Of a DNA stretch of 64,000 nucleotides, positions 1-64,000 are shown one piece after another (position 1 is the first letter of the stretch; each line of letters opens with the position of its first letter). A program made the position numbers and the translations under genes. The notes beneath the pieces are model-generated. The model was not told where the DNA came from, ran no database searches, and saw only the letters and a program-made list of their open reading frames with translations. Source of the DNA: Octopus vulgaris (taxonomy: Eukaryota); the NCBI GenBank assembly GCA_951406725.2, contig OX597842.1:16306001-16370000 (forward strand), in the 5' to 3' direction.

Positions 1-72
1 AATTTTTAAAATGCTCGATTTTGGATGTGATAAGGAGTTTTATTTTGTGAAAACTGTCAAATGTATTCTTGT

Positions 73-317
73 GTTCTTTTTACTTGCTTCAGTCATTTGA
101 CTGCGACCATGCAGGAGCACCACTATTAGGCGAGCATATCGATCCCACGATATATTCTTTGTAAACCTATTTCTTATTCTCAGTCTCTTTCCCGAACCGC
201 TAAATTAGAGGGATGTAAACACACCATCATCGGGTGTCAAGCGATGTTGGCGGGGAGATAAACACAGATACACAAACACTAACGCACACATACACACATA
301 TACTACACACACACACT

Positions 318-388
<71 letters not shown>

Positions 389-540
389 CGGGCTTCTTTC
401 AGTTTTCGTCTACCAAATCCAGTCACAAGCCTTTGATTGGCCCGAGGCTATAGTAGAAAACACTTGCCGAAGGTGCCACGTAGTGGGACTCAACCCAGAT
501 CCATTTGGTTGCTAAGCAAGCTTCTTATCACACCTACGCA
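73..540 (-). mobile_element. tRNA-derived SINE family A with internal (TA)n/(TG)n
   Basis: Reverse complement of the family at 9356-9755 (GGCACCTTCGGCAAGTGT...GACGAAAACTGAAAGAAGCCCGTC...CAAATGACTGAAGCAAGTAAAA). Confidence 0.85.
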
Positions 541-599
<59 letters not shown>

Positions 600-939
600 G
601 TGCGTGTGCGTATCCAAACTGGGTTTTTATTCATGTTTGTTACAGCTCTGGTTGCGATCTCTCAACTGTATAGAAGCCGTCAGTTTATCGAAATTTCCTT
701 GGCAATTTGATTTGGGAAAAAGTGTACAAATCTCGATGCCAACACATTGTTACTGTTTCTTATTGTACACTGTCCTCTTATGTTCTACAAAAACCTGCCA
801 CACACTGCTTAACGCTTACAGACCTGGATCTTATTCCTTTATAGAGAGAGAGATATTGACACAAACACACGCACATATACATACACATATTAGACACAGG
901 AGTAACTGTGGCAAGAAGCAGTTATCTTCTGTTATAGCC

Positions 940-1450
940 GTGAGCTGACCAAAGCCTTCTATGGTGAGTGCATCTCCGACCGGGTCGATCAATTTGCTCA
1001 ATAGAGTAGTATTGTTCGTATACGCCAGGTTTGTAAAATGGCTAAGTCTCGAAGGCACCACCAGATACTTTCTTACAGACCTTGGCCATCAGACAATCGA
1101 TGACACAGTTGATATGATGACCAGGGGTGGCCTTGCAATCTTTTTGATCCCTTGTTAATGGAAAACCAGTCAGAATCCTTGCCGTTCACCCGCACGCAGC
1201 ACTCGGTACTGCTATACACCTGTTGGAACAGGGTGGTGATCTTGGGAGGCGCGCCGACAAGCTTGAGAACTTTCGATTACTGGTTGGGACACTCATATTT
1301 AAGTTGCAAGTGAATCTCGTCACAGAGAACTATCCCCGCCATGATTGCTCCTGTCTCCATGATCCTAACATCGCGCCTCAATATTCGCGGGTTCTTTGAT
1401 CAATCGCTTCATTACCCTGGCTGACAATGAGACTGTCAACTGAGAGATCT
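940..1450 (-). mobile_element. Decayed non-LTR (RTE/L2-like) reverse transcriptase fragment
   Basis: Minus-strand translations KVLKLVGAPPKITTLFQQVYSSTECCVRVNGKDSDWFSINKG and NLAYTNNTTLL (degenerate YADD motif). Confidence 0.6.
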
Positions 1451-2126
1451 TCAAATCAAATGTCAACCAGTCTGCACATTATTTCCTGGTAAACACAATA
1501 CTTCTTCCGAAGGATCTTGAAGATAATCAATTACCACCGGGAGGCTCGAATGCGTGGCGACATGAATGAGTACAGGAGAATCGACCCGAAATGCAGCAAT
1601 GCCCATCTCAGATAAAAGAGGGAAATTCTGGGCAGAAGAAGCCGAACGTGTGTAGGCAGCATCAAAGAACGACGACATACACCAGGTGTTGAACATGCTC
1701 CAAAGAGCCTGTGCTTGTCTCCAGTTCAAAACAGCACAGGTGAAGGATACCAATGACAACGCCGTCGTCAAGGAAACAACCTGCTTCAAACGCTGGAAGG
1801 AGAACTTTAGCCTTCTTCTTCATCACCCAACTGTTCCTATCCATCGCAGCCTAACCGTCGCTATAGACTCATCCGCAACCACATTACTTACAGGTTGTGT
1901 CCTATCACCCGGACGTGGTCAGGGCCACCCTGAAGAAGCTCAACAACAGCAAAGCCCCTGGAATCTACACTATCACTGCAGAGATTTTGAAGGCGGGCGG
2001 ATAAATCATGATTCAGTGACCAGCCCACATCATACACCAGCACCTGTGTGTCTTTCTGTCTGTCTGTCTATGTGTCTGTTTGTCTATCTATCTATATATT
2101 TGTATGTCTGCCTGAATTTCTAACTG

Positions 2127-2199
<73 letters not shown>

Positions 2200-3346
2200 A
2201 CATTTCAGTGTTTGTGTGTATCGCAACATCACTCCACTTCGTAGCCGGTGGTGGTCCATTTTCCTGGACATAACTTAGCGGCTTTGCATTGATAGAATAA
2301 GTATCAGGCTAAACGAATAAGTCCTGGGGTCTATTCACCATTCGACTAAAATCTTTCCTCCTTGCGACAATGTAAACTTTCATTTAATCACGATATCTTT
2401 GGCCTTGAAAAGCAGCCTCTAGTATACAACAATCTCGGTTATTTGCCATTTCCAAAGTTCCGCTTGCTATGAAACATATGTAACCCGGATCCTATCGACT
2501 CCATTCCTCAACTCTCGTATTCTAATTCGCACACCGGGCAACCCTAATCGCCTACCGAGAAATAGGAAAATAATTTTTTTTCAACGTATCGAACTTCGAT
2601 ACGTAAAAACACAGAAACCTCCGCTTCAGTAACGCACTCTTGTCTTTGAACGTTTTTCCTACACCTCGATCAATGGATTTTATATATTACCTTACATACA
2701 CACACACACACATATATATATCTGTGTTAGACGTTGAGAAACCAACTAAGTGATAGTATCAGTCCAATACACTGCTTGTAGTGTACGCAATCATTCTTAC
2801 CCAAGTGCTAGTTCCAAGTGTGTGTGTGTAGATATATAAACATATATAGGTATATGTATGAGCTTGTATATATATATATTTTGTATATATGAGGGGCTAT
2901 GCAAGAAGCCCTGGGCTTCTGGGTGTTTACACACATATGTATCCAAAGGTCTGGAAATGGATATATACGTGTGTGCGCATGTGTGGTGATAAGGGTGTGT
3001 GTATGAGCGAGTTTGGACATGCATGTATATAATTATGTACGCACATGTATATGGGTATGAATGTATATCTGTTTAGTGGTAGTATAGGTGCATATGTGGT
3101 TCTGTAGTTATATGTATGTATGCTTGCATGGACAGTTATAGATAGGTATAGATAGGAATACCCCATCGCTTTTTGTCTACCAAGTGTATGTTACTCCATA
3201 CTCCTATTAGGAATATTCTACATAAACCTAGCTTATGCGCTGGGTCTAAGCACCCGTCTCTTATGAAACTTTAGAAAACACACGTGTGACTAGTTTCTTA
3301 TAGATACTAGCACTTAGTAATTGGAATGCACCCAAGCAACGAACAA

Positions 3347-3347
<1 letters not shown>

Positions 3348-3432
<85 letters not shown>
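3348..3432. repeat. (TAA)n microsatellite forming the 3' tail of the adjacent LINE
   Basis: Pure ATA/TAA array directly after AATAAA at the LINE 3' end on the minus strand. Confidence 0.9.
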
Positions 3433-3433
<1 letters not shown>

Positions 3434-5716
3434 TTATTCTTTTTATTGGCCACAAGGGCTGACACACATGATTAGAAAACATAAAGGGACAAAACAGGAC
3501 GAAAGGTTACAAAGGGTTTTGTCCGTTTGTTAAAATATCGTGTAAAAACAGTTTAACAACGAAAGATTCTAACAATTAAAATCTCTCAATAGGGGAGGTA
3601 CTTCGAAAGGTTCCTGGTGGAAAAAACCCATAAAAGCCAACGGGAGCCTGGTCAAAAGGGAGGTAGAGAGCCCCTTTCTCCTTTTATAATACCTTTTTGA
3701 ATCACAGGCGAAACCTGAGAACTGGTACATTTATACTGGCCATTCTCGCACAATTCACCCACCTTTCAGAAAATTTGCTATCGGACAGCAGTCTCCTCTC
3801 TAACCTCATCTTCCTTTTCAAGTGAAACTTGAAAAAGTTGATGAGGCCTTGACCAAAGAGGAAAGTCTCTGACTTTAGCCCTTTCAAACGGGTCCACCAG
3901 ACAACCTCTTTCGCCACAGCCACTAGGCACAAGAAAACGGCCTCGCCCTCCTTGTTAAAGGAGGTCGGCGGGGCAATCTTCACTATGGATTCGGCTGATA
4001 GCCGGATCCGTCCTACACGTGACAGTAGCTGTTCGACATAAACCCATAGTTCAGCAATACTCGGGCAATGGACGAGTGCGTGCAGAAAGGTTTCGTCGTC
4101 CTGGCAACACCTCGGGCAGGCCCGGTTGACGGCACTTCCGTGCCGGTAGAGTTTATCCCGAACAGGCAGAGCCCCTCGGTAGCACTGCCAGGCGAGCGAC
4201 CTCTGGAAATTATCCATTGGCCCCGGCCCGAAAGTCCTTCCGAACAGACCGCTCAGTTCGTTATCGTCAACGCCTAGAGTTTCCCCGAGAACGTCGTCGC
4301 ATTTTTCCTCCACTAACCCTCTATAGAACGCTAGAGTGGAGCTGAAACCGATCGCATTGCCCGCCTGGCGGAGAGCGGAGAGAGCTTGACGGCACTCGAG
4401 GTGCCAAGCGCCCTTTCTCGGTCTACGTTGTCAAAGAGACGAGCTGCGGAAAGTCGCGTCTGACAAAAGACGACCACACCTGTTCACCGTCTAGGAAATG
4501 CTTGAGATGTCGCAGCCTGAGCGCATGTCTGCGCATCAGTAACCACGGCATTCCAAGGCCTCCGTTCAGCGGTCGTTGACAGCCGATGGATCGCCTGACC
4601 AGTGGCACCTGACCCTTCCACAAAAAGTCGAAGAGCAGGCGTACCAGCTTGGCCAACCAGCGGTCGGGACAAGGGACGACGGTCAAGCGGTAATAGATGA
4701 CGTATGCGATGTACGCATTCGCCACCTCCGCCCGACCTTTCAGGGACAGCTTCCTCTCGGCCCATTTCTGGGTGAGACATGCCACCCTGCTCGCCACCAC
4801 TTCCCAGCTTTTATCCACCTGGAGGTCCGGACCGAACCAGACCCCGAGCAGTTTAATGGGTCCGTCTGTCCAGCGCCCTACGACGCTGTTGGACGGCATG
4901 GGCTTGCCTCTCCAGGTGCCCAGTTGCAAGCCCACAGACTTTTCCGCGTTAATCTTTGCCCCTGTCACCGCTTCGTACTCGTTTAGTGTCTCGCCAATCA
5001 GGCCAATGTGCCTGTGGCTCGACACCATCACGGTGACGTCGTTGGCATAGGCAGACACGCTATTTCCGCCTCCTAGACCGCGCGGGATACCCCTCAAAGC
5101 CTCCAACTACATATTGGCTCGAGAGTCAATATGTACAAGAGGGAGGAGAGAGGGCATCCTTGGCGGACCGAACGCGAGATTTCGAACGGTTCCGAAAGGT
5201 GACCGTTCACCCGTATCACCGAGCAGATGTTGCTGTATAGAGCAGCGATCCACCTGCGGAAGACTGGACCGAAGCCGGCTGCCTTGAGAACAGCTGCCAG
5301 GTACCGATGGTCGACCCTATCGAAGGCTTTACTCTGATCTAAGTTGATCAAAGCCCCACCCGCGCCAGCGTCGTTACCCACCCTCTCTACGATGTAGCGC
5401 ATGAGATGGAGGTTGTCGTGTATCGACCTGGTCGGCACGGCGCATGTCTGCGTCTTGCCGACCAGCTTGTCCACGACAAGCGCCAATCTCTTGGCTAGCA
5501 CCTTGGCCAAAATCTTCAACTCTGCATTGAGCAGAGTGATGGGTCGAAAATTCCCTATAACGTCCCCCTTGTTTGGGTCCTTTTTCAGCAAAGCTACCAC
5601 CCATCGACTGACAAAAGCAGGAATTTTTCCACCGCTCGTCCCAAACAGTTGAGCAAAGTGCCGCTGAAACACCGTACACATCTGCTTCGGTTCGGTAACC
5701 TCGCGCCATTTATAAA
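3433..5716 (-). mobile_element. 5'-truncated Tx1/L1-clade LINE, disrupted ORF2 (RT + zf-RVT)
   Basis: ORFs 5094-5726 (NFRPITLLNAELKILAK, LDQSKAFDRVDH, VRQGCPLS), 4423-5106 (SAYANDV = YADD variant, LSLKGR, GGLGMP) and 3702-4313 (CPRC..ETFLHALVHCP). Frameshifts/stops and an apparent internal deletion near 5630. Confidence 0.93.
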
Positions 5717-5721
5717 GTGAG

Positions 5722-6141
5722 CCCATTTATAAATGCATCTCGAATCATTTCAGACCGGTACTGCTCAACACTCACTGCAACAAAGTCACAGTCTTTCGCT
5801 AATATTTTGAGTTCCTTTAAGAACTGGTCTAGAGATTCCCCTAGTTTCTGTTTCCTTGTGGCTAAAAGATGGCGTGCCATTACGATGTTCTTTGGTTTAA
5901 TGTACACACTCTTTAGTGTATTCACAGCTTGTTCGTAGTTCTTAGCTTCACTGATGAATTCGTATACGTTCGGTTCCACATAATTAATCAAAAGATTGAG
6001 TTTATCGATAACCCTACCTTCCTGCCCTGGTAGTGAGTCTATAAAGTTGGTGAAGGTTCTAAATCAGTGATTAAAAACTTTATCAGCATTTGTAGAATTT
6101 GAGTCTATATTCAGTCTGTCAGGTTTCAAGTATCTTTCCAT
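5722..6141 (-). mobile_element. Gypsy/Ty3 gag N-terminal fragment
   Basis: ATG at 6141 gives MERYLKPDRL...H*FRTFTNF...ARHLLATRKQKLGESLDQFLKELKILAKDC...MIRDAFINGL, typical of Gypsy gag. One in-frame TGA; truncated at the Tx1 junction. Confidence 0.85.
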
Positions 6142-7055
6142 ATCGTTCACGGCTTTTTTCCATAGACTGCTCTGCGACGTTTCCTAGTTGTGTATTTTCA
6201 AACATTAGTTTCTTTAATTGTATTGTATAAACAGTAAAGCCTGGTTCAAAGAAACTATACCTTATATTATATCCTGGAAATATTAATGACATATTTTAAT
6301 TGTAAACTAGAATTTATAAACTTTAAAGTCTAAACAATGAGATGGTTTAACGGTTTCTCGTCTATAAAATACTCTCTGAAAATAAAACGAATTTCCATAT
6401 AAAAGTATGTTTGCGTTGGATATTGTTATAATGAAACTTTGACAATATTAAAGAGTAAGAAAATATTGTGTTAATTAAAACCAATAGAAGAATAATATCT
6501 ACCTGAATAATTAACTATTTTCAGTTGGAATCTGAAGAGTTTTTTTTTCTGTCAGGAATATCTTCCACGTTTTGTGAGTTCAAAGAACAGCAAATGAATA
6601 AAGAAATGCGTTGAATTTTGTCTATTTACAGTGAGGATATGAAACTTGGTGACGTTAACTTTTGAGATAAGAGTTTGTGTGTGCGTGTGTCTATTTCGAG
6701 ATAAGAATATGTATGTGCATATGTGAGTCTACGAATGTATGTATATGTGTCTATGCATGTGCGCGTGTGTGTGTGTGTAATGTAAACCCTACACATAATC
6801 CGTTCTGTTATCTAATCACTTCGACAAATGCTAAATCCTGACAACAGTTATAGCAGTAAACGTTCTGGGTGTATGTCTGTGTATTATATCTATATGTGTG
6901 CACGCATATATTTATGTATATGTGTGTTTGTAGCCGTGCCATGTTCTCACTGCAGGTAAATAAAGGAAAATAATTGGATACGCACATACACACACATTTA
7001 TATGTAAATATGCAGATACCATATATGTAATGTATAACATACATACATCTGTATG

Positions 7056-7141
<86 letters not shown>

Positions 7142-7221
7142 TATATATATATATATGTGTGTATATATAAATATATATGTATGCATGTATATATGTATGT
7201 ATGTATATATACATATATACA

Positions 7222-7384
7222 GGCGCAGGGGTGGCTGTGTGGTAAGTAGCTTACTTACGAACCACATGCTTCCTGGTTCAGTCCCACCTCTTGACACCTT
7301 GGGCAAGTGTCTTCTACTACAACCTCTGCCTGACCAAAAACTTGTGAGTGGATTTGGTAGATGGAAACGGAAAGAAACTCACCG

Positions 7385-7421
<37 letters not shown>

Positions 7422-7586
7422 GTGTGTGTGTGTGCATGTGTGTGTGTGTATGTTTGTGTATCTATGATTGTCCTCCCAACATCGTGTGGCAACCGATTTT
7501 CGTGTGTCCTCGTAAATTAGCGGTTTGGCAAAGGACACCCATAGAATAAAGCATGGCCGCAGTCAAATGACTGAAACAAATAAAAG
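7222..7586 (+). mobile_element. SINE family A
   Basis: GGCGCAGGGGTGGCTGTGTGGTAAG head with A/B-box-like motifs; family tail CAAATGACTGAAAC. Confidence 0.85.
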
Positions 7587-7614
7587 CCGTCAGTATAGCA
7601 TATATATATATATG

Positions 7615-7652
7615 CGATTGGTAGATAGAAACTGAATGAAACCCTTTGTGTA

Positions 7653-7696
<44 letters not shown>

Positions 7697-7734
7697 TACA
7701 CAAAGGGTTTCATTCAGTTTCTATCTACCAATCG
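7615..7734. repeat. Perfect palindrome centred on (TA)n
   Basis: CGATTGGTAGATAGAAACTGAATGAAACCCTTTGTGTAGCA-(TA)n-TGCTACACAAAGGGTTTCATTCAGTTTCTATCTACCAATCG. Confidence 0.9.
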
Positions 7735-8899
7735 GCACAGACGGCTGTAGTTGGCCACAACTATAAATGAAGAGAATTGCTAGATGTGGGGTTGAACCAG
7801 GAATCATTTGGTTGTGAAACAAACTTCTTACCACACCGGCACATTTGGAAGCACATAATCGTTGATCGAGCATACATGATCACAAGCATTCCATCCACGA
7901 CCATCTTGATGATTTGCATGAATTTAGAATTACACTATGTAATTTGTAATACGATATATGTCTAAGGTGAGATTCGGGCTAAAATGTGGCTGCTATTTCT
8001 TGTAGATCAATTGAACCCCAGAAATCCAATCGTTACATGCTTCTCTATATGTTTGTGTGTACGCGTGTATGCCCATGTGTGTGTGTGTGTTTATGCGCGC
8101 GTGCGTCTTGTGTGTGTGTCCTGTTCTGCTTGTAAGAAAAGCTTTTTGTCAGCGTTGTAAATTTAATCTCGCAAAAGCGACGAAGTGTTTTATCTGGAAA
8201 TTAGGTCAAGTGTTTATGACATTCCTATTGAGTTGCATGGTTGCCATGGTATGTACAAGCGGGGGAGGCCATTGCCGCTCCTAAGAGAAGTCGTTATGTA
8301 AATAATGTCAATAGAAAAGCGATACGATAATTCAATATTTGAAGTGGTGTGCAAAGTTGTTTGGATGTCAGTGGCTTATTTGGTGAACGTGAGTTCATTT
8401 CCCGGTAAAGCATTGTGTCCTTGAGTAAGACTCTTTATTTATGCGTTGAAGACAAAATAAGTTTTCACGTGTTTGAAGCGCGGAACTTCAGGAGCAATTA
8501 ACATGCGTTCGTGTGTGTGTGTGTGTGTATCACGTTCTCTCTATCTTGGTAGTCATGGTGCAATACTAATAAAAGACCGCTTAAAAAATATATCAATTTA
8601 TTTGAAAGCTAGCAAAAGCAAAATGCTGTAAATAAAATGTTGGTAGAAGAGGAGTGTGAGAAAATAAATACAGAATGAAAGAAAGAAGATTAATTTAAGC
8701 CACAGCACAGGAATTTATGACATGGCAGCCATGAAAACAGCTTTATGGTGGTGACATCTAGTGAATAAATGGGTGCGTAGCAATGGGATTTGGGAAATAA
8801 TCCCAGGCACTCCTTTATAACTTTCATGGGTTGTTAAGGAAAGTATGAACCCACTCTCTTATATGTATGTACAGGTGCGAGTATATTTATATATGTATG

Positions 8900-8932
<33 letters not shown>

Positions 8933-9355
8933 ATAGAAATATGTAATATGTGAATATAGAGGTGTGCATGTGCACATATTTTTGTGTGTATATACACTTA
9001 TGTTGACATATATGCGTCTGCGCGCGTCTCGATGTGTACCAAAAATAAGAATGGACTTGAATATATCATCGTATCTGTCTCTGTATACATATACATACAT
9101 TGCTTTTAATTGCGTTAATCATTTGACTGTGACCAGACTGGAGCAACACTTTGAAGGTTTGACTGGAGCAAATCAATGTAACTACTTATTTCTAATCCTG
9201 GTTCTTATCCCCACGGTTCTGTTTTTACTAAACATATCGGTACGGGGACGTAAACAAACTAATGTCGATGGCCAAGCAGTGGTGGAGGACAAAAGACAGT
9301 CTACTTTCAGATGCTGTCAACCAAATTCCTCTGAAGTCATTAGCTCGGGTCCATA

Positions 9356-9517
9356 GGCGCAGGAGTGGCTGTGTAAGTAGCTTGTTTACCAACCACATGG
9401 TTCCGGGTTCAGTCCCAATGCGTGGCACCTTAGGCAAGTGTCTTCTACTATAGCCTCGGGTCGACCAAAGCCTTGTGAGTGGATTTGGTAGACGGAAACT
9501 GAAAGAAGCCCGTCGTA

Positions 9518-9556
<39 letters not shown>

Positions 9557-9755
9557 GCGTGTGTGTGTCTGTCCCCCTAGCATTGCTTGACAACCGATGC
9601 TGGTGTGTTTATGTCCCCATTACTTAGCGGTTCAGCAAAAGTGACCGATAGAATAAGTACTGGGGTTTCAAAAAATAAGTCCCGGGGTTGAGTTGCTTGA
9701 TTAAAGGCGGTGTTCCAGTATGGCCGCAGTCAAATGACTGAAACAAGTAAAAGAG
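9356..9755 (+). mobile_element. SINE family A, near full length
   Basis: tRNA-like head (TGGCTGTG..GG; GGTTCAGTCCC), central microsatellite, tail ...TGACTGAAACAAGTAAAAGAG. Confidence 0.9.
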
Positions 9756-9954
9756 TAAAGAGAGAGAGAGAGAGTAGAAGACCCTTGACCAAGTTATAAC
9801 ACCGAGGAACTGAACCTGGAACCATGTGAAATGAACTCCTTGCAGATCGATATATTTGACTAATTTTCATCACAGATTCTTAACTGGCAAATAGCAAAAG
9901 AAAACACGAAAACCTAAAGAAATGTTTATCATTTAGTGCTGAAAATATGCATTG

Positions 9955-10360
9955 TATGAAAACGAACAATATTTTGTCTGCTCAAAAATTTAAGGCCATG
10001 AAAATAAAACAATTAAATTTTGTATAAACTATAAAAATTCTGGCATTTATGTTCAAGCTTTCACTGTGTCAGCAATTGCTAGTTACGCCCTGTATTTCAC
10101 ACCAACAATGGACAAAGCAAAAATATCGACAGATTTTGAACATGGTAGAATTGCAGAGGTCCAGAAGTAAGGTCTTTCACAACAAGCTATCAGCAAAACC
10201 GAAATCCTTAAAAGACCCTCAAGCATATGGATTGAAAAAAAATCGACCTGTTGGCCAAAGAAAGTTTCACCAGCGTTGATTACAAGGATTGAACGGGAAG
10301 TCAGGAATGACACCAGCCGGTCGTCAAACCAGATAAAGGTAATTACGTATGCAGAATGTA
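9955..10360 (+). mobile_element. Tc1/Tc3-type transposase N-terminal (HTH) relic
   Basis: From ATG about 10108: MDKAKISTDFEHGRIAEVQK*GLSQQAIS...LKDPQAYG...PKKVSPALITRIEREVRNDTSRSSNQIK, with a stop and frameshifts. Confidence 0.75.
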
Positions 10361-10789
10361 CCCTAAGGACGATACGATGGCATTTGAGATAGACACATAC
10401 GAACACCCCTGCGCAGTGTTCAACTCACTGCTTACACCACACACCATTATGCACACACCCACACACACTCAATGCACTAACGCACACACATGTGCACATA
10501 CATGCTTGCACACCTTACTTCAAAAGGGTCACCGTTAATAACACTTTTTCACTAAGCCCCTATCTTCTGGTCATTTCATTATGTTGAACTGTTATTCGGT
10601 ACACATTTTCTCTCGTTTTCTTTTCGTTCTTTCCCCATATTTTCCTCTCAATCTATTCTCTCGAAGACTGTAGGCTTGAATCATCAAAGACTTTGCCATT
10701 TTTTTCCCAAGCACCAAACTAATTCACCTGCCTGTTGTGCCTTCACCTGTCTTCGTCTTTTGTTTTCTGTACATTGAAGTGTGTGTGTG

Positions 10790-10990
10790 TGTGTTTGTCC
10801 TCACTTCATCACTTGCCAATCACTGTTAGTGTGTTTACGTCCCCATAACCTAGTGGTTCGACAAAAGACCTGATAGAATAAGTACCAGACTTTCAAAGAA
10901 TAAGTCCTGGGGTTGATTTCTTTTACTAAAAGGCGGTGCTCCAGCATGGCTTCAGTCAAATGGTTGAAACATATAAAAGAATAAAAGAAT

Positions 10991-11061
<71 letters not shown>

Positions 11062-11128
11062 CAACGGGTTTCTTTCAGTTTCCATCTTCCAAATCCACTC
11101 ACAAGGCTTTGGTCGGCCCGGGGCTATA
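10790..11128 (-). mobile_element. SINE family A pieces (plus-strand tail followed by minus-strand body)
   Basis: Matches family A tail (10800-10985) and the reverse complement of its 5' body (11065-11128). Confidence 0.7.
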
Positions 11129-11711
11129 GGAGAGCAAACATACAGGAAGGAAGGAAGAAGACGAGAAACAGTTGAAAAAAAACAGCAAATTCTTCTGGCT
11201 GTCCTAGTACTCCTGGCCAACTTGGTAATCCTCCTGGCAAGGGCACAAAACAGTCACAAAAATGAATCACAATTTTAGGAGGGATACGCCCCACCAAACA
11301 CACTTCCCACCGTTAAGTGAGACTTCACACACACATGCAGAGAATTTGCCAGGAACTCTGTGGAGATTTCTTGTTCGACGAATATAAATAAACACGCGCA
11401 ACAAACCGCCACTAAATCCCCCCAAAACAAATGTCTTACCTGGTAGCTGTGCTTCAATAATTCACGACGTTGGTATACAAAGGCGTCACAAGAAGAACCC
11501 GTCCACACAGTAATGAGGGAGTAAGCTTCTTCCCACACAGGGTGAGTCATTATTAACACACACACGGGTTCAGTTCCACCCCTTTATTATTAGTCAATAT
11601 TAAATTCATGTTTTCAAAATATGTCCTTTCCCAAGATTAACAAGTTTTCACATATTTCGTCGATGTACGAAATGTAAACAACGTCAACGCACAAACACAC
11701 ACATACCAGTA

Positions 11712-12220
11712 TATATTTCTTTATTGCCCACAAGGGGCTAAACATAGAGGTGACAAACAAGGACAGAGGAACGGATGAAAGAATGAAAGGCAAAGTCGAC
11801 CTCGGCGGATTTGAACTCAAAATTTACCGGCAGACGAAATACCTATTTCTTTATTACCCACAGAGGGGACAAACAAGGACAGACTAAGGAATTAAGTCGA
11901 TTACATCGACCCCAGTGTGTAACTGGTACTTAATTTATCGACCCCGAAAAGATGAACTCAGAACGTAACGGCAAACGAAATACCTATTTCTATTTCTTTA
12001 TTACCCACAAGGGGCTAAACATAGAGGGGACAAACAAGGACAGACATAGGTATTAAGTCGATTACACCGACCCCAGTACGTGACTGGTACTTAATTTATC
12101 GACCCCGAAAGGATGAAAGGCAAAGTTGACCTCGGCGGAATTTGAACTCACAACGTAACGCAGACGAAATACCGCTAAGCATTTCGCCCAGCGTGCTAAC
12201 GTTTCTGTCAGCTCGCCGCC
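11712..12220 (-). mobile_element. SINE family B, nested/tandem partial copies
   Basis: Reverse complement of GGCGGCGAGCTG..CAGAAACGTTAGCACG...GCCTTTCATCCTTTCGGGGTCGATAAATTAAGTACC...TGTGGGTAATAAAGAAAT, with the tail repeated three times. Confidence 0.85.
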
Positions 12221-12734
12221 TATATACACACACACACACACGTATATGCACGCACATGCATAGGCGTACGTAAATATGTTTGCGTATCTATGAGTGTACA
12301 CACATACACCCACATAAAGATAAATATAATTGAAAATTTGCTGGACCGATTTTTATGAAGTTTGGTAAATGAATGAAATAAGAAGACGTCATTGAATTTC
12401 GAAACAACAAAAATGAATTACATGTGACGGGATTTATTGTGGATTTTTTAGATATTTTACTTCAGAACATTCAGTATGATGCGTAGAAGACAACATAATA
12501 TTTTTCAATCATCTGATGCCCGACGCTCCAGAAGTGGGAGGGCCATGGAAAGAGGCAGGACAGGCACCAATGCCAAAGAAATGCCGTGGTGACACAACAG
12601 TAACGAGAAATAAAACTCCGGTTTCAAACGACGAGGCAAGTCCACCTGTTGTGACACGAAACACCAGAGGAGAAACGAGAGAGGTTGGAGTCTCAAGCCA
12701 TTAGAAAAGATATACATACATAATACATAATACA

Positions 12735-12930
12735 GGTACTACTTAAGAAGAGTGGTCCCCGTGCGCGTACTTGCGCACTCGCGCATCCACGCTAGCTAGT
12801 CGTAACTAGTCGATCCTACAACGACTACCTAGCAAAGTAAATAAAACACAAAGTAAGGATCGACCAGTCACGACTAGCTAGCGCGCATGCGCGAGTGCAC
12901 GCACCGGGACCACTCTTCTTAAGTAGTACC
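12735..12930. mobile_element. MITE with GGTACTACTTAAGAAGAGTGGTCCC terminal inverted repeats
   Basis: Long TIRs, flanked by TACA on both sides (12731-12734 and 12931-12934); related copies at about 52094 and about 56085. Confidence 0.88.
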
Positions 12931-12993
12931 TACATTAATTAATTCATTCATACATTAATTGATGAATTAATTCTATCTTAACTTATAAGAGTC

Positions 12994-13560
12994 GAAAAAT
13001 CTTTACTTTACCGCAAGGCAAAATATTTTAAGCTGTGGAAGTCTTTAATAATCCGTTCCAGTCTTTAATAATCCGTTCCAGTCTTTAATAATCCGTTCCA
13101 GTCTTTAATAATCCGTTCCGGTCTGTTCTGGTTCGCGAGAATGAATAAATTGTATTCAATTACATAATTAAATATAGTTTAACTTTAGCAGGAGATGCGT
13201 TATGGCAGTCATTGCTTTTTTTCTTCTTCTTTATCTGTTTATTCTTTGTATCTCCTTTCATTATTCTCTCTCTCAATATCCTGCCACTCCTTCATTTACG
13301 CGAATTTCTGAAATCTGTTTATCTATTTAAGCTGAATGGTGTTTGCACTATTTACCTGCTCAAAGTCTAATTCAGTTCATTTGGTGTGACCTAAATTTTT
13401 CATAATTGTTTGAAAACCTGTGAGAGAGAAAGATAGAGGCCCACGTATGTCGATTAAACCCATTGAAATCTCTTTGTATCTCGTGACTAATAAAAGCACT
13501 TCACCTTTTATTGCTAAATGTGTGTTGTCTGTTTTAATGGCCAACGCCTATGTAGTAACA
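12994..13560 (-). repeat. Diverged direct duplicate of 53840-54316 (putative first exon/promoter block of a paralogous gene)
   Basis: Shared blocks TCTGGTTCGCG..ATGAATAAATTGTATTCA, CGAATTTCTGAAAT, AACCCATTGAAATC, TGGCCAACG; conserved minus-strand donor CG|GTAA. Confidence 0.75.
13041..13120. repeat. 20-bp minisatellite, 4 copies (GTCTTTAATAATCCGTTCCA)
   Basis: Directly visible tandem units. Confidence 0.95.
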
Positions 13561-13626
13561 TTATATATATATATATATATATATACCACGGGCTCATATA
13601 TTTATATGTATATACATATAGATAGA

Positions 13627-13659
<33 letters not shown>

Positions 13660-13750
13660 GACGGGCTTCTTATATATATATGCGTATGTGTACACACACA
13701 CACACACATATATATATATGTTTGTGTGTGTACACACACACATATATACA

Positions 13751-13807
<57 letters not shown>

Positions 13808-13987
13808 GTATGTATATCTCCATATATATATATATATATATATTGTATCTTTTCATTTATCTTGCTCTTTTACCTTCTGGTGTTTGGTAAATTTTCTTGA
13901 TAACATTCCTTTCTTAGTGGTAAGACCATAGCGGATCTACTTCTAGCATAATGGATGTCCACTTACAGGTCATCCAACTTATATGTT

Positions 13988-14144
<157 letters not shown>

Positions 14145-14722
14145 CCTCTTCGAGGTCAGACATCATCTTATTTCTTCCTGAATGAGAGAAAGGGGCCAAC
14201 GGAAAGATAAAGTTGGAGAAAAGGAAGCATCAACCCCAGAACTGGATCTTGAAACCCTGAAACGAAGGAAGAAGATGTTGATGGGATTTGAACTGAGAAA
14301 GCAGAGAGTTGGAAGGATTAGCACAAAGTAACTTATCGAACATTCTAAGGCTCTGCATAACCCCCCAACACACACGTATTTGTCTGTCTGTCTGTCTGTC
14401 GCTATTAACTTGCTATACATTAATCTTTCATAAATATTTTCTGTCGTTAATTAGTTTGAAATTATATCATTAAATTCCCATTAATTTTGGGGTTTGTATT
14501 TTGTTGACAAAGTTAGTGTGAATTAGGTCAAAAGGCTTCATGTTGTTATTGCTGTCGGTGGCGGCGGTGCACACTGTTTCAATTTCTATGTGCCGCTATG
14601 TGTGACTGTGCATGCGTGTATATAATACTTTAGGAGTGTGTGTGCGCATGTGCTTGTGGGTGATGTACGACTGTCTTTGTGCGTATATGTATATATACAA
14701 ATAAACACTTGTATACATATAT

Positions 14723-14822
<100 letters not shown>

Positions 14823-14861
14823 ATTCAGCTCTGTGGTTCTTAAGGCTAATAAAGGTTAGGG

Positions 14862-14895
<34 letters not shown>

Positions 14896-16229
14896 TATAA
14901 TTCCACTCTCAAGGCTTTGGTTGGTCCGAGGCTTTAGTAGAAGACGCTTACCCAAGGTGCCACGCAGTGGGACTGGACCCAGAACCATTTGGTTGGAAAG
15001 CAAGCTACTTACCACACGGCCACTACGTATGTACACATATATATATGTGTTTATGTATATTTGTATTGCTGTGTATGTATCTATTTGCTTGTGTGTATGG
15101 ATGTATATATATATATATGTGTTCGTGTATCTATGTGCAGGTATGTATAAATGTATATATGTACTTAACGTAATGTATGTATCCAAGTGGTTCTCTCAGC
15201 ATTTCGTTGATCGCAGATAACATGTTGGGCGATCATTCGGTACCAGTAACATAACTGTCACTTGGGTTTATTTACATTTCTGAAGAAAAAAGATACCCTT
15301 CCCCCACCACTAACCCAAAACCCTAACCCCACATATATAACAAAAAATAAAAATTTTACGGAAAGTGTCGGTCTTCTTCTCACGTGACCAGCTGTAAGTT
15401 TCACTTTCTAGAGTTTGGATGAAGCCTTATGGCAAATTATTGGCCGAGAGAAATAGAAACTGTATATTTACTAACAATCGTGTCTACAAGGAGGTTCTAC
15501 TCGACAGCAAAATATGCCTTTTAAGTAAGTTTCACAAAATTGAATTTTATTTTTCATTTTTTTTTTCTTGAAAATTCCAGTTTAAACTGTTTATGTAACA
15601 ATGGAAGTGTTTAGGGAGACGCCGGGGCTTACAACAACAGCAACAACAAAAAGGGAGCCAAACCAAGATCTGCTATAATTAGTACCCGAATCCTACTCCA
15701 TTCACAATTTATCATCTTAAAGACAAGGTGGTTCTGGGTTCTCTATACTTGAGAAAAAACATGGCGGTGGTGTTGAGTGTGTGGCTCGAAATAGCTCTAA
15801 ATAACTGTCTCTGCCTCTGTCTCTCCTTCTATCTCTCCTTTCCATTCTCTCTGTCTCTCTCTTCCTCCCTTCATGTTGGTCACTCCCTACAATACAAGTT
15901 ACAGAAACTTTCTGTTTCAACACCTCCTCTGCCTACGTTTCGATACACATAACAACTCTCTCTTGCTTTCTCTCTCTTTCTCTTTCTCTCATAATTACTC
16001 CAAAAGAGATTATGACATCACAATTCCGAGAAATATGATCTGAATACTATAATCTCTTCAATTCGACTTCCTTCACAATTGGTGTCATATCGATAAACGG
16101 ATGATATATATAATAACTATCGATCTATTTAATTCGTATCTTAATTTCCAGCAATTTCTTCATAAATTTCCCAGTATATTGATTTCTTCTTCCTGAAGCT
16201 GTCTTTTCTTTCTTTCTTCTTTCTAGGGA

Positions 16230-17140
16230 AGGGGAGGGATATATTAATGTATGAGGAAGCAGAGAAAGAATGAGAGTGGGAGAGAGAGAGAAAGAGAGAA
16301 ACACAAACAGAAGAAGAGAGACAGATATACAGTTAGTGAGGGAGAGGACGAGGTGAACGTTTTTGCAAGGGAGGTGGGGGTGATTAAAATGAATATATAA
16401 TGAGGTTCTGAGAGAAAAGAGACAAAGAGGGGGAAGTGGGCGGATATGTTTCGTAGGGGAGGGAGGCTGGGATCAGAGAGAAAATAAGAGAGGGGGAGTG
16501 ATATATAAGAGAAGGATTCTGTAATAAATAATGAGGTGAGAGAGAGGCGGGAAGAGAAAGGGACAGAGAGAGAGAGTGAGAGAAAGAGGGAGAAGTGGGA
16601 GGATATTTTTTGTAGGGGAGGGAGACTGGGATCAGAGAGAAAATAAGAGAGGGGGAGTGATATATAAGAGAAGGTGAGGTGAGAGAGGGGCGGGAAGAGA
16701 AAGGGACAGAGAGAGAAAGAGAGAGAAAGAGGGAGAAGTGGGAGGATATTTTTTGTAGGGGAGGGAGACTGGGATCAGAGAGAAAATAAGAGAGGGGGAG
16801 TGATATATAAGAGAAGGATTCTGTAATAAATAATGAGGTGAGAGAGGGGCGGGAAGAGAAAGGGACAGAGAGAGAGAGAGAAAGAGGGAGGGAGTGCTTG
16901 AGAACGATGAATATGTTTACAAATGGAGGAAGGGTGTGGGGTAATAAAGGAAGCAAGGTAGGCGGGGTCAACCATATCATATAAGGTAGTGGTGGTTGTG
17001 GGCGGTGTCAAAGTTGAGAGAGTAAGGGTAATAACTCTTATTACATCCCATTTACCCTTTAAACTTCCTGTTGTGTTCAATAAAATCTGTCTTCTGGCGC
17101 AGTTTGTGAAGATTTCCAATTATGATTTACTGTAAATAAT
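16230..17140 (-). repeat. Left arm of a long inverted repeat with about 3 GA-rich tandem units
   Basis: Reverse complement matches 18995-19300 (TTGGAAATCTTCACA, GGGATGTAATAAGAGTTATTA) and 23730-23765 (CTCATTATATATTCATTTT). Confidence 0.75.
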
Positions 17141-17429
17141 AGATCGAAGTGTTTATAATACATTATCAATAAATATCGAACATTTCTCTACGTCACTCAT
17201 TCGTTTTTCCTTTCACATCTGACCATTTCGTCTTTTAAATTTCCGATTCTTACTCTTTAACTTCGCTCTTCTCTGAAATCGTCACACAACCAATGTTGCT
17301 GCTGCACATGCTAGAAACAACAGCCAAATCTCACATAAAGAACGATAAAGTATAAAACCATTGCATTATTTTATTTTTTAATTTCTTAAAAATGAATTTC
17401 ATTTCAATTTTGTCAATTTTTACTGAATT

Positions 17430-17840
17430 CAATCATTCGGCTACGGCCAAGCTGGGGCACCGCTTTGTAAAATTTAATCGAATGAATCACCCCAGTAATT
17501 TTTTCATATGTATTTTACGCATGGTACTCCGTCTACCGGTGTCTTTTGCCAAACGGTTAATCTAAGGGGCCGTAAACACACAAACACTGTTTGTGAAGCA
17601 GTGGGTAATTGTGAAACGCAAACACAAAGACACACACATACACACACACGTGTGTGTGTGTGTGTGTGTGTGGTGTGTGTACGACGAGCATCTTTCAGTT
17701 TACGTCTACCAAATCTACTCATAAGTCTTTGGTCGATTCGAAGGTATAACAGAAGACATTTGGACAAGGCGCCACGCAGTGATACCGAACCTGGAACAAT
17801 ACGGTTGGGAACCAACTTTCTTACCGTAAAGCCCTGTCTG
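17430..17840 (-). mobile_element. Degraded SINE family A
   Basis: Reverse complement of the family A head and tail. Confidence 0.7.
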
Positions 17841-19276
17841 TAATTTTAGTTGATAAAACAAATAAAATCTTCGAATACATGTTTCTGATAGTTGAACTTT
17901 CTGCTCCACGTGTATTCATGGACAGAAGGAGGCGTGAAATATTTCACGCTATGGCTGTAATATCGTTTCTTTTAATTCAGCTGACATCCATCTCGATAAT
18001 CTTTGTTTTAAGTATTCACGCGCTGAAAGAAAGAATACAGAAAAATCTGCAAACCAAATAAATTAAATGTGATTTCTTTTCAAAGTGAAATATATTCCAA
18101 AATTGCTAATTGATTTAAAATATGGCTGAGGGTACTCTGCCTGTTGTTTCTAGCTCAAAGAAGGTCGAATCTATGGAGAGAGAAGGAACGTGTCTCCATG
18201 GACTTCACCATCTGCATTCAGGATTGGAATAAGAAGACAATAAACTGAAAAGCAAAATCAATGTCAATATGAGGTAGCTGGCTGTTATTTCTAGCATGAT
18301 GCAAGGCCAAGCTTATGAGAATATCCTTAGCGTTCTCTAACGCGTCATCAGAGCGAACGATTTGCACGAAACTTGTTTAAACAGCGGAATTAAGTCTGAC
18401 CCTCTTCTAAGTGCTGTGTATTGCGTCGCCGAATGGAAGCTTGGCCGCATCCACAAAGGGAAAAAGGATGAAGAAACGCGAATGCGCGTTGACTTGTGAT
18501 TTCAGTTGCTGCAGCAGCCAACCTATGATTTGTATTGAGATGTAAGTGTGAACGATTGGAACCAAATGCAGCTGAAAGGCACGAGGAATTCTGAAACTTT
18601 GATTATTGCGCCGAATCGATGTATTTAATTATTTAATTAATTATTGATTACATACTTACTCTATGTATGTGTGTCAACGCGTGTGTGTGCTTACATTTTA
18701 CTAAACCCCATGGCTTCACGACCAGTGTTTGGTTGTTTACGTCCCTGTTACTTAGTCGTTTGGCAAAAGTTACCGACAGAAGTATTATGCACGCACGTAC
18801 ACACACGCACACACACACACTCACACACACAAACGTATGCTGGAGTAGTCCCTTCAATTGAAATTCCTGAAAAGTTTACCCCAGCCTGGCCGCTGTGCAA
18901 TGACTGAACCCAGTAAAAAAGCGTAAGGTCTCAATGAAACACTCCTTTCTTCTTCCCTAAACATATTCGCCAATTTCTAAACACTTCAATGAATTATTTA
19001 CATTAAAACAGATTTGGAAATCTTCACAGATTTTATTTAACAAAACAGAACCTGATACAGTTTCATGCAAAAAGGGATGTAATAAGAGTTATTATCCTTA
19101 CCGTTCGCTCCTCCCATCTAATTATCTATTTCACCATGACTCCACCCATTTCCTTTGTTACCTCCTACACTTCCGCTATTTGCAACTATATTCATCGTTC
19201 TCTCTCTCTCTCTCTCGCTCCCTCTTTCTCTGTCTCTCTATCTCTTTCTATTCTCTCATCTCATTATTTATTACAG

Positions 19277-22200
19277 AATCACTCCGTCACTCCCTCTTTC
19301 TCTCTCTTACCTCATGATCTCTCTCTCTCTCCCTCCCTTTCTCTCTCTCTCTCTCTCAGTCATCCTTTCTCTCTCCATCCCTCCCTTACTCTATATATCT
19401 TTCTATATCACTCCGTCACTCCCTCTTCCTCTCTCTTACCTCATGCTCTCTTTCTCTCTCCCTCCCATCCTCTCTCTCTCTAAGTCGTCTTTTCTCTCTC
19501 TCTCTCCCTCCCTCCCTTACTCTATATATCTTTCTATATCACAACGTCACTTCCTCTTTCTCTCTCTTACCTCATGCTCTCCTTCTCTCTCCCTCCCTTT
19601 CTCTCTCCCTCCCTTTCTCTCTCTCTCTCTCAGTCATCATTTCTCTCCCTCCCTCCCTTACTCTATATATCTTTCTATATCACTCCGTCACTCCCTCTTT
19701 CTCTCTCTTACCTCATGCTCTCTTTCTCTCTCCCTCCCTTTCTCTCTCTCTCTCTCAGTCATCCTTTCTCTCTCCCTCCCTCCCTTACTCTATATATCTT
19801 TCTATATCACTCCATCACTCCCTCTTTCTCTCTCTTACCTCATGCTCTCTTTCTCTCTCCCTCACATCCTCTCTCTCCCTCCCATCCTCTCTCTCTAAGT
19901 CGTCTTTTTTCTCTCTCTCTCCCTCCCTCCCTTACTCTATATATCTTTCTATATCACTCCGTCACTCCCTCTTTCTCTCTCTTACCTCATGCTCTCTCTC
20001 TCTCTCTCTCCCTCCCATCCTCTCTCTCTAAGTCGTGTTTTCTCTCTCTCTCTCCCTCCCTCCCTTACTCTATATATCTTTCTATATCACTCCGTCACTC
20101 CCTCTTCCTCTCTCTTACCTCATGCTCTCTTTCTCTCTCCCTCCCATCCTCTCTCTCTCTAAGTCGTCTTTTCTCTCTCTCTCCCTCCCTCCCTTACTCT
20201 ATATATCTTTCTATATCACAACGTCACTTCCTCTTTCTCTCTCTTACCTCATGCTCTCCTTCTCTCTCCCTCCCTTTCTCTCTCCCTCCCTCTCTCTCTC
20301 TCTCTCAGTCATCATTTCTCTCTCCCTCCCTCCCTTACTCTATATATCTTTCTATATCACTCCATCACTCCCTCTTTCTCTCTCTTACCTCATGCTCTCT
20401 CTCTCCCTCCCTTTCTCTCTCCCTCCCTTTCTCTCTCTCTCTCTCAGTCATCATTTCTCTCTCCCTCCCTCCCTTACTCTATATATCTTTCAATATCATT
20501 CCATCACTCCCTCTTTCTCTCAATAACCTCATGCTCTCCTTCTCTCTCCCTCCCTTTCTCTCTCTCTCAATCAGTCATCCTTTCTCTCTCCCTCCCTCCC
20601 TTACTCTATATATCTTTCTATATCACTCCATCACTCCCTCTTTCTCTCTCTTACCTCATGCTCTCTTTCTCTCTCCCTCACATCCTCTCTCTCCCTCCCA
20701 TCCTCTCTCTCTCTAAGTCGTCTTTTTTCTCTCTCTCTCCCTCCCTCCCTTACTCTATATATCTTTCTATATCACTCCGTCACTCCCTCTTTCTCTCTCT
20801 TACCTCATGCTCTCTTTCTCTCTCCCTCCCATCCTCTCTCTCTCTAAGTCGTCTTTTCTCTCTCTCTCTCCCTCCCTCCCTTACTCTATATATCTTTCTA
20901 TATCACTCCGTCACTCCCTCTTTCTCTCTCTTACCTCATGCTCTCTTTCTCTCTCCCTCCCATCCTCTCTCTCTCTAAGTCGTCTTTTCTCTCTCTCTCT
21001 CCCTCCCTCCCTTACTCTTTATTTCTTTCTATATCACTCCGTCACTCCCTCTTCCTCTCTCTTACCTCATGCTCTCTTTCTCTCTCACTCATATCCTCTC
21101 TCTCTCTAAGTCGTCTTTTCTCTCTCTCTCTCCCTCCCTCCCTTACTCTATATATCTTTCTATATCACTCCATCACTCCCTCTTTCTCTCTCTTACCTCA
21201 TGCTCTCTTTCTCTCTCCCTCCCTCTCTCTCTCTAACTGGTCTTTTCTCTCTCTCTCTCCCTCCCTCCCTTACTCTGTATGTCTTTCTATATCACTCCAT
21301 CAATCCCTCTTTCTCTCTCTTACCTCATGCTCTCCTTCTCTCTCCCTCCCTTTCTCTCTCTCTCTCTCAGTCATCCTTTCTCTTTCCCTCCCTCCCTTAC
21401 TCTATATATCTTTCTATATCACTCCATCACTCCCTCTTTCTCTCTCTTACCTCATGCTCTCTCTCTCCCTCTCCCTCTCTCTCTCTCTCAGTCATCCTTT
21501 CTCTTTCCCTCCCTCCCTTACTCTATATATCTTTCTATATCACTCCCTCACTCCCTCTTTCTCTCTCTTACCTCATGCTCTCTTTTTCTCTCCCTCCCAT
21601 CCTCTCTCCCTCTAATTCGTCCTTTCTCTCTCTCTCTCCCTCCCTCCCTTACTCTATATATCTTTCTATATCACTCCGTCATTCCCTCTTTCTCTCTCTT
21701 ACCTCATGCTCTCCTTCTCTCTCCCTCCCATCCTCTCTCTCTCTAAGTCGTCTTTTCTCTCTCTCTCTCCCTCCCTCCATTACTCTATATATCTTTCTAT
21801 ATCACTCCATCACTCCCTCTTCCTCTCTCTTACCTCATGCTCTTTTTCTCTCTCCCTCCCATCCTCTCTCTCTCTTAGTCGTCTTTTCTCTCTCTCCCTC
21901 CCTCCCTTACTCTATATATCTTTCTATATCACTCCATCACTCCCTCTTTCTCTCTCTTACCTCATGCTCTCCTTCTCTCTCCCTCCCTTTCTCTCTCTCT
22001 CTCTCAGTCGTCCTTTCTCTCTCCCTCCCTCCCTTACTCTATATATCTTTCTATATCACTCCATCACTCCCTCTTTCTCTCTCTTACCTCATGCTCTCTT
22101 TCTCTCTCCCTCCCTCTCTCTCTCTAAGTCGTCTTTTCTCTATCTCTCTCCCTCCCTCTCTTACTCTATATATCTTTCTATATCACTCCATCACTCCCTC

Positions 22201-23690
22201 TTTCTCTCTCTTACCTCATGCTCTCTTTCTCTCTCCCTCCCTCTCTCTCTCTAAGTCGTCTTTTCTCTCTCTCTCCCTCCCTCCCTTACTCTATATATCT
22301 TTCTATATCACTCCATCACTCCCTCTTTCTCTCTCTTACCTCATGCTCTCTTTCTCTCTCCCTCCCTTTCTCTCTCTCTCTATGTCGTCTTTTCTCTCTC
22401 TCTCTTCCTCCCTCCCTTACTCTATATATCTTTCTATATCACTCCGTCACTCCCTCTTTCTCTCTCTTACCTCATGCTCTCTTTATCTCTCCCTCCCTTT
22501 CTCTCTCTCTCTCCCTCCCTCCCTTACTCTATATATCTTTCTATATCACTCCGTCACTTCCTCTTTCTCTCTCTTACCTCATGCTCTCTTTCTCTCTCCC
22601 TCTCTCTCTAAGTCGTCTTTTCTCTCTCTCTCTTCCTCCCTCCCTTACTCTATATATCTTTCTATATCACTCCATCACTCCCTCTTTCTCTCTCTTACCT
22701 CTGCTCTCTTTCTATATCACTCCGTCACTCCCTCTTTCTCTCTCTTGCCTCATGCTCTCTTTCTCTCTCCCTCCCTCCCTTACTCTATATATCTTTCTAT
22801 ATCACTCCATCACTCCCACTTTCTCTCTCTTACCTCATGCTCTCCTTCTCTCTCCCTCCCTTTCTGTCCTTTCTCTCTCTCTCTCCCTCCCTCCCTTTCT
22901 CTCTCTCTCTAAGTCGTCTTTTCTCTCTCTCTCTTCCTCCCTCCCTTACTCTACATATCTTTCTATATCACTCCGTCACTCCCTCTTTCTCTCTCTTACC
23001 TCATGCTCTCTTTCTCTCTCCCTCCCATCCTCTCTCTCTAAGTCGTCCTTTCTCTCTCTCTCTCTCCCTCCCTCCCTTACTCTATATATCTTTCTATATC
23101 ACTCCATCACTCCCTCTTTCTCTCTCTTACATCATGCTCTCTTTCTCTCTCCCTCCCATCCTCTCTCTCTCTAAGTCATCTTTTCTCTCTCTCTCTCTCC
23201 CTCCCTCCCTTACTCTATATATCTTTCTATATCACTCCGTCACTCCCTCCTTCTCTCTCTTACCTTATGCTCTTTTTCTCTCTCCCTCCCAACCCCTCTC
23301 TCTCTCAGTCATCCTTTCTCTCTCTCTCACTCCCTCCCTTACTCTATATATCTTTCTATATCACTCCGTCACTCCCTCCTTCTCTCTCTTACCTCATGCT
23401 CTCTTTCTATCTCCCTCCCATCCTCTCTCTCTCTAAGTCGTCTTTTCTCTTTCTCTCTCCCTCCCTCCCTTACTCTATATATCCTTCTATATCACTCCGT
23501 CACTCCCTCTTTCTCTCTCTTACCTCATGCTCTCTTTCTCTCTCCCTCCCATCCTCTCTCTCTCAGTCGTCCTTTCTCTCTCTCCCTCCCTCTCTTACTC
23601 TATATATCTTTCTCTATCACTCCGTCACTACCTCCTTCTCTCTCTTACCTCATGCTCTCTTTCTCTCTCCCTCCCTTTCTCTCTCGTCTA
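19277..23690 (+). repeat. CT-rich minisatellite, unit about 120-145 bp, roughly 30-35 copies
   Basis: Recurrent core CTTACTCTATATATCTTTCTATATCACTCCRTCACTCCCTCTTTCTCTCTCTTACCTCATGCTCTC. Confidence 0.95.
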
Positions 23691-24069
23691 CCAAAACACG
23701 TCTATCATCTTCTCCCTCTTTGTCTCCTTTCTCTCAGCCTCTCATTATATATTCATTTTGAACACACTTCCGCCTTCCTTTCTATATTACCTCATTCTCT
23801 CCTCTTGCTTCAAATATATATTAGTCTCTCTCTCTCCCTGTTTCTCTCTCTTTCTGCTTCCCTCCATCTTTTTGTTTCTGTCTTTCTCTCTCTTTCTCTC
23901 TCTTTCTCTCACTCTCTCTCTTTCTCCCCATCTAGTTCTTCCTCATGTTTTCTCTCTCCTTCACTCTCTCCCGCTCCCCCCTCTCCCTCTCTCCCCATTA
24001 TATATTAACACTTCGCCTTTTTCTCTTCGTCTCTCAACTCATACTATCCCTCTCTACTAAAGACGTTTT

Positions 24070-26010
24070 GTTCTAATTCGCTCTTCCTCTCTTCCTCTCC
24101 CTCTTCTTCTTTCTCCCTCTCTCATCTCTTCGCCTTTCTTTCTTCTTTAATTTATCTCTTTCTTTCTTCCTTTCAGTCTCTCTTTCTTCCTTCCTTCCTT
24201 CTCTCCTTTCTATTATTTCTTTCTTTCTTTTTCTCTTCTTCCTTCTTTCCTTTCTTCTTTTCTTTCTTTCTTTCTTTCTTTCTTTCTCCCTTTCTTCCTT
24301 CATTTCTTTTCATCTTTCTTTCGTTCTTCCTTCCTTTTTCTCTTTCTGTCTTTCTTTCGTTCTTTAATTTCTCTCTTTCTTTCTTTCCTCCTTTTTTCTT
24401 CATTCCTTTCTTTCTCTCTTTATTTCTTTCCGGCTTTCTGTCCTACTTTCTGTCTTTCTTCCTTTCTTCTTTACTTTCCTTCTTTCCCTTCTTCTTTCTT
24501 TCCTTCTTTCTTTCTTTTCTTTCTTTCTTTTTTCCTTTTCCTTTCTCTCTGTCTTACTTTTTTCCTTCTTCCTTTCTGTTTCCTACTTCCTTCCTTCCTT
24601 TCTTTCTTTCGTTCTTTCTTTCTTTCCTTCTTTCTTCCTTATTCTTTTACTCTCTTTATTTTTTCCTCTTTCCTTTCTCTCTTTCATTCTTTCTTCCTTC
24701 CTTTCTTTCCTCTTTCCTTTCTCTCTTTCATTCTTTCTTCCTTCCTTTCTTTCTGCTTTTCTCTCTTTCTTTCTTTCGTTCTTCCTTCCATTCTGTCTTT
24801 CTTTCTTTCTGTCTTTCTTCCTTCCTTTCTTTCTTTCATTCCTCCTTCCTTTGTTTCTTTTTTCCTTCCATTATTTCTTTCTGTTTTTCTTTCTTCCTTC
24901 CTTTCTTTCTTTCTTTCTTTCTTCCTTTCAATCTTTCTTTCTTTCTTTCTTTCTTCCTTTCTGTCTTTCTTTCTTTCTTCAATTCTTTCTTTCTTTCTGT
25001 CTTTCTTTCTTCCTTTCTCTCTTTCTTTCTTTCCTTCTTTCTTTTTTCTTTCGTCCTTCCTTCCTTTCTTTCTTTCTTTATTTCTTTCTGTCTTTCTTTC
25101 TTTCTTTCGTTCTCTCTTTCCTTCTTCCTTTCTTTCTTTCGTTCTTTCTTTCTTTCTTTCTTTCTTCTTTTCAGTCTTTCTTTCTTTCGTTCTTCCTTTC
25201 TTTCTTTCTTCCATCCTTTCTTTCTTTCTTCCTTTCAGTCTTTCTTCCTTTTCTGTCTTTCTTTCTGTCATTCCTTCTTTCTTTCTTTCTTCCCTCCTTT
25301 CTTTCTTTATTCCTCTCTTTCTTTCTTTCTTTCTGTCTTTCTTCCTTTCTTTCTTTCTCTCTTTCTGTCTTTCTTTCTTTCTTTCTTTCTTTCTCTCTTT
25401 TCTTCTTCCTTTTTCCTTTCTTTCTTGCTTTCTTTCTTTCTCTCTTTCTTTCGTTCTCCCTTTCTTTCTCTCTTTCTGTCTTTTTTTCTTTCTTTCTTTC
25501 TCTCTTTTCTTCTTCCTTTTTCCTTTCTTTCTTGCTTTCTTTCTTTCTCTCTTTCTTTCGTTCTCCCTTTCTTCCTTTCTTTCTGTCTTTCTTCCCTCCT
25601 TCCGTTCTTTCATTCTTTCTTCGTTTCTTTCTGTCTTTCTGTCTTTCTTCCTTCCTTCCTTTCTTTATTTCTTTCTTCGTTTCTTTCTGTCTCTCTATCT
25701 TCCTTTCTTTCTTTCTTTCTTCCTTTCTTTCTGTCATTCTTTCTTCCTTTCTTCCGTTCTTTCTTTCTTTCTTTCTTCCTTCCTTCCGTTCTTTCTTTCT
25801 ATCTTTCCTTCTTACTTCATTTTTTCTTTCTTCTTTCTTCTTTTCAATCTTTCCATCTTCCTTCCTTTCTTTCTTTTCTTTCTTTCTTTCTTTCTTTGTT
25901 TCTTCCTTCTTTCCTTTCTTTGTTTCTTCCTTCCTTTGTTTCTTTCTTTCTTTCATACGTTCTTTATTTATTTCTTTCTTTGCTTCTTTGTTGGTTTCCT
26001 TCTTTCACTT
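24070..26010 (+). repeat. Polypyrimidine (TTTC/TTCC)n low-complexity tract
   Basis: About 1.9 kb almost entirely C/T on the plus strand, with local sub-duplications. Confidence 0.95.
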
Positions 26011-26084
26011 TGCGTCAACCAAACTCGCTAACGACATTTTTTTTATAATGCGAAAACATTTAACAAATTTAATTACCTCAGAAA

Positions 26085-26320
26085 GGCGGTGAACTGGCAG
26101 AGTCGTTAACACGCCGGACAAAATGCTGAACAGCATTTAATCCGTCTGTACTTTCTGAGTTCAAATTCTGCCGAGGTCATCTCCAGCTTTCATCTTTTCC
26201 GTGTTGACATAATATTTTAAATTTAAACCTGCTCAAGTTTGTTTCATCTTTCATCCATCTGCAGATCATAAAATAACGCCTCGGTCGCATTCCAGTGTCG
26301 ATGTAATCGATTATGCCCCT
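26085..26320 (+). mobile_element. Degraded SINE family B
   Basis: GGCGGTGAACTGGCAGAGTCGTTAACACGCCGG...GAGTTCAAATTCTGCCGAGGTC. Confidence 0.75.
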
Positions 26321-26379
26321 GCACGTGCTTATGGTAACAATTGTGAAATAGTTCAATCAAGCGAAAGGGATTGAAAAGA

Positions 26380-26690
26380 TTAGCCTATCAGACCTTCCTA
26401 GGAGGAGAGGGCCGAGTTTATCAAATTATTTACAGTCATCTTCATGCTCGGTGTGAAGAGCAAGATTCACTTTGTCATTGTGTTTGAGTCGACCCTCCTA
26501 CATTCTGCTGAATAAGAATTATTTAGGCAGATATTTACAGAAGGGGGTCATACTGAGCTGGGGTCACTAGTTTCCCTGTATATTTCGTTTACCAGGGAAT
26601 CCAGAAAAGTCAGACGGGACCTGGCTGTATTGCGGCGAGATTTACCAAACCCTCATGATTCAATATGATACAGCTGGATTTTCTGCCAGA
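26380..26690 (+). mobile_element. Decayed Gypsy RT N-terminal fragment
   Basis: AAGTCAGACGGGACCTGGCTGTATTGCGGC translates as KSDGTWLYCG, resembling KKDGSWRFCxDY. Confidence 0.5.
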
Positions 26691-26879
26691 AAGTTGAGTG
26701 AATGTCAGTGAACATACAAATATTTTACATTGTAGAAAGGAGAATTCGAAACTGAAACTCCTCAATAACTCCATTCATTTTAGCAACGCCATCTTAGAAC
26801 TGACAGCTTGTTTTTTATTGGTTAGTCCTGTCTTACCTATAAAAGTAAGATCATTTCCTCTGTCCCTCAGCCGATTGCA

Positions 26880-29800
26880 GGTTTTACATCACACACTTCC
26901 ATTAAACATTCTTTGATTACATTATCAGATGAATGACATATATTCACAGAATCTTGTGTAGCTTCACCCCAAAAAACATGAACCTTTTGTTCCTGCCGAG
27001 ATTTCATTTAATATTTTCTTGTCTAAGTAGATAACTTCTTGAGTTATTTCAATAATTTCAGAGTATTGACATCTGTCGTTTCTTTATAGATGCGGTACCT
27101 TGTATAGCATCCAGATGGTTCTTAACGAGAATGTTATATTTGAGCCAACTTGCTCCGAAATATTCCCTCTACTTTAACCTTTTTGTCTCTCATCCTCCAT
27201 AAATATAAAATTGGGTTTACCATTCTGTCTAATATTATCGCTTTATTTCCCACCCATTCGAAAAGAACGAGACAAAAATAATCCCTTGTATATGTATCGG
27301 AATGCTGTTTATTCTGATGTGCTTACTAGAGCAGCCACTCCACTGCCATTTAATGAGTGTGGCAGCCACTCCACTGCCATTCGAGGTGTGGTGTAGCGCC
27401 GTGTAGCACGGGGTTACGCAGTTTTGAGTCATTCAATGTGGATTACTACTTGTAACGATCGCTGTCTTTTCCGTCAATATCGTCTTTCGCCCAGTTACGG
27501 TTTCTGTAGATTGACCAGCGAGTACCACGAGGACGTCCACTGACTCACATTCTGGCAATTAACACCGTCCTTCGTTCCCGGACAAACATGAAGACGAAGG
27601 GTGCTGCAGACAGCTTAATATACCGGAAAATGCAATATCCAACTGAAATCCGCGGTTCCTGCCACCTGCCCAAATCTCAGATCAGGTTCACCGGTAATCA
27701 GCTCTTGTGTGAATGTCCGTGTGTTATTCTTGCCGTCGACACATTTCGGTGCGTTACCATTTTCACCTGACCCCAACAGTAAGAAAACCTCACGGATAAA
27801 CACCAAAGCATGAGATTCTTCTAACAAGGACTGTAAGTGTTCTTTCATCGGGGTTGGCAGCAGGTGACAGAGATGTATGTGAGGTCATTTCGATGGAGAT
27901 CAGCTTCACAGATCCTCATCTGAGGGTGGAGCAGACGTTGGGGACCTACGATTTTGCTCATTTCGCGTTTGTATTGCATTTCTTCCATAGCGGAATCAAT
28001 GCCGTTATGTGCCAAATTCGAAACGTGCAAGAAAGAGGTAGAAGTCTTCGTCGCTTGACTGGCGGAATTCGGGACCTCGGCAATAGACTTGGTGAGCAGA
28101 GCAAAAAAGTAGAAGCTAAATTTTCAGATAAAACTTAAATCGGTGCACTGCGCTACATCGCAATTCTTAGTGTGGGATGCTGTAATAGATCGAAATTGCT
28201 ACCTTTTCTACTAAATACATCACACCAAACTGTAAAGTCAAGTCGTATGCCGACGTCATTTTAGTGTCGAACGTTCCAAACGAACTGTCTTTCATATGAG
28301 TTACGGTTTCATTTTTGTGGAGGATGAAAACATTTACTTCCCTCCGATCTGCGTGACGTCGCTTGATGTAACACAGTGTTGTGCGGTGTAATGGGGAGAC
28401 GCGTAGTATAATCTTCATAGTCATTTTCTTTGTGATGTGAGATCCTAGAGATGACAGTGTGCTTTCTGTTCGCCACTTCAAACTGCAAGTCTAACAGTAT
28501 GCAAGAAATCATTGTCGACTCGATCTCTCCGAAGGAAAAGAAGTTAGCGTGGTTGGCGGTAAACAGTTTCGTTGGATGACCAAGAGGAGAATATCAGTGG
28601 TAGACCGCTGGTCAAGTGGTTTGCATGAAACACAAATACACAACCCGGATCGGTGCCTCCGGGATTAGCCAGGCAGGGTGAAAGATGGCAGTATGTTGGC
28701 GGCGACAGGACGCAGAGATGCAAGCGGTCTCCCCACTCGCCACCAGCCGTTTATTTTCCGGGTTTGGATATAAAAAACAGCTAGAAAGTACATACACAGA
28801 AGGTGTCCGTCGGCAAACTGTTGGACATCGGAGGGTGAGAGAAAGAGAAGGAAAGCTCCCAATGAGAGGTCGATATTTGATGGGCGATTCACTACTTCTC
28901 CCTTCCCATGGTGCAATTACCGAAATCGTCTCCACTTCCTAATAAACGTGGCACATTCGGCCATTAAGCAAAGAAAAATTACCCCGAAGTCGGCTGCACC
29001 CATCAGATGTTACTCTGTCCACTTTCATTTCAGACATGAGTCCGCACATTCAACTCCATTTCCTGCCCCGATTCCAATTTCGATGGGGCTCACCGCTGTT
29101 GCTGGATGTATAGCCCTCTCCCTTGTGTGTCCCTGTGTCATTTCTTCTTTTGATTCGCTTACTGTTATCATTGTCCGATAAACACACTAAGCAGTCTGTC
29201 TCGCGGGCGTCGACAGACATCCACTTCTTCCTACTGAATTCAAACGAAGAAAACGTAAATATTTGCCGTTGTCATCGTCCGATAAATATAATAATCCATC
29301 AGTTTCACTGTTCCTTTTACACACCTGCTTTCATTTTTGGTGCCCGATCCGACCGACGAAACTGCACATCTGTCGAAGCTTATTGTAAGGGAGCAGCTAC
29401 TTTGACGGTGACTGTTCCATATCAATTATGAATATGTGGGGCGCAAATAAATGCGTTGTTCCCCGCTGTCTCCTCGAATCTCCGTCAATTCGCCATTTTT
29501 GTCGAATGAATGGCAGGCAGTCTATTCCTCTTGGTGCCTTCTCCCTTACGCCTTCTCTCTAGCATAAATTCGCTTCCTGAGTTGTCATAGTGAGGCCTAA
29601 ATATACACGCAACTTTCCGTCTCTCATTCTCTTTTCCTCAAGCTGTCCCTCGCTCACATCTATCACATCATCGCGTTCTGTTCCTCTTTCTCACTGCTAC
29701 TTTCTCCTCTCTCTCTCTCGGCTCTTCGACGGATTACTGTCACCGATCACATCAAGTTGTGTGTCCATGTGTCATTCACAACACTCGAACTGTATTCTGC

Positions 29801-30850
29801 TGTGGCTTTGCTTGTTCTGGATTTGAACAGAAAGAGAAGCCACCTGGATTAAGGGCATTTTGATTATAGCTTCATAGCTTTTCAACTACAAGTGGCACAT
29901 TTTAGTCTGGAAGAAGCTGTCGTCCAAATGATTAACTTCCACCTTTATTAGGCGAGTAACGACGGGCCGCGGATTCAAAAGGACACACGGGCTGGTGTGT
30001 CAGCGCTGGCAGGCCTGTTTTCGTGGGGGAACGAGAGGAGAATGACTTTTAGCAGTGGCAGAGGTCGGTCTTCCCACATGTCACCCACCGTCCACATTCC
30101 TCCATCAAGTGAGCAGGCGAATGACTAGCATGGATCAATAATGCACGCGTGCACAGCGATCTGTCGGAGTAGAAATTCGGGTCGGCCGCAGGGAAGTGGC
30201 ATGAGACTTCGTGCGCATCCTCTTCATAATCGAACAAAACCATTCAATATACTACGGTCAACCTGAGACAGCTTAATATGCCCTTGTATATGTATCGGAA
30301 TGCTGTTTATTCTGATGTGCTTCCTAGAGCAGCCGCTCCACTGCCATTTAATGAGACTTTTTTGTTATAAGAAGATGTTCCAACGCTACCAACCCAAACG
30401 GGAAGCCTCACAAATTTGTCTGGTCAGCCGCAGGAGAAGGGTGCTTAACCACGAATTCGGCAGTCGATTCCAGAACGAATCGGCTTGTCTGACGTGGCGT
30501 GAGAAACGTCTGCATTTCTATCTTCCTCCAACTACTAATGTAAGCAAACCCACTGAAAGACTAACTGCGAGACACATGCACACACGAGTGTACAGCTAGC
30601 GATCCATCTCATCAGAGATGAGGTTATGCTATCGGACAAATGTTAGATTGCGTCTTTATAACTCTACCCACACCTCAGAGCCGTCTTCACCCGACCGAAG
30701 AGCGACAATTACTGTAAAAGTAGTTGTCCACCTACAGATCACATGTACCCTAAGCCCCGGCTCCTTGAAAAGTCAACAGCATAAAATGAGTAAGAAGCTG
30801 GTTCTCATTGTTAACAGCGTGTAGATCGGTGACAGAAATATCTGGTCAGT
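26880..30850. mobile_element. Patchwork of highly decayed Tx1/L1-like LINE fragments in both orientations
   Basis: Remnant motifs: ORF1-like KVKVEGI and GSCF; endonuclease-like GSGVAALV and PG.WK.NS; RT-like VDRV and LPMRGR; no intact ORF. Confidence 0.5.
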
Positions 30851-31400
30851 GGTGGAAAATTGAGAAATTTGCACAGGTATCTCTAGGACATTCAACTGTG
30901 GGGAAATGGTACCGGTCTTTGCGATCTACCATGTGTTTCAGCTTTCTTAAATGAACGCTTCAATCTTTTATTTAAATAAGACATTTCAATGTTTTCCCCT
31001 TCTACAGACATATTAGGTTTAAGTTGCCCAAAAATGTCTGGCAAATATAATAATGTGTATAATGAATCTTCAATGTGAAATAAATCTGAATTTTATCCCA
31101 ACGGGAATATTATGGCTTTGAGTTCTTACAATTGATTCAAATATTTTCTATTTGAGAGCCATCAGACTTTTGTTCTCAATAAAAGATTGCTAAAATTGGA
31201 TACCAGTTTATCACAGAAGTAACTATTAAGAGCTAGAATGTTAATGACGTTAATAATTTTAACTGTATCTTGTACCCGTGCGTTCAGCTCTGCAGAAATT
31301 TCATGAGATACAAACACTTCTCGGTGAATCATACCATATATGAAAGAAATAGGATTTCTTTTTCCTTTTACAGTTTTAACTTGAACTCCAGTTTCCCTCC
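30850..31400 (-). mobile_element. hAT (Charlie/Buster) transposase relic
   Basis: ORF 31162-31479 contains MIHREVFVSHEISAELNARVQDTVKIINVINILALNS...LLLRTKV*W, matching CxIHRE...ALNSR...LLLHTEVRW. Confidence 0.8.
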
Positions 31401-31435
31401 CTATCATAGCTATACCATTGTTACATACTCTAATA

Positions 31436-31803
31436 GACGCAGGAGTGGCTGTGTGGTAAGCAGCTTGCTTACGAACCACATAGTTCCGGGTTCAGTCCCA
31501 CTGCGTGGCACCTTTTGAGTGGATTTGAAAGAAGTCCGTCGTATATATGTATGTGTATATATATATATATATCTATATATATATATATATATATATTTGT
31601 GTGTGTGTTTGTTTCTGTGTGTGTGTTTGTCGCCGCAACATCGCTTGACAACCGATGCTGGTGTGTTTATGTCCCCGTAACTTAACGGTTCGGCAAAATA
31701 GACCGATAGAATAAGTACTAGGCTTACAAAGAATACGTCTTGGAGTCGATTTGCTCGACTAAAGTCGGAGCTCCAGCAAATGACTGAAACAATTAAAAGA
31801 GAG
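31436..31803 (+). mobile_element. SINE family A (internally deleted)
   Basis: Family A head and tail present. Confidence 0.88.
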
Positions 31804-33631
31804 AATACGGTTATAAAATCCAAGGCCTGCTTCTCTGAAACACAGTTTCCATCTAACAATCAACAATATAAATATTTCTGGACCCTATTCTATGTTACTA
31901 TAGTTTGTAACTTTTGTCATTTCATTTAATTGAATTGCATGTTGAGAGACTTTTTAAAATCTTCCAATAATTTGCTCTAATTAATCATCATTAATTTCTG
32001 AAACCAAATTACCAACGACAGACAAACTTTCTTTTATTCATCCGCATATTTTTTTCCATGAATAATTTCTCTTGTTTTAATTGCTGCAGGTGATACAGAT
32101 CCTCCACTGATGCGATATGCTGTCTGGTTTATATCTTCCGATTAAAGAAGTAACTTCAAAAGCTATCCTTAGGTATTTCACGCTGTCTATAGTGTGAATA
32201 ACTTTCTCATGAGGTTGCTCCTGCGTACTGAAAGATTCCAATATTCTTTCTCAACAATTCTATAGGCATACAGTTATAAAACGAATGTCTTGAAGTAAAA
32301 GTGTTTTAATTTTTGTAGGCTTCATACGTAAAGACATCAAAGAATCATTTCAAATTAAACAAAAAGGTATTCTTTCAATATTTTACAAAGAAAAACCATA
32401 ATATTTCCTTCTTTTCATGTGAAACTGTTGGACTCAGAGGATTAATTAATTGATCTTAATTGATTAATTAATTGATTAATTAATTTATCTTAATTATTTT
32501 ATTTGGTTTTAGTCTTTTATAGATTTGACCACATATATATGGGCAACATATTTTGTCTTAGATGCTATGAAAATTCTCTTGACAATCTCTGAGTAGAACA
32601 TGATGAAGATTTCACTCAGTAAAGAACTGATTTGGGGTTATCACATATTTTAACTTTAGAGAGTCAGTAATGCAATTATATTTTCTCAGTATTTCAAAAC
32701 CAGCAGTTTTGTAAATATGTTTATTGCTACAGATGAAATTCAAAACCAAATGCTGTCCTATTAGTTTATATAAAACCGTAACTTTTTATTCCATACAACT
32801 TTCAGGAAGAACAATCATTTTTATTATAATTTTAACGTGTTTTTGCACCACATGTGTGAATATTAATTCATTCCCAGTTTTCGGAGCTTGAATATTTTGA
32901 TACCAAATAATTTGTTTTAATGCTAATGATTTCTAAATGTAATTAATTATCAATTTCTGAAATAAATTTGATGTAATTCAAATATTTTTGTATTTAATTT
33001 CAGAACAACCAGGTTTGTTCACTCTTATCACAAAAGAAGCCAGTAACAAATGGATATTTCTTGCGAGTCTTCCTACCTAGTCCCAGTAATGTTTGCAAGG
33101 TGGAGCTTTCGGCAACATCCCACAATTTTGATAGCCATAGGAGGTCCTCATTTACAACTTCATCAGAGTTTGTGACGCAAAAATCTTGAAATTAATTGCA
33201 AATTAAAATGCGATAAATGTCGAGGAGTATGAAGTTAAAAACTGTAGAGCAAAATAGAACTTTTCCATTAACGGAAGTTATTTGGAAAGTGAGAGTGTCC
33301 GTCATTTTCTCAGTTACATGGAATGAAAATCACAAATGCTGTGTCGTTATTTTATTACGACACGATCTTTCAGCACGGATATGATATTTTTAATGTTTTG
33401 ATTTATTTTCATATGTACAAACGTAGTGCTTTATTGTTTACCGAAAAAACTGCAATAGCTATTAAATAACAATGATCCTAAAGATAGAATATAAAAATAA
33501 AGAATATGCAACCACTCTCAAATCGCCTAAATCTGTCTTCAATCACTACAGGACGAACTGAGATCCCCTTAGGCACATCAAATATTACATAGAAACACGA
33601 TCTCTATGTGATATATAAAGAGAAAAGAGGC

Positions 33632-33693
<62 letters not shown>

Positions 33694-34048
33694 CAGGATA
33701 TTAAAACTGTTTATATAAGAAATGAAATGTTTAGTGGTGTGCTTGGACTTACAACAACAGCAACGAATGAATGTTTCAAAGTTTATCTTTATTTCAAAGG
33801 TTAATCTATCAGAACAAGGGAGCCAAACGACTAAATGAGTCTATGTGGAAGAGATATGCTACATTCAGTCGGTAAATCCTCCTCAATTCACACAATATGT
33901 CCCTTCAAGAGGGACACATTGAACGATAGGTTTCTGTGTTATTTACACTTAGGAAAAGACAGGATGGTCTTAGTTGGAGGAATTTAGTCATATGTCTCTG
34001 TTTACTTATGTTAGATGTGGGACAAGACAGCAACATTTACACAAAAAA

Positions 34049-34251
34049 TCACTTTATGTCTAATAGACACAGAAGTGCAGTTAAAAATTGGGCTTTTTGA
34101 AGAGATTCTTTCAGTGTTTCAAATTTATTTGTGTCTGGATCACAACTTGTAACCCATCGGCACAGCATCTGGTAGCTTTGTTCTACAGTGTTCAAGGGAT
34201 AATCACACTCAATAATTTCCAGCTTAATAGAAGAAATCCCCAATAAAATCC
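34049..34251 (-). CDS. Terminal exon, death domain C-terminal part
   Basis: ttttgcag acceptor, phase 1; (G)ILLGISSIKLEIIECDYPLNTVEQSYQMLCRWVTSCDPDTNKFETLKESLQKAQFLTALLCLLDIK* fits the DD pattern LG..I..DYP...EQSYQML..W. Confidence 0.85.
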
Positions 34252-34796
34252 CTGCAAAAGATACAACAGTAAGAAATAACTGCAACAATAACAAAGATAT
34301 AGACGATGTGCACTGTAGGTTATTATAAAAAATAACGAAACCATATCAATAGAAAAACTGTTTAAATATACTTAAGAGACATGAAAACTTTAAGTTTTAT
34401 ATCGTTTGGATTTATGATGTAGAGAAGCGGAGGTGCAGTAATGTATTTCAACAACTATCTGAGACACCGAACGCCCTCTGTCGTCTTAATGATAGCGGTA
34501 CTCTTAATAAGAGTTCAACGAATCTATCTTTTAATCAGACAGGATTGGTAATGTTTATCAGCACAACAATAAGACAATGGCTTCGACTTCTTAGGATGAT
34601 GACAAAAATAAAGAGTTGAAACCAAGGATAAATATGGAGAAGAGATTTAAAAAAAAAACAATTGAAGATTAAATTTGAGAATAATTATGGTAAATAGATA
34701 ACAGAAATGTTTGTGTAGGCAATAGCATTTCAGAGCCTAAATAATCAAGGTAGACCACAAACAGTCACATCCGTTTATCCATCTATCTAGACAGCA

Positions 34797-34985
34797 AGCA
34801 TGCCGGACAAAATAACGCTAAGCATTTTGTCCAGCCTTACGTTCTGAGTTAAAATTCCGCCAGGGTTGACTCCACTTTTCATATTTCGAGATCAATAAAA
34901 TCAATACCAGTTGAGCACTGAGATTGATGTAATTGATTTACCCCTCCCCAGATATTGCTGGCCTCGTGCCAAAATTTGAAACCAA
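34797..34985 (+). mobile_element. Degraded SINE family B with alternative tail
   Basis: TTACGTTCTGAGTTAAAATTCCGCC...GCTGGCCTCGTGCCAAAATTTGAAACC. Confidence 0.65.
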
Positions 34986-35439
34986 TATTCCGAGAAAGTC
35001 ATCTTTCTTGCAGGGTCCTATGAGAAATAGCTATCTTTTCCCTTTCCTGTTGGATTCCCAAGTGCGACCGAGTAAGAATTTGGATATTATCCAACCATCT
35101 CATTCTTGGTCTACCCCTGGGTCTTCTCCCAGTTGGCTCCACTTCAAGAACCCATCTTGCAATTCTCATCACATGTGCATGTTAGCAGAGTTGTGACCAC
35201 TCAATGCATACAAGTAGCAACTTGACATGGTCAATGCCTACAATAGCCATGCGTGATGGCTCTCCTTCCTTCCATTATTAATATAACACAGTTAGGTACA
35301 CATTGCATATTATAGAAGACACTAGCTTAATCTCTCTGGATGCATGGTACATAATAATCTCTTCCACTGGATGAAGGCCTCCATTGAGCGAGAAGTCGAT
35401 AATGAAGTAAACCTGAAAATTAGAAATGTTTTAGTTAGC

Positions 35440-36350
35440 AGGAAAGAAGATATGACTCGCCAACAGTTACACCATTCATCTACGTACAATTAAACGTTTC
35501 ATGCGAGTGAAGTGTGGTCAAGTAGAAGGACACTGGACAGTTGAGAGGCTACAACATGACACTCAAAATACACAAAATACATGCAAATATCACCCAACAG
35601 GAAATGAACAGTGTGAAGTTGGACAGCTGTAGAACATTCTTGCCATTGCAAAACTCCAAATATGACACTTGAATTCCCAAATGCATTTTACTCCATCTGC
35701 TTCCATTTTGTGCATCTTTTAAAGCAATTCCGCACCAGAAATGGTCTATTTCTCCAGACAAACTCTAAATGAGACATCAGTTCCAATTTGGTTGAGTAAC
35801 CGAGGTTCTGTCTTTTTGTAATTCTGTGTACAGTACAAATATGATCCTTTGGTGGATGCGATTGAACTAATTGAATTAATTGAATCCACTCCTCACCAGT
35901 ATGAGCAGGTCTGAGTGAAAAGGTCGTGTAAGTAATGTCTCTCTGTGCAATCAATCACGTTGCAAAGTTCCTAAGAGGACACTGAAAATCGAATGATCAG
36001 TGATAGTTCAACAATCGATAATTCCGAGTCAAATTCAATCCCATTCCTTCTCCAAATATTTCTTCTGACCAATCCAGATTCGATCAATTCTACAGAGCCT
36101 ATTCAGTTACTATTGTCAGTCTCAATGAGAGATGCCACCTCCAGTTCGGCTTGACTTGTGAATGTTCATTTTCTGGTAAATTCCCTTAAAGGAATTCTCT
36201 GTTTTCGCCTGAGGAGAATGATACGATTTCGCTGTGTCACCTTTATTAAATCTCTTTTTATTGAAGCATTTACAGACATATGTCATGTGGTAAAGTCATT
36301 GCAAAATGGCAAAATAAATTGGAATTATCAGCTTCCAACACAATAACCCA
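35440..36350 (-). mobile_element. Decayed HERO/R2-like (restriction-like endonuclease) LINE fragments
   Basis: DITYTTFSLRP resembles the TSLRPD endonuclease motif, preceded by a CPL..GTLQ zinc-knuckle remnant. Confidence 0.45.
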
Positions 36351-36731
36351 ATAAATAATGGCTGCAAGAAGAACCAAACTCAAATTCTTCTGTTTGAATA
36401 AAGATTCTTTGTTTTAGATGTTAACTTTGGTACTTGTCCTTCATTACAATAACCTAACAGTGGACCTAAAGAAAATGTAAAACAAATTCACTCACCTGTT
36501 TACCCTTAAACAACATTTCTATTTTCTAGTTTATCCATTATTACCAACCAAGTTAATCTCAGTGGATATTTTATGAATTTACAGTAATATCGATATAATT
36601 AATGGAATTATTATAACCTATCAATTGGAAATTAGAAATGGAATCTGATCTCAGTCATTTTAACAAATAAAATAGCCCAAGGGAAAGTAATATTTATAGA
36701 AGCTAATTAGGTATTTTTATTCTATACTCAC

Positions 36732-36803
36732 CAATGTGCCGCCAATGTTTTCCTAACTTCTGAGCCACAGTCAGAAGATCTTTCTCCTCCAGCTTTGGAC
36801 CCT
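36732..36803 (-). CDS. 72-nt internal exon, death domain N-terminal helices
   Basis: atttattccag acceptor, GTGAGT donor, phase 1-1; (E)GPKLEEKDLLTVAQKLGKHWRHI(G) joins in frame to 34251. Confidence 0.88.
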
Positions 36804-36929
36804 CTGGAATAAATATTTCCAAGGTTAATAATTTCTAGTAATTCTTTTTAACTTTTTATAAAATTTATCGATGATTTATTATTGTGAGACATTGTTATCA
36901 TCAATGGTCGACTGGTGACCAATATCGCG

Positions 36930-37600
36930 AGGTCACTATTTTGATATCTTCTACAATTGTCCCATACTATCTTGTATGCTTCTGTCTTGTATGCATACCA
37001 GATTAAAAGTGCTCGTTCCACATACCCACGAGTCCCGGATATGCCAGCCCTCTGGAGCCTTTCAATTCCATAACCGTTATTCTGTAGATATATAACCGAT
37101 CTCTTAGAAAGTAAAATCATGTAAATTTTGCCATCTACATTCAAGGCTGAAGTTGGTCTGAACTGATCGATCGGTTCTGAATCAGCGTACTTTGGTAAGT
37201 AAACCTTTTCTACCTTGCACCAGTCATCAACCAGTCCATCTTTATGTCATAACTCTCAAAGTAATACCCATAACATAATTGTGTACGGTAAGTGTACACT
37301 TTGTACAGGGGTACTCTTTGCTCTTGTTTTTTTCACTCAGCTGTATCATCGTTTCTTGCTGAAATCACCAAGCTGTAATATTTGATTCCTAGTTTCGTTG
37401 TTCATTTCAAACCCTCCATGAATGGGAATCGTTGATCTCGTTTTGGGTCATTGTAAGTTTCCTCTATATTCCTGTCCAGTTCATCTTTACTGCATTTTAG
37501 CATGCTGCTCTTAGCATTTGCATACAGCTTCCCAGTAACTTCATAAGTGTTCTTAAGGAGCTTCTCTTTAATTTGTTTATTTCTTTTCTTCGTTCAACGC
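36930..37600 (-). mobile_element. Decayed HERO-like LINE RT fragment
   Basis: ILLSKRSVIYLQNNGY...LQRAGISGTRGYVERALLIW...IVWD resembles QKAGIPGFxGCLEH...IW...VVWLD. Confidence 0.6.
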
Positions 37601-39117
37601 ATCTGCTATTCGCATCAGTGAGAGGGGAACGTTTAATTTTGTTGAGGACATGACAATATTTCTAATAGGAAATGACTTGGACATGGGCCAGCCATCCAGT
37701 GGATGAGAGCAAGGAAACAAGATGATAACAGACTAGGATGGTACTGACCAAATTACTGGCACAAAGTTTAATAATGCGCATTGGTGCCTCTTCGAAATTT
37801 ATATTCAATGTCGCCAAATTACGGAGCAAAACTGAATGCAAAATGATTACCATACATTTCTGTATTGATGGGTGTCAATATTTTGGATTCAGAGGACTAT
37901 TGCGCATACACACCAAAACAGTGCGGGTGAATGTCACTAGGGGGTATGAAATTCATTACAAATAATGAAGGTGTGTATGCATGGATCTATTAGAGGGCAC
38001 CATATGCGCACCAGGGGACTTGATCCAATTATTTTCCATATTATTTGGAAAGTGAATGAACTACCGAGGAGGAGATGAGAAAATAAATTGAATGTTTGAA
38101 CGAATAAAGTTTGGATAAATGCATTCCTGGAGTCCAAGTTACATTCCCTTGTTTAATTGTTCACATGGTGAAGTGTAGGAATCGAAAATTGTCAACAATG
38201 ATATTTTTTCACCCTGAGCCATTTTCAGGAGCCTCTAAATGTTATATTATGCCTTGAGCATTATCAGTATGCTTACCATGGACAGATCAATCCTCAAAGC
38301 GAAAAAACGCACCACATGTTTTCTTTTATTTCATCATGGTCCAATGGGGATCCCTTGAATATTGATATTTTAAAACCTTTCTGCCCATGAAAATGTTCTT
38401 ATTTGAAAGTCCATTAACGTTAATATGGAGGAAGATAATAGAGGAATTCTGATAGCAGATTCTGGCTGATCTGATTGCAGATTACACGCTGTAGCCAATT
38501 TCAGACAAATATGAATAGTGTTAAAAGCGTTCAGCACCAAAATCGTATAAATTGACATTCGTGCTCCACGAGGGGTGTGATCCCCAATGTTTTGTAGGGC
38601 ATATCATTGAAACCCTTAGTGGTTGAACACTAAAATTATACATGTGTTCCTTATAAATATAGAGGTGTTATCAAAACCCATCTGAGCCAAATCTGAGTTG
38701 GTCAAGTGAAAAGTCTCTTCCTTTCAAATTTTGTTTGAATTCATACGGAATACTCCTAATGTAAAAATATTGGCTGCGAGAAATGGAAACAATATATTTA
38801 TTGACAATTGTGTCTACAAGATGGTTCTACTTGAAAGCAAAATATGTTTTTAAGCAAGCTTTACAAAATGGAATTACACATTTCATTTTTGGAAGAATTT
38901 CACATGATTTTAATTTTGGCTATACAGCAGAGGAAGTGTCTAGGAAGATGATGGGACAACAACAACATCAACAAATGAAATTTCAAAGTGTATTTTTATT
39001 TCCGCAGTTAATCTCTAACAACAAGGGAGACAAACTGAGAAAGGGATTTCCATGTAGTAGAGAGACCTGCTAGAATTAGTAGCCGAAACCTACTCAGTTC
39101 ACAACTTATCACCTTAA

Positions 39118-39706
39118 AGAAGGGCTTTAGTTGCCAGCAGAGGCGGCATCTCTCTGAATTTTGCCCAGCTATTCTTACTCCAGTCGCTACACGCTCAGAG
39201 CAACCATCCCCACTACAGACTTGGTAGCAGAAGCTATTAACTATTAGTTTCTTCCCCTGACAAGTGATGGAATCTGTTTTCTGTACATCTACAGTGTTTA
39301 TTGCCCCAGAGCATCTGCCACTTACGAAATATATTTTCCTGGTTAGCCTTCCTTTGATATTGCTGCACCTTTTACGCGTCCATAGCTTACACCGGGTACA
39401 TCGCGTGGAGTTTCTACCCTCTCCATTTCTACAGATAGAGCAGGGCCATCTACCTGAAAGGGGTTGTGATTTTACAACCTTCCTACTTACCACGACTTTG
39501 TTAGGTTAACTCTAAAGCCCTTCGATTCTAGACCTTGCTTCCACACCCTAAACTTTGTCTCCAGTTCTGGCAGTGACTCAACTATTAGACCAAGGTCATC
39601 AGCATAGAGGAGCTCTCAGGGGCAGCCTGTCTTGGAATTTCCCTGTTATTGCCTAGAGGACTATAATGAATAAGAGTGGGCTGAGGACTGATCCTTGGTG
39701 AACCCT
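39118..39706 (-). mobile_element. RTE-clade LINE fragment (RT + Cys-rich PHD-like insert)
   Basis: VHQGSVLSPLLFIIVL...LLYADDLGL and GRWPCSICRNGEGRNSTRCTRCKLWTRKRCSNIKG. Confidence 0.88.
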
Positions 39707-39984
39707 GATGTGTATTTTAAAGTGGAATGTTTCATTAAGTGTAGAGGATGTATGAAAACTGTTAAGAAATGAAGTGAGCATACTTCAGAAGAAGTGTAAT
39801 ATTAATGTGCTGAAGCCCCGGAGCAGAGTTTAGAAGATTTAGTGCACAAGAGAGGAGATGTAGAGATATGGGAGGAGTATGGAAGATAAAAGTTAGATAA
39901 AGAAGCGCCAGGAGATCCAAGTAGAAGAGAACAAGACGTTAAACCTGACAAAGGACGACAACAGCTGTGGGAGTAGTCTAATAT

Positions 39985-41095
39985 GAATGCAACAATCAAG
40001 TCAGAACTATAAACATAGGGAGAAACACTCGGGAAACTGTGCCTCTTTTAGCGTTAATATCATCTAAAATCTGACAAGTGTGAGAAAAAGAATGATTTTA
40101 TGGATGGTAAATGTTGTTCAAACAATGTAATAAGTGTATATTATATATAGTTACAAACAAGGATTTGTGAGATCAAGTCACACAGGGAACTCATGTTTTA
40201 TTCCTATCTTTATATTTTATGTCAACACCAATGTTTTTTTAAAATGTAAACAGATGTTCACGGTTCAATATTTAATTTAACATTTAGTAAAATTAAAATT
40301 AAGTTCATGATGAATATTCTTATACAGAGTTAAAATTTAATTATAATTTTCTAATTTGCAACTACAAAATGTATTCTAACCAGAGACATTCAGGGTACAC
40401 AACCCCCGAAAATAAAACATATTACGAGAGATATCTGGCTACATAACAACATCAAGAATAACCTATCAGAAAACTTACGAAAAATCTTAGTAGAAAAACA
40501 AACAACTATCTTATTAACTCACGAGTTTACACCTAAAAAATACATTATAGTTTCCTCTTCCAGAAGACAATATTAACTCTATTGTGGGTTTTAATTTATC
40601 CATTTTACCAAACATGTTAACCATGACTTTATGAAATTTCGGTAATATTTTTAATACAATTACTTTAGAGCTAACCTTTCAAATGGAAATTAGATATGGG
40701 ATTTGTTCTCCACCATTCTAATACACAAAATAGCTGAGGTGAATGTAAAATCTATAGAAATTAATTAAGTTCTCTAATTTTAAACTTATCAACTGTCTCT
40801 GCCACAGTCTGCACTCCCTTCTCTTCAAACTTTGGACTCTCTGAAATATGTGTCTCCAAGTTTTATATTTATTTATAGCACAAGTTCTTTATATTTATTA
40901 ATAATCTATATTTTATTAATGAGAAACATTCATACCATCAATGGCCAACCAGCGATCATAATTGTTTTGGTCAATATTTTTATACTTTCAACAGTGGACC
41001 CATGTAATAGCCAATATTTAGCTCCAAAACGAACTCTAGTTGATCTTTGTAAATTTCCCCTCTCTGTTAAGATATCCTACATAATCTAACAATGC
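39985..41095 (-). repeat. Intronic segment duplicated in inverted orientation at about 60995-62436
   Basis: 40020-40270 is nearly identical to the reverse complement of 62160-62410; weaker blocks 40440-40620 vs 61840-62060 and 40925-41095 vs 60995-61190. Confidence 0.9.
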
Positions 41096-41699
41096 TGTAA
41101 TTATATCACTTAATAACAGTTAATCTGTAGGTTTTGGTTTCCTTGCTTATATCTATGCCAAATCTATTGCATTTTCAAAACCCTGATCTTCACTAACAAC
41201 CTGTTTAATTCCAGTGTCAACAAATTTATTCATCAAAGATATAACAACAAACACATGTCACAACCACTTCAAGAAGGAGAAACATACACCTAATCTCTTT
41301 GTTAAACATTGTTGCTAATAATCTTTTAATTTTAACTTCACCTGGATAGAAAACATTGTTCTGGAAGAATGTACATTTAGAAACAGAGACCTCACTCTTC
41401 TGTCATACTTCTTCATAATCCTCACGTAAATTATTCATTTTTCGCGTGCAGGGGTGTGATTTCGAAGTCTTAGAATGCAGAACAAACAAAACCCTAACCC
41501 TAACACCAATCCTAAAGAATGTTTAGAGATATGCTGGAAATTTTACAGTTGAACGCCCAAATGAACCATTTTCAATGCTACAGAGACAATTCACTCCTGC
41601 GAAGCCAACTGAAGATTATGTGTCACGATGCTTCCCCTTTATTGATGGCGTCGTATATTTGTTCCTTAAATGTGACATCTTCTTTTCTACTACATTAAA

Positions 41700-43000
41700 T
41701 TTTTCTCCTCTTCTAATTTGGCTGACTACAGAACTTTGGAAAATTGCCACTGTTATTTCCTTATCCAAGAAGGGTATCAAAAAAGGTGACCACTTAACAA
41801 CTACCAATTATTGTCCAATCAGTTTCATTAGCTGCCTCATCAAATTTATGGTGTTCTGTGACAGGGAGATACTTTGAAGAATCTGGAATTCGCATAACCT
41901 TTTTCCATCCTCACAATTTAGATTTATCCCTAATTCTAGCTGCTGTAACCAACTCACAGAATTTCTTCAAGACAATCACACAAATAACATATTGTGGCTG
42001 TTGGGTAGATGTTATTTATCTCGACTTCACCAAAGCCTTTAATTCTCTGCCACTCAAACGAATTATGTTGAAGCTGTCTGATTTTTGGGTGAGGTTTAAT
42101 TTACATAAATCTCTGATGTCGTTCATTCTTGCTTAACAAGAAGTAGTCACAACGTAAAGATACTATAGAATCACACCTGGAGATTGGTAGGATCTGTTTT
42201 AGTCCATTGTTGTTTCTGGTATGTATTAATTTAATTGATGCCAAACTGAAGCAGGTTACTCTACGCTACAGATCATTGCTTCAGCCTCATCTGGACATTT
42301 TGCAGCAAGGTGCTGTCTAAGTTAAGCTAGTTGTAGATAGGTGCACCACTATTCATTATGGGAGGTAAACTCAGAATTTACCAATTTCCTCCACTACACC
42401 CAACTTCAGAAGTCTACTGGTGAACTGGACCTCGGGATTAATGTCAAGAAGGACATTTGACGGATGATTCACATTCCTAAAGTCATCAAAAAGATCGAAA
42501 GTATCTTAGCATCTCTCTGAAGACGCTTTGTCTTGCACTTTGTCAAGTTGTCTATTTAAAGTTACGTATGGGAAATGGTATGTCAAAACTTACGGTACGC
42601 ACCTCCAATCTGGAACCCCATCCTGTCTAGAATATTACGTAAAACTAGGCAAATACACCCTGTCACGCAACATATCTTGAATGCATTGCTTCTCTTGGTA
42701 TCATCTGAGTACATTAAAATTTGGATGTCTAACAGCTGACTCAGTGGAATCCCACAAGAATATCCACCATCTTCCCAACAACAATTTTGGTAATCGTTTT
42801 GAAAGCAATTTCTCTAACACCAGCAGACATGCTTATAACAAAGAGAAAAGCAGTGCAGCACCCATGACTTTCAGAAATATTTTTCGCTGATCAGAATTTT
42901 TGAAGCATGAAATAAACTGATATCTCTTGTTAGCTATCAGGACACTGCTTTCTTCAAAACTTCCATATTTCCTGAAAATCCCTAACACTCTTCCTGATGT
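41700..43000 (+). mobile_element. Decayed CR1-type LINE ORF2 3' half
   Basis: WKIATVISLSKKG..KGD...TNYCPISFIS; VDVIYLDFTKAFNS; DLGI and PIWNP remnants. Confidence 0.82.
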
Positions 43001-43304
43001 ACCTATGTCTTCTTTCTTTGATAAAACTCTTTTACTGTTTCCCTCCTTTCGGGTTGTTTTATTAAATGTATTGTGCATCTACTTCTTGCTTCCATTGCTG
43101 CCTTTCTTTGACTAATTGCAGTTTTCTGTCCCCTATTTTGCCCCTTTCCAGTAACTTCAGCTGCGCTCTATAGACATTATATTATTATTACAACATTCAC
43201 ATAAACGATCATTTGTAAAAGTAGAGAAAATCTTCTGAGGCTTGTCAATTGAAGAACACAGAACTATATTTATACAGTCCAAAAATCAATATCTATGAAC
43301 AATA

Positions 43305-43698
43305 GGCACAGGGGTAGATGTGTGGTAAGTAGCTTGCTTACCAACCACATGGTTCTGGGTTCAGTCCCACTGCGTGGCACTTTGGGCAAGTGACTTCTAC
43401 TATAGCTTCGGACTGACCAATGCTTTTTGAGTGGATTTGGTAGAGGGAAACGGAAAGAAGCACGTCACATATATATATGTGTGTGTGTGTGTGTGTGTTT
43501 GTGTGTATATTTGTCTGTCTGTATTTGTCCCTGCACCATCGCTTCACAACCGATGTTGGTGTTTTTACGTTGCCGTAACCTAGTGGTTCGGCAAATAAGT
43601 ACTAGGCTTACAAAGAATAAGTTCTAGGGTCGAATTCTTTTGACTAAAGACGGTGCTCCAGCACGGCCGCAGTAAAATGACTAAAACAAGTAAAAGAG
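43305..43698 (+). mobile_element. SINE family A
   Basis: Full head-microsatellite-tail structure. Confidence 0.88.
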
Positions 43699-44410
43699 TA
43701 ATATTTGAATTTCAACAGACAAAGAAAGTTTTGTATATTCACTGAGGGGGAAATGTGTCTGCTTCTTAAGTAGCTAATACAGAGAGATGTAAGGCAAAGA
43801 AATTGCCAAATCTTATAAAATACGGGAGTGAAAGGCGACTAAAACACCTAGTAATGGTATATGTGTTACTTGAATTATTTACGTTTCCTGGCAGTTTTTT
43901 TTCTTCTATGAAGATATGTGGCAATATTCCATCAGTATCTGCAGAAATATAATATATACACTGTTGGTGTGTGTTTGTAGGTTATTTTTCTACGAAATCA
44001 TTCTTAATATTGACTGAATCGGACTTAGAAGAGTGAGAAAAAGTTGTTGGTAGACAGATAAACTCCATTTAATTCTAAGTAACAGTTTCAAGATGGAATT
44101 CATTCACTTCATTATTTAGATCTATATTTTCCTATTGATCACAAATCTTTAAAATAGGGAACGAAGAGAGGTAGGTGGTGATGGACAGTGAAGTATAAAT
44201 GTCAACACTATGAATCATGTGAATGTAATCAAAATCATGTTCTTTCTTTGATCTCCTGACAACTGCATATTGTTTATTGTGTGGCCTTTGACAAAGACAC
44301 TAGCGACAGTATAATGTATATCGTAGAATTGAAACGAAATAAACATATAAATATGATTATATACAAAATAGGAAATGTACTGGTTTATCCGTTCCATAGC
44401 CAGGAAATAC

Positions 44411-44590
44411 TTAATGTGGTTGTAAAAATGTTTCTAAGTTTTTTCTCAAATTTGGGTCCTTAATGAGGTCCAATGGTCTGTTATTTTTGTTGTTTTTATG
44501 GTGAAAGTCAGCTCCCTGGGTGGCGAGATATCTCACAACCACTATACCAGAGAGACTTCTTTTCTTTTTTAGGTTGGTGGCAGTGCAGCA
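44411..44590 (-). CDS. Last ankyrin exon, reading into TAA at a mutated donor
   Basis: tatttgtag acceptor, phase 0; CCTATNLKKKRSLSGIVVVRYLATQGADFHHKNNKNNRPLDLIKDPNLRKNLETFLQPH*. YLATQGAD..KN....PLDL resembles the last ANK repeat of mind bomb proteins. Not in the ORF track. Confidence 0.85.
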   Translation of the reverse strand, partial: CCTATNLKKKRSLSGIVVVRYLATQGADFHHKNNKNNRPLDLIKDPNLRKNLETFLQPH

Positions 44591-46242
44591 CTACAAATAA
44601 TGAAATATAAAATGATGACAATATTACACAAAGATTCATAACAAATGCCCCTAATTACACAAAAGTTAATCTAAATTTACTCATAGGTTGTTTATCCACC
44701 AATTAAAGCAATTACAAAATATTGATCTGTTACATAATCTTTAATTGAGTCCATTTCCCATTTTCATGTTTTTACTTTATTTTCAACACTGAAACACCCT
44801 CTAAATATATTGTCATTACATTGAGAAGGACAAACCGTATTGATTAACATCAAGTTCATTGATAATTAATGAGTAAATATTTACTTGTCAATCACAAATA
44901 TCACAATATATTCAATAGAAAAATCAAATATAGGAAGAATAAACCAACAAGAACCTATCTATATAATTGGCTTGATAAAGGCGACCATGTGGCCATAAGA
45001 AAGAGTATTGTATATATAAATATAACACAACATGAGAAGAAAGAACATAAGTTATATCAGAAACAAAAGCACCTATAACATAACAAAATCAATACCACAC
45101 AGACATGACCAAACATATCAATAATGTTTCCATAATTAAGCAAGAAGCATCTTTGAATGATGACGGTAAAGTAACGGAAGCAGGAATTAGTGTCAAGTCA
45201 GAAAAGTAATGGAGGAGTATTTTTAATCACGGACAAGTGAATTTTGGAAGAGGCGACTTGCAAGTCTACCAGATAGATGGAAGAGCATTGTAGAAAATGA
45301 AGGAGGATGTGTTTTAGATTAACAGAAAAAAGTTCTTTGTTTATCTCAATTTTGAAAAATATAAGAAGTATAAAAAACTGCTTCATTTATGAGATGACAG
45401 CAAAAAGTCCAGTAGTATTAAAGTCCATACTGTTGATGACATCAGATCGCCGAATACAGTAAACGGGCTTTAAACAGCATTTTACAAGATATAAGATATA
45501 TTCTCAAACTCGAAATCGTTACTTGTGTATGTTTGTCTGTGTGAGTGTGTGTGTGTTAGTGTGTGTGTGTGTGAGTGTGTGTGTGTGTGTGTTAGTGTGT
45601 GTGTGTGAGTGTGTGTGTGTGTGTGCCTAAGTGTACATACGGAACTTAAATACAGGAAAACTCACTAAGGACCATGCTTTATTGTATTCATTCTCTAATG
45701 TCCTAACATTGAACAATGTTATGACAAGTCCACAAGAAGTCAGTGGATTCATGTCGTGTACAAGAAGTAGGATAGAGAGCAGTTTCACTCAGAATTCTTC
45801 ATAGAATGGACTGGATGTATTTACCATGGCACCAGCACTATAAAGCTCAGACATCTCTTCTATCCTGCATCATTGTTAATTGAGAATAATATCTCCTCTA
45901 TTAAATAGGCCACTTCTCCGTCACATTGTGATGGCTGTGTTTATATGGCCAACAACCGAGATGGGTCACCTCTCGACCGTGGTGAGACGACATCTTTGAG
46001 AGTGAAAGGAGATGGAATATTGTTTGTTACATAATATCATTCGGGTCATAAGGGGAGACTGGATCCCGGAATGGTAATGGAGAATGGGGTTGATAGGGGA
46101 GAATTGATACATGACAAGCAAAGCTTGTCTGTCTGTCTCTCTCTCTCTCACACACTCCCACAAAGACTCGCAAATACACAAATTCACACAGACACATACA
46201 CACACACATGTATATATATACACAAACAATTTAAAAACTTAC

Positions 46243-46445
46243 TTCGTTTAGTACATCCATGGGTGCATCCTTGGAAATAAACACTTCTGTTTTCACAGCA
46301 AGGTGCAAACAGCTGTTACCGTCACCATCAACAGCATTTATGTTTGCACCCAGGGCTATTAACCTGTGTATCATTCCGAGGTGGCCCCTGGAAACGGCTT
46401 CAAGCAACAGTGTCATTTTCTGATTGTTCTTCAATTCTGATTTCA
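46243..46445 (-). CDS. Ankyrin-repeat exon
   Basis: ttcag acceptor (phase 1), GAA|GTAAGT donor (phase 0); KNNQKMTLLLEAVSRGHLGMIHRLIALGANINAVDGDGNSCLHLAV. Confidence 0.9.
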
Positions 46446-46630
46446 CTGAACCCTTTTGTGGAGGTAAAAATAGAAAATGAAAATTTACATGAAAATCCAG
46501 GTGAATATCAATGTGTCGTTATTTTCTTCTACTGTATACTTTGATCAAACTGATCAGATACATTTGCTGTCTGTCGATAAAGTTAACCTTCATGATGTCT
46601 TCTATAATTTGCTCTGTGTATTTGTTAGAT

Positions 46631-46849
46631 CAGTGCTTTTCAACCTTTTTGCTGGAGCGGAACCCTAAGAAAACATTTCACTGGCTCGAGGAACCCCTGT
46701 GCAATAATTTAATTGTCTCATGCACACATGTCTGCACAGGAGAATTAAAAATTACTGTCGATTTTAGCATTTTTGCAACTTCTTGCGGAACTCCTGGACT
46801 GTACTGGCAGAACCCTAAAGTTCCGCGGAACCCTGGTTGAAAAGCACTG
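46631..46849. mobile_element. hAT-superfamily MITE (219 bp)
   Basis: TIR CAGTGCTTTTCAACC...GGTTGAAAAGCACTG with perfect 8-bp TSD TGTTAGAT. Confidence 0.95.
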
Positions 46850-47070
46850 TGTTAGATACACGATAAAGGCTTCATAAACAAATTGTTTCAGCCTAACCTA
46901 CCTTTATCCCTTTCTATGTTAAGGCAGCTTCAAGGTTAGCTTCTGCAAATATGCTAAGCACTGATGCTGGTCATAATTCAATCAATAAACACAGGAGCAA
47001 GTAAAAATAGGAGAAGGGGGTAAGTGGGGCTCCATTTAAGAGGCCCTTCAGAAATTAAATTGAACCTCCT

Positions 47071-47495
47071 ATGGTGGTGAGCTGGCAGAAACATTAGCAC
47101 GTTGGGCGAAATGCTTAACGTTGTTTCATCTACCACTACGTTCTGAGTTCAAATTCCGCTGTGGTCGACTTAGCCTTTCTTCCTTTCGGCATTGATAAAT
47201 TAAGTACCAGTTACGCACTGGGGGTCGATGTAATCGACTTAATCCCTTTGTCTATCCTTGTTTGTCCCCTCTATGTTTAGCCCCTTGTGGGCAGTAAAAA
47301 AATAAGAAACGTTAGCACACCGGGCGAAATGCTTAGCGGTATTTAGTCTGTCTTTACGTTCTGAGTTCAAATTCAGCCAAGGTCGACTTTGACTTTCATC
47401 CTCTTGGGATCGATAAATGAAGTACCAGTTGCATACTGAGGTCGATCTACTCGACAGGCCCCAAAATTTCGGGCCTTGAGCCTAGAGTAGAAAAG
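47071..47495 (+). mobile_element. Dimeric SINE family B
   Basis: Two tandem bodies with different tails, bounded by an approximately 14-bp direct repeat AAAT(T/C)GAACCTCCT. Confidence 0.85.
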
Positions 47496-47830
47496 AAATC
47501 GAACCTCCTTACGATACTCCCTGGGCATTCATGGTATGAAATTTATCGTCATTGCTCCAATGCCATGTATTTATTTTAAAATGCAGTAAAAATAGTGGGG
47601 CCCCAATTAGGTGGTTCTTCAAAACAAATTCTCCCAGTATTGGGGAGTTACTGGTTTCAGTTTCGTTTTCTCTAATGACCTAATAACTATTAATTATCTC
47701 TATCATTGTGATGTTTGTATTTTTCACGTTTTTCTTCCCTCTTTCCATAACTTCCAGCCAACATTATGATGTGGTGGCTTTGATGCTGGCCGAGGTTAGT
47801 TAACAAATGCATATTATATACAATCTCTAG

Positions 47831-48185
47831 TCTTTGATTGATCTGTTAAATATTAATATCATTAAGGTACCAGTGAAATAATGAGGGTAGGTTTAATCAC
47901 CTGTATACTATCTTACTTGTTTCAGTCATTTGACTGTGACCATGCTGGAGCACCACCTTTAGTCGAGCAAATCGACCCCAGGACTTATTCTTTGTAAGCC
48001 TAGTACTTATTATATCGGTCTCTTTTGCTGAATCACTAAGTCGATTTGTTCGACTAAAGGTGGTGTTCCAGCATGGCCACAGTCAAATGACTGAAACAAG
48101 TAAAAGAGTATACAGGTGATTAAACCTACCCCCATTATTTCACTGGTACCTTAATGATATTAATATTTAACAGATCAATCAAAGA
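47831..48185. repeat. Fold-back inverted duplication (arms about 145 bp) of a SINE A tail plus unique flank
   Basis: TCTTTGATTGATCTGTTAAATATTAATATCATTAAGGTACCAGTG... mirrored by ...CACTGGTACCTTAATGATATTAATATTTAACAGATCAATCAAAGA. Confidence 0.9.
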
Positions 48186-48272
48186 GGCATCTTAGGCAAG
48201 TGTCTTCTGCTATAGCCCCGGGCCGACCAATGGCTTGTGAGTGGATTTGGTAGACGGAAACTGAAAGAAGCC

Positions 48273-48315
<43 letters not shown>

Positions 48316-48527
48316 GTGTGTGTTTGTGTGCCTGTGTTTGTCCCCCCTAGCATTGCTTGACAACTGATGCTGGTGTGTTTATGTCCCCATAACTTAGCGG
48401 TTTGGCAAAAAGAGACTAATAGAATAAGTACTTGGATTACAAAGAATAAGTCCCGGGGTCGAGTTGCTCGATTAAAGGCGGTGCTCCAGCATGGCCACAG
48501 TCAAAATGACTGAAACAAGTAAAAAGA
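48186..48527 (+). mobile_element. SINE family A, 5' truncated
   Basis: Body and tail match the family. Confidence 0.85.
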
Positions 48528-49189
48528 AAGAAAAAGAAGAAAAAAGATATATTTATTCACTACACACTCTACACAGTACAAAAATGATATATACACACCT
48601 GAATAAAAACAGGAATGTATATATGGTACAATGAACAACAGTTATATAAATATGAAATTTAGGGAGGAAAGAAGGGCTATAGATAATTGTATGGACCCCA
48701 TTACATGACTGGTATTGCATTTTATCAACCTTGCAGAGATGGAAGGACAAGTCGATCTTGGGAGGATTTGTACTCAGAACATAAAGAGTCATCAATAAAT
48801 ACCACAAGGTATTTTGTCCAACAGTAATAAGACACAAGAACCAGAGAGGGGAGGGAGAACAGTTTATTGCATAAACTCCTGGATATTACTGGTACAGATT
48901 ATAATGACACCAGAGTGGTAATAGATACTCTGGCAAGATTTGAACATGGAACATAAAGAAACAAATGTAAATACTGAATGGGTGTGATTCTCTATTTAGC
49001 CCAGGGTCAGAGGAAAATGTGAAATTACAAGAGCGAGAGAGAGAGAGAGAGAGAGAGATGACAGTTTTACATGGGATGAACAGAAGAGAAGGAAGGGTTT
49101 GAACCTGTAACGTTGAGGTAACGGAGAATGAGATGACCAGTCAAGAAAGAACAACGGCAAAAACTATGGTGATGATTAATTAAAGTAGA

Positions 49190-49729
49190 ATCAAAATCAA
49201 ATTCGATGACTGGCATCCGTGCTAGTAGGGTGCAAAGAGCACCATACGAGTGTGATCGTTGACAGAATGGCTAACCGGCTTCCATGTCAGTGGCACATAA
49301 AAGGCACCATTCGAGTGTGATCGTTACCAGCATCGCCTTACTGGCACTTGTGCCCCGTGCTCGTAGGGTGCTAAGAGCACCATCTGAGTGTGATCGTTGT
49401 CAGTGTCGCCTTACTGGCCTCTGTGCTGGTGGCACATTAAAGGGCACCATTGGAGTGTGATCATTACCAGCGTCGCCTTACTGGCACCTGTAACGGTGGC
49501 ATGTGTAAAAAGATTCGAGTGAGGTCGTTCCTGACTGGCCCCCGTGCCAGTGGAAGGTAAAAACACCCACTACACTCTCGGAGTGGTTGGCGTTAGGAAG
49601 GGCATCCAGCTGTAGTAACTCCGCCAGATCAAGATTGGAGCCTGGTGCAGCGATCTGGTTCGTCAGTCCTCAGTCAAATCGTCCAACTCATGCTAGCATG
49701 GAAAGCGGATGTTAAACGATGATGATGAA
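49190..49729 (+). mobile_element. Retroposon with internal about 60-bp tandem units and a (GAT)n tail
   Basis: Repeated GCACCAT..GAGTGTGATCGTT units; ends CATGCTAGCATGGAAAGCGGATGTTAAACGATGATGATGA. Confidence 0.7.
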
Positions 49730-49882
49730 GTAGATTACAGTGACATTACAGTGTGAAAGAGGGAAGAAGAACAACCCCATGGTGGGATTATGGTAGGAAT
49801 GACTCATTGAAAAAATGCGACAAACTTTATTGAAAGTGCAAAAGAAACAGATTTGGATATTCCAGAATCGAAAGGGACTTAC

Positions 49883-50025
49883 TTTCAAACAGCCAAATGT
49901 AAGGGTGTGTCACCATATTTCTCCCCAATATTGGCATTAATGCCAATGTGAATTAACAACAGGCCAACTATGTATGTGTAACCAGAACTACAGGTGTAGT
50001 GTAAGGAGTTATCTCGTTGGTTCAC
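49883..50025 (-). pseudogene. Disabled ankyrin-repeat exon
   Basis: VNQRDNSLHYTCSSGYTYIVGLLLIHIGINANIGEKYGDTPLHLAV* then AA|GTAAGT; the polypyrimidine tract ends in CGG rather than CAG. Confidence 0.8.
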
Positions 50026-50283
50026 CCGAAGAAAAGAAGAAAAAAAATAGTAAAAATGGTGTTGGAAAGGGAGGAGAAAAATTATGAGGTCCATGTCTTT
50101 TAAATGAAAGATGTCAAAAGAGAAAATAAAACAATTTTTAAAAAACTCCTAAAATGAGGTAAACAACAATATACAGAAGCTGATGGTTCTAAATCTTGCA
50201 TAAGATAACAAAAATATTGGAAACTTCAGTTTATCTAAAGTATTGTTCACAGCTGAATGTTCTTCTTGACACTAATAAACCAA

Positions 50284-50445
50284 GGCACAGGAGTGGATGT
50301 GTGGTAGGTAGCTTGCTTACCAATCACATGGTTTCACGTTCAGTCCCACTGCATGGAACCTTGGGCAAGTGTCTTCTACTATATCCACAGGCCGACCAAA
50401 GCTTTGTGAGTGGATATAGTAGACGGAAACTGAAAGAAGCCCGTC

Positions 50446-50494
<49 letters not shown>

Positions 50495-50693
50495 CATGTA
50501 TGTGTGTGTATATATGTTTCTATGTCTGTATTTGTCCCCCAACATCGCTTGGCAACCAATGCTGGTGTGTTTACGTCCCCGTAACTTGGTGGTTTGGCAA
50601 GAGACCGATAGAATAAGTCCTGGGGTCGATTTGCTCGACTAAAGGCGGTGCTCCAGCATGGCCGCAGTCAAATGACAGAAAGAAGTAAAAGAG
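50284..50693 (+). mobile_element. SINE family A
   Basis: Full head-microsatellite-tail structure. Confidence 0.88.
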
Positions 50694-50714
50694 TAACAGT
50701 CACTGCGCTGTGTC

Positions 50715-50950
50715 TCTTATTTTTTTACTGCCGACAAGGGGCTAAATATAGAGGGGACAAATAAGAACAGACAAAGGGATTAAGTCGATTACATCAACCC
50801 CCAGTGCGTAACTGGTACTTAATTTATTGACCTCGAAAGGATGAAAGGCAAAGTCGACCTTGGCGGAAATTTGAACTCAGAACGTAACGGCAGACAAAAT
50901 ACTGCTAAGCATTTCGCCCGGCGTGCTAACGATTCTGCCATCTTGCCACC
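50715..50950 (-). mobile_element. SINE family B
   Basis: Reverse complement of the family B consensus. Confidence 0.88.
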
Positions 50951-51307
50951 TTGGTTAGCTACATTACTCTGCTTATTACAGTTCGATTGGTTACAGTTAA
51001 ACCCTGAATGCTGGAATGTGCTCTGTTGATCACTGTACATCTTGAGCTATAAATCTGTGGATCATTTCCCAGCTGGGTGGAGACACATTACATAAATAAA
51101 AAATTGATTCTATAAAGAAAAGTTAATTAATGAAAAATAACAAAAGAATCAATGGAAAATTGAGTTTGTACAATAAAACCTCCGGTATTGGTCTTTGGTT
51201 TGATCTCATCTGCTTTGTTACTATTAAGATTCACTCTATCAACAAGTGGCTACTTTATATAGTTTTGCAAATATCTTTATGACTATTTCATAATTAATCA
51301 ATTTCAC

Positions 51308-51352
<45 letters not shown>

Positions 51353-51432
51353 ATATACACACACACACACTCACACAAATATATATATACACTCACATAT
51401 ATATACACACACACATATACACACACACATAA

Positions 51433-51473
<41 letters not shown>

Positions 51474-52093
51474 TATATACACACACATATATGTATATAC
51501 ACACACATATCTATATACACACACATACACACATATATATACACACAGACACATATATATACACACACACACATATATATATATATATACACACATACAT
51601 ATATATATTCACACACATACACATGCATATACACACACACACATACATATGACAAGAAATAATTTTTACCGCCTTTTATAGAGATAAAGAGGGTTTATAA
51701 GTCTGCAGAAAGGAAGTGCTCAAGTGTAATTGAGACAGAGAGAGATAAAGAAACATCGATCAGAGAAGAAACATGAAATTCGAGTCAACAACTTTATACA
51801 TAACACCGTCTCTTATCAAACATTTGATCATATCTAAATACTACCCTGGCCTTTAAACATATAAAAAGAATACATATACCAAAAAAATACAGAAGGTAAA
51901 AAATATACATGCAAATAAAAATACAGATATATAGAATGGCTTGACAAGAAGGTTTATATAATTGACTAAGAATTCTAAAGTGTGTCGTGCGACTAAAAAC
52001 CCAAATAAAATATCAATTGACTAAAAAGATTTTTTTATTCCCCTCAAACAAAAAAAGAAGAAAGTCAAAATAGTTCATTTCATAAAAACCATG

Positions 52094-52290
52094 GGGTACT
52101 ACTTGAGAACAGTGGTCCCGGTGCGCGCACTCGCATTAGCTAGTCATTACTAGTCGATCCTTACTTTGTGTTTTTGAGTTTTGTTTACTTTGCTTTAAAA
52201 AAATATTTATTTTGTCTCCGTGCTAGCTAGTCGTGACTAGTCGATCATACAACGACTTCCTAGAAAAGTAAATAAAACACAAAATAAATA
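52094..52290. mobile_element. Partial/rearranged copy of the GGTAC-TIR MITE
   Basis: GGGTACTACTTGAGAACAGTGGTCCCGGTGCGCG and GCTAGCTAGTCGTGACTAGTCGATC. Confidence 0.75.
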
Positions 52291-52321
52291 ATTTTTTGGA
52301 TCTTTTCGGTTTGAACGGCAG

Positions 52322-52798
52322 TTTTTTGTAGCGGTGTCATATGAAATTGTCACCCATAATTATGACCCTAGTATCAATCTGTTGCATTTCAATCTGTTTT
52401 AGGGTTAGGGGTGGGTGGAAGGGTATCTTTTTGTTCAGAAATGTAAATAAATAGGCGCAAGAGTGGCTGTGTGGTAAGTAGCTTGCTGACTTACCACATG
52501 GTTGTGGGTTCAGTCCCATTGCGTGGCACCTTGGGCAAGTGTCTTCTACTATTGAGAAAAGTCTGTATGTTGTAGGATATTTCGACTTTAATTTCGAGAA
52601 TTTCAGCAATTTTAACATTCCGTTCTGTATGAATATGTCCCTCGTTTAAGAACAGATTGAAGAAAAAAAGATACCCTTCCCCCACCCCTAACCCTAGCCA
52701 TAACTCTAAACCTAACCCTAAAATAGATTGAAATGCAATAGATCGATACTAGGGTCATAATCATGGGTGACAATTTCATTTGACACCGCTAGAAAAAA
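52322..52798. mobile_element. Inverted-repeat element with TTAGGG-like inner motifs and an inserted SINE A head
   Basis: TAGCGGTGTCATATGAAATTGTCACCCAT...GGAAGGGTATCTTTTT mirrored at 52662-52798; partial copy at about 15265-15330. Confidence 0.8.
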
Positions 52799-52814
52799 TC
52801 CCATTTTCCGTGGG

Positions 52815-52855
52815 GAGGGGATAGATAAACAGAGAGGGAGATAGATAGAGAGAGG

Positions 52856-52925
<70 letters not shown>

Positions 52926-53350
52926 GAGAGAGAGGGAGATAGAGAGAGGGGGAGATGGATAGAGAGAGAGGGAGATAGATAGCTAGAGAGAGACGGAGTT
53001 GAATAGAGAGAGGGGGGATAAATAGATAGAGAAAGAGAGAGAGAGGCAGTTAGATAGATAGAGAGAAGGGGAGATAGATAGATAGAGAGAGAGGGAGATA
53101 GACAGATAGAGAGAGGGAGATAGAGAGAGGGGGAGATGGATAGAGACAGCGGGAGATAGATAGCTAGAGAGAGAGGGAGATAAATAGATAGAGAGAGGGG
53201 GAGATAGAGAGAGAGAAAGACAGATAGAAAGTTAACGAGATAGATAGAGAGGTAGATAGAGAGAAAGAAAGACAGATAGATAGAGAGACAGACAGATGGA
53301 TAGAGAGAAAGATAGAGAGAGAAATAGTATGTAAATAGATAGAGAGACAC

Positions 53351-53422
<72 letters not shown>

Positions 53423-53442
53423 ATAGATAGAGAGAGAGAGAG

Positions 53443-53485
<43 letters not shown>

Positions 53486-53650
53486 GTATGTAAATAGATA
53501 GAGAGAGAGACACAGATAGATAGATAGTTAGAGAGAGACAGATAGATAGAGAGAGAGACAGGTAGAGAGAGAGATAGAGAGAGAGGCAGATATATGAATA
53601 TATAGAGACAGATATAGATAGGTAGGCAGAGAGGCAGGCAGAGAGACATT
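52815..53650. repeat. (GATA)n/(GA)n compound microsatellite
   Basis: Directly visible; contains an internal duplication GAAATAGTATGTAAATAGAT. Confidence 0.95.
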
Positions 53651-53839
53651 TAAAAGCATGGATGTCAGTGTATATACAAATTAATCTACGTTCGTGATTT
53701 CATCAATTTGTCTGTTTATGTCTGGGTAACGAATCTCTATGTTGCATTGTAACAGTAACAATAATATATAAACATGCATCTATCCACCTATCCATACACA
53801 GATACGTAAGCTCTATCTTATGACAAGATATAAGACAAG

Positions 53840-54316
53840 AAAAATCTTTACCTTACCGAAAGACAGAATATTTCCAGGTGTAGGACTCCCAAAAGCCATT
53901 TCAGTCTGGCTCTGGTTCGCGCGGATGAATAAATTGTATTCAGTTCTTAAGAATATATTTAATCTTAAGCAGGAGGTCATTCAGGGCAGCCAATAAAGCG
54001 ACTCATTGTATTTTCTCTTTGTTGGTTGCCTTTCATTCTTATCTCTCAATATTCTGTCGCCCTTTCACTCACACGAATTTCTGAAATTAAAGCTGTGACC
54101 TAGTTTTACCCTAATTGTCCAAAGAGCTATGTGTATATGTAGGGGTGTGACAGAGAGAGAGGAAGAGAGAAAGGGTGGGCAACACCTACGCATGTTGATT
54201 GTATATTATTAACCCATTGAAATCGTTTTGGATTTCGTGAGCAATAAAAGCCGAACACATTTTGTTGTTAAAGGCGCGTTGCGGTTTTATTGGCCAACGT
54301 CTATGCATTGTAGTAA
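53840..54316 (-). other. Candidate first exon/promoter block of the ANK-DD locus
   Basis: Upstream of the ANK exons on the same strand; G|GTAAGG donor at 53857/53856 conserved in the 13-kb paralogue; optional ATG at 53899 (MAFGSPTPGNILSF). Confidence 0.4.
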
Positions 54317-54437
54317 CATGAACATACACACACACACACACACACAGACAACACAATTCACACACAGACATACTTATGTATTATGTATATATAGATACGT
54401 GTGTGTGTGTGTGTGTGTGTGTGTGTATTATACATGC

Positions 54438-54643
54438 ATGGCAGAAACGTTAGCAGTCCGGGCGAAATGCGTAGCCGTATTTCGTCTGTCGTTACGTTGT
54501 GAGTTCAAATTCCGCCGAGGTCGACTTTGCCTTTCATCCTTTTGGGGTCGATAAATAAAGTACCAGTTACGCACTGGGGTCGATGTAATCGACTTAGTCC
54601 CTTTGTCTGTCCTTGTTTGTCCCCTTGTGGGCAATAAAGAAAT
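54438..54643 (+). mobile_element. SINE family B
   Basis: GGCAGAAACGTTAGCAG...CCCCTTGTGGGCAATAAAGAAAT. Confidence 0.88.
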
Positions 54644-54838
54644 ATATATGTATATATATGTGTGTGTGTGTATTTAATAATATAAGGGTAAATAATTGTT
54701 AATTTTAAAAAACCAACATTTATTCCCGGGTAGATTTCGGTATGTAAATATAACTATTATCGGTAGGAACTTTTTTTAAAAATTATATATATATAAAAGA
54801 GCAAGCAACAGGTTGCTTAGCCACATACCGAAAAAATT

Positions 54839-54966
54839 AGAAATAGCTGTCAAAGACCGTTTATTTCTATTTTATACAAATATAACTCCACATATAACTC
54901 CATATACATGTATGTGGAGTTATATTTGTATAAAATAGAAATAAACTGTCTTTGACTGCTATTTCT
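54839..54966. repeat. AT-rich near-perfect palindrome (possible small MITE)
   Basis: AGAAATAGCTGTCAAAGACCGTTTATTTCTATTTTATACAAATATAACTCCACAT mirrored on the right. Confidence 0.85.
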
Positions 54967-55197
54967 TTACCTAGAAATATTTGAAGTATATTCACAAGAA
55001 GAGAATCTTTATATGTTTTTAAAGAATCTCAAAAATAGTTGATAAATTTGAAAGAAAGAAAACGTTTGGGATTTTTATATTTCAAGGAAATTCAAAATTT
55101 GTGAATCAATTTTTCCTGAAATAAAAAATATAAACCTTGTCTTCTTCATATACTTTAATTTGATCTATACAATAAATCTCTGCCTTCAGCTAAAAGG

Positions 55198-55310
<113 letters not shown>

Positions 55311-55373
55311 GGGGCGTGTAAGGAAAATATAAGATAGAGAATTCTAAAATAATTTTCAGCCTTTGAGACTGTA

Positions 55374-55652
55374 GGCGTAGGAGTGGCTGAGTGGTAAGTA
55401 GCTTGCTTACCAACCACCTGGTTCCGAGATCAGTCCCACTGTGTGGCAGCTTGGGCAAGTGTTTTCTCGGGCCAAACATGTACATATTTACGACGGGGCT
55501 TCCTTCAGTCTCCGTCTACGAGATCCACTCACAAGGCTTCGGTCGCCCGAGGCTACAGTAGAAGTCACTCGCCCAAGGTGCCACCCAGTGGGACTGAACC
55601 CGGAACCATGTGCATGGTACGCAAGCTACTTAATACACCGCTAACCCCGCCT
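55374..55652. mobile_element. Two SINE A 5' fragments in inverted (tail-to-tail) arrangement
   Basis: Plus head 55374-55470; minus head 55490-55652. Confidence 0.75.
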
Positions 55653-56084
55653 ATATTTCGAGAGTTATCTCCACTTACTTGCCATCTCCTATCCGACCTT
55701 TAATCTACTTCCGGCAACAGAAAATTTGAAATTAATTGGGACCCCGGGTACGTTGCTACCGTTCAAAACTAAACTGAGGTAAGGCATTTTAATTTCATTT
55801 GGGGCCATTTAACGCTTCAGTGAACATCCTTTCATCTTAAACTCTGTCTGTGTGTCTATAAATTAATGATACGATATTAATTATCGTAAATGTGCGTGAT
55901 CCAATTAGGAAATTAATGATTTTGTTTTTCGTTATGAAACTTACAAGGGTGTGGCCGCTTTGTTGGGGGACAGAGATGGAGGTAACACAGAGTAGGGTCT
56001 CTGTTAAGTCAGCCTGAAATGGTAGGGTTTTGTGTATATGTTTTAACAAGGGTGGATTTCTGCGCTGTGGAAACTGGATACCAT

Positions 56085-56283
56085 TTAATTAAGAAGAGTG
56101 GCCCTGGTGCGCGCCCTCGCGTACTCGCGCATCCGCGCTAGCTAGTCGTGACTAGTCGATCCTACAACGACTACTTAGCAAAGTAAATGAAACACAAAAA
56201 CACAAAGTAAAGATCGACTAGCTAGCTCGGATGCGCTAGTACGCGATTGCGCGCACCGGGACCACTCTTCTTAGGTAGTACCC
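56085..56283. mobile_element. GGTAC-TIR MITE copy (left end damaged)
   Basis: High similarity to 12735-12930; right TIR CACCGGGACCACTCTTCTTAGGTAGTACCC. Confidence 0.85.
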
Positions 56284-57199
56284 TATAAATTAATGTGTGT
56301 CTATAAATTAAATATGTGTGTGTAAAAGTGATAAAGTCAAGTTTCATGTATTTAGTGTCTGTAACTGTAACTCCCTCCCACTCCTTTTGCTGTTTTAGCT
56401 TTCTTTCTGACCTGTCCATAAATTGTCTTTACAACTTCCACACTTCCGAACTTCAAATTGTAAACCCAGTGTTTATTTCAATGCCTCCGCTTCCTCCCTC
56501 TGTTATTTTTCTTTTAGCCTATGTTATTAAGTCTGCTATGCGTATGTATGCATGTATGTGTGTGTATAATATATACTAGCAGTCCCCTGGCCTTTGTCTC
56601 GGTGTGTAGTGTACACAAATGTATTCATAAAACATCTTTCGTAATGCTTATGTATTAAGATCTTAGTTAAAAATTACTAGTCGATACTCTTCACAAGAAA
56701 AAGTTCTACATTCCAACCTTAAGTAAACACACACACACACATAAATTTACAGTAAACAAAAGACGAAGACAGGTGAGGGCACAACAAGAAGGTGTATTAG
56801 TTTGACGCTCGGGAAAAAATGGGGAAGTCTTTGATGTTTAGAACCTACGCTCTTCGACAGAAAGGATTGAAAGGGGAAATGGAGTGGTCAATGCAACGAT
56901 CACACGCTACTCACCTTCCTTCCAAGCACTGCCGTGGGCAGTAGAAGTAAGCTAGAACGTTTAAACTTAGTGCACATGCACAACAGTGTTCACACGGTCA
57001 ATCTGTGCCAAGCGGATTTACTCTGCATGCTTTAGCTTTGTCACTATGACTACAGTCCTGATTCCTATTGATCAGACCACATATTCTGCGGCAACAAAAT
57101 AATTAAAACCAACTTGAAAGAGTAGAAAATTTGGTGCAGTAAGAAGAGCAGATAAATAAGGCCATCAGAGCGAGAGAGGGAGCGGAGGTGTAGATATGC

Positions 57200-59100
57200 T
57201 TCTGTTGGCATTACAGAATTGCAAGATTAAATTCAGCAGATATGATGGGATTTGGTCTCTGCAACAGTGAAGATGGTACATTCGGATGTTCGACAGTGAA
57301 ATTGCCAGCACAGAATTCTACAACAAGCCCCCAACTATATTCTTTGGAATCTTTATTAATCCGAGTTGTTGGGATTTCAAAAAGGGCTGACTGGAGTATG
57401 AGGCCCCATGTTTTGAACATACTTCCAAAATGACTCTCTATTCCCATTGGTTACCATTTGTTGTCTAAAATTTAAGTACTGCCCTTTTTAGTCACGTGCT
57501 TCATATGGATTGATGCTCTTTTGCATCCCCTTTTCAATGTAATCAGTATTCGCATTCAGCATCTCTTCGATCTTTCGTGGCGAAGTGGGCTGCTATAGTT
57601 TCCCATGGGGCTTTTTAACGAGTTTAATGGTTATTGATGCTTAGTATGTGACCCTCAATCAATTAAGGATGTGCTGACGGTTAGCATTGACATCTCCAGA
57701 ATTGTAAACTTGAAACCAATGATGGCACTAAAAGACTCTGCAATAGGAGTTCCAGTCCGCATTGTTCCAGTACAAGCAAAAAGTTTGGGGGTTTTGGTGT
57801 CTTCTTTCTATCCTTTAGATATAGATTGAAATGATTGGCGCATGATTAGAGTCACCTAAATAGACCTTGGTAGTGAGGCTGATGACAATTTCATGAGCAG
57901 TGAGTAAATAACATATCCAAAGTGTTGTTACGTCTTATGGAAGAGTTGATTAATTGGGGTCAGTTTGAATCCAACACAAGATCAAGGAAATCAATTTCCC
58001 TTCGGGATCCGTGAAAGTTTTCGAAGCCAAACTCTGGTAAAAGGAACTAACCAGTAAGAAATCATAGGTGGCTTTTCTTTCATAGATGCAGCTCCAACAA
58101 TGTCAAAAACATGGTAGCTTGGTGGGTGGTCGCAAAAAATACCTCCTGTTACGACTGCTTTGAAACTTCACAAGGAATTTCTGAAAACCTTGAGTAAATA
58201 GAGACTACCACACCGCACCATGGTAATTAAATGATATTTGTGAAGCAAAATGTAGCTTGCCATGCTGAAAATACCATTGCAGTGTAAGGAATGCCTCAAG
58301 GTTTAACTGTTGTGAGATCAGAACTGATACTTTTCAAGTGACAGTTAAAACAAAGACGAACTTTATTGCATGAACTATGGACATTTATAAACAATAATTT
58401 GTATCTCGATTTAAGCCTATCATGATTCATAGAAGAGGATGTATTGTTCTTGTTTAGCTTCCTGTGGTTTTCCCATTATTGCACATTGTTCAATATCCTC
58501 AGACCAAATCGCATCACTTTTCCACGTTGTGTAGAGTCTTGATACAAAGGAGCTACAATACATATCCTCAGGTGATATATAAGGATGAAACCAATATGCA
58601 ATTTTATTTTCATATTTAGCATTATCAGAGGCTAAACCGTATGCACATACCTGAGAAGGAGGTTTAATCTAAATAGTCTGAGTTTTGATCCAATCAACGG
58701 AGGTAGGGGACATATTTTGGAGGAACACAGTTAAAGTGAACAAGTTGTAAGAAAATAGTTGTAGATCAATGAAAGCTTCAGCCATACGAATGAAGATAGC
58801 ATCATGTCTGTCAGCTTCAGTGACTTTCTCAATGGGCCTGGATTCAGCTCTCACTAGGGGCAAGTTTGTATGCTGGGAATTCTGTTATGATCCTTCATTT
58901 TCTGTAAAGATTCTTGCGTTTAATATCCTTTAGAACAAATGTCCGAAATTTCCCCGTGCATGGTCAGATTTTGGTTGGCAAAAATCGTAGGAGAAGATAC
59001 GTGAGTCAGGCACTGAAATGACCAATACGGTAGTTGGACCATTTCCTCCAGTCCTTCAATGATAGGACCATTATGTACCTTCTATTGGTCTGCGATCATC
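57200..59100 (-). mobile_element. Decayed Gypsy pol region (RT/RNase H/integrase remnants)
   Basis: Fragmented minus-strand translations resemble pol (RPIEKVTEAD, YHLRIC, integrase-region CKF); many stops. Confidence 0.5.
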
Positions 59101-59785
59101 TTGAGGTTATTGCTACATTAATGCCAGATACAGATATAACGGTTACTGCATTCAACCCATCTATTTGAAATGTGTTCTCAAATTATGTACACATACACAA
59201 ACACACACACTTTTATGTATTAAAGATGATTTTCAAGGCATGGTTCTATTTTAAAACTATGACTTGTTTTGTTACATAGTGTATCTATAAAGAAAGCCAT
59301 GGCAATTGTGTTCTCTCTGCCTATCTATAAAATTTGAAATCAAATATCAAAGTATAGAACGCTTGTTAAATAGATTAGATGCAATAAAGTATTTGTTATA
59401 TACACATATAAGAAAGTGTAATTACACAAATGAACTTGTGTTCATTCATGTGTTTATTCAGAAGAAATGGAGTCTATGCTAGAATTGAAGTATATTTCTT
59501 CAATATATGTATCCCATTGTGTTTTTGCAATTTTAGACATGTGTCACAGTCAATCATATATTTATCAATATGTGTATAATTAAATATATATGCGTTTGCA
59601 TGTGTGCTCTGTTCATACACATACAAATCTGTTTGAATGTAATTGTTAAAATAAATCTCTTTCTAATGTAGTCTTACTCATCATTGTAATGTCTCGTAAT
59701 ATTCTCTATTCTGAACAGGTACACAATGTAATCCTTATTATAAATGAAAATTATTCTCAGGATGTGTTTATATTTTGTTCCACAG

Positions 59786-59928
59786 ATGTACATATTGTCA
59801 AGTGATGTATGCCTCTTCCGAATTCAAGCACTGTGAACATATAGCCCTATGTCGTGATTGTTATATTAGAATTAAGTGTGAATCATGCCCCACTTGTCAA
59901 CAGCCAATAAGTGGTGTGAGAGAATTTG
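59786..59928 (+). CDS. Intact C3HC4 RING-finger exon (mind bomb/IAP type)
   Basis: ttttgttccacag acceptor, G|GTAAGA donor, phase 2-1; CTYCQVMYASSEFKHCEHIALCRDCYIRIKCESCPTCQQPISGVREF = C-x2-C-x11-C-x-H-x3-C-x2-C-x8-C-x2-C. Not in the ORF track. Confidence 0.88.
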
Positions 59929-60994
59929 GTAAGAAAACTATTTGATAATCTGTCTGTTTGTCTCATTGACTTTATGATATATAATATGTATATATGGTAT
60001 TTAATGTGCTTCAGAATTGTCGTGTAGACCCAAATCTGCCATAAACTGGCAGATTAATGTTGAAAGATGTTCCAGGTGTCATTTCTCTGTGATAGTGTAT
60101 CTCCCACTACATCCACAAAACATTGTCTTTATCCAAATAGAAGACTTGTCACATTTCAAGAGGGTCCTGTCTGTAGCACAAGACTAATGAATCATGCCGC
60201 AAAATAAGACTTAAGAATCATACTGCAACATAAGACTAATGAATGATACAGCAATATTACTAGTAACTCACTGAAATATCATTACATCCGTTTTTATATC
60301 AGTAAACACCAATTTCTAACAATTGATTGTGAGTCATCAAAGTTGATTAATGATTTATCAGTATCTAGGGAAGATGATGATTAAAGACAAAGATATTGCC
60401 AAGAACATCATTTCAAGCTTTGCTGAAGTAAGATATTTAATCATAAAATCTCAGCTGAGAGTTTGAGAACCAACGTTAGAAAGTCTGACGGTTAAATCGG
60501 TTGTTCTGTGTAGGTGTAAATACTGGCAACTTGTAAAAAATGACTTGGATATTTTATAAAGTTGTTCTCCGGAAATACATAAAGATCTCAAATAATTGCT
60601 TGATATGAGATATCATCTCTTGCGGTATATACAATGAAGGTCTCAACTTCGAATATATACTCTAGAAAGTAAATAAAACAAAATTGAGTATTAACTCTGT
60701 ATTAGAATATTGATAATTAAATTACTTTTATCGAATGGCTATTTTGTTCTGTCTTGTAAGGGTGATAATACCCAATTCTGCTGCTGGAACTTCGATTCAG
60801 CTTTTGAAATATCTGATTCGAACACACAACTACTCCATTGATATCACTGTTAATCTCTACGTTTTCTCTTTCGTTTCTTATATATGTGCCAGATCTATGA
60901 CATGGCGTCGTTCTCTCACGTCTAGACTTCCCAAACCAACATTTTCCTATCTTCTGCTTGATTCTAATGTCAACCAAGTTGGTCATCGAAGTTG

Positions 60995-62436
60995 GTCATT
61001 GTTAGATTATGTAGGATGTCTTAATAGGCAGCGGAGATTTAAGAAGATTAGAGATTTAAGAGTTAAGAAGGTTAGAAGGTTATTTTGTTGTGCACCTAAA
61101 TATTGACCTATTAAATGGTAACACCGTTGAATCTGTCTTCCAAAACCATAATGGTCACCAGTTGTTCATTTATGATAGGAATGGCTCACAATAATATAGA
61201 TTATTAAGATTTTTCTATAAAGTATAAAACTTGAAAACACATATCTCAGGGAGTCCAAATTTTAAAGAGAAAGAAGCCAAGATGATGGCAGGGGCAGTTA
61301 GTGAGTATAAGTTAAAAGTACCTTATAGATTTCTATAAATTAACAGTACCTTATCACCGTTATTACTGTGACCGACCAGGCTATCAGATGTTGCTACACA
61401 TCGCTGGCTACAATGCGCTTCGCATTATTTTAGCCTTCAAATGATGCCACCTCGCTGGCTAAGCGAGCAGGCCAACAGAAGAAAGAGTGAGAGAATGTTG
61501 TGGAGAAAGTGAACAGCAGGGATCGCTACAACCCCCCGGCCGGATCCTCGTGGAACTTTAGGAGTTTTCACTCAATAAACACCCACAACGTCCGGTCTGG
61601 GAATCGAAACGCGATCCTACAACCGCGAGTCCACTGCCCTAACCACTGAGCCGTTGTGCCTCCACAACAGTACTTTATAGATTTCTATAACATTTATCTT
61701 CGCCCGAGTGATTTTGCTTGACAGGCTGATCGAGAACAAGTTCCGTTCTTAATTTCTATTTGTAAGATTAGGTCTAAAATGATTCTATTAAATATTCCAC
61801 TGAAATTTCCTTTAATCGATGTTAACGTGGTTTGTAAAATGGATAAATAAGCAGACACAATAGAGTTAATGATGTCCTTTAGGACAGAGAAATAAAATAT
61901 TTTGTTGTTTATTTGTAAACAGGTGAGTTAACGAGAAAGTTTTTGTTTCTTTTACTACTAAGGTCTTTCCTAAGTTTTCTGATAGGTTATTGTTGTTGTT
62001 GTTGTTATGTAGCCAGATGTCTGTCCTGATAAGTTGTTTAGGTACGTACCCTGAATGTCTCAGGTCAGAATAACTTTGTTATAAATTAAAGAAATTAAAA
62101 ATCAAATCTCTAAGATTATAATTATAATGATCATTAATGTTGATTAAATATTAAATTTAGTATTGAACGGTGAACATCTGTTTGCATTTAAACAAAATAT
62201 TGGTGTTGACATAAAATATAAAGATAGGAATTAAATATGAGTTCCCTGTGTGACTTGATCTCACAAATCCTTGTTTGTAACTATATATAATATACACTTA
62301 TTACATTGTTTGAACAACATTTACCATCCATAAAATCATTCTTTTTCTCACACTTGTCAGATTTTAGATGATATTAATGCTAAAAGAGGCACAGTTTTCT
62401 GAGTGTTTCACCCTTTGGTCTTGATTGTTGCATTCA
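60995..62436 (+). repeat. Inverted paralogue of intron segment 39985-41095
   Basis: See the partner feature; interrupted by a SINE at 61355-61665. Confidence 0.88.
61355..61665 (-). mobile_element. tRNA-derived SINE family C
   Basis: Minus-strand head GTGGAGGCACAACGGCTCAGTGGTTAGGGCAGTGGACTCGCGG...GTTTCGATTCCC; 13-bp TSD AACAGTAC(C/T)TTAT. Confidence 0.88.
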
Positions 62437-62859
62437 AATTATTTAATGAAAGATAGTCATTGTTATTTGACCAGGAAATAAATTATTCATTAGTATTTGG
62501 CAGTGGACTTGGTTATATCTTTCTTCGTTTGCTGAGACACAATCATATTCATAGTAATGAAGGTTATACGTTCTGTACTCAGATTATATACAATCTATAT
62601 TGATATCTAGTATTGCACCGTCAAGCACAGTACTACTGTATCACATATATACCCAATTATCATGATAATTAATAAGCTATAATTCATTAACTCTCTTACA
62701 TTTGTATGTCTGAAGTGTAAACTTATTTTGTCATAGGAACATCCTGTACCCTCACTTAACATTTTACACCTTGTTAGGGATTATGGTGGGGAAAGAGTGT
62801 ATGGTTTCAAGGTTGTTGGGGATGTTTTTTAGGGGACAGATTGTGTTCAGGGTGGAAGG

Positions 62860-63390
62860 TATGCACAGAAAGGACATGCCATGATGGCCTCGATGTTACT
62901 TAGCCAGTTGGGTCTTTTCAAGCACAGAAAATTGCTGATTGTCTCAGTCGTTTTTGTTATCTTCCCGTGTGAAGCTCAGCATCTGAACATCATTTCTCAC
63001 CACTTTGTCCTATGTCTTCCTCAGTCTTCCTCTTCCACAGCTTCTCTCCACATTTAGAGATCCGCATCTCTTTATGCTGATCACCCCATCCATATGCATC
63101 ACATAACCATACTATGAAAGATCTCTCTGTTGAACTCTACATCGGATGACTCTTATACCCAGATTTTCTCTTAAGACATTTCCACTGTGACTTACCTGAA
63201 CACTGATGTTGTACATCCAGTGGAGCATGCTGGCTTCATTTATCTCCAACCCTTTGCATGTCTTCAATCTTCACAGCCTATCTTTCATTATTGTGTTGTA
63301 CATCTGTCTGTACACAGGTTTCATACAATCTGCTTTCCACTCTTAGGGAGAAGCCCTTCATTACCTACAGAGTGGGGGCATTTGGGACAG
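62860..63390 (-). mobile_element. RTE LINE 3' fragment
   Basis: Minus strand gives LSLRVE.RLYETCVQT...MLHWMYNISVQV...LRENLGIR...WYGYVMHM...GRGRLRKT, typical of the RTE ORF C-terminus. Confidence 0.75.
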
Positions 63391-64000
63391 TTAATCTTGA
63401 CTATTGGTTATAGGAATATTTCACAATTATAAAATATCGATGTTCATTAAAGAAATTTTACTATAAAGTATAATCTTGGAAATATTTATTTCAGCAAGGC
63501 CAATATTTGAAGACAAAGAGGTCCAGACAGTGGAAGAGCCACGTGGTGAGTATAGAATGACATTACATAATTGATTTCTATAAATTTTAGCTTTTACTGA
63601 GCTATTTTGGTCAATAGAATGACCGAGAACAGGTTCCACTGCTACATTTCATTTGAATGCTTAGCTATAAAGAAATTCTGTTCTTCTACAACAACATGAA
63701 TATCCAATAAATGTACTTTATGCAAACATCTGTTACTCATTCACTCGCAGAAAGAAAGATACAAAAATTAAATATAAACCCTGAAACCGTTCTCTCCCGT
63801 TAAGGAGAATATTCGCCCTGTTTGTCATCTCATTGTACTCATTCATTCTCTCTCTCTCACTCATGCTCTTTCTCTCCGTCTTTTCAAGAAAGATGCTGGT
63901 TAAAAGTTTCAATACAATAAATGATATCATCTTCATCTTTTCTCATCTGCTCTCCATGCTCCTATACACTAGGTGGGTCATCACTGTCCAAGTCAGTTGT

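Follow-up and report, generated by a model that had tools for sequence, protein, structure and literature searches.

The 64,000-nucleotide stretch of Octopus vulgaris DNA analysed here (contig OX597842.1; hereafter the window) carries exons encoding ankyrin repeats (ANK) and a death domain (DD) on its minus strand, and an exon encoding a RING finger on its plus strand. This arrangement raises the question of whether the window holds the pieces of a single ANK-RING-DD gene, split over two inverted paralogues as the original prediction proposed, or the remains of separate genes, and of what intact members of such a family would do.

Two broken copies in the window

All five predicted exons are present and open (Table 1), their joined frame is open after splicing, and the phases given are correct, but the donor of the last ANK exon is mutated. 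The start of the penultimate ANK exon, placed at 46445, is wrong, and the paralogues agree on the position tabulated here. With Pfam, Ank_4 was found on 46243-46443 (E 7e-13) and zf-C3HC4_3 on the RING exon (E 2e-7), while Death on DD exon 2 (E 2e-4, 21.6 bits) fell slightly below the 22.6 cut-off; no Pfam family was found for the last ANK exon alone or for DD exon 1 alone.

Table 1. Features of the minus-strand and plus-strand copies, in order along each copy
Feature	Position	Strand	Remarks
Degenerate ANK exon, minus copy	49883..50025	-	acceptor CGG for CAG, 12-nt deletion, in-frame TGA at end
Penultimate ANK exon	46243..46452	-	210 nt, phase 0-0, open; homologue of same MIB2 exon
Last ANK exon	44415..44590	-	176 nt, phase 0-2, donor mutated to TT
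RING deletion site	41342..41617	.	3.4 kb with RING exon of paralogue C31:9933735-9937145 missing
Linker mini-exon	40790..40840	-	51 nt, phase 1-1, LC8-type motif, donor mutated to AT
Intron element of linker units	39979..40300	.	lineage switch point of minus copy
DD exon 1	36732..36803	-	72 nt, phase 1-1, intact
DD exon 2 with stop codon	34049..34251	-	203 nt, intact
Plus copy start	58479..59785	+	homology to C9:78-93 kb (nearest complete paralogue) begins here, inside ANK-RING intron
RING exon, MIB2 RING1 homologue	59786..59928	+	143 nt, phase 2-1, all eight zinc ligands
Linker mini-exon 1, plus copy	61250..61300	+	without QT motif
Linker mini-exon 2, plus copy	63495..63545	+	LC8-type motif; joined by splicing to DD exon 1 outside window
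DD exon 1 and DD exon 2, plus copy	68188-68259 and 69829-70028 (window-equivalent)	+	just past window end

The fitting phases and the open joined frame are what one ANK-RING-DD gene, split, inverted or misassembled at this locus, would leave behind; however, the phase fit is common to all family members, and each copy has a DD of its own. The ANK, RING and DD of the window also come from three sublineages: the ANK type found here is paired with the RING type found here in none of 16 paralogues, and the DD exons 2 of the two copies are only 64% alike. Moreover, an independent, difference-free contig (41287-42930, run X1) crosses the RING-less junction of the minus copy. We therefore regard a single split or misassembled gene as very improbable and largely refuted. 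The window contains two copies that belong to different sublineages and were broken separately.

The intron that follows the RING exon was also said to recur between the ANK and DD exons of the minus copy. This likeness is real (39979-40773 versus 62441-61669 at 79%, and 40749-41094 versus 61341-60997 at 66%, with a core of 278 nt at 94%), but it does not mark a former site of the RING: the linker mini-exons form a tandem array, and the shared intron is one of its units.

The minus copy is a pseudogene: its RING is deleted, three of its splice sites are dead, and it contains a stop. A sister pseudogene at C10:6.652 Mb is 93% identical to it in the degenerate ANK exon, and at the intron element the minus copy changes lineage, with the DD side 95% identical to the C10 copy and the ANK side 89-95% identical to another type. 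The sequencing runs behind the contigs and exon joints are presumed to be RNA; no exon-exon joint of the minus copy is among the joints listed (15, with 329 further), which we do not take as evidence for or against its expression. The plus copy has no ANK exon upstream on its strand in the window or the preceding 10 kb. Its RING lacks an arginine after the last cysteine, as well as the E2-contact residues at the positions of MIB1 P993, I994 and R996. In O. sinensis, ANK-less RING-DD isoforms are annotated (P0231-P0233) whose annotated RING part is identical to that of the plus copy, and this protein identity suggests that the short RING-DD gene is its orthologue. A short linker-DD protein may still be made from the plus copy.

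Family architecture and descent from MIB2

A genome search gave 130 matches to the DD exon and 103 to the last ANK exon, with a DD downstream in 85 of the latter. The family, some hundred genes strong in the octopus, is expanded as predicted. ANK-RING-DD is indeed the normal architecture: intact genes exist, and of 107 proteins in the database, counting isoforms, 68 contain both terminal ANK exons, the RING and the DD. ANK-RING, RING-linker and linker-DD joints lie at exon edges in contigs, where matching at 90% likeness makes paralogues a possible source, and C1 carries intronless, stop-ridden copies that join all parts. The family clusters on C29 and C31, and a lesion was found in the checked exons of only 8 of 52 gene sets; RING-exon arrays and decayed intronless copies are also present in the genome. 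Members occur in three Octopus species, and the named homologues found are all from Octopus, in agreement with the predicted lineage specificity. A search of 50%-identity representatives with a full protein as query was dominated by long ankyrin proteins and was uninformative on range. Most members are labelled 'MIB2-like' by NCBI. We found no description of the family in the open literature, but supplements of cephalopod genome papers could list the expansion.

The octopus MIB2 gene, with two MIB_HERC2 domains (C26:2.51-2.57 Mb), contains the same three exons in phases 0, 2 and 1, and these score 75, 65 and 57 bits against the family profiles. To judge from this exon structure and these scores, the family descends from the 3′ half of MIB2 (MZM-REP-ANK-RING1-coiled coil-RING2), with which it shares the last two ANK exons, the RING1 exon and identical intron phases. 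The last ANK and RING exons of MIB1 were not found within the 90 kb fetched. Unlike MIB2, the family has about 100 copies, a variable ANK face, and a mini-exon linker with a DD, and it has neither MZM/REP nor a terminal RING. MIB_HERC2, used here to look for the MZM-REP region, is absent from the Pfam matches of homologues, and its 10 genome matches all fall outside the clusters on C29 and C31. The next MIB2 exon encodes the terminal RING after a stretch resembling a coiled coil, and this RING has a match in only one other fetched locus; a DD-less relative on C27 retains a terminal RING, and two RING motifs occur in 0 of the 107 proteins. The terminal RING exon was thus replaced by the linker mini-exons and the DD.

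The original prediction suggested an E3-ligase/death-fold adaptor family here. The RING itself is genuine, as its zf-C3HC4_3 match indicates, but ligase activity is doubtful, because the RING retained is MIB2 RING1 and the catalytic terminal RING has been replaced. RING1 is dispensable for ligase activity in human MIB2, so a role of the family protein as an adaptor is more likely than one as a ligase.

The DD profile matched the RIPK1 and Fas DDs in the PDB at E about 1e-5, with RIPK1 on top, and PIDD at 0.04-0.06; a full-protein PDB search, like that for range, was generic. PF00531 is precomputed on many members, and Atlas Death clusters match at 0.90. The mini-exons resemble DD exon 1 and its flanks. 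An LC8 motif, whose pattern was set post hoc from the sequences, is looser than published and has matches that share one origin, occurs 43 times in linkers and 0 times elsewhere (shuffled mean 0.43), and is absent from 29 of 59 parsed proteins. A model of the LC8-peptide complex, with contacts on the motif, scored 0.73 versus 0.50 for the best control, which may reflect look-alikes among solved LC8-peptide structures. At least 96% of contacts are common to the runs, and the partner pLDDT is 56-57 (pass mark at least 55), but the modelling is uncalibrated for peptides. The linker motifs are thus predicted to bind LC8, for which the octopus has a gene at C25:23.627 Mb. As in multivalent LC8/DYNLL clients (motif as reported in PMC3078936), D/E-K-x-V-Q-T recurs along a linker of low complexity, but in the octopus family each motif lies on its own phase-1 mini-exon.

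Cassette shuffling and the ankyrin face

Reshuffling has exchanged ANK, RING and DD cassettes among the copies. Among 43 genes there are 27 type combinations, and pairs with near-identical RINGs have a distant DD exon 2 in 74% of 130 cases, versus 1% of 114 in the DD1-DD2 comparison; crossovers are also visible on contiguous DNA. A 300-nt element marks some of them, yet it is missing from many genes, so we do not propose a single recombination hotspot.

We take the codons of the ANK binding face to be those randomised in DARPins. At these positions, pN/pS is 2.28 and 2.79, versus 0.47 and 0.54 elsewhere in the same ANK exons (28 and 29 sequences; permutation p 0.0014 and 0/20000). A custom grid version of the site model, whose gain recombination can inflate, gave gains of 141 and 254 versus 9 and 14 (last ANK and DD2 exons). 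The binding face therefore has an excess of amino-acid change. When sequences of one type are compared, pN/pS lies at 0.69-0.84 in the ANK and RING exons and at 0.9-1.1 in the DD exons, meaning that constraint on recent copies is weak; between types it is 0.45-0.67.

Possible roles of intact members

As the last enzyme finger was replaced by a DD and the ankyrin surface varies rapidly, the intact members are likely an intracellular sensor repertoire. We consider it somewhat probable that intact members of this MIB2-derived family, of which the window holds two broken copies, are cytosolic sensor-adaptors with DD output. In such proteins, a ligand, presumably non-self, would be bound by the variable ankyrin repeats, two chains are predicted to be paired by LC8 at their linker motifs, RING1 would serve as a structural spacer, and the DD would seed a signalling complex. 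Output could pass through DD adaptors, for example FADD or CRADD, both of which are reported from a cephalopod (PMC11463336), to caspases or NF-kB, so that the family may have a role in immunity or cell death. A more tentative, and in our view rather doubtful, extension is that octopuses turned the rear half of a Notch ligase, which is non-catalytic, into a germline library of ~100 intracellular receptors free of an NTPase switch, in which a DARPin-like face would read pathogen proteins, spliceable LC8 mini-exons would tune pairing, and recombined cassettes would link specificities to outputs.

It is unlikely that the intact members are instead active E3 ligases that bind substrates through their variable ankyrins and are recruited by the DD to death-domain complexes. 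Most members retain the RING, LC8 pairing could stand in for the lost coiled coil, and human MIB2 is reported to ubiquitylate RIPK1 (PMC5912950), the top PDB match of the DD; however, the same source places RIPK1 binding in the MZM, which the family lacks. The RING that is kept is RING1, inactive or dispensable in MIB1/2: ANK-RING1-2 of MIB1 is described as inactive and the second RING of MIB2 as equal to RING3 (10.1101/2024.03.01.582834), and cFLIP ubiquitylation is reported to persist with a MIB2 mutant in the first RING (PMC7815719). Pro-hydrophobic-Cys-Arg, with the E2-contact residues, is present in 8 of 40 parsed RINGs, which could be active, but is missing from the other 32, and in 6 of the 8 the His ligand is replaced by Asp. 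Across all 40 parsed paralogues, Asp stands for His in 6 and one is out of register (4 of 44 were unparsed).

Slightly less probable still is a non-immune role as decoys or recognition molecules, in self or neuronal identity, in reproduction, or in the damping of DD signalling. Surface diversification is also typical of self-recognition genes, and the ANK-less isoforms of O. sinensis would fit such a role, but clustered birth-and-death with shuffling would be typical of host-pathogen conflict, and the pattern resembles that reported for fungal ANK immune receptors (PMC4986451). We consider it improbable that the family arose for the most part neutrally, as a by-product when clusters rich in repeats recombined unequally. 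The two copies in the window are broken, within-type pN/pS is 0.69-1.09, and decayed copies and RING-exon arrays exist; against this, lesions are rare in the exons checked, members occur in three species, between-type ratios are lower, and the ANK exons combine a conserved framework with face codons whose pN/pS is above 2.

Sensor-adaptors of this kind would have partial counterparts elsewhere. Fungal ANK-type NLRs such as Podospora Pa_3_8560 are reported to have a concave ANK face under positive selection, combinatorial domain assortment and a signalling domain in the same chain (PMC4986451). Unlike these, the octopus members have a C-terminal DD and shuffled units that are intron-bounded cassettes, with no NACHT or NB-ARC among the Pfam annotations of homologues. 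Among look-alikes in the Atlas, ANKDD1A/B share the ANK and DD but are missing the RING, and plant XBAT ligases share the ANK and RING but are missing the DD. RIPK1, Fas and PIDD1 are alike in the DD, PIDD1 also as a sensor-DD design, but the octopus proteins have no kinase, transmembrane, LRR or ZU5 part. No ANK-RING-DD cluster is listed in the Atlas, which covers clusters of 50 or more.

To our knowledge, little is known of how cephalopods recognize intracellular pathogens. The window copies are broken examples only, of a family that the label 'MIB2-like E3 ligase' conceals and that offers a natural library of ankyrin binders. If the sensor-adaptor reading is true, the octopus would possess a large, variable receptor repertoire of traceable origin, in which one exon swap made the tail of a ligase into a death-domain adaptor.

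Two copies in the window

The original prediction joined five exons of the window, C29:16306001-16370000, as one ANK-RING-death domain (DD) gene split over two inverted paralogues. All five are open in the frames it gave, their phases and the intron sequence common to the minus and plus copies are real, and splicing them in silico leaves no internal stop. The start of the penultimate ANK exon is 46452 and not, as first given, 46445. Pfam recovered ANK and RING, while the DD exon fell just below the Death cut-off; the DD profile matches the RIPK1 and Fas death domains. Comparison of ANK, RING and DD types showed, however, that the proposed splice mixes three lineages. The ANK and RING types of the window are paired in none of the 16 paralogues having that ANK type, and the DD2 exons of the two copies are 64% alike. 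A single split gene at this locus is very improbable.

The minus copy is a pseudogene. Its degenerate ANK exon has a dead acceptor, a 12-nt deletion and a stop, and the donors of its last ANK exon and linker mini-exon are TT and AT. Its RING exon is deleted, with 3.4 kb absent between 41341 and 41618 in alignment with the paralogue at 9.93 Mb of contig C31, and a contig from run X1 covers the RING-less junction with zero differences. Sequence likeness also marks the copy as a chimera. A pseudogene on contig C10, in which both pieces adjoin, is 93-95% like its segments 33929-40188 and 49073-50084, and the ANK block between these segments is 89-95% like a different sublineage.

In the plus copy, homology to the nearest complete paralogue starts at 58479, part-way through the intron between ANK and RING. 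Upstream of it, the same strand carries no ANK exon within the window or the preceding 10 kb. The acceptor of its third mini-exon is doubtful. Since Octopus sinensis has annotated ANK-less isoforms (P0231-P0233) whose RING is identical to that of the plus copy across the annotated part, a short linker-DD product is possible.

Features of the window and of related loci in the same genome
Feature	Position	Strand	Description
Minus copy	34049-50025	-	exons in the order below
Degenerate ANK exon		-	
Penultimate ANK exon	46452-46243	-	
Last ANK exon	44590-44415	-	
Linker mini-exon		-	
DD1	36803-36732	-	
DD2	34251-34049	-	
Plus copy	from 58479	+	exons in the order below, running past the window end
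RING exon	59786-59928	+	
Two mini-exons	inside window	+	
Third mini-exon	beyond window	+	
DD1	68188 (window-equivalent)	+	
DD2	69829 (window-equivalent)	+	
N-terminus-like element	1532-1844	-	78-90% match to annotated N-termini of proteins P0001 and P0002, unlike those of other members; probably a repeat absorbed into these gene models
Reverse transcriptase	3705-6063	-	frameshifted frames, presumably LINE-type; frame upstream that we take to be gag-like
CT-rich array	19278-23685		33 copies of a 131-nt unit
CTTT array	24134-26006		about 470 units, after the CT-rich array
Short palindromic elements	52091-52284, 56090-56286, 54839-54966, 47831-48185		two mutually related; possibly MITEs
L109	C27:36.356-36.360 Mb	-	DD-less relative
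L111	C30:5.122-5.129 Mb	-	tandem array of at least 9 RING exons, same type as in the window, with truncated ones among them
L113	C1:216.93-216.97 Mb		tandem intronless, stop-ridden ANK-RING-linker-DD copies, repeating about every 3.5 kb; probably a retrocopy that was amplified afterwards

Extent of the family and its relation to MIB2

A search of the 2.8 Gb genome for family exons gave at least 130 DD2 matches (150 of 151 candidates scored) and 103 matches to the last ANK exon. Of these 103, 85 are followed within 60 kb by a same-strand DD2; most of these pairs lie on C31 and the window's contig, C29. The 12-Mb C31 carries 42 of the 130 DD2 and 41 of the 103 last-ANK matches. The predicted union of ANK, RING and DD in one protein is borne out by 68 of 107 distinct proteins (isoforms counted), which have both terminal ANK exons, the RING and the DD. 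In contigs from three presumed-RNA runs, the RING exon gives way at its edges to ANK and to linker sequence, and the linker is joined to DD1 at GT..AG; these joints were scored at 90% likeness and so possibly come from paralogues. Copies on contig C1 are intronless and decayed, with all family parts joined. The C29-type members P0030 and P0215 belong to a second subfamily, whose ANK arrays are longer and built of near-identical repeats, seemingly with several in each exon.

The searches for homologues yielded 59 and 79 proteins, and all those with legible species names (a few are incomplete) are from Octopus vulgaris, sinensis or bimaculoides; these searches rest on shared words and deposited sequences, from which absence in squid or cuttlefish does not follow. 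We found no published description of an ANK-RING-DD family in the literature. The family falls outside Mind bomb by definition, and outside NLRs.

A gene on contig C26 with two MIB_HERC2 domains, which we take to be MIB2 from its ankyrin motifs and its two RINGs, shares three exons with the family, in phases 0, 2 and 1. The exon that follows in this gene (phase 1) codes for a coiled-coil-like stretch together with the terminal RING, whereas the family has phase-1 mini-exons and two DD exons in that place. The shared exon structure points to MIB2 as the origin of the family. L109 has ANK-RING1 followed by a MIB2-type terminal RING (77% identity) without the coiled coil, and may be an intermediate that retained the catalytic finger.

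According to published work, human MIB1 ANK-RING1-2 lacks ligase activity, the second RING of MIB2 is the counterpart of RING3 (both 10.1101/2024.03.01.582834), and MIB2 mutated in its first RING remains active (PMC7815719). Because the MIB1 fragment is inactive and the MIB2 mutant active, the RING retained by the family is the dispensable one, which argues against intact members being active ligases. A Pro-hydrophobic-Cys-Arg motif in 8 of 40 parsed RINGs could allow such activity, with Asp replacing the His ligand in six of the eight; on the whole we regard active ligases as unlikely.

Diversification and a candidate mode of action

Selection was assessed in two N-terminal ANK exons, using the best 30 of 98 and best 30 of 42 matches, or 28 and 29 sequences after removal of duplicates and one stop-bearing sequence. 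At the DARPin-randomised positions, which were fixed from the repeat consensus, pN/pS reaches 2.28 and 2.79, compared with 0.47 and 0.54 at the other positions (permutation p 0.0014 and 0/20000). In our own grid version of a site model, allowing omega >1 gained 141 and 254 units for these exons, while the last ANK exon and DD2 gained 9 and 14; recombination could inflate such gains.

Cassettes are also shuffled. Among 52 gene sets (50 from the 85 ANK-DD2 pairs; mostly on C31, most of the distal C29 cluster being excluded), 43 have the last ANK exon, the RING and DD2, and these fall into 27 type combinations. DD2 exons are distant in 74% of 130 near-identical RING pairs, against 1% of 114 for the equivalent DD1-DD2 comparison, and lineages switch on contiguous DNA, at several points within linker introns. 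Checked exons carry lesions in 8 of the 52 sets. Recent copies are weakly constrained, since pN/pS is 0.69-1.09 within sequence types (0.45-0.67 between types); we nevertheless consider a neutral expansion quite improbable.

A loose LC8-type motif occurs 43 times in 3,545 linker residues, 0 times in 18,067 other residues and 0.43 times on average after shuffling, and is present in 30 of the 59 parsed proteins (of 107). The published LC8 consensus is that of PMC3078936. A predicted complex of two LC8 chains and two 32-residue motif peptides from the plus copy scored 0.73, against 0.50 for the best control, with at least 96% contact agreement between runs, partner pLDDT of at least 55 and contacts on the motif. 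Among microbial pairs, 51 of 78 solved ones attain the score mark, as do 2 of 108 mismatched ones; for eukaryotic pairs the figures are 39 of 65 and 2 of 126. Peptides lie outside these calibrations, and the model may pass through likeness to solved LC8 complexes.

For intact members, we lean towards a mechanism in which the variable ANK face would bind a ligand, LC8 would pair the chains and the clustered DDs would recruit a DD adaptor. FADD and CRADD are present in a cephalopod, according to PMC11463336. The ligand, adaptor and immune role are suggested by analogy with fungal ANK receptors, as described in PMC4986451. Intact members might instead be non-immune recognisers or decoys, a reading we hold to be improbable, if less so than neutral expansion. 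The two copies in the window are broken. On balance, the family's intact members would work like a diversified sensor-adaptor family.
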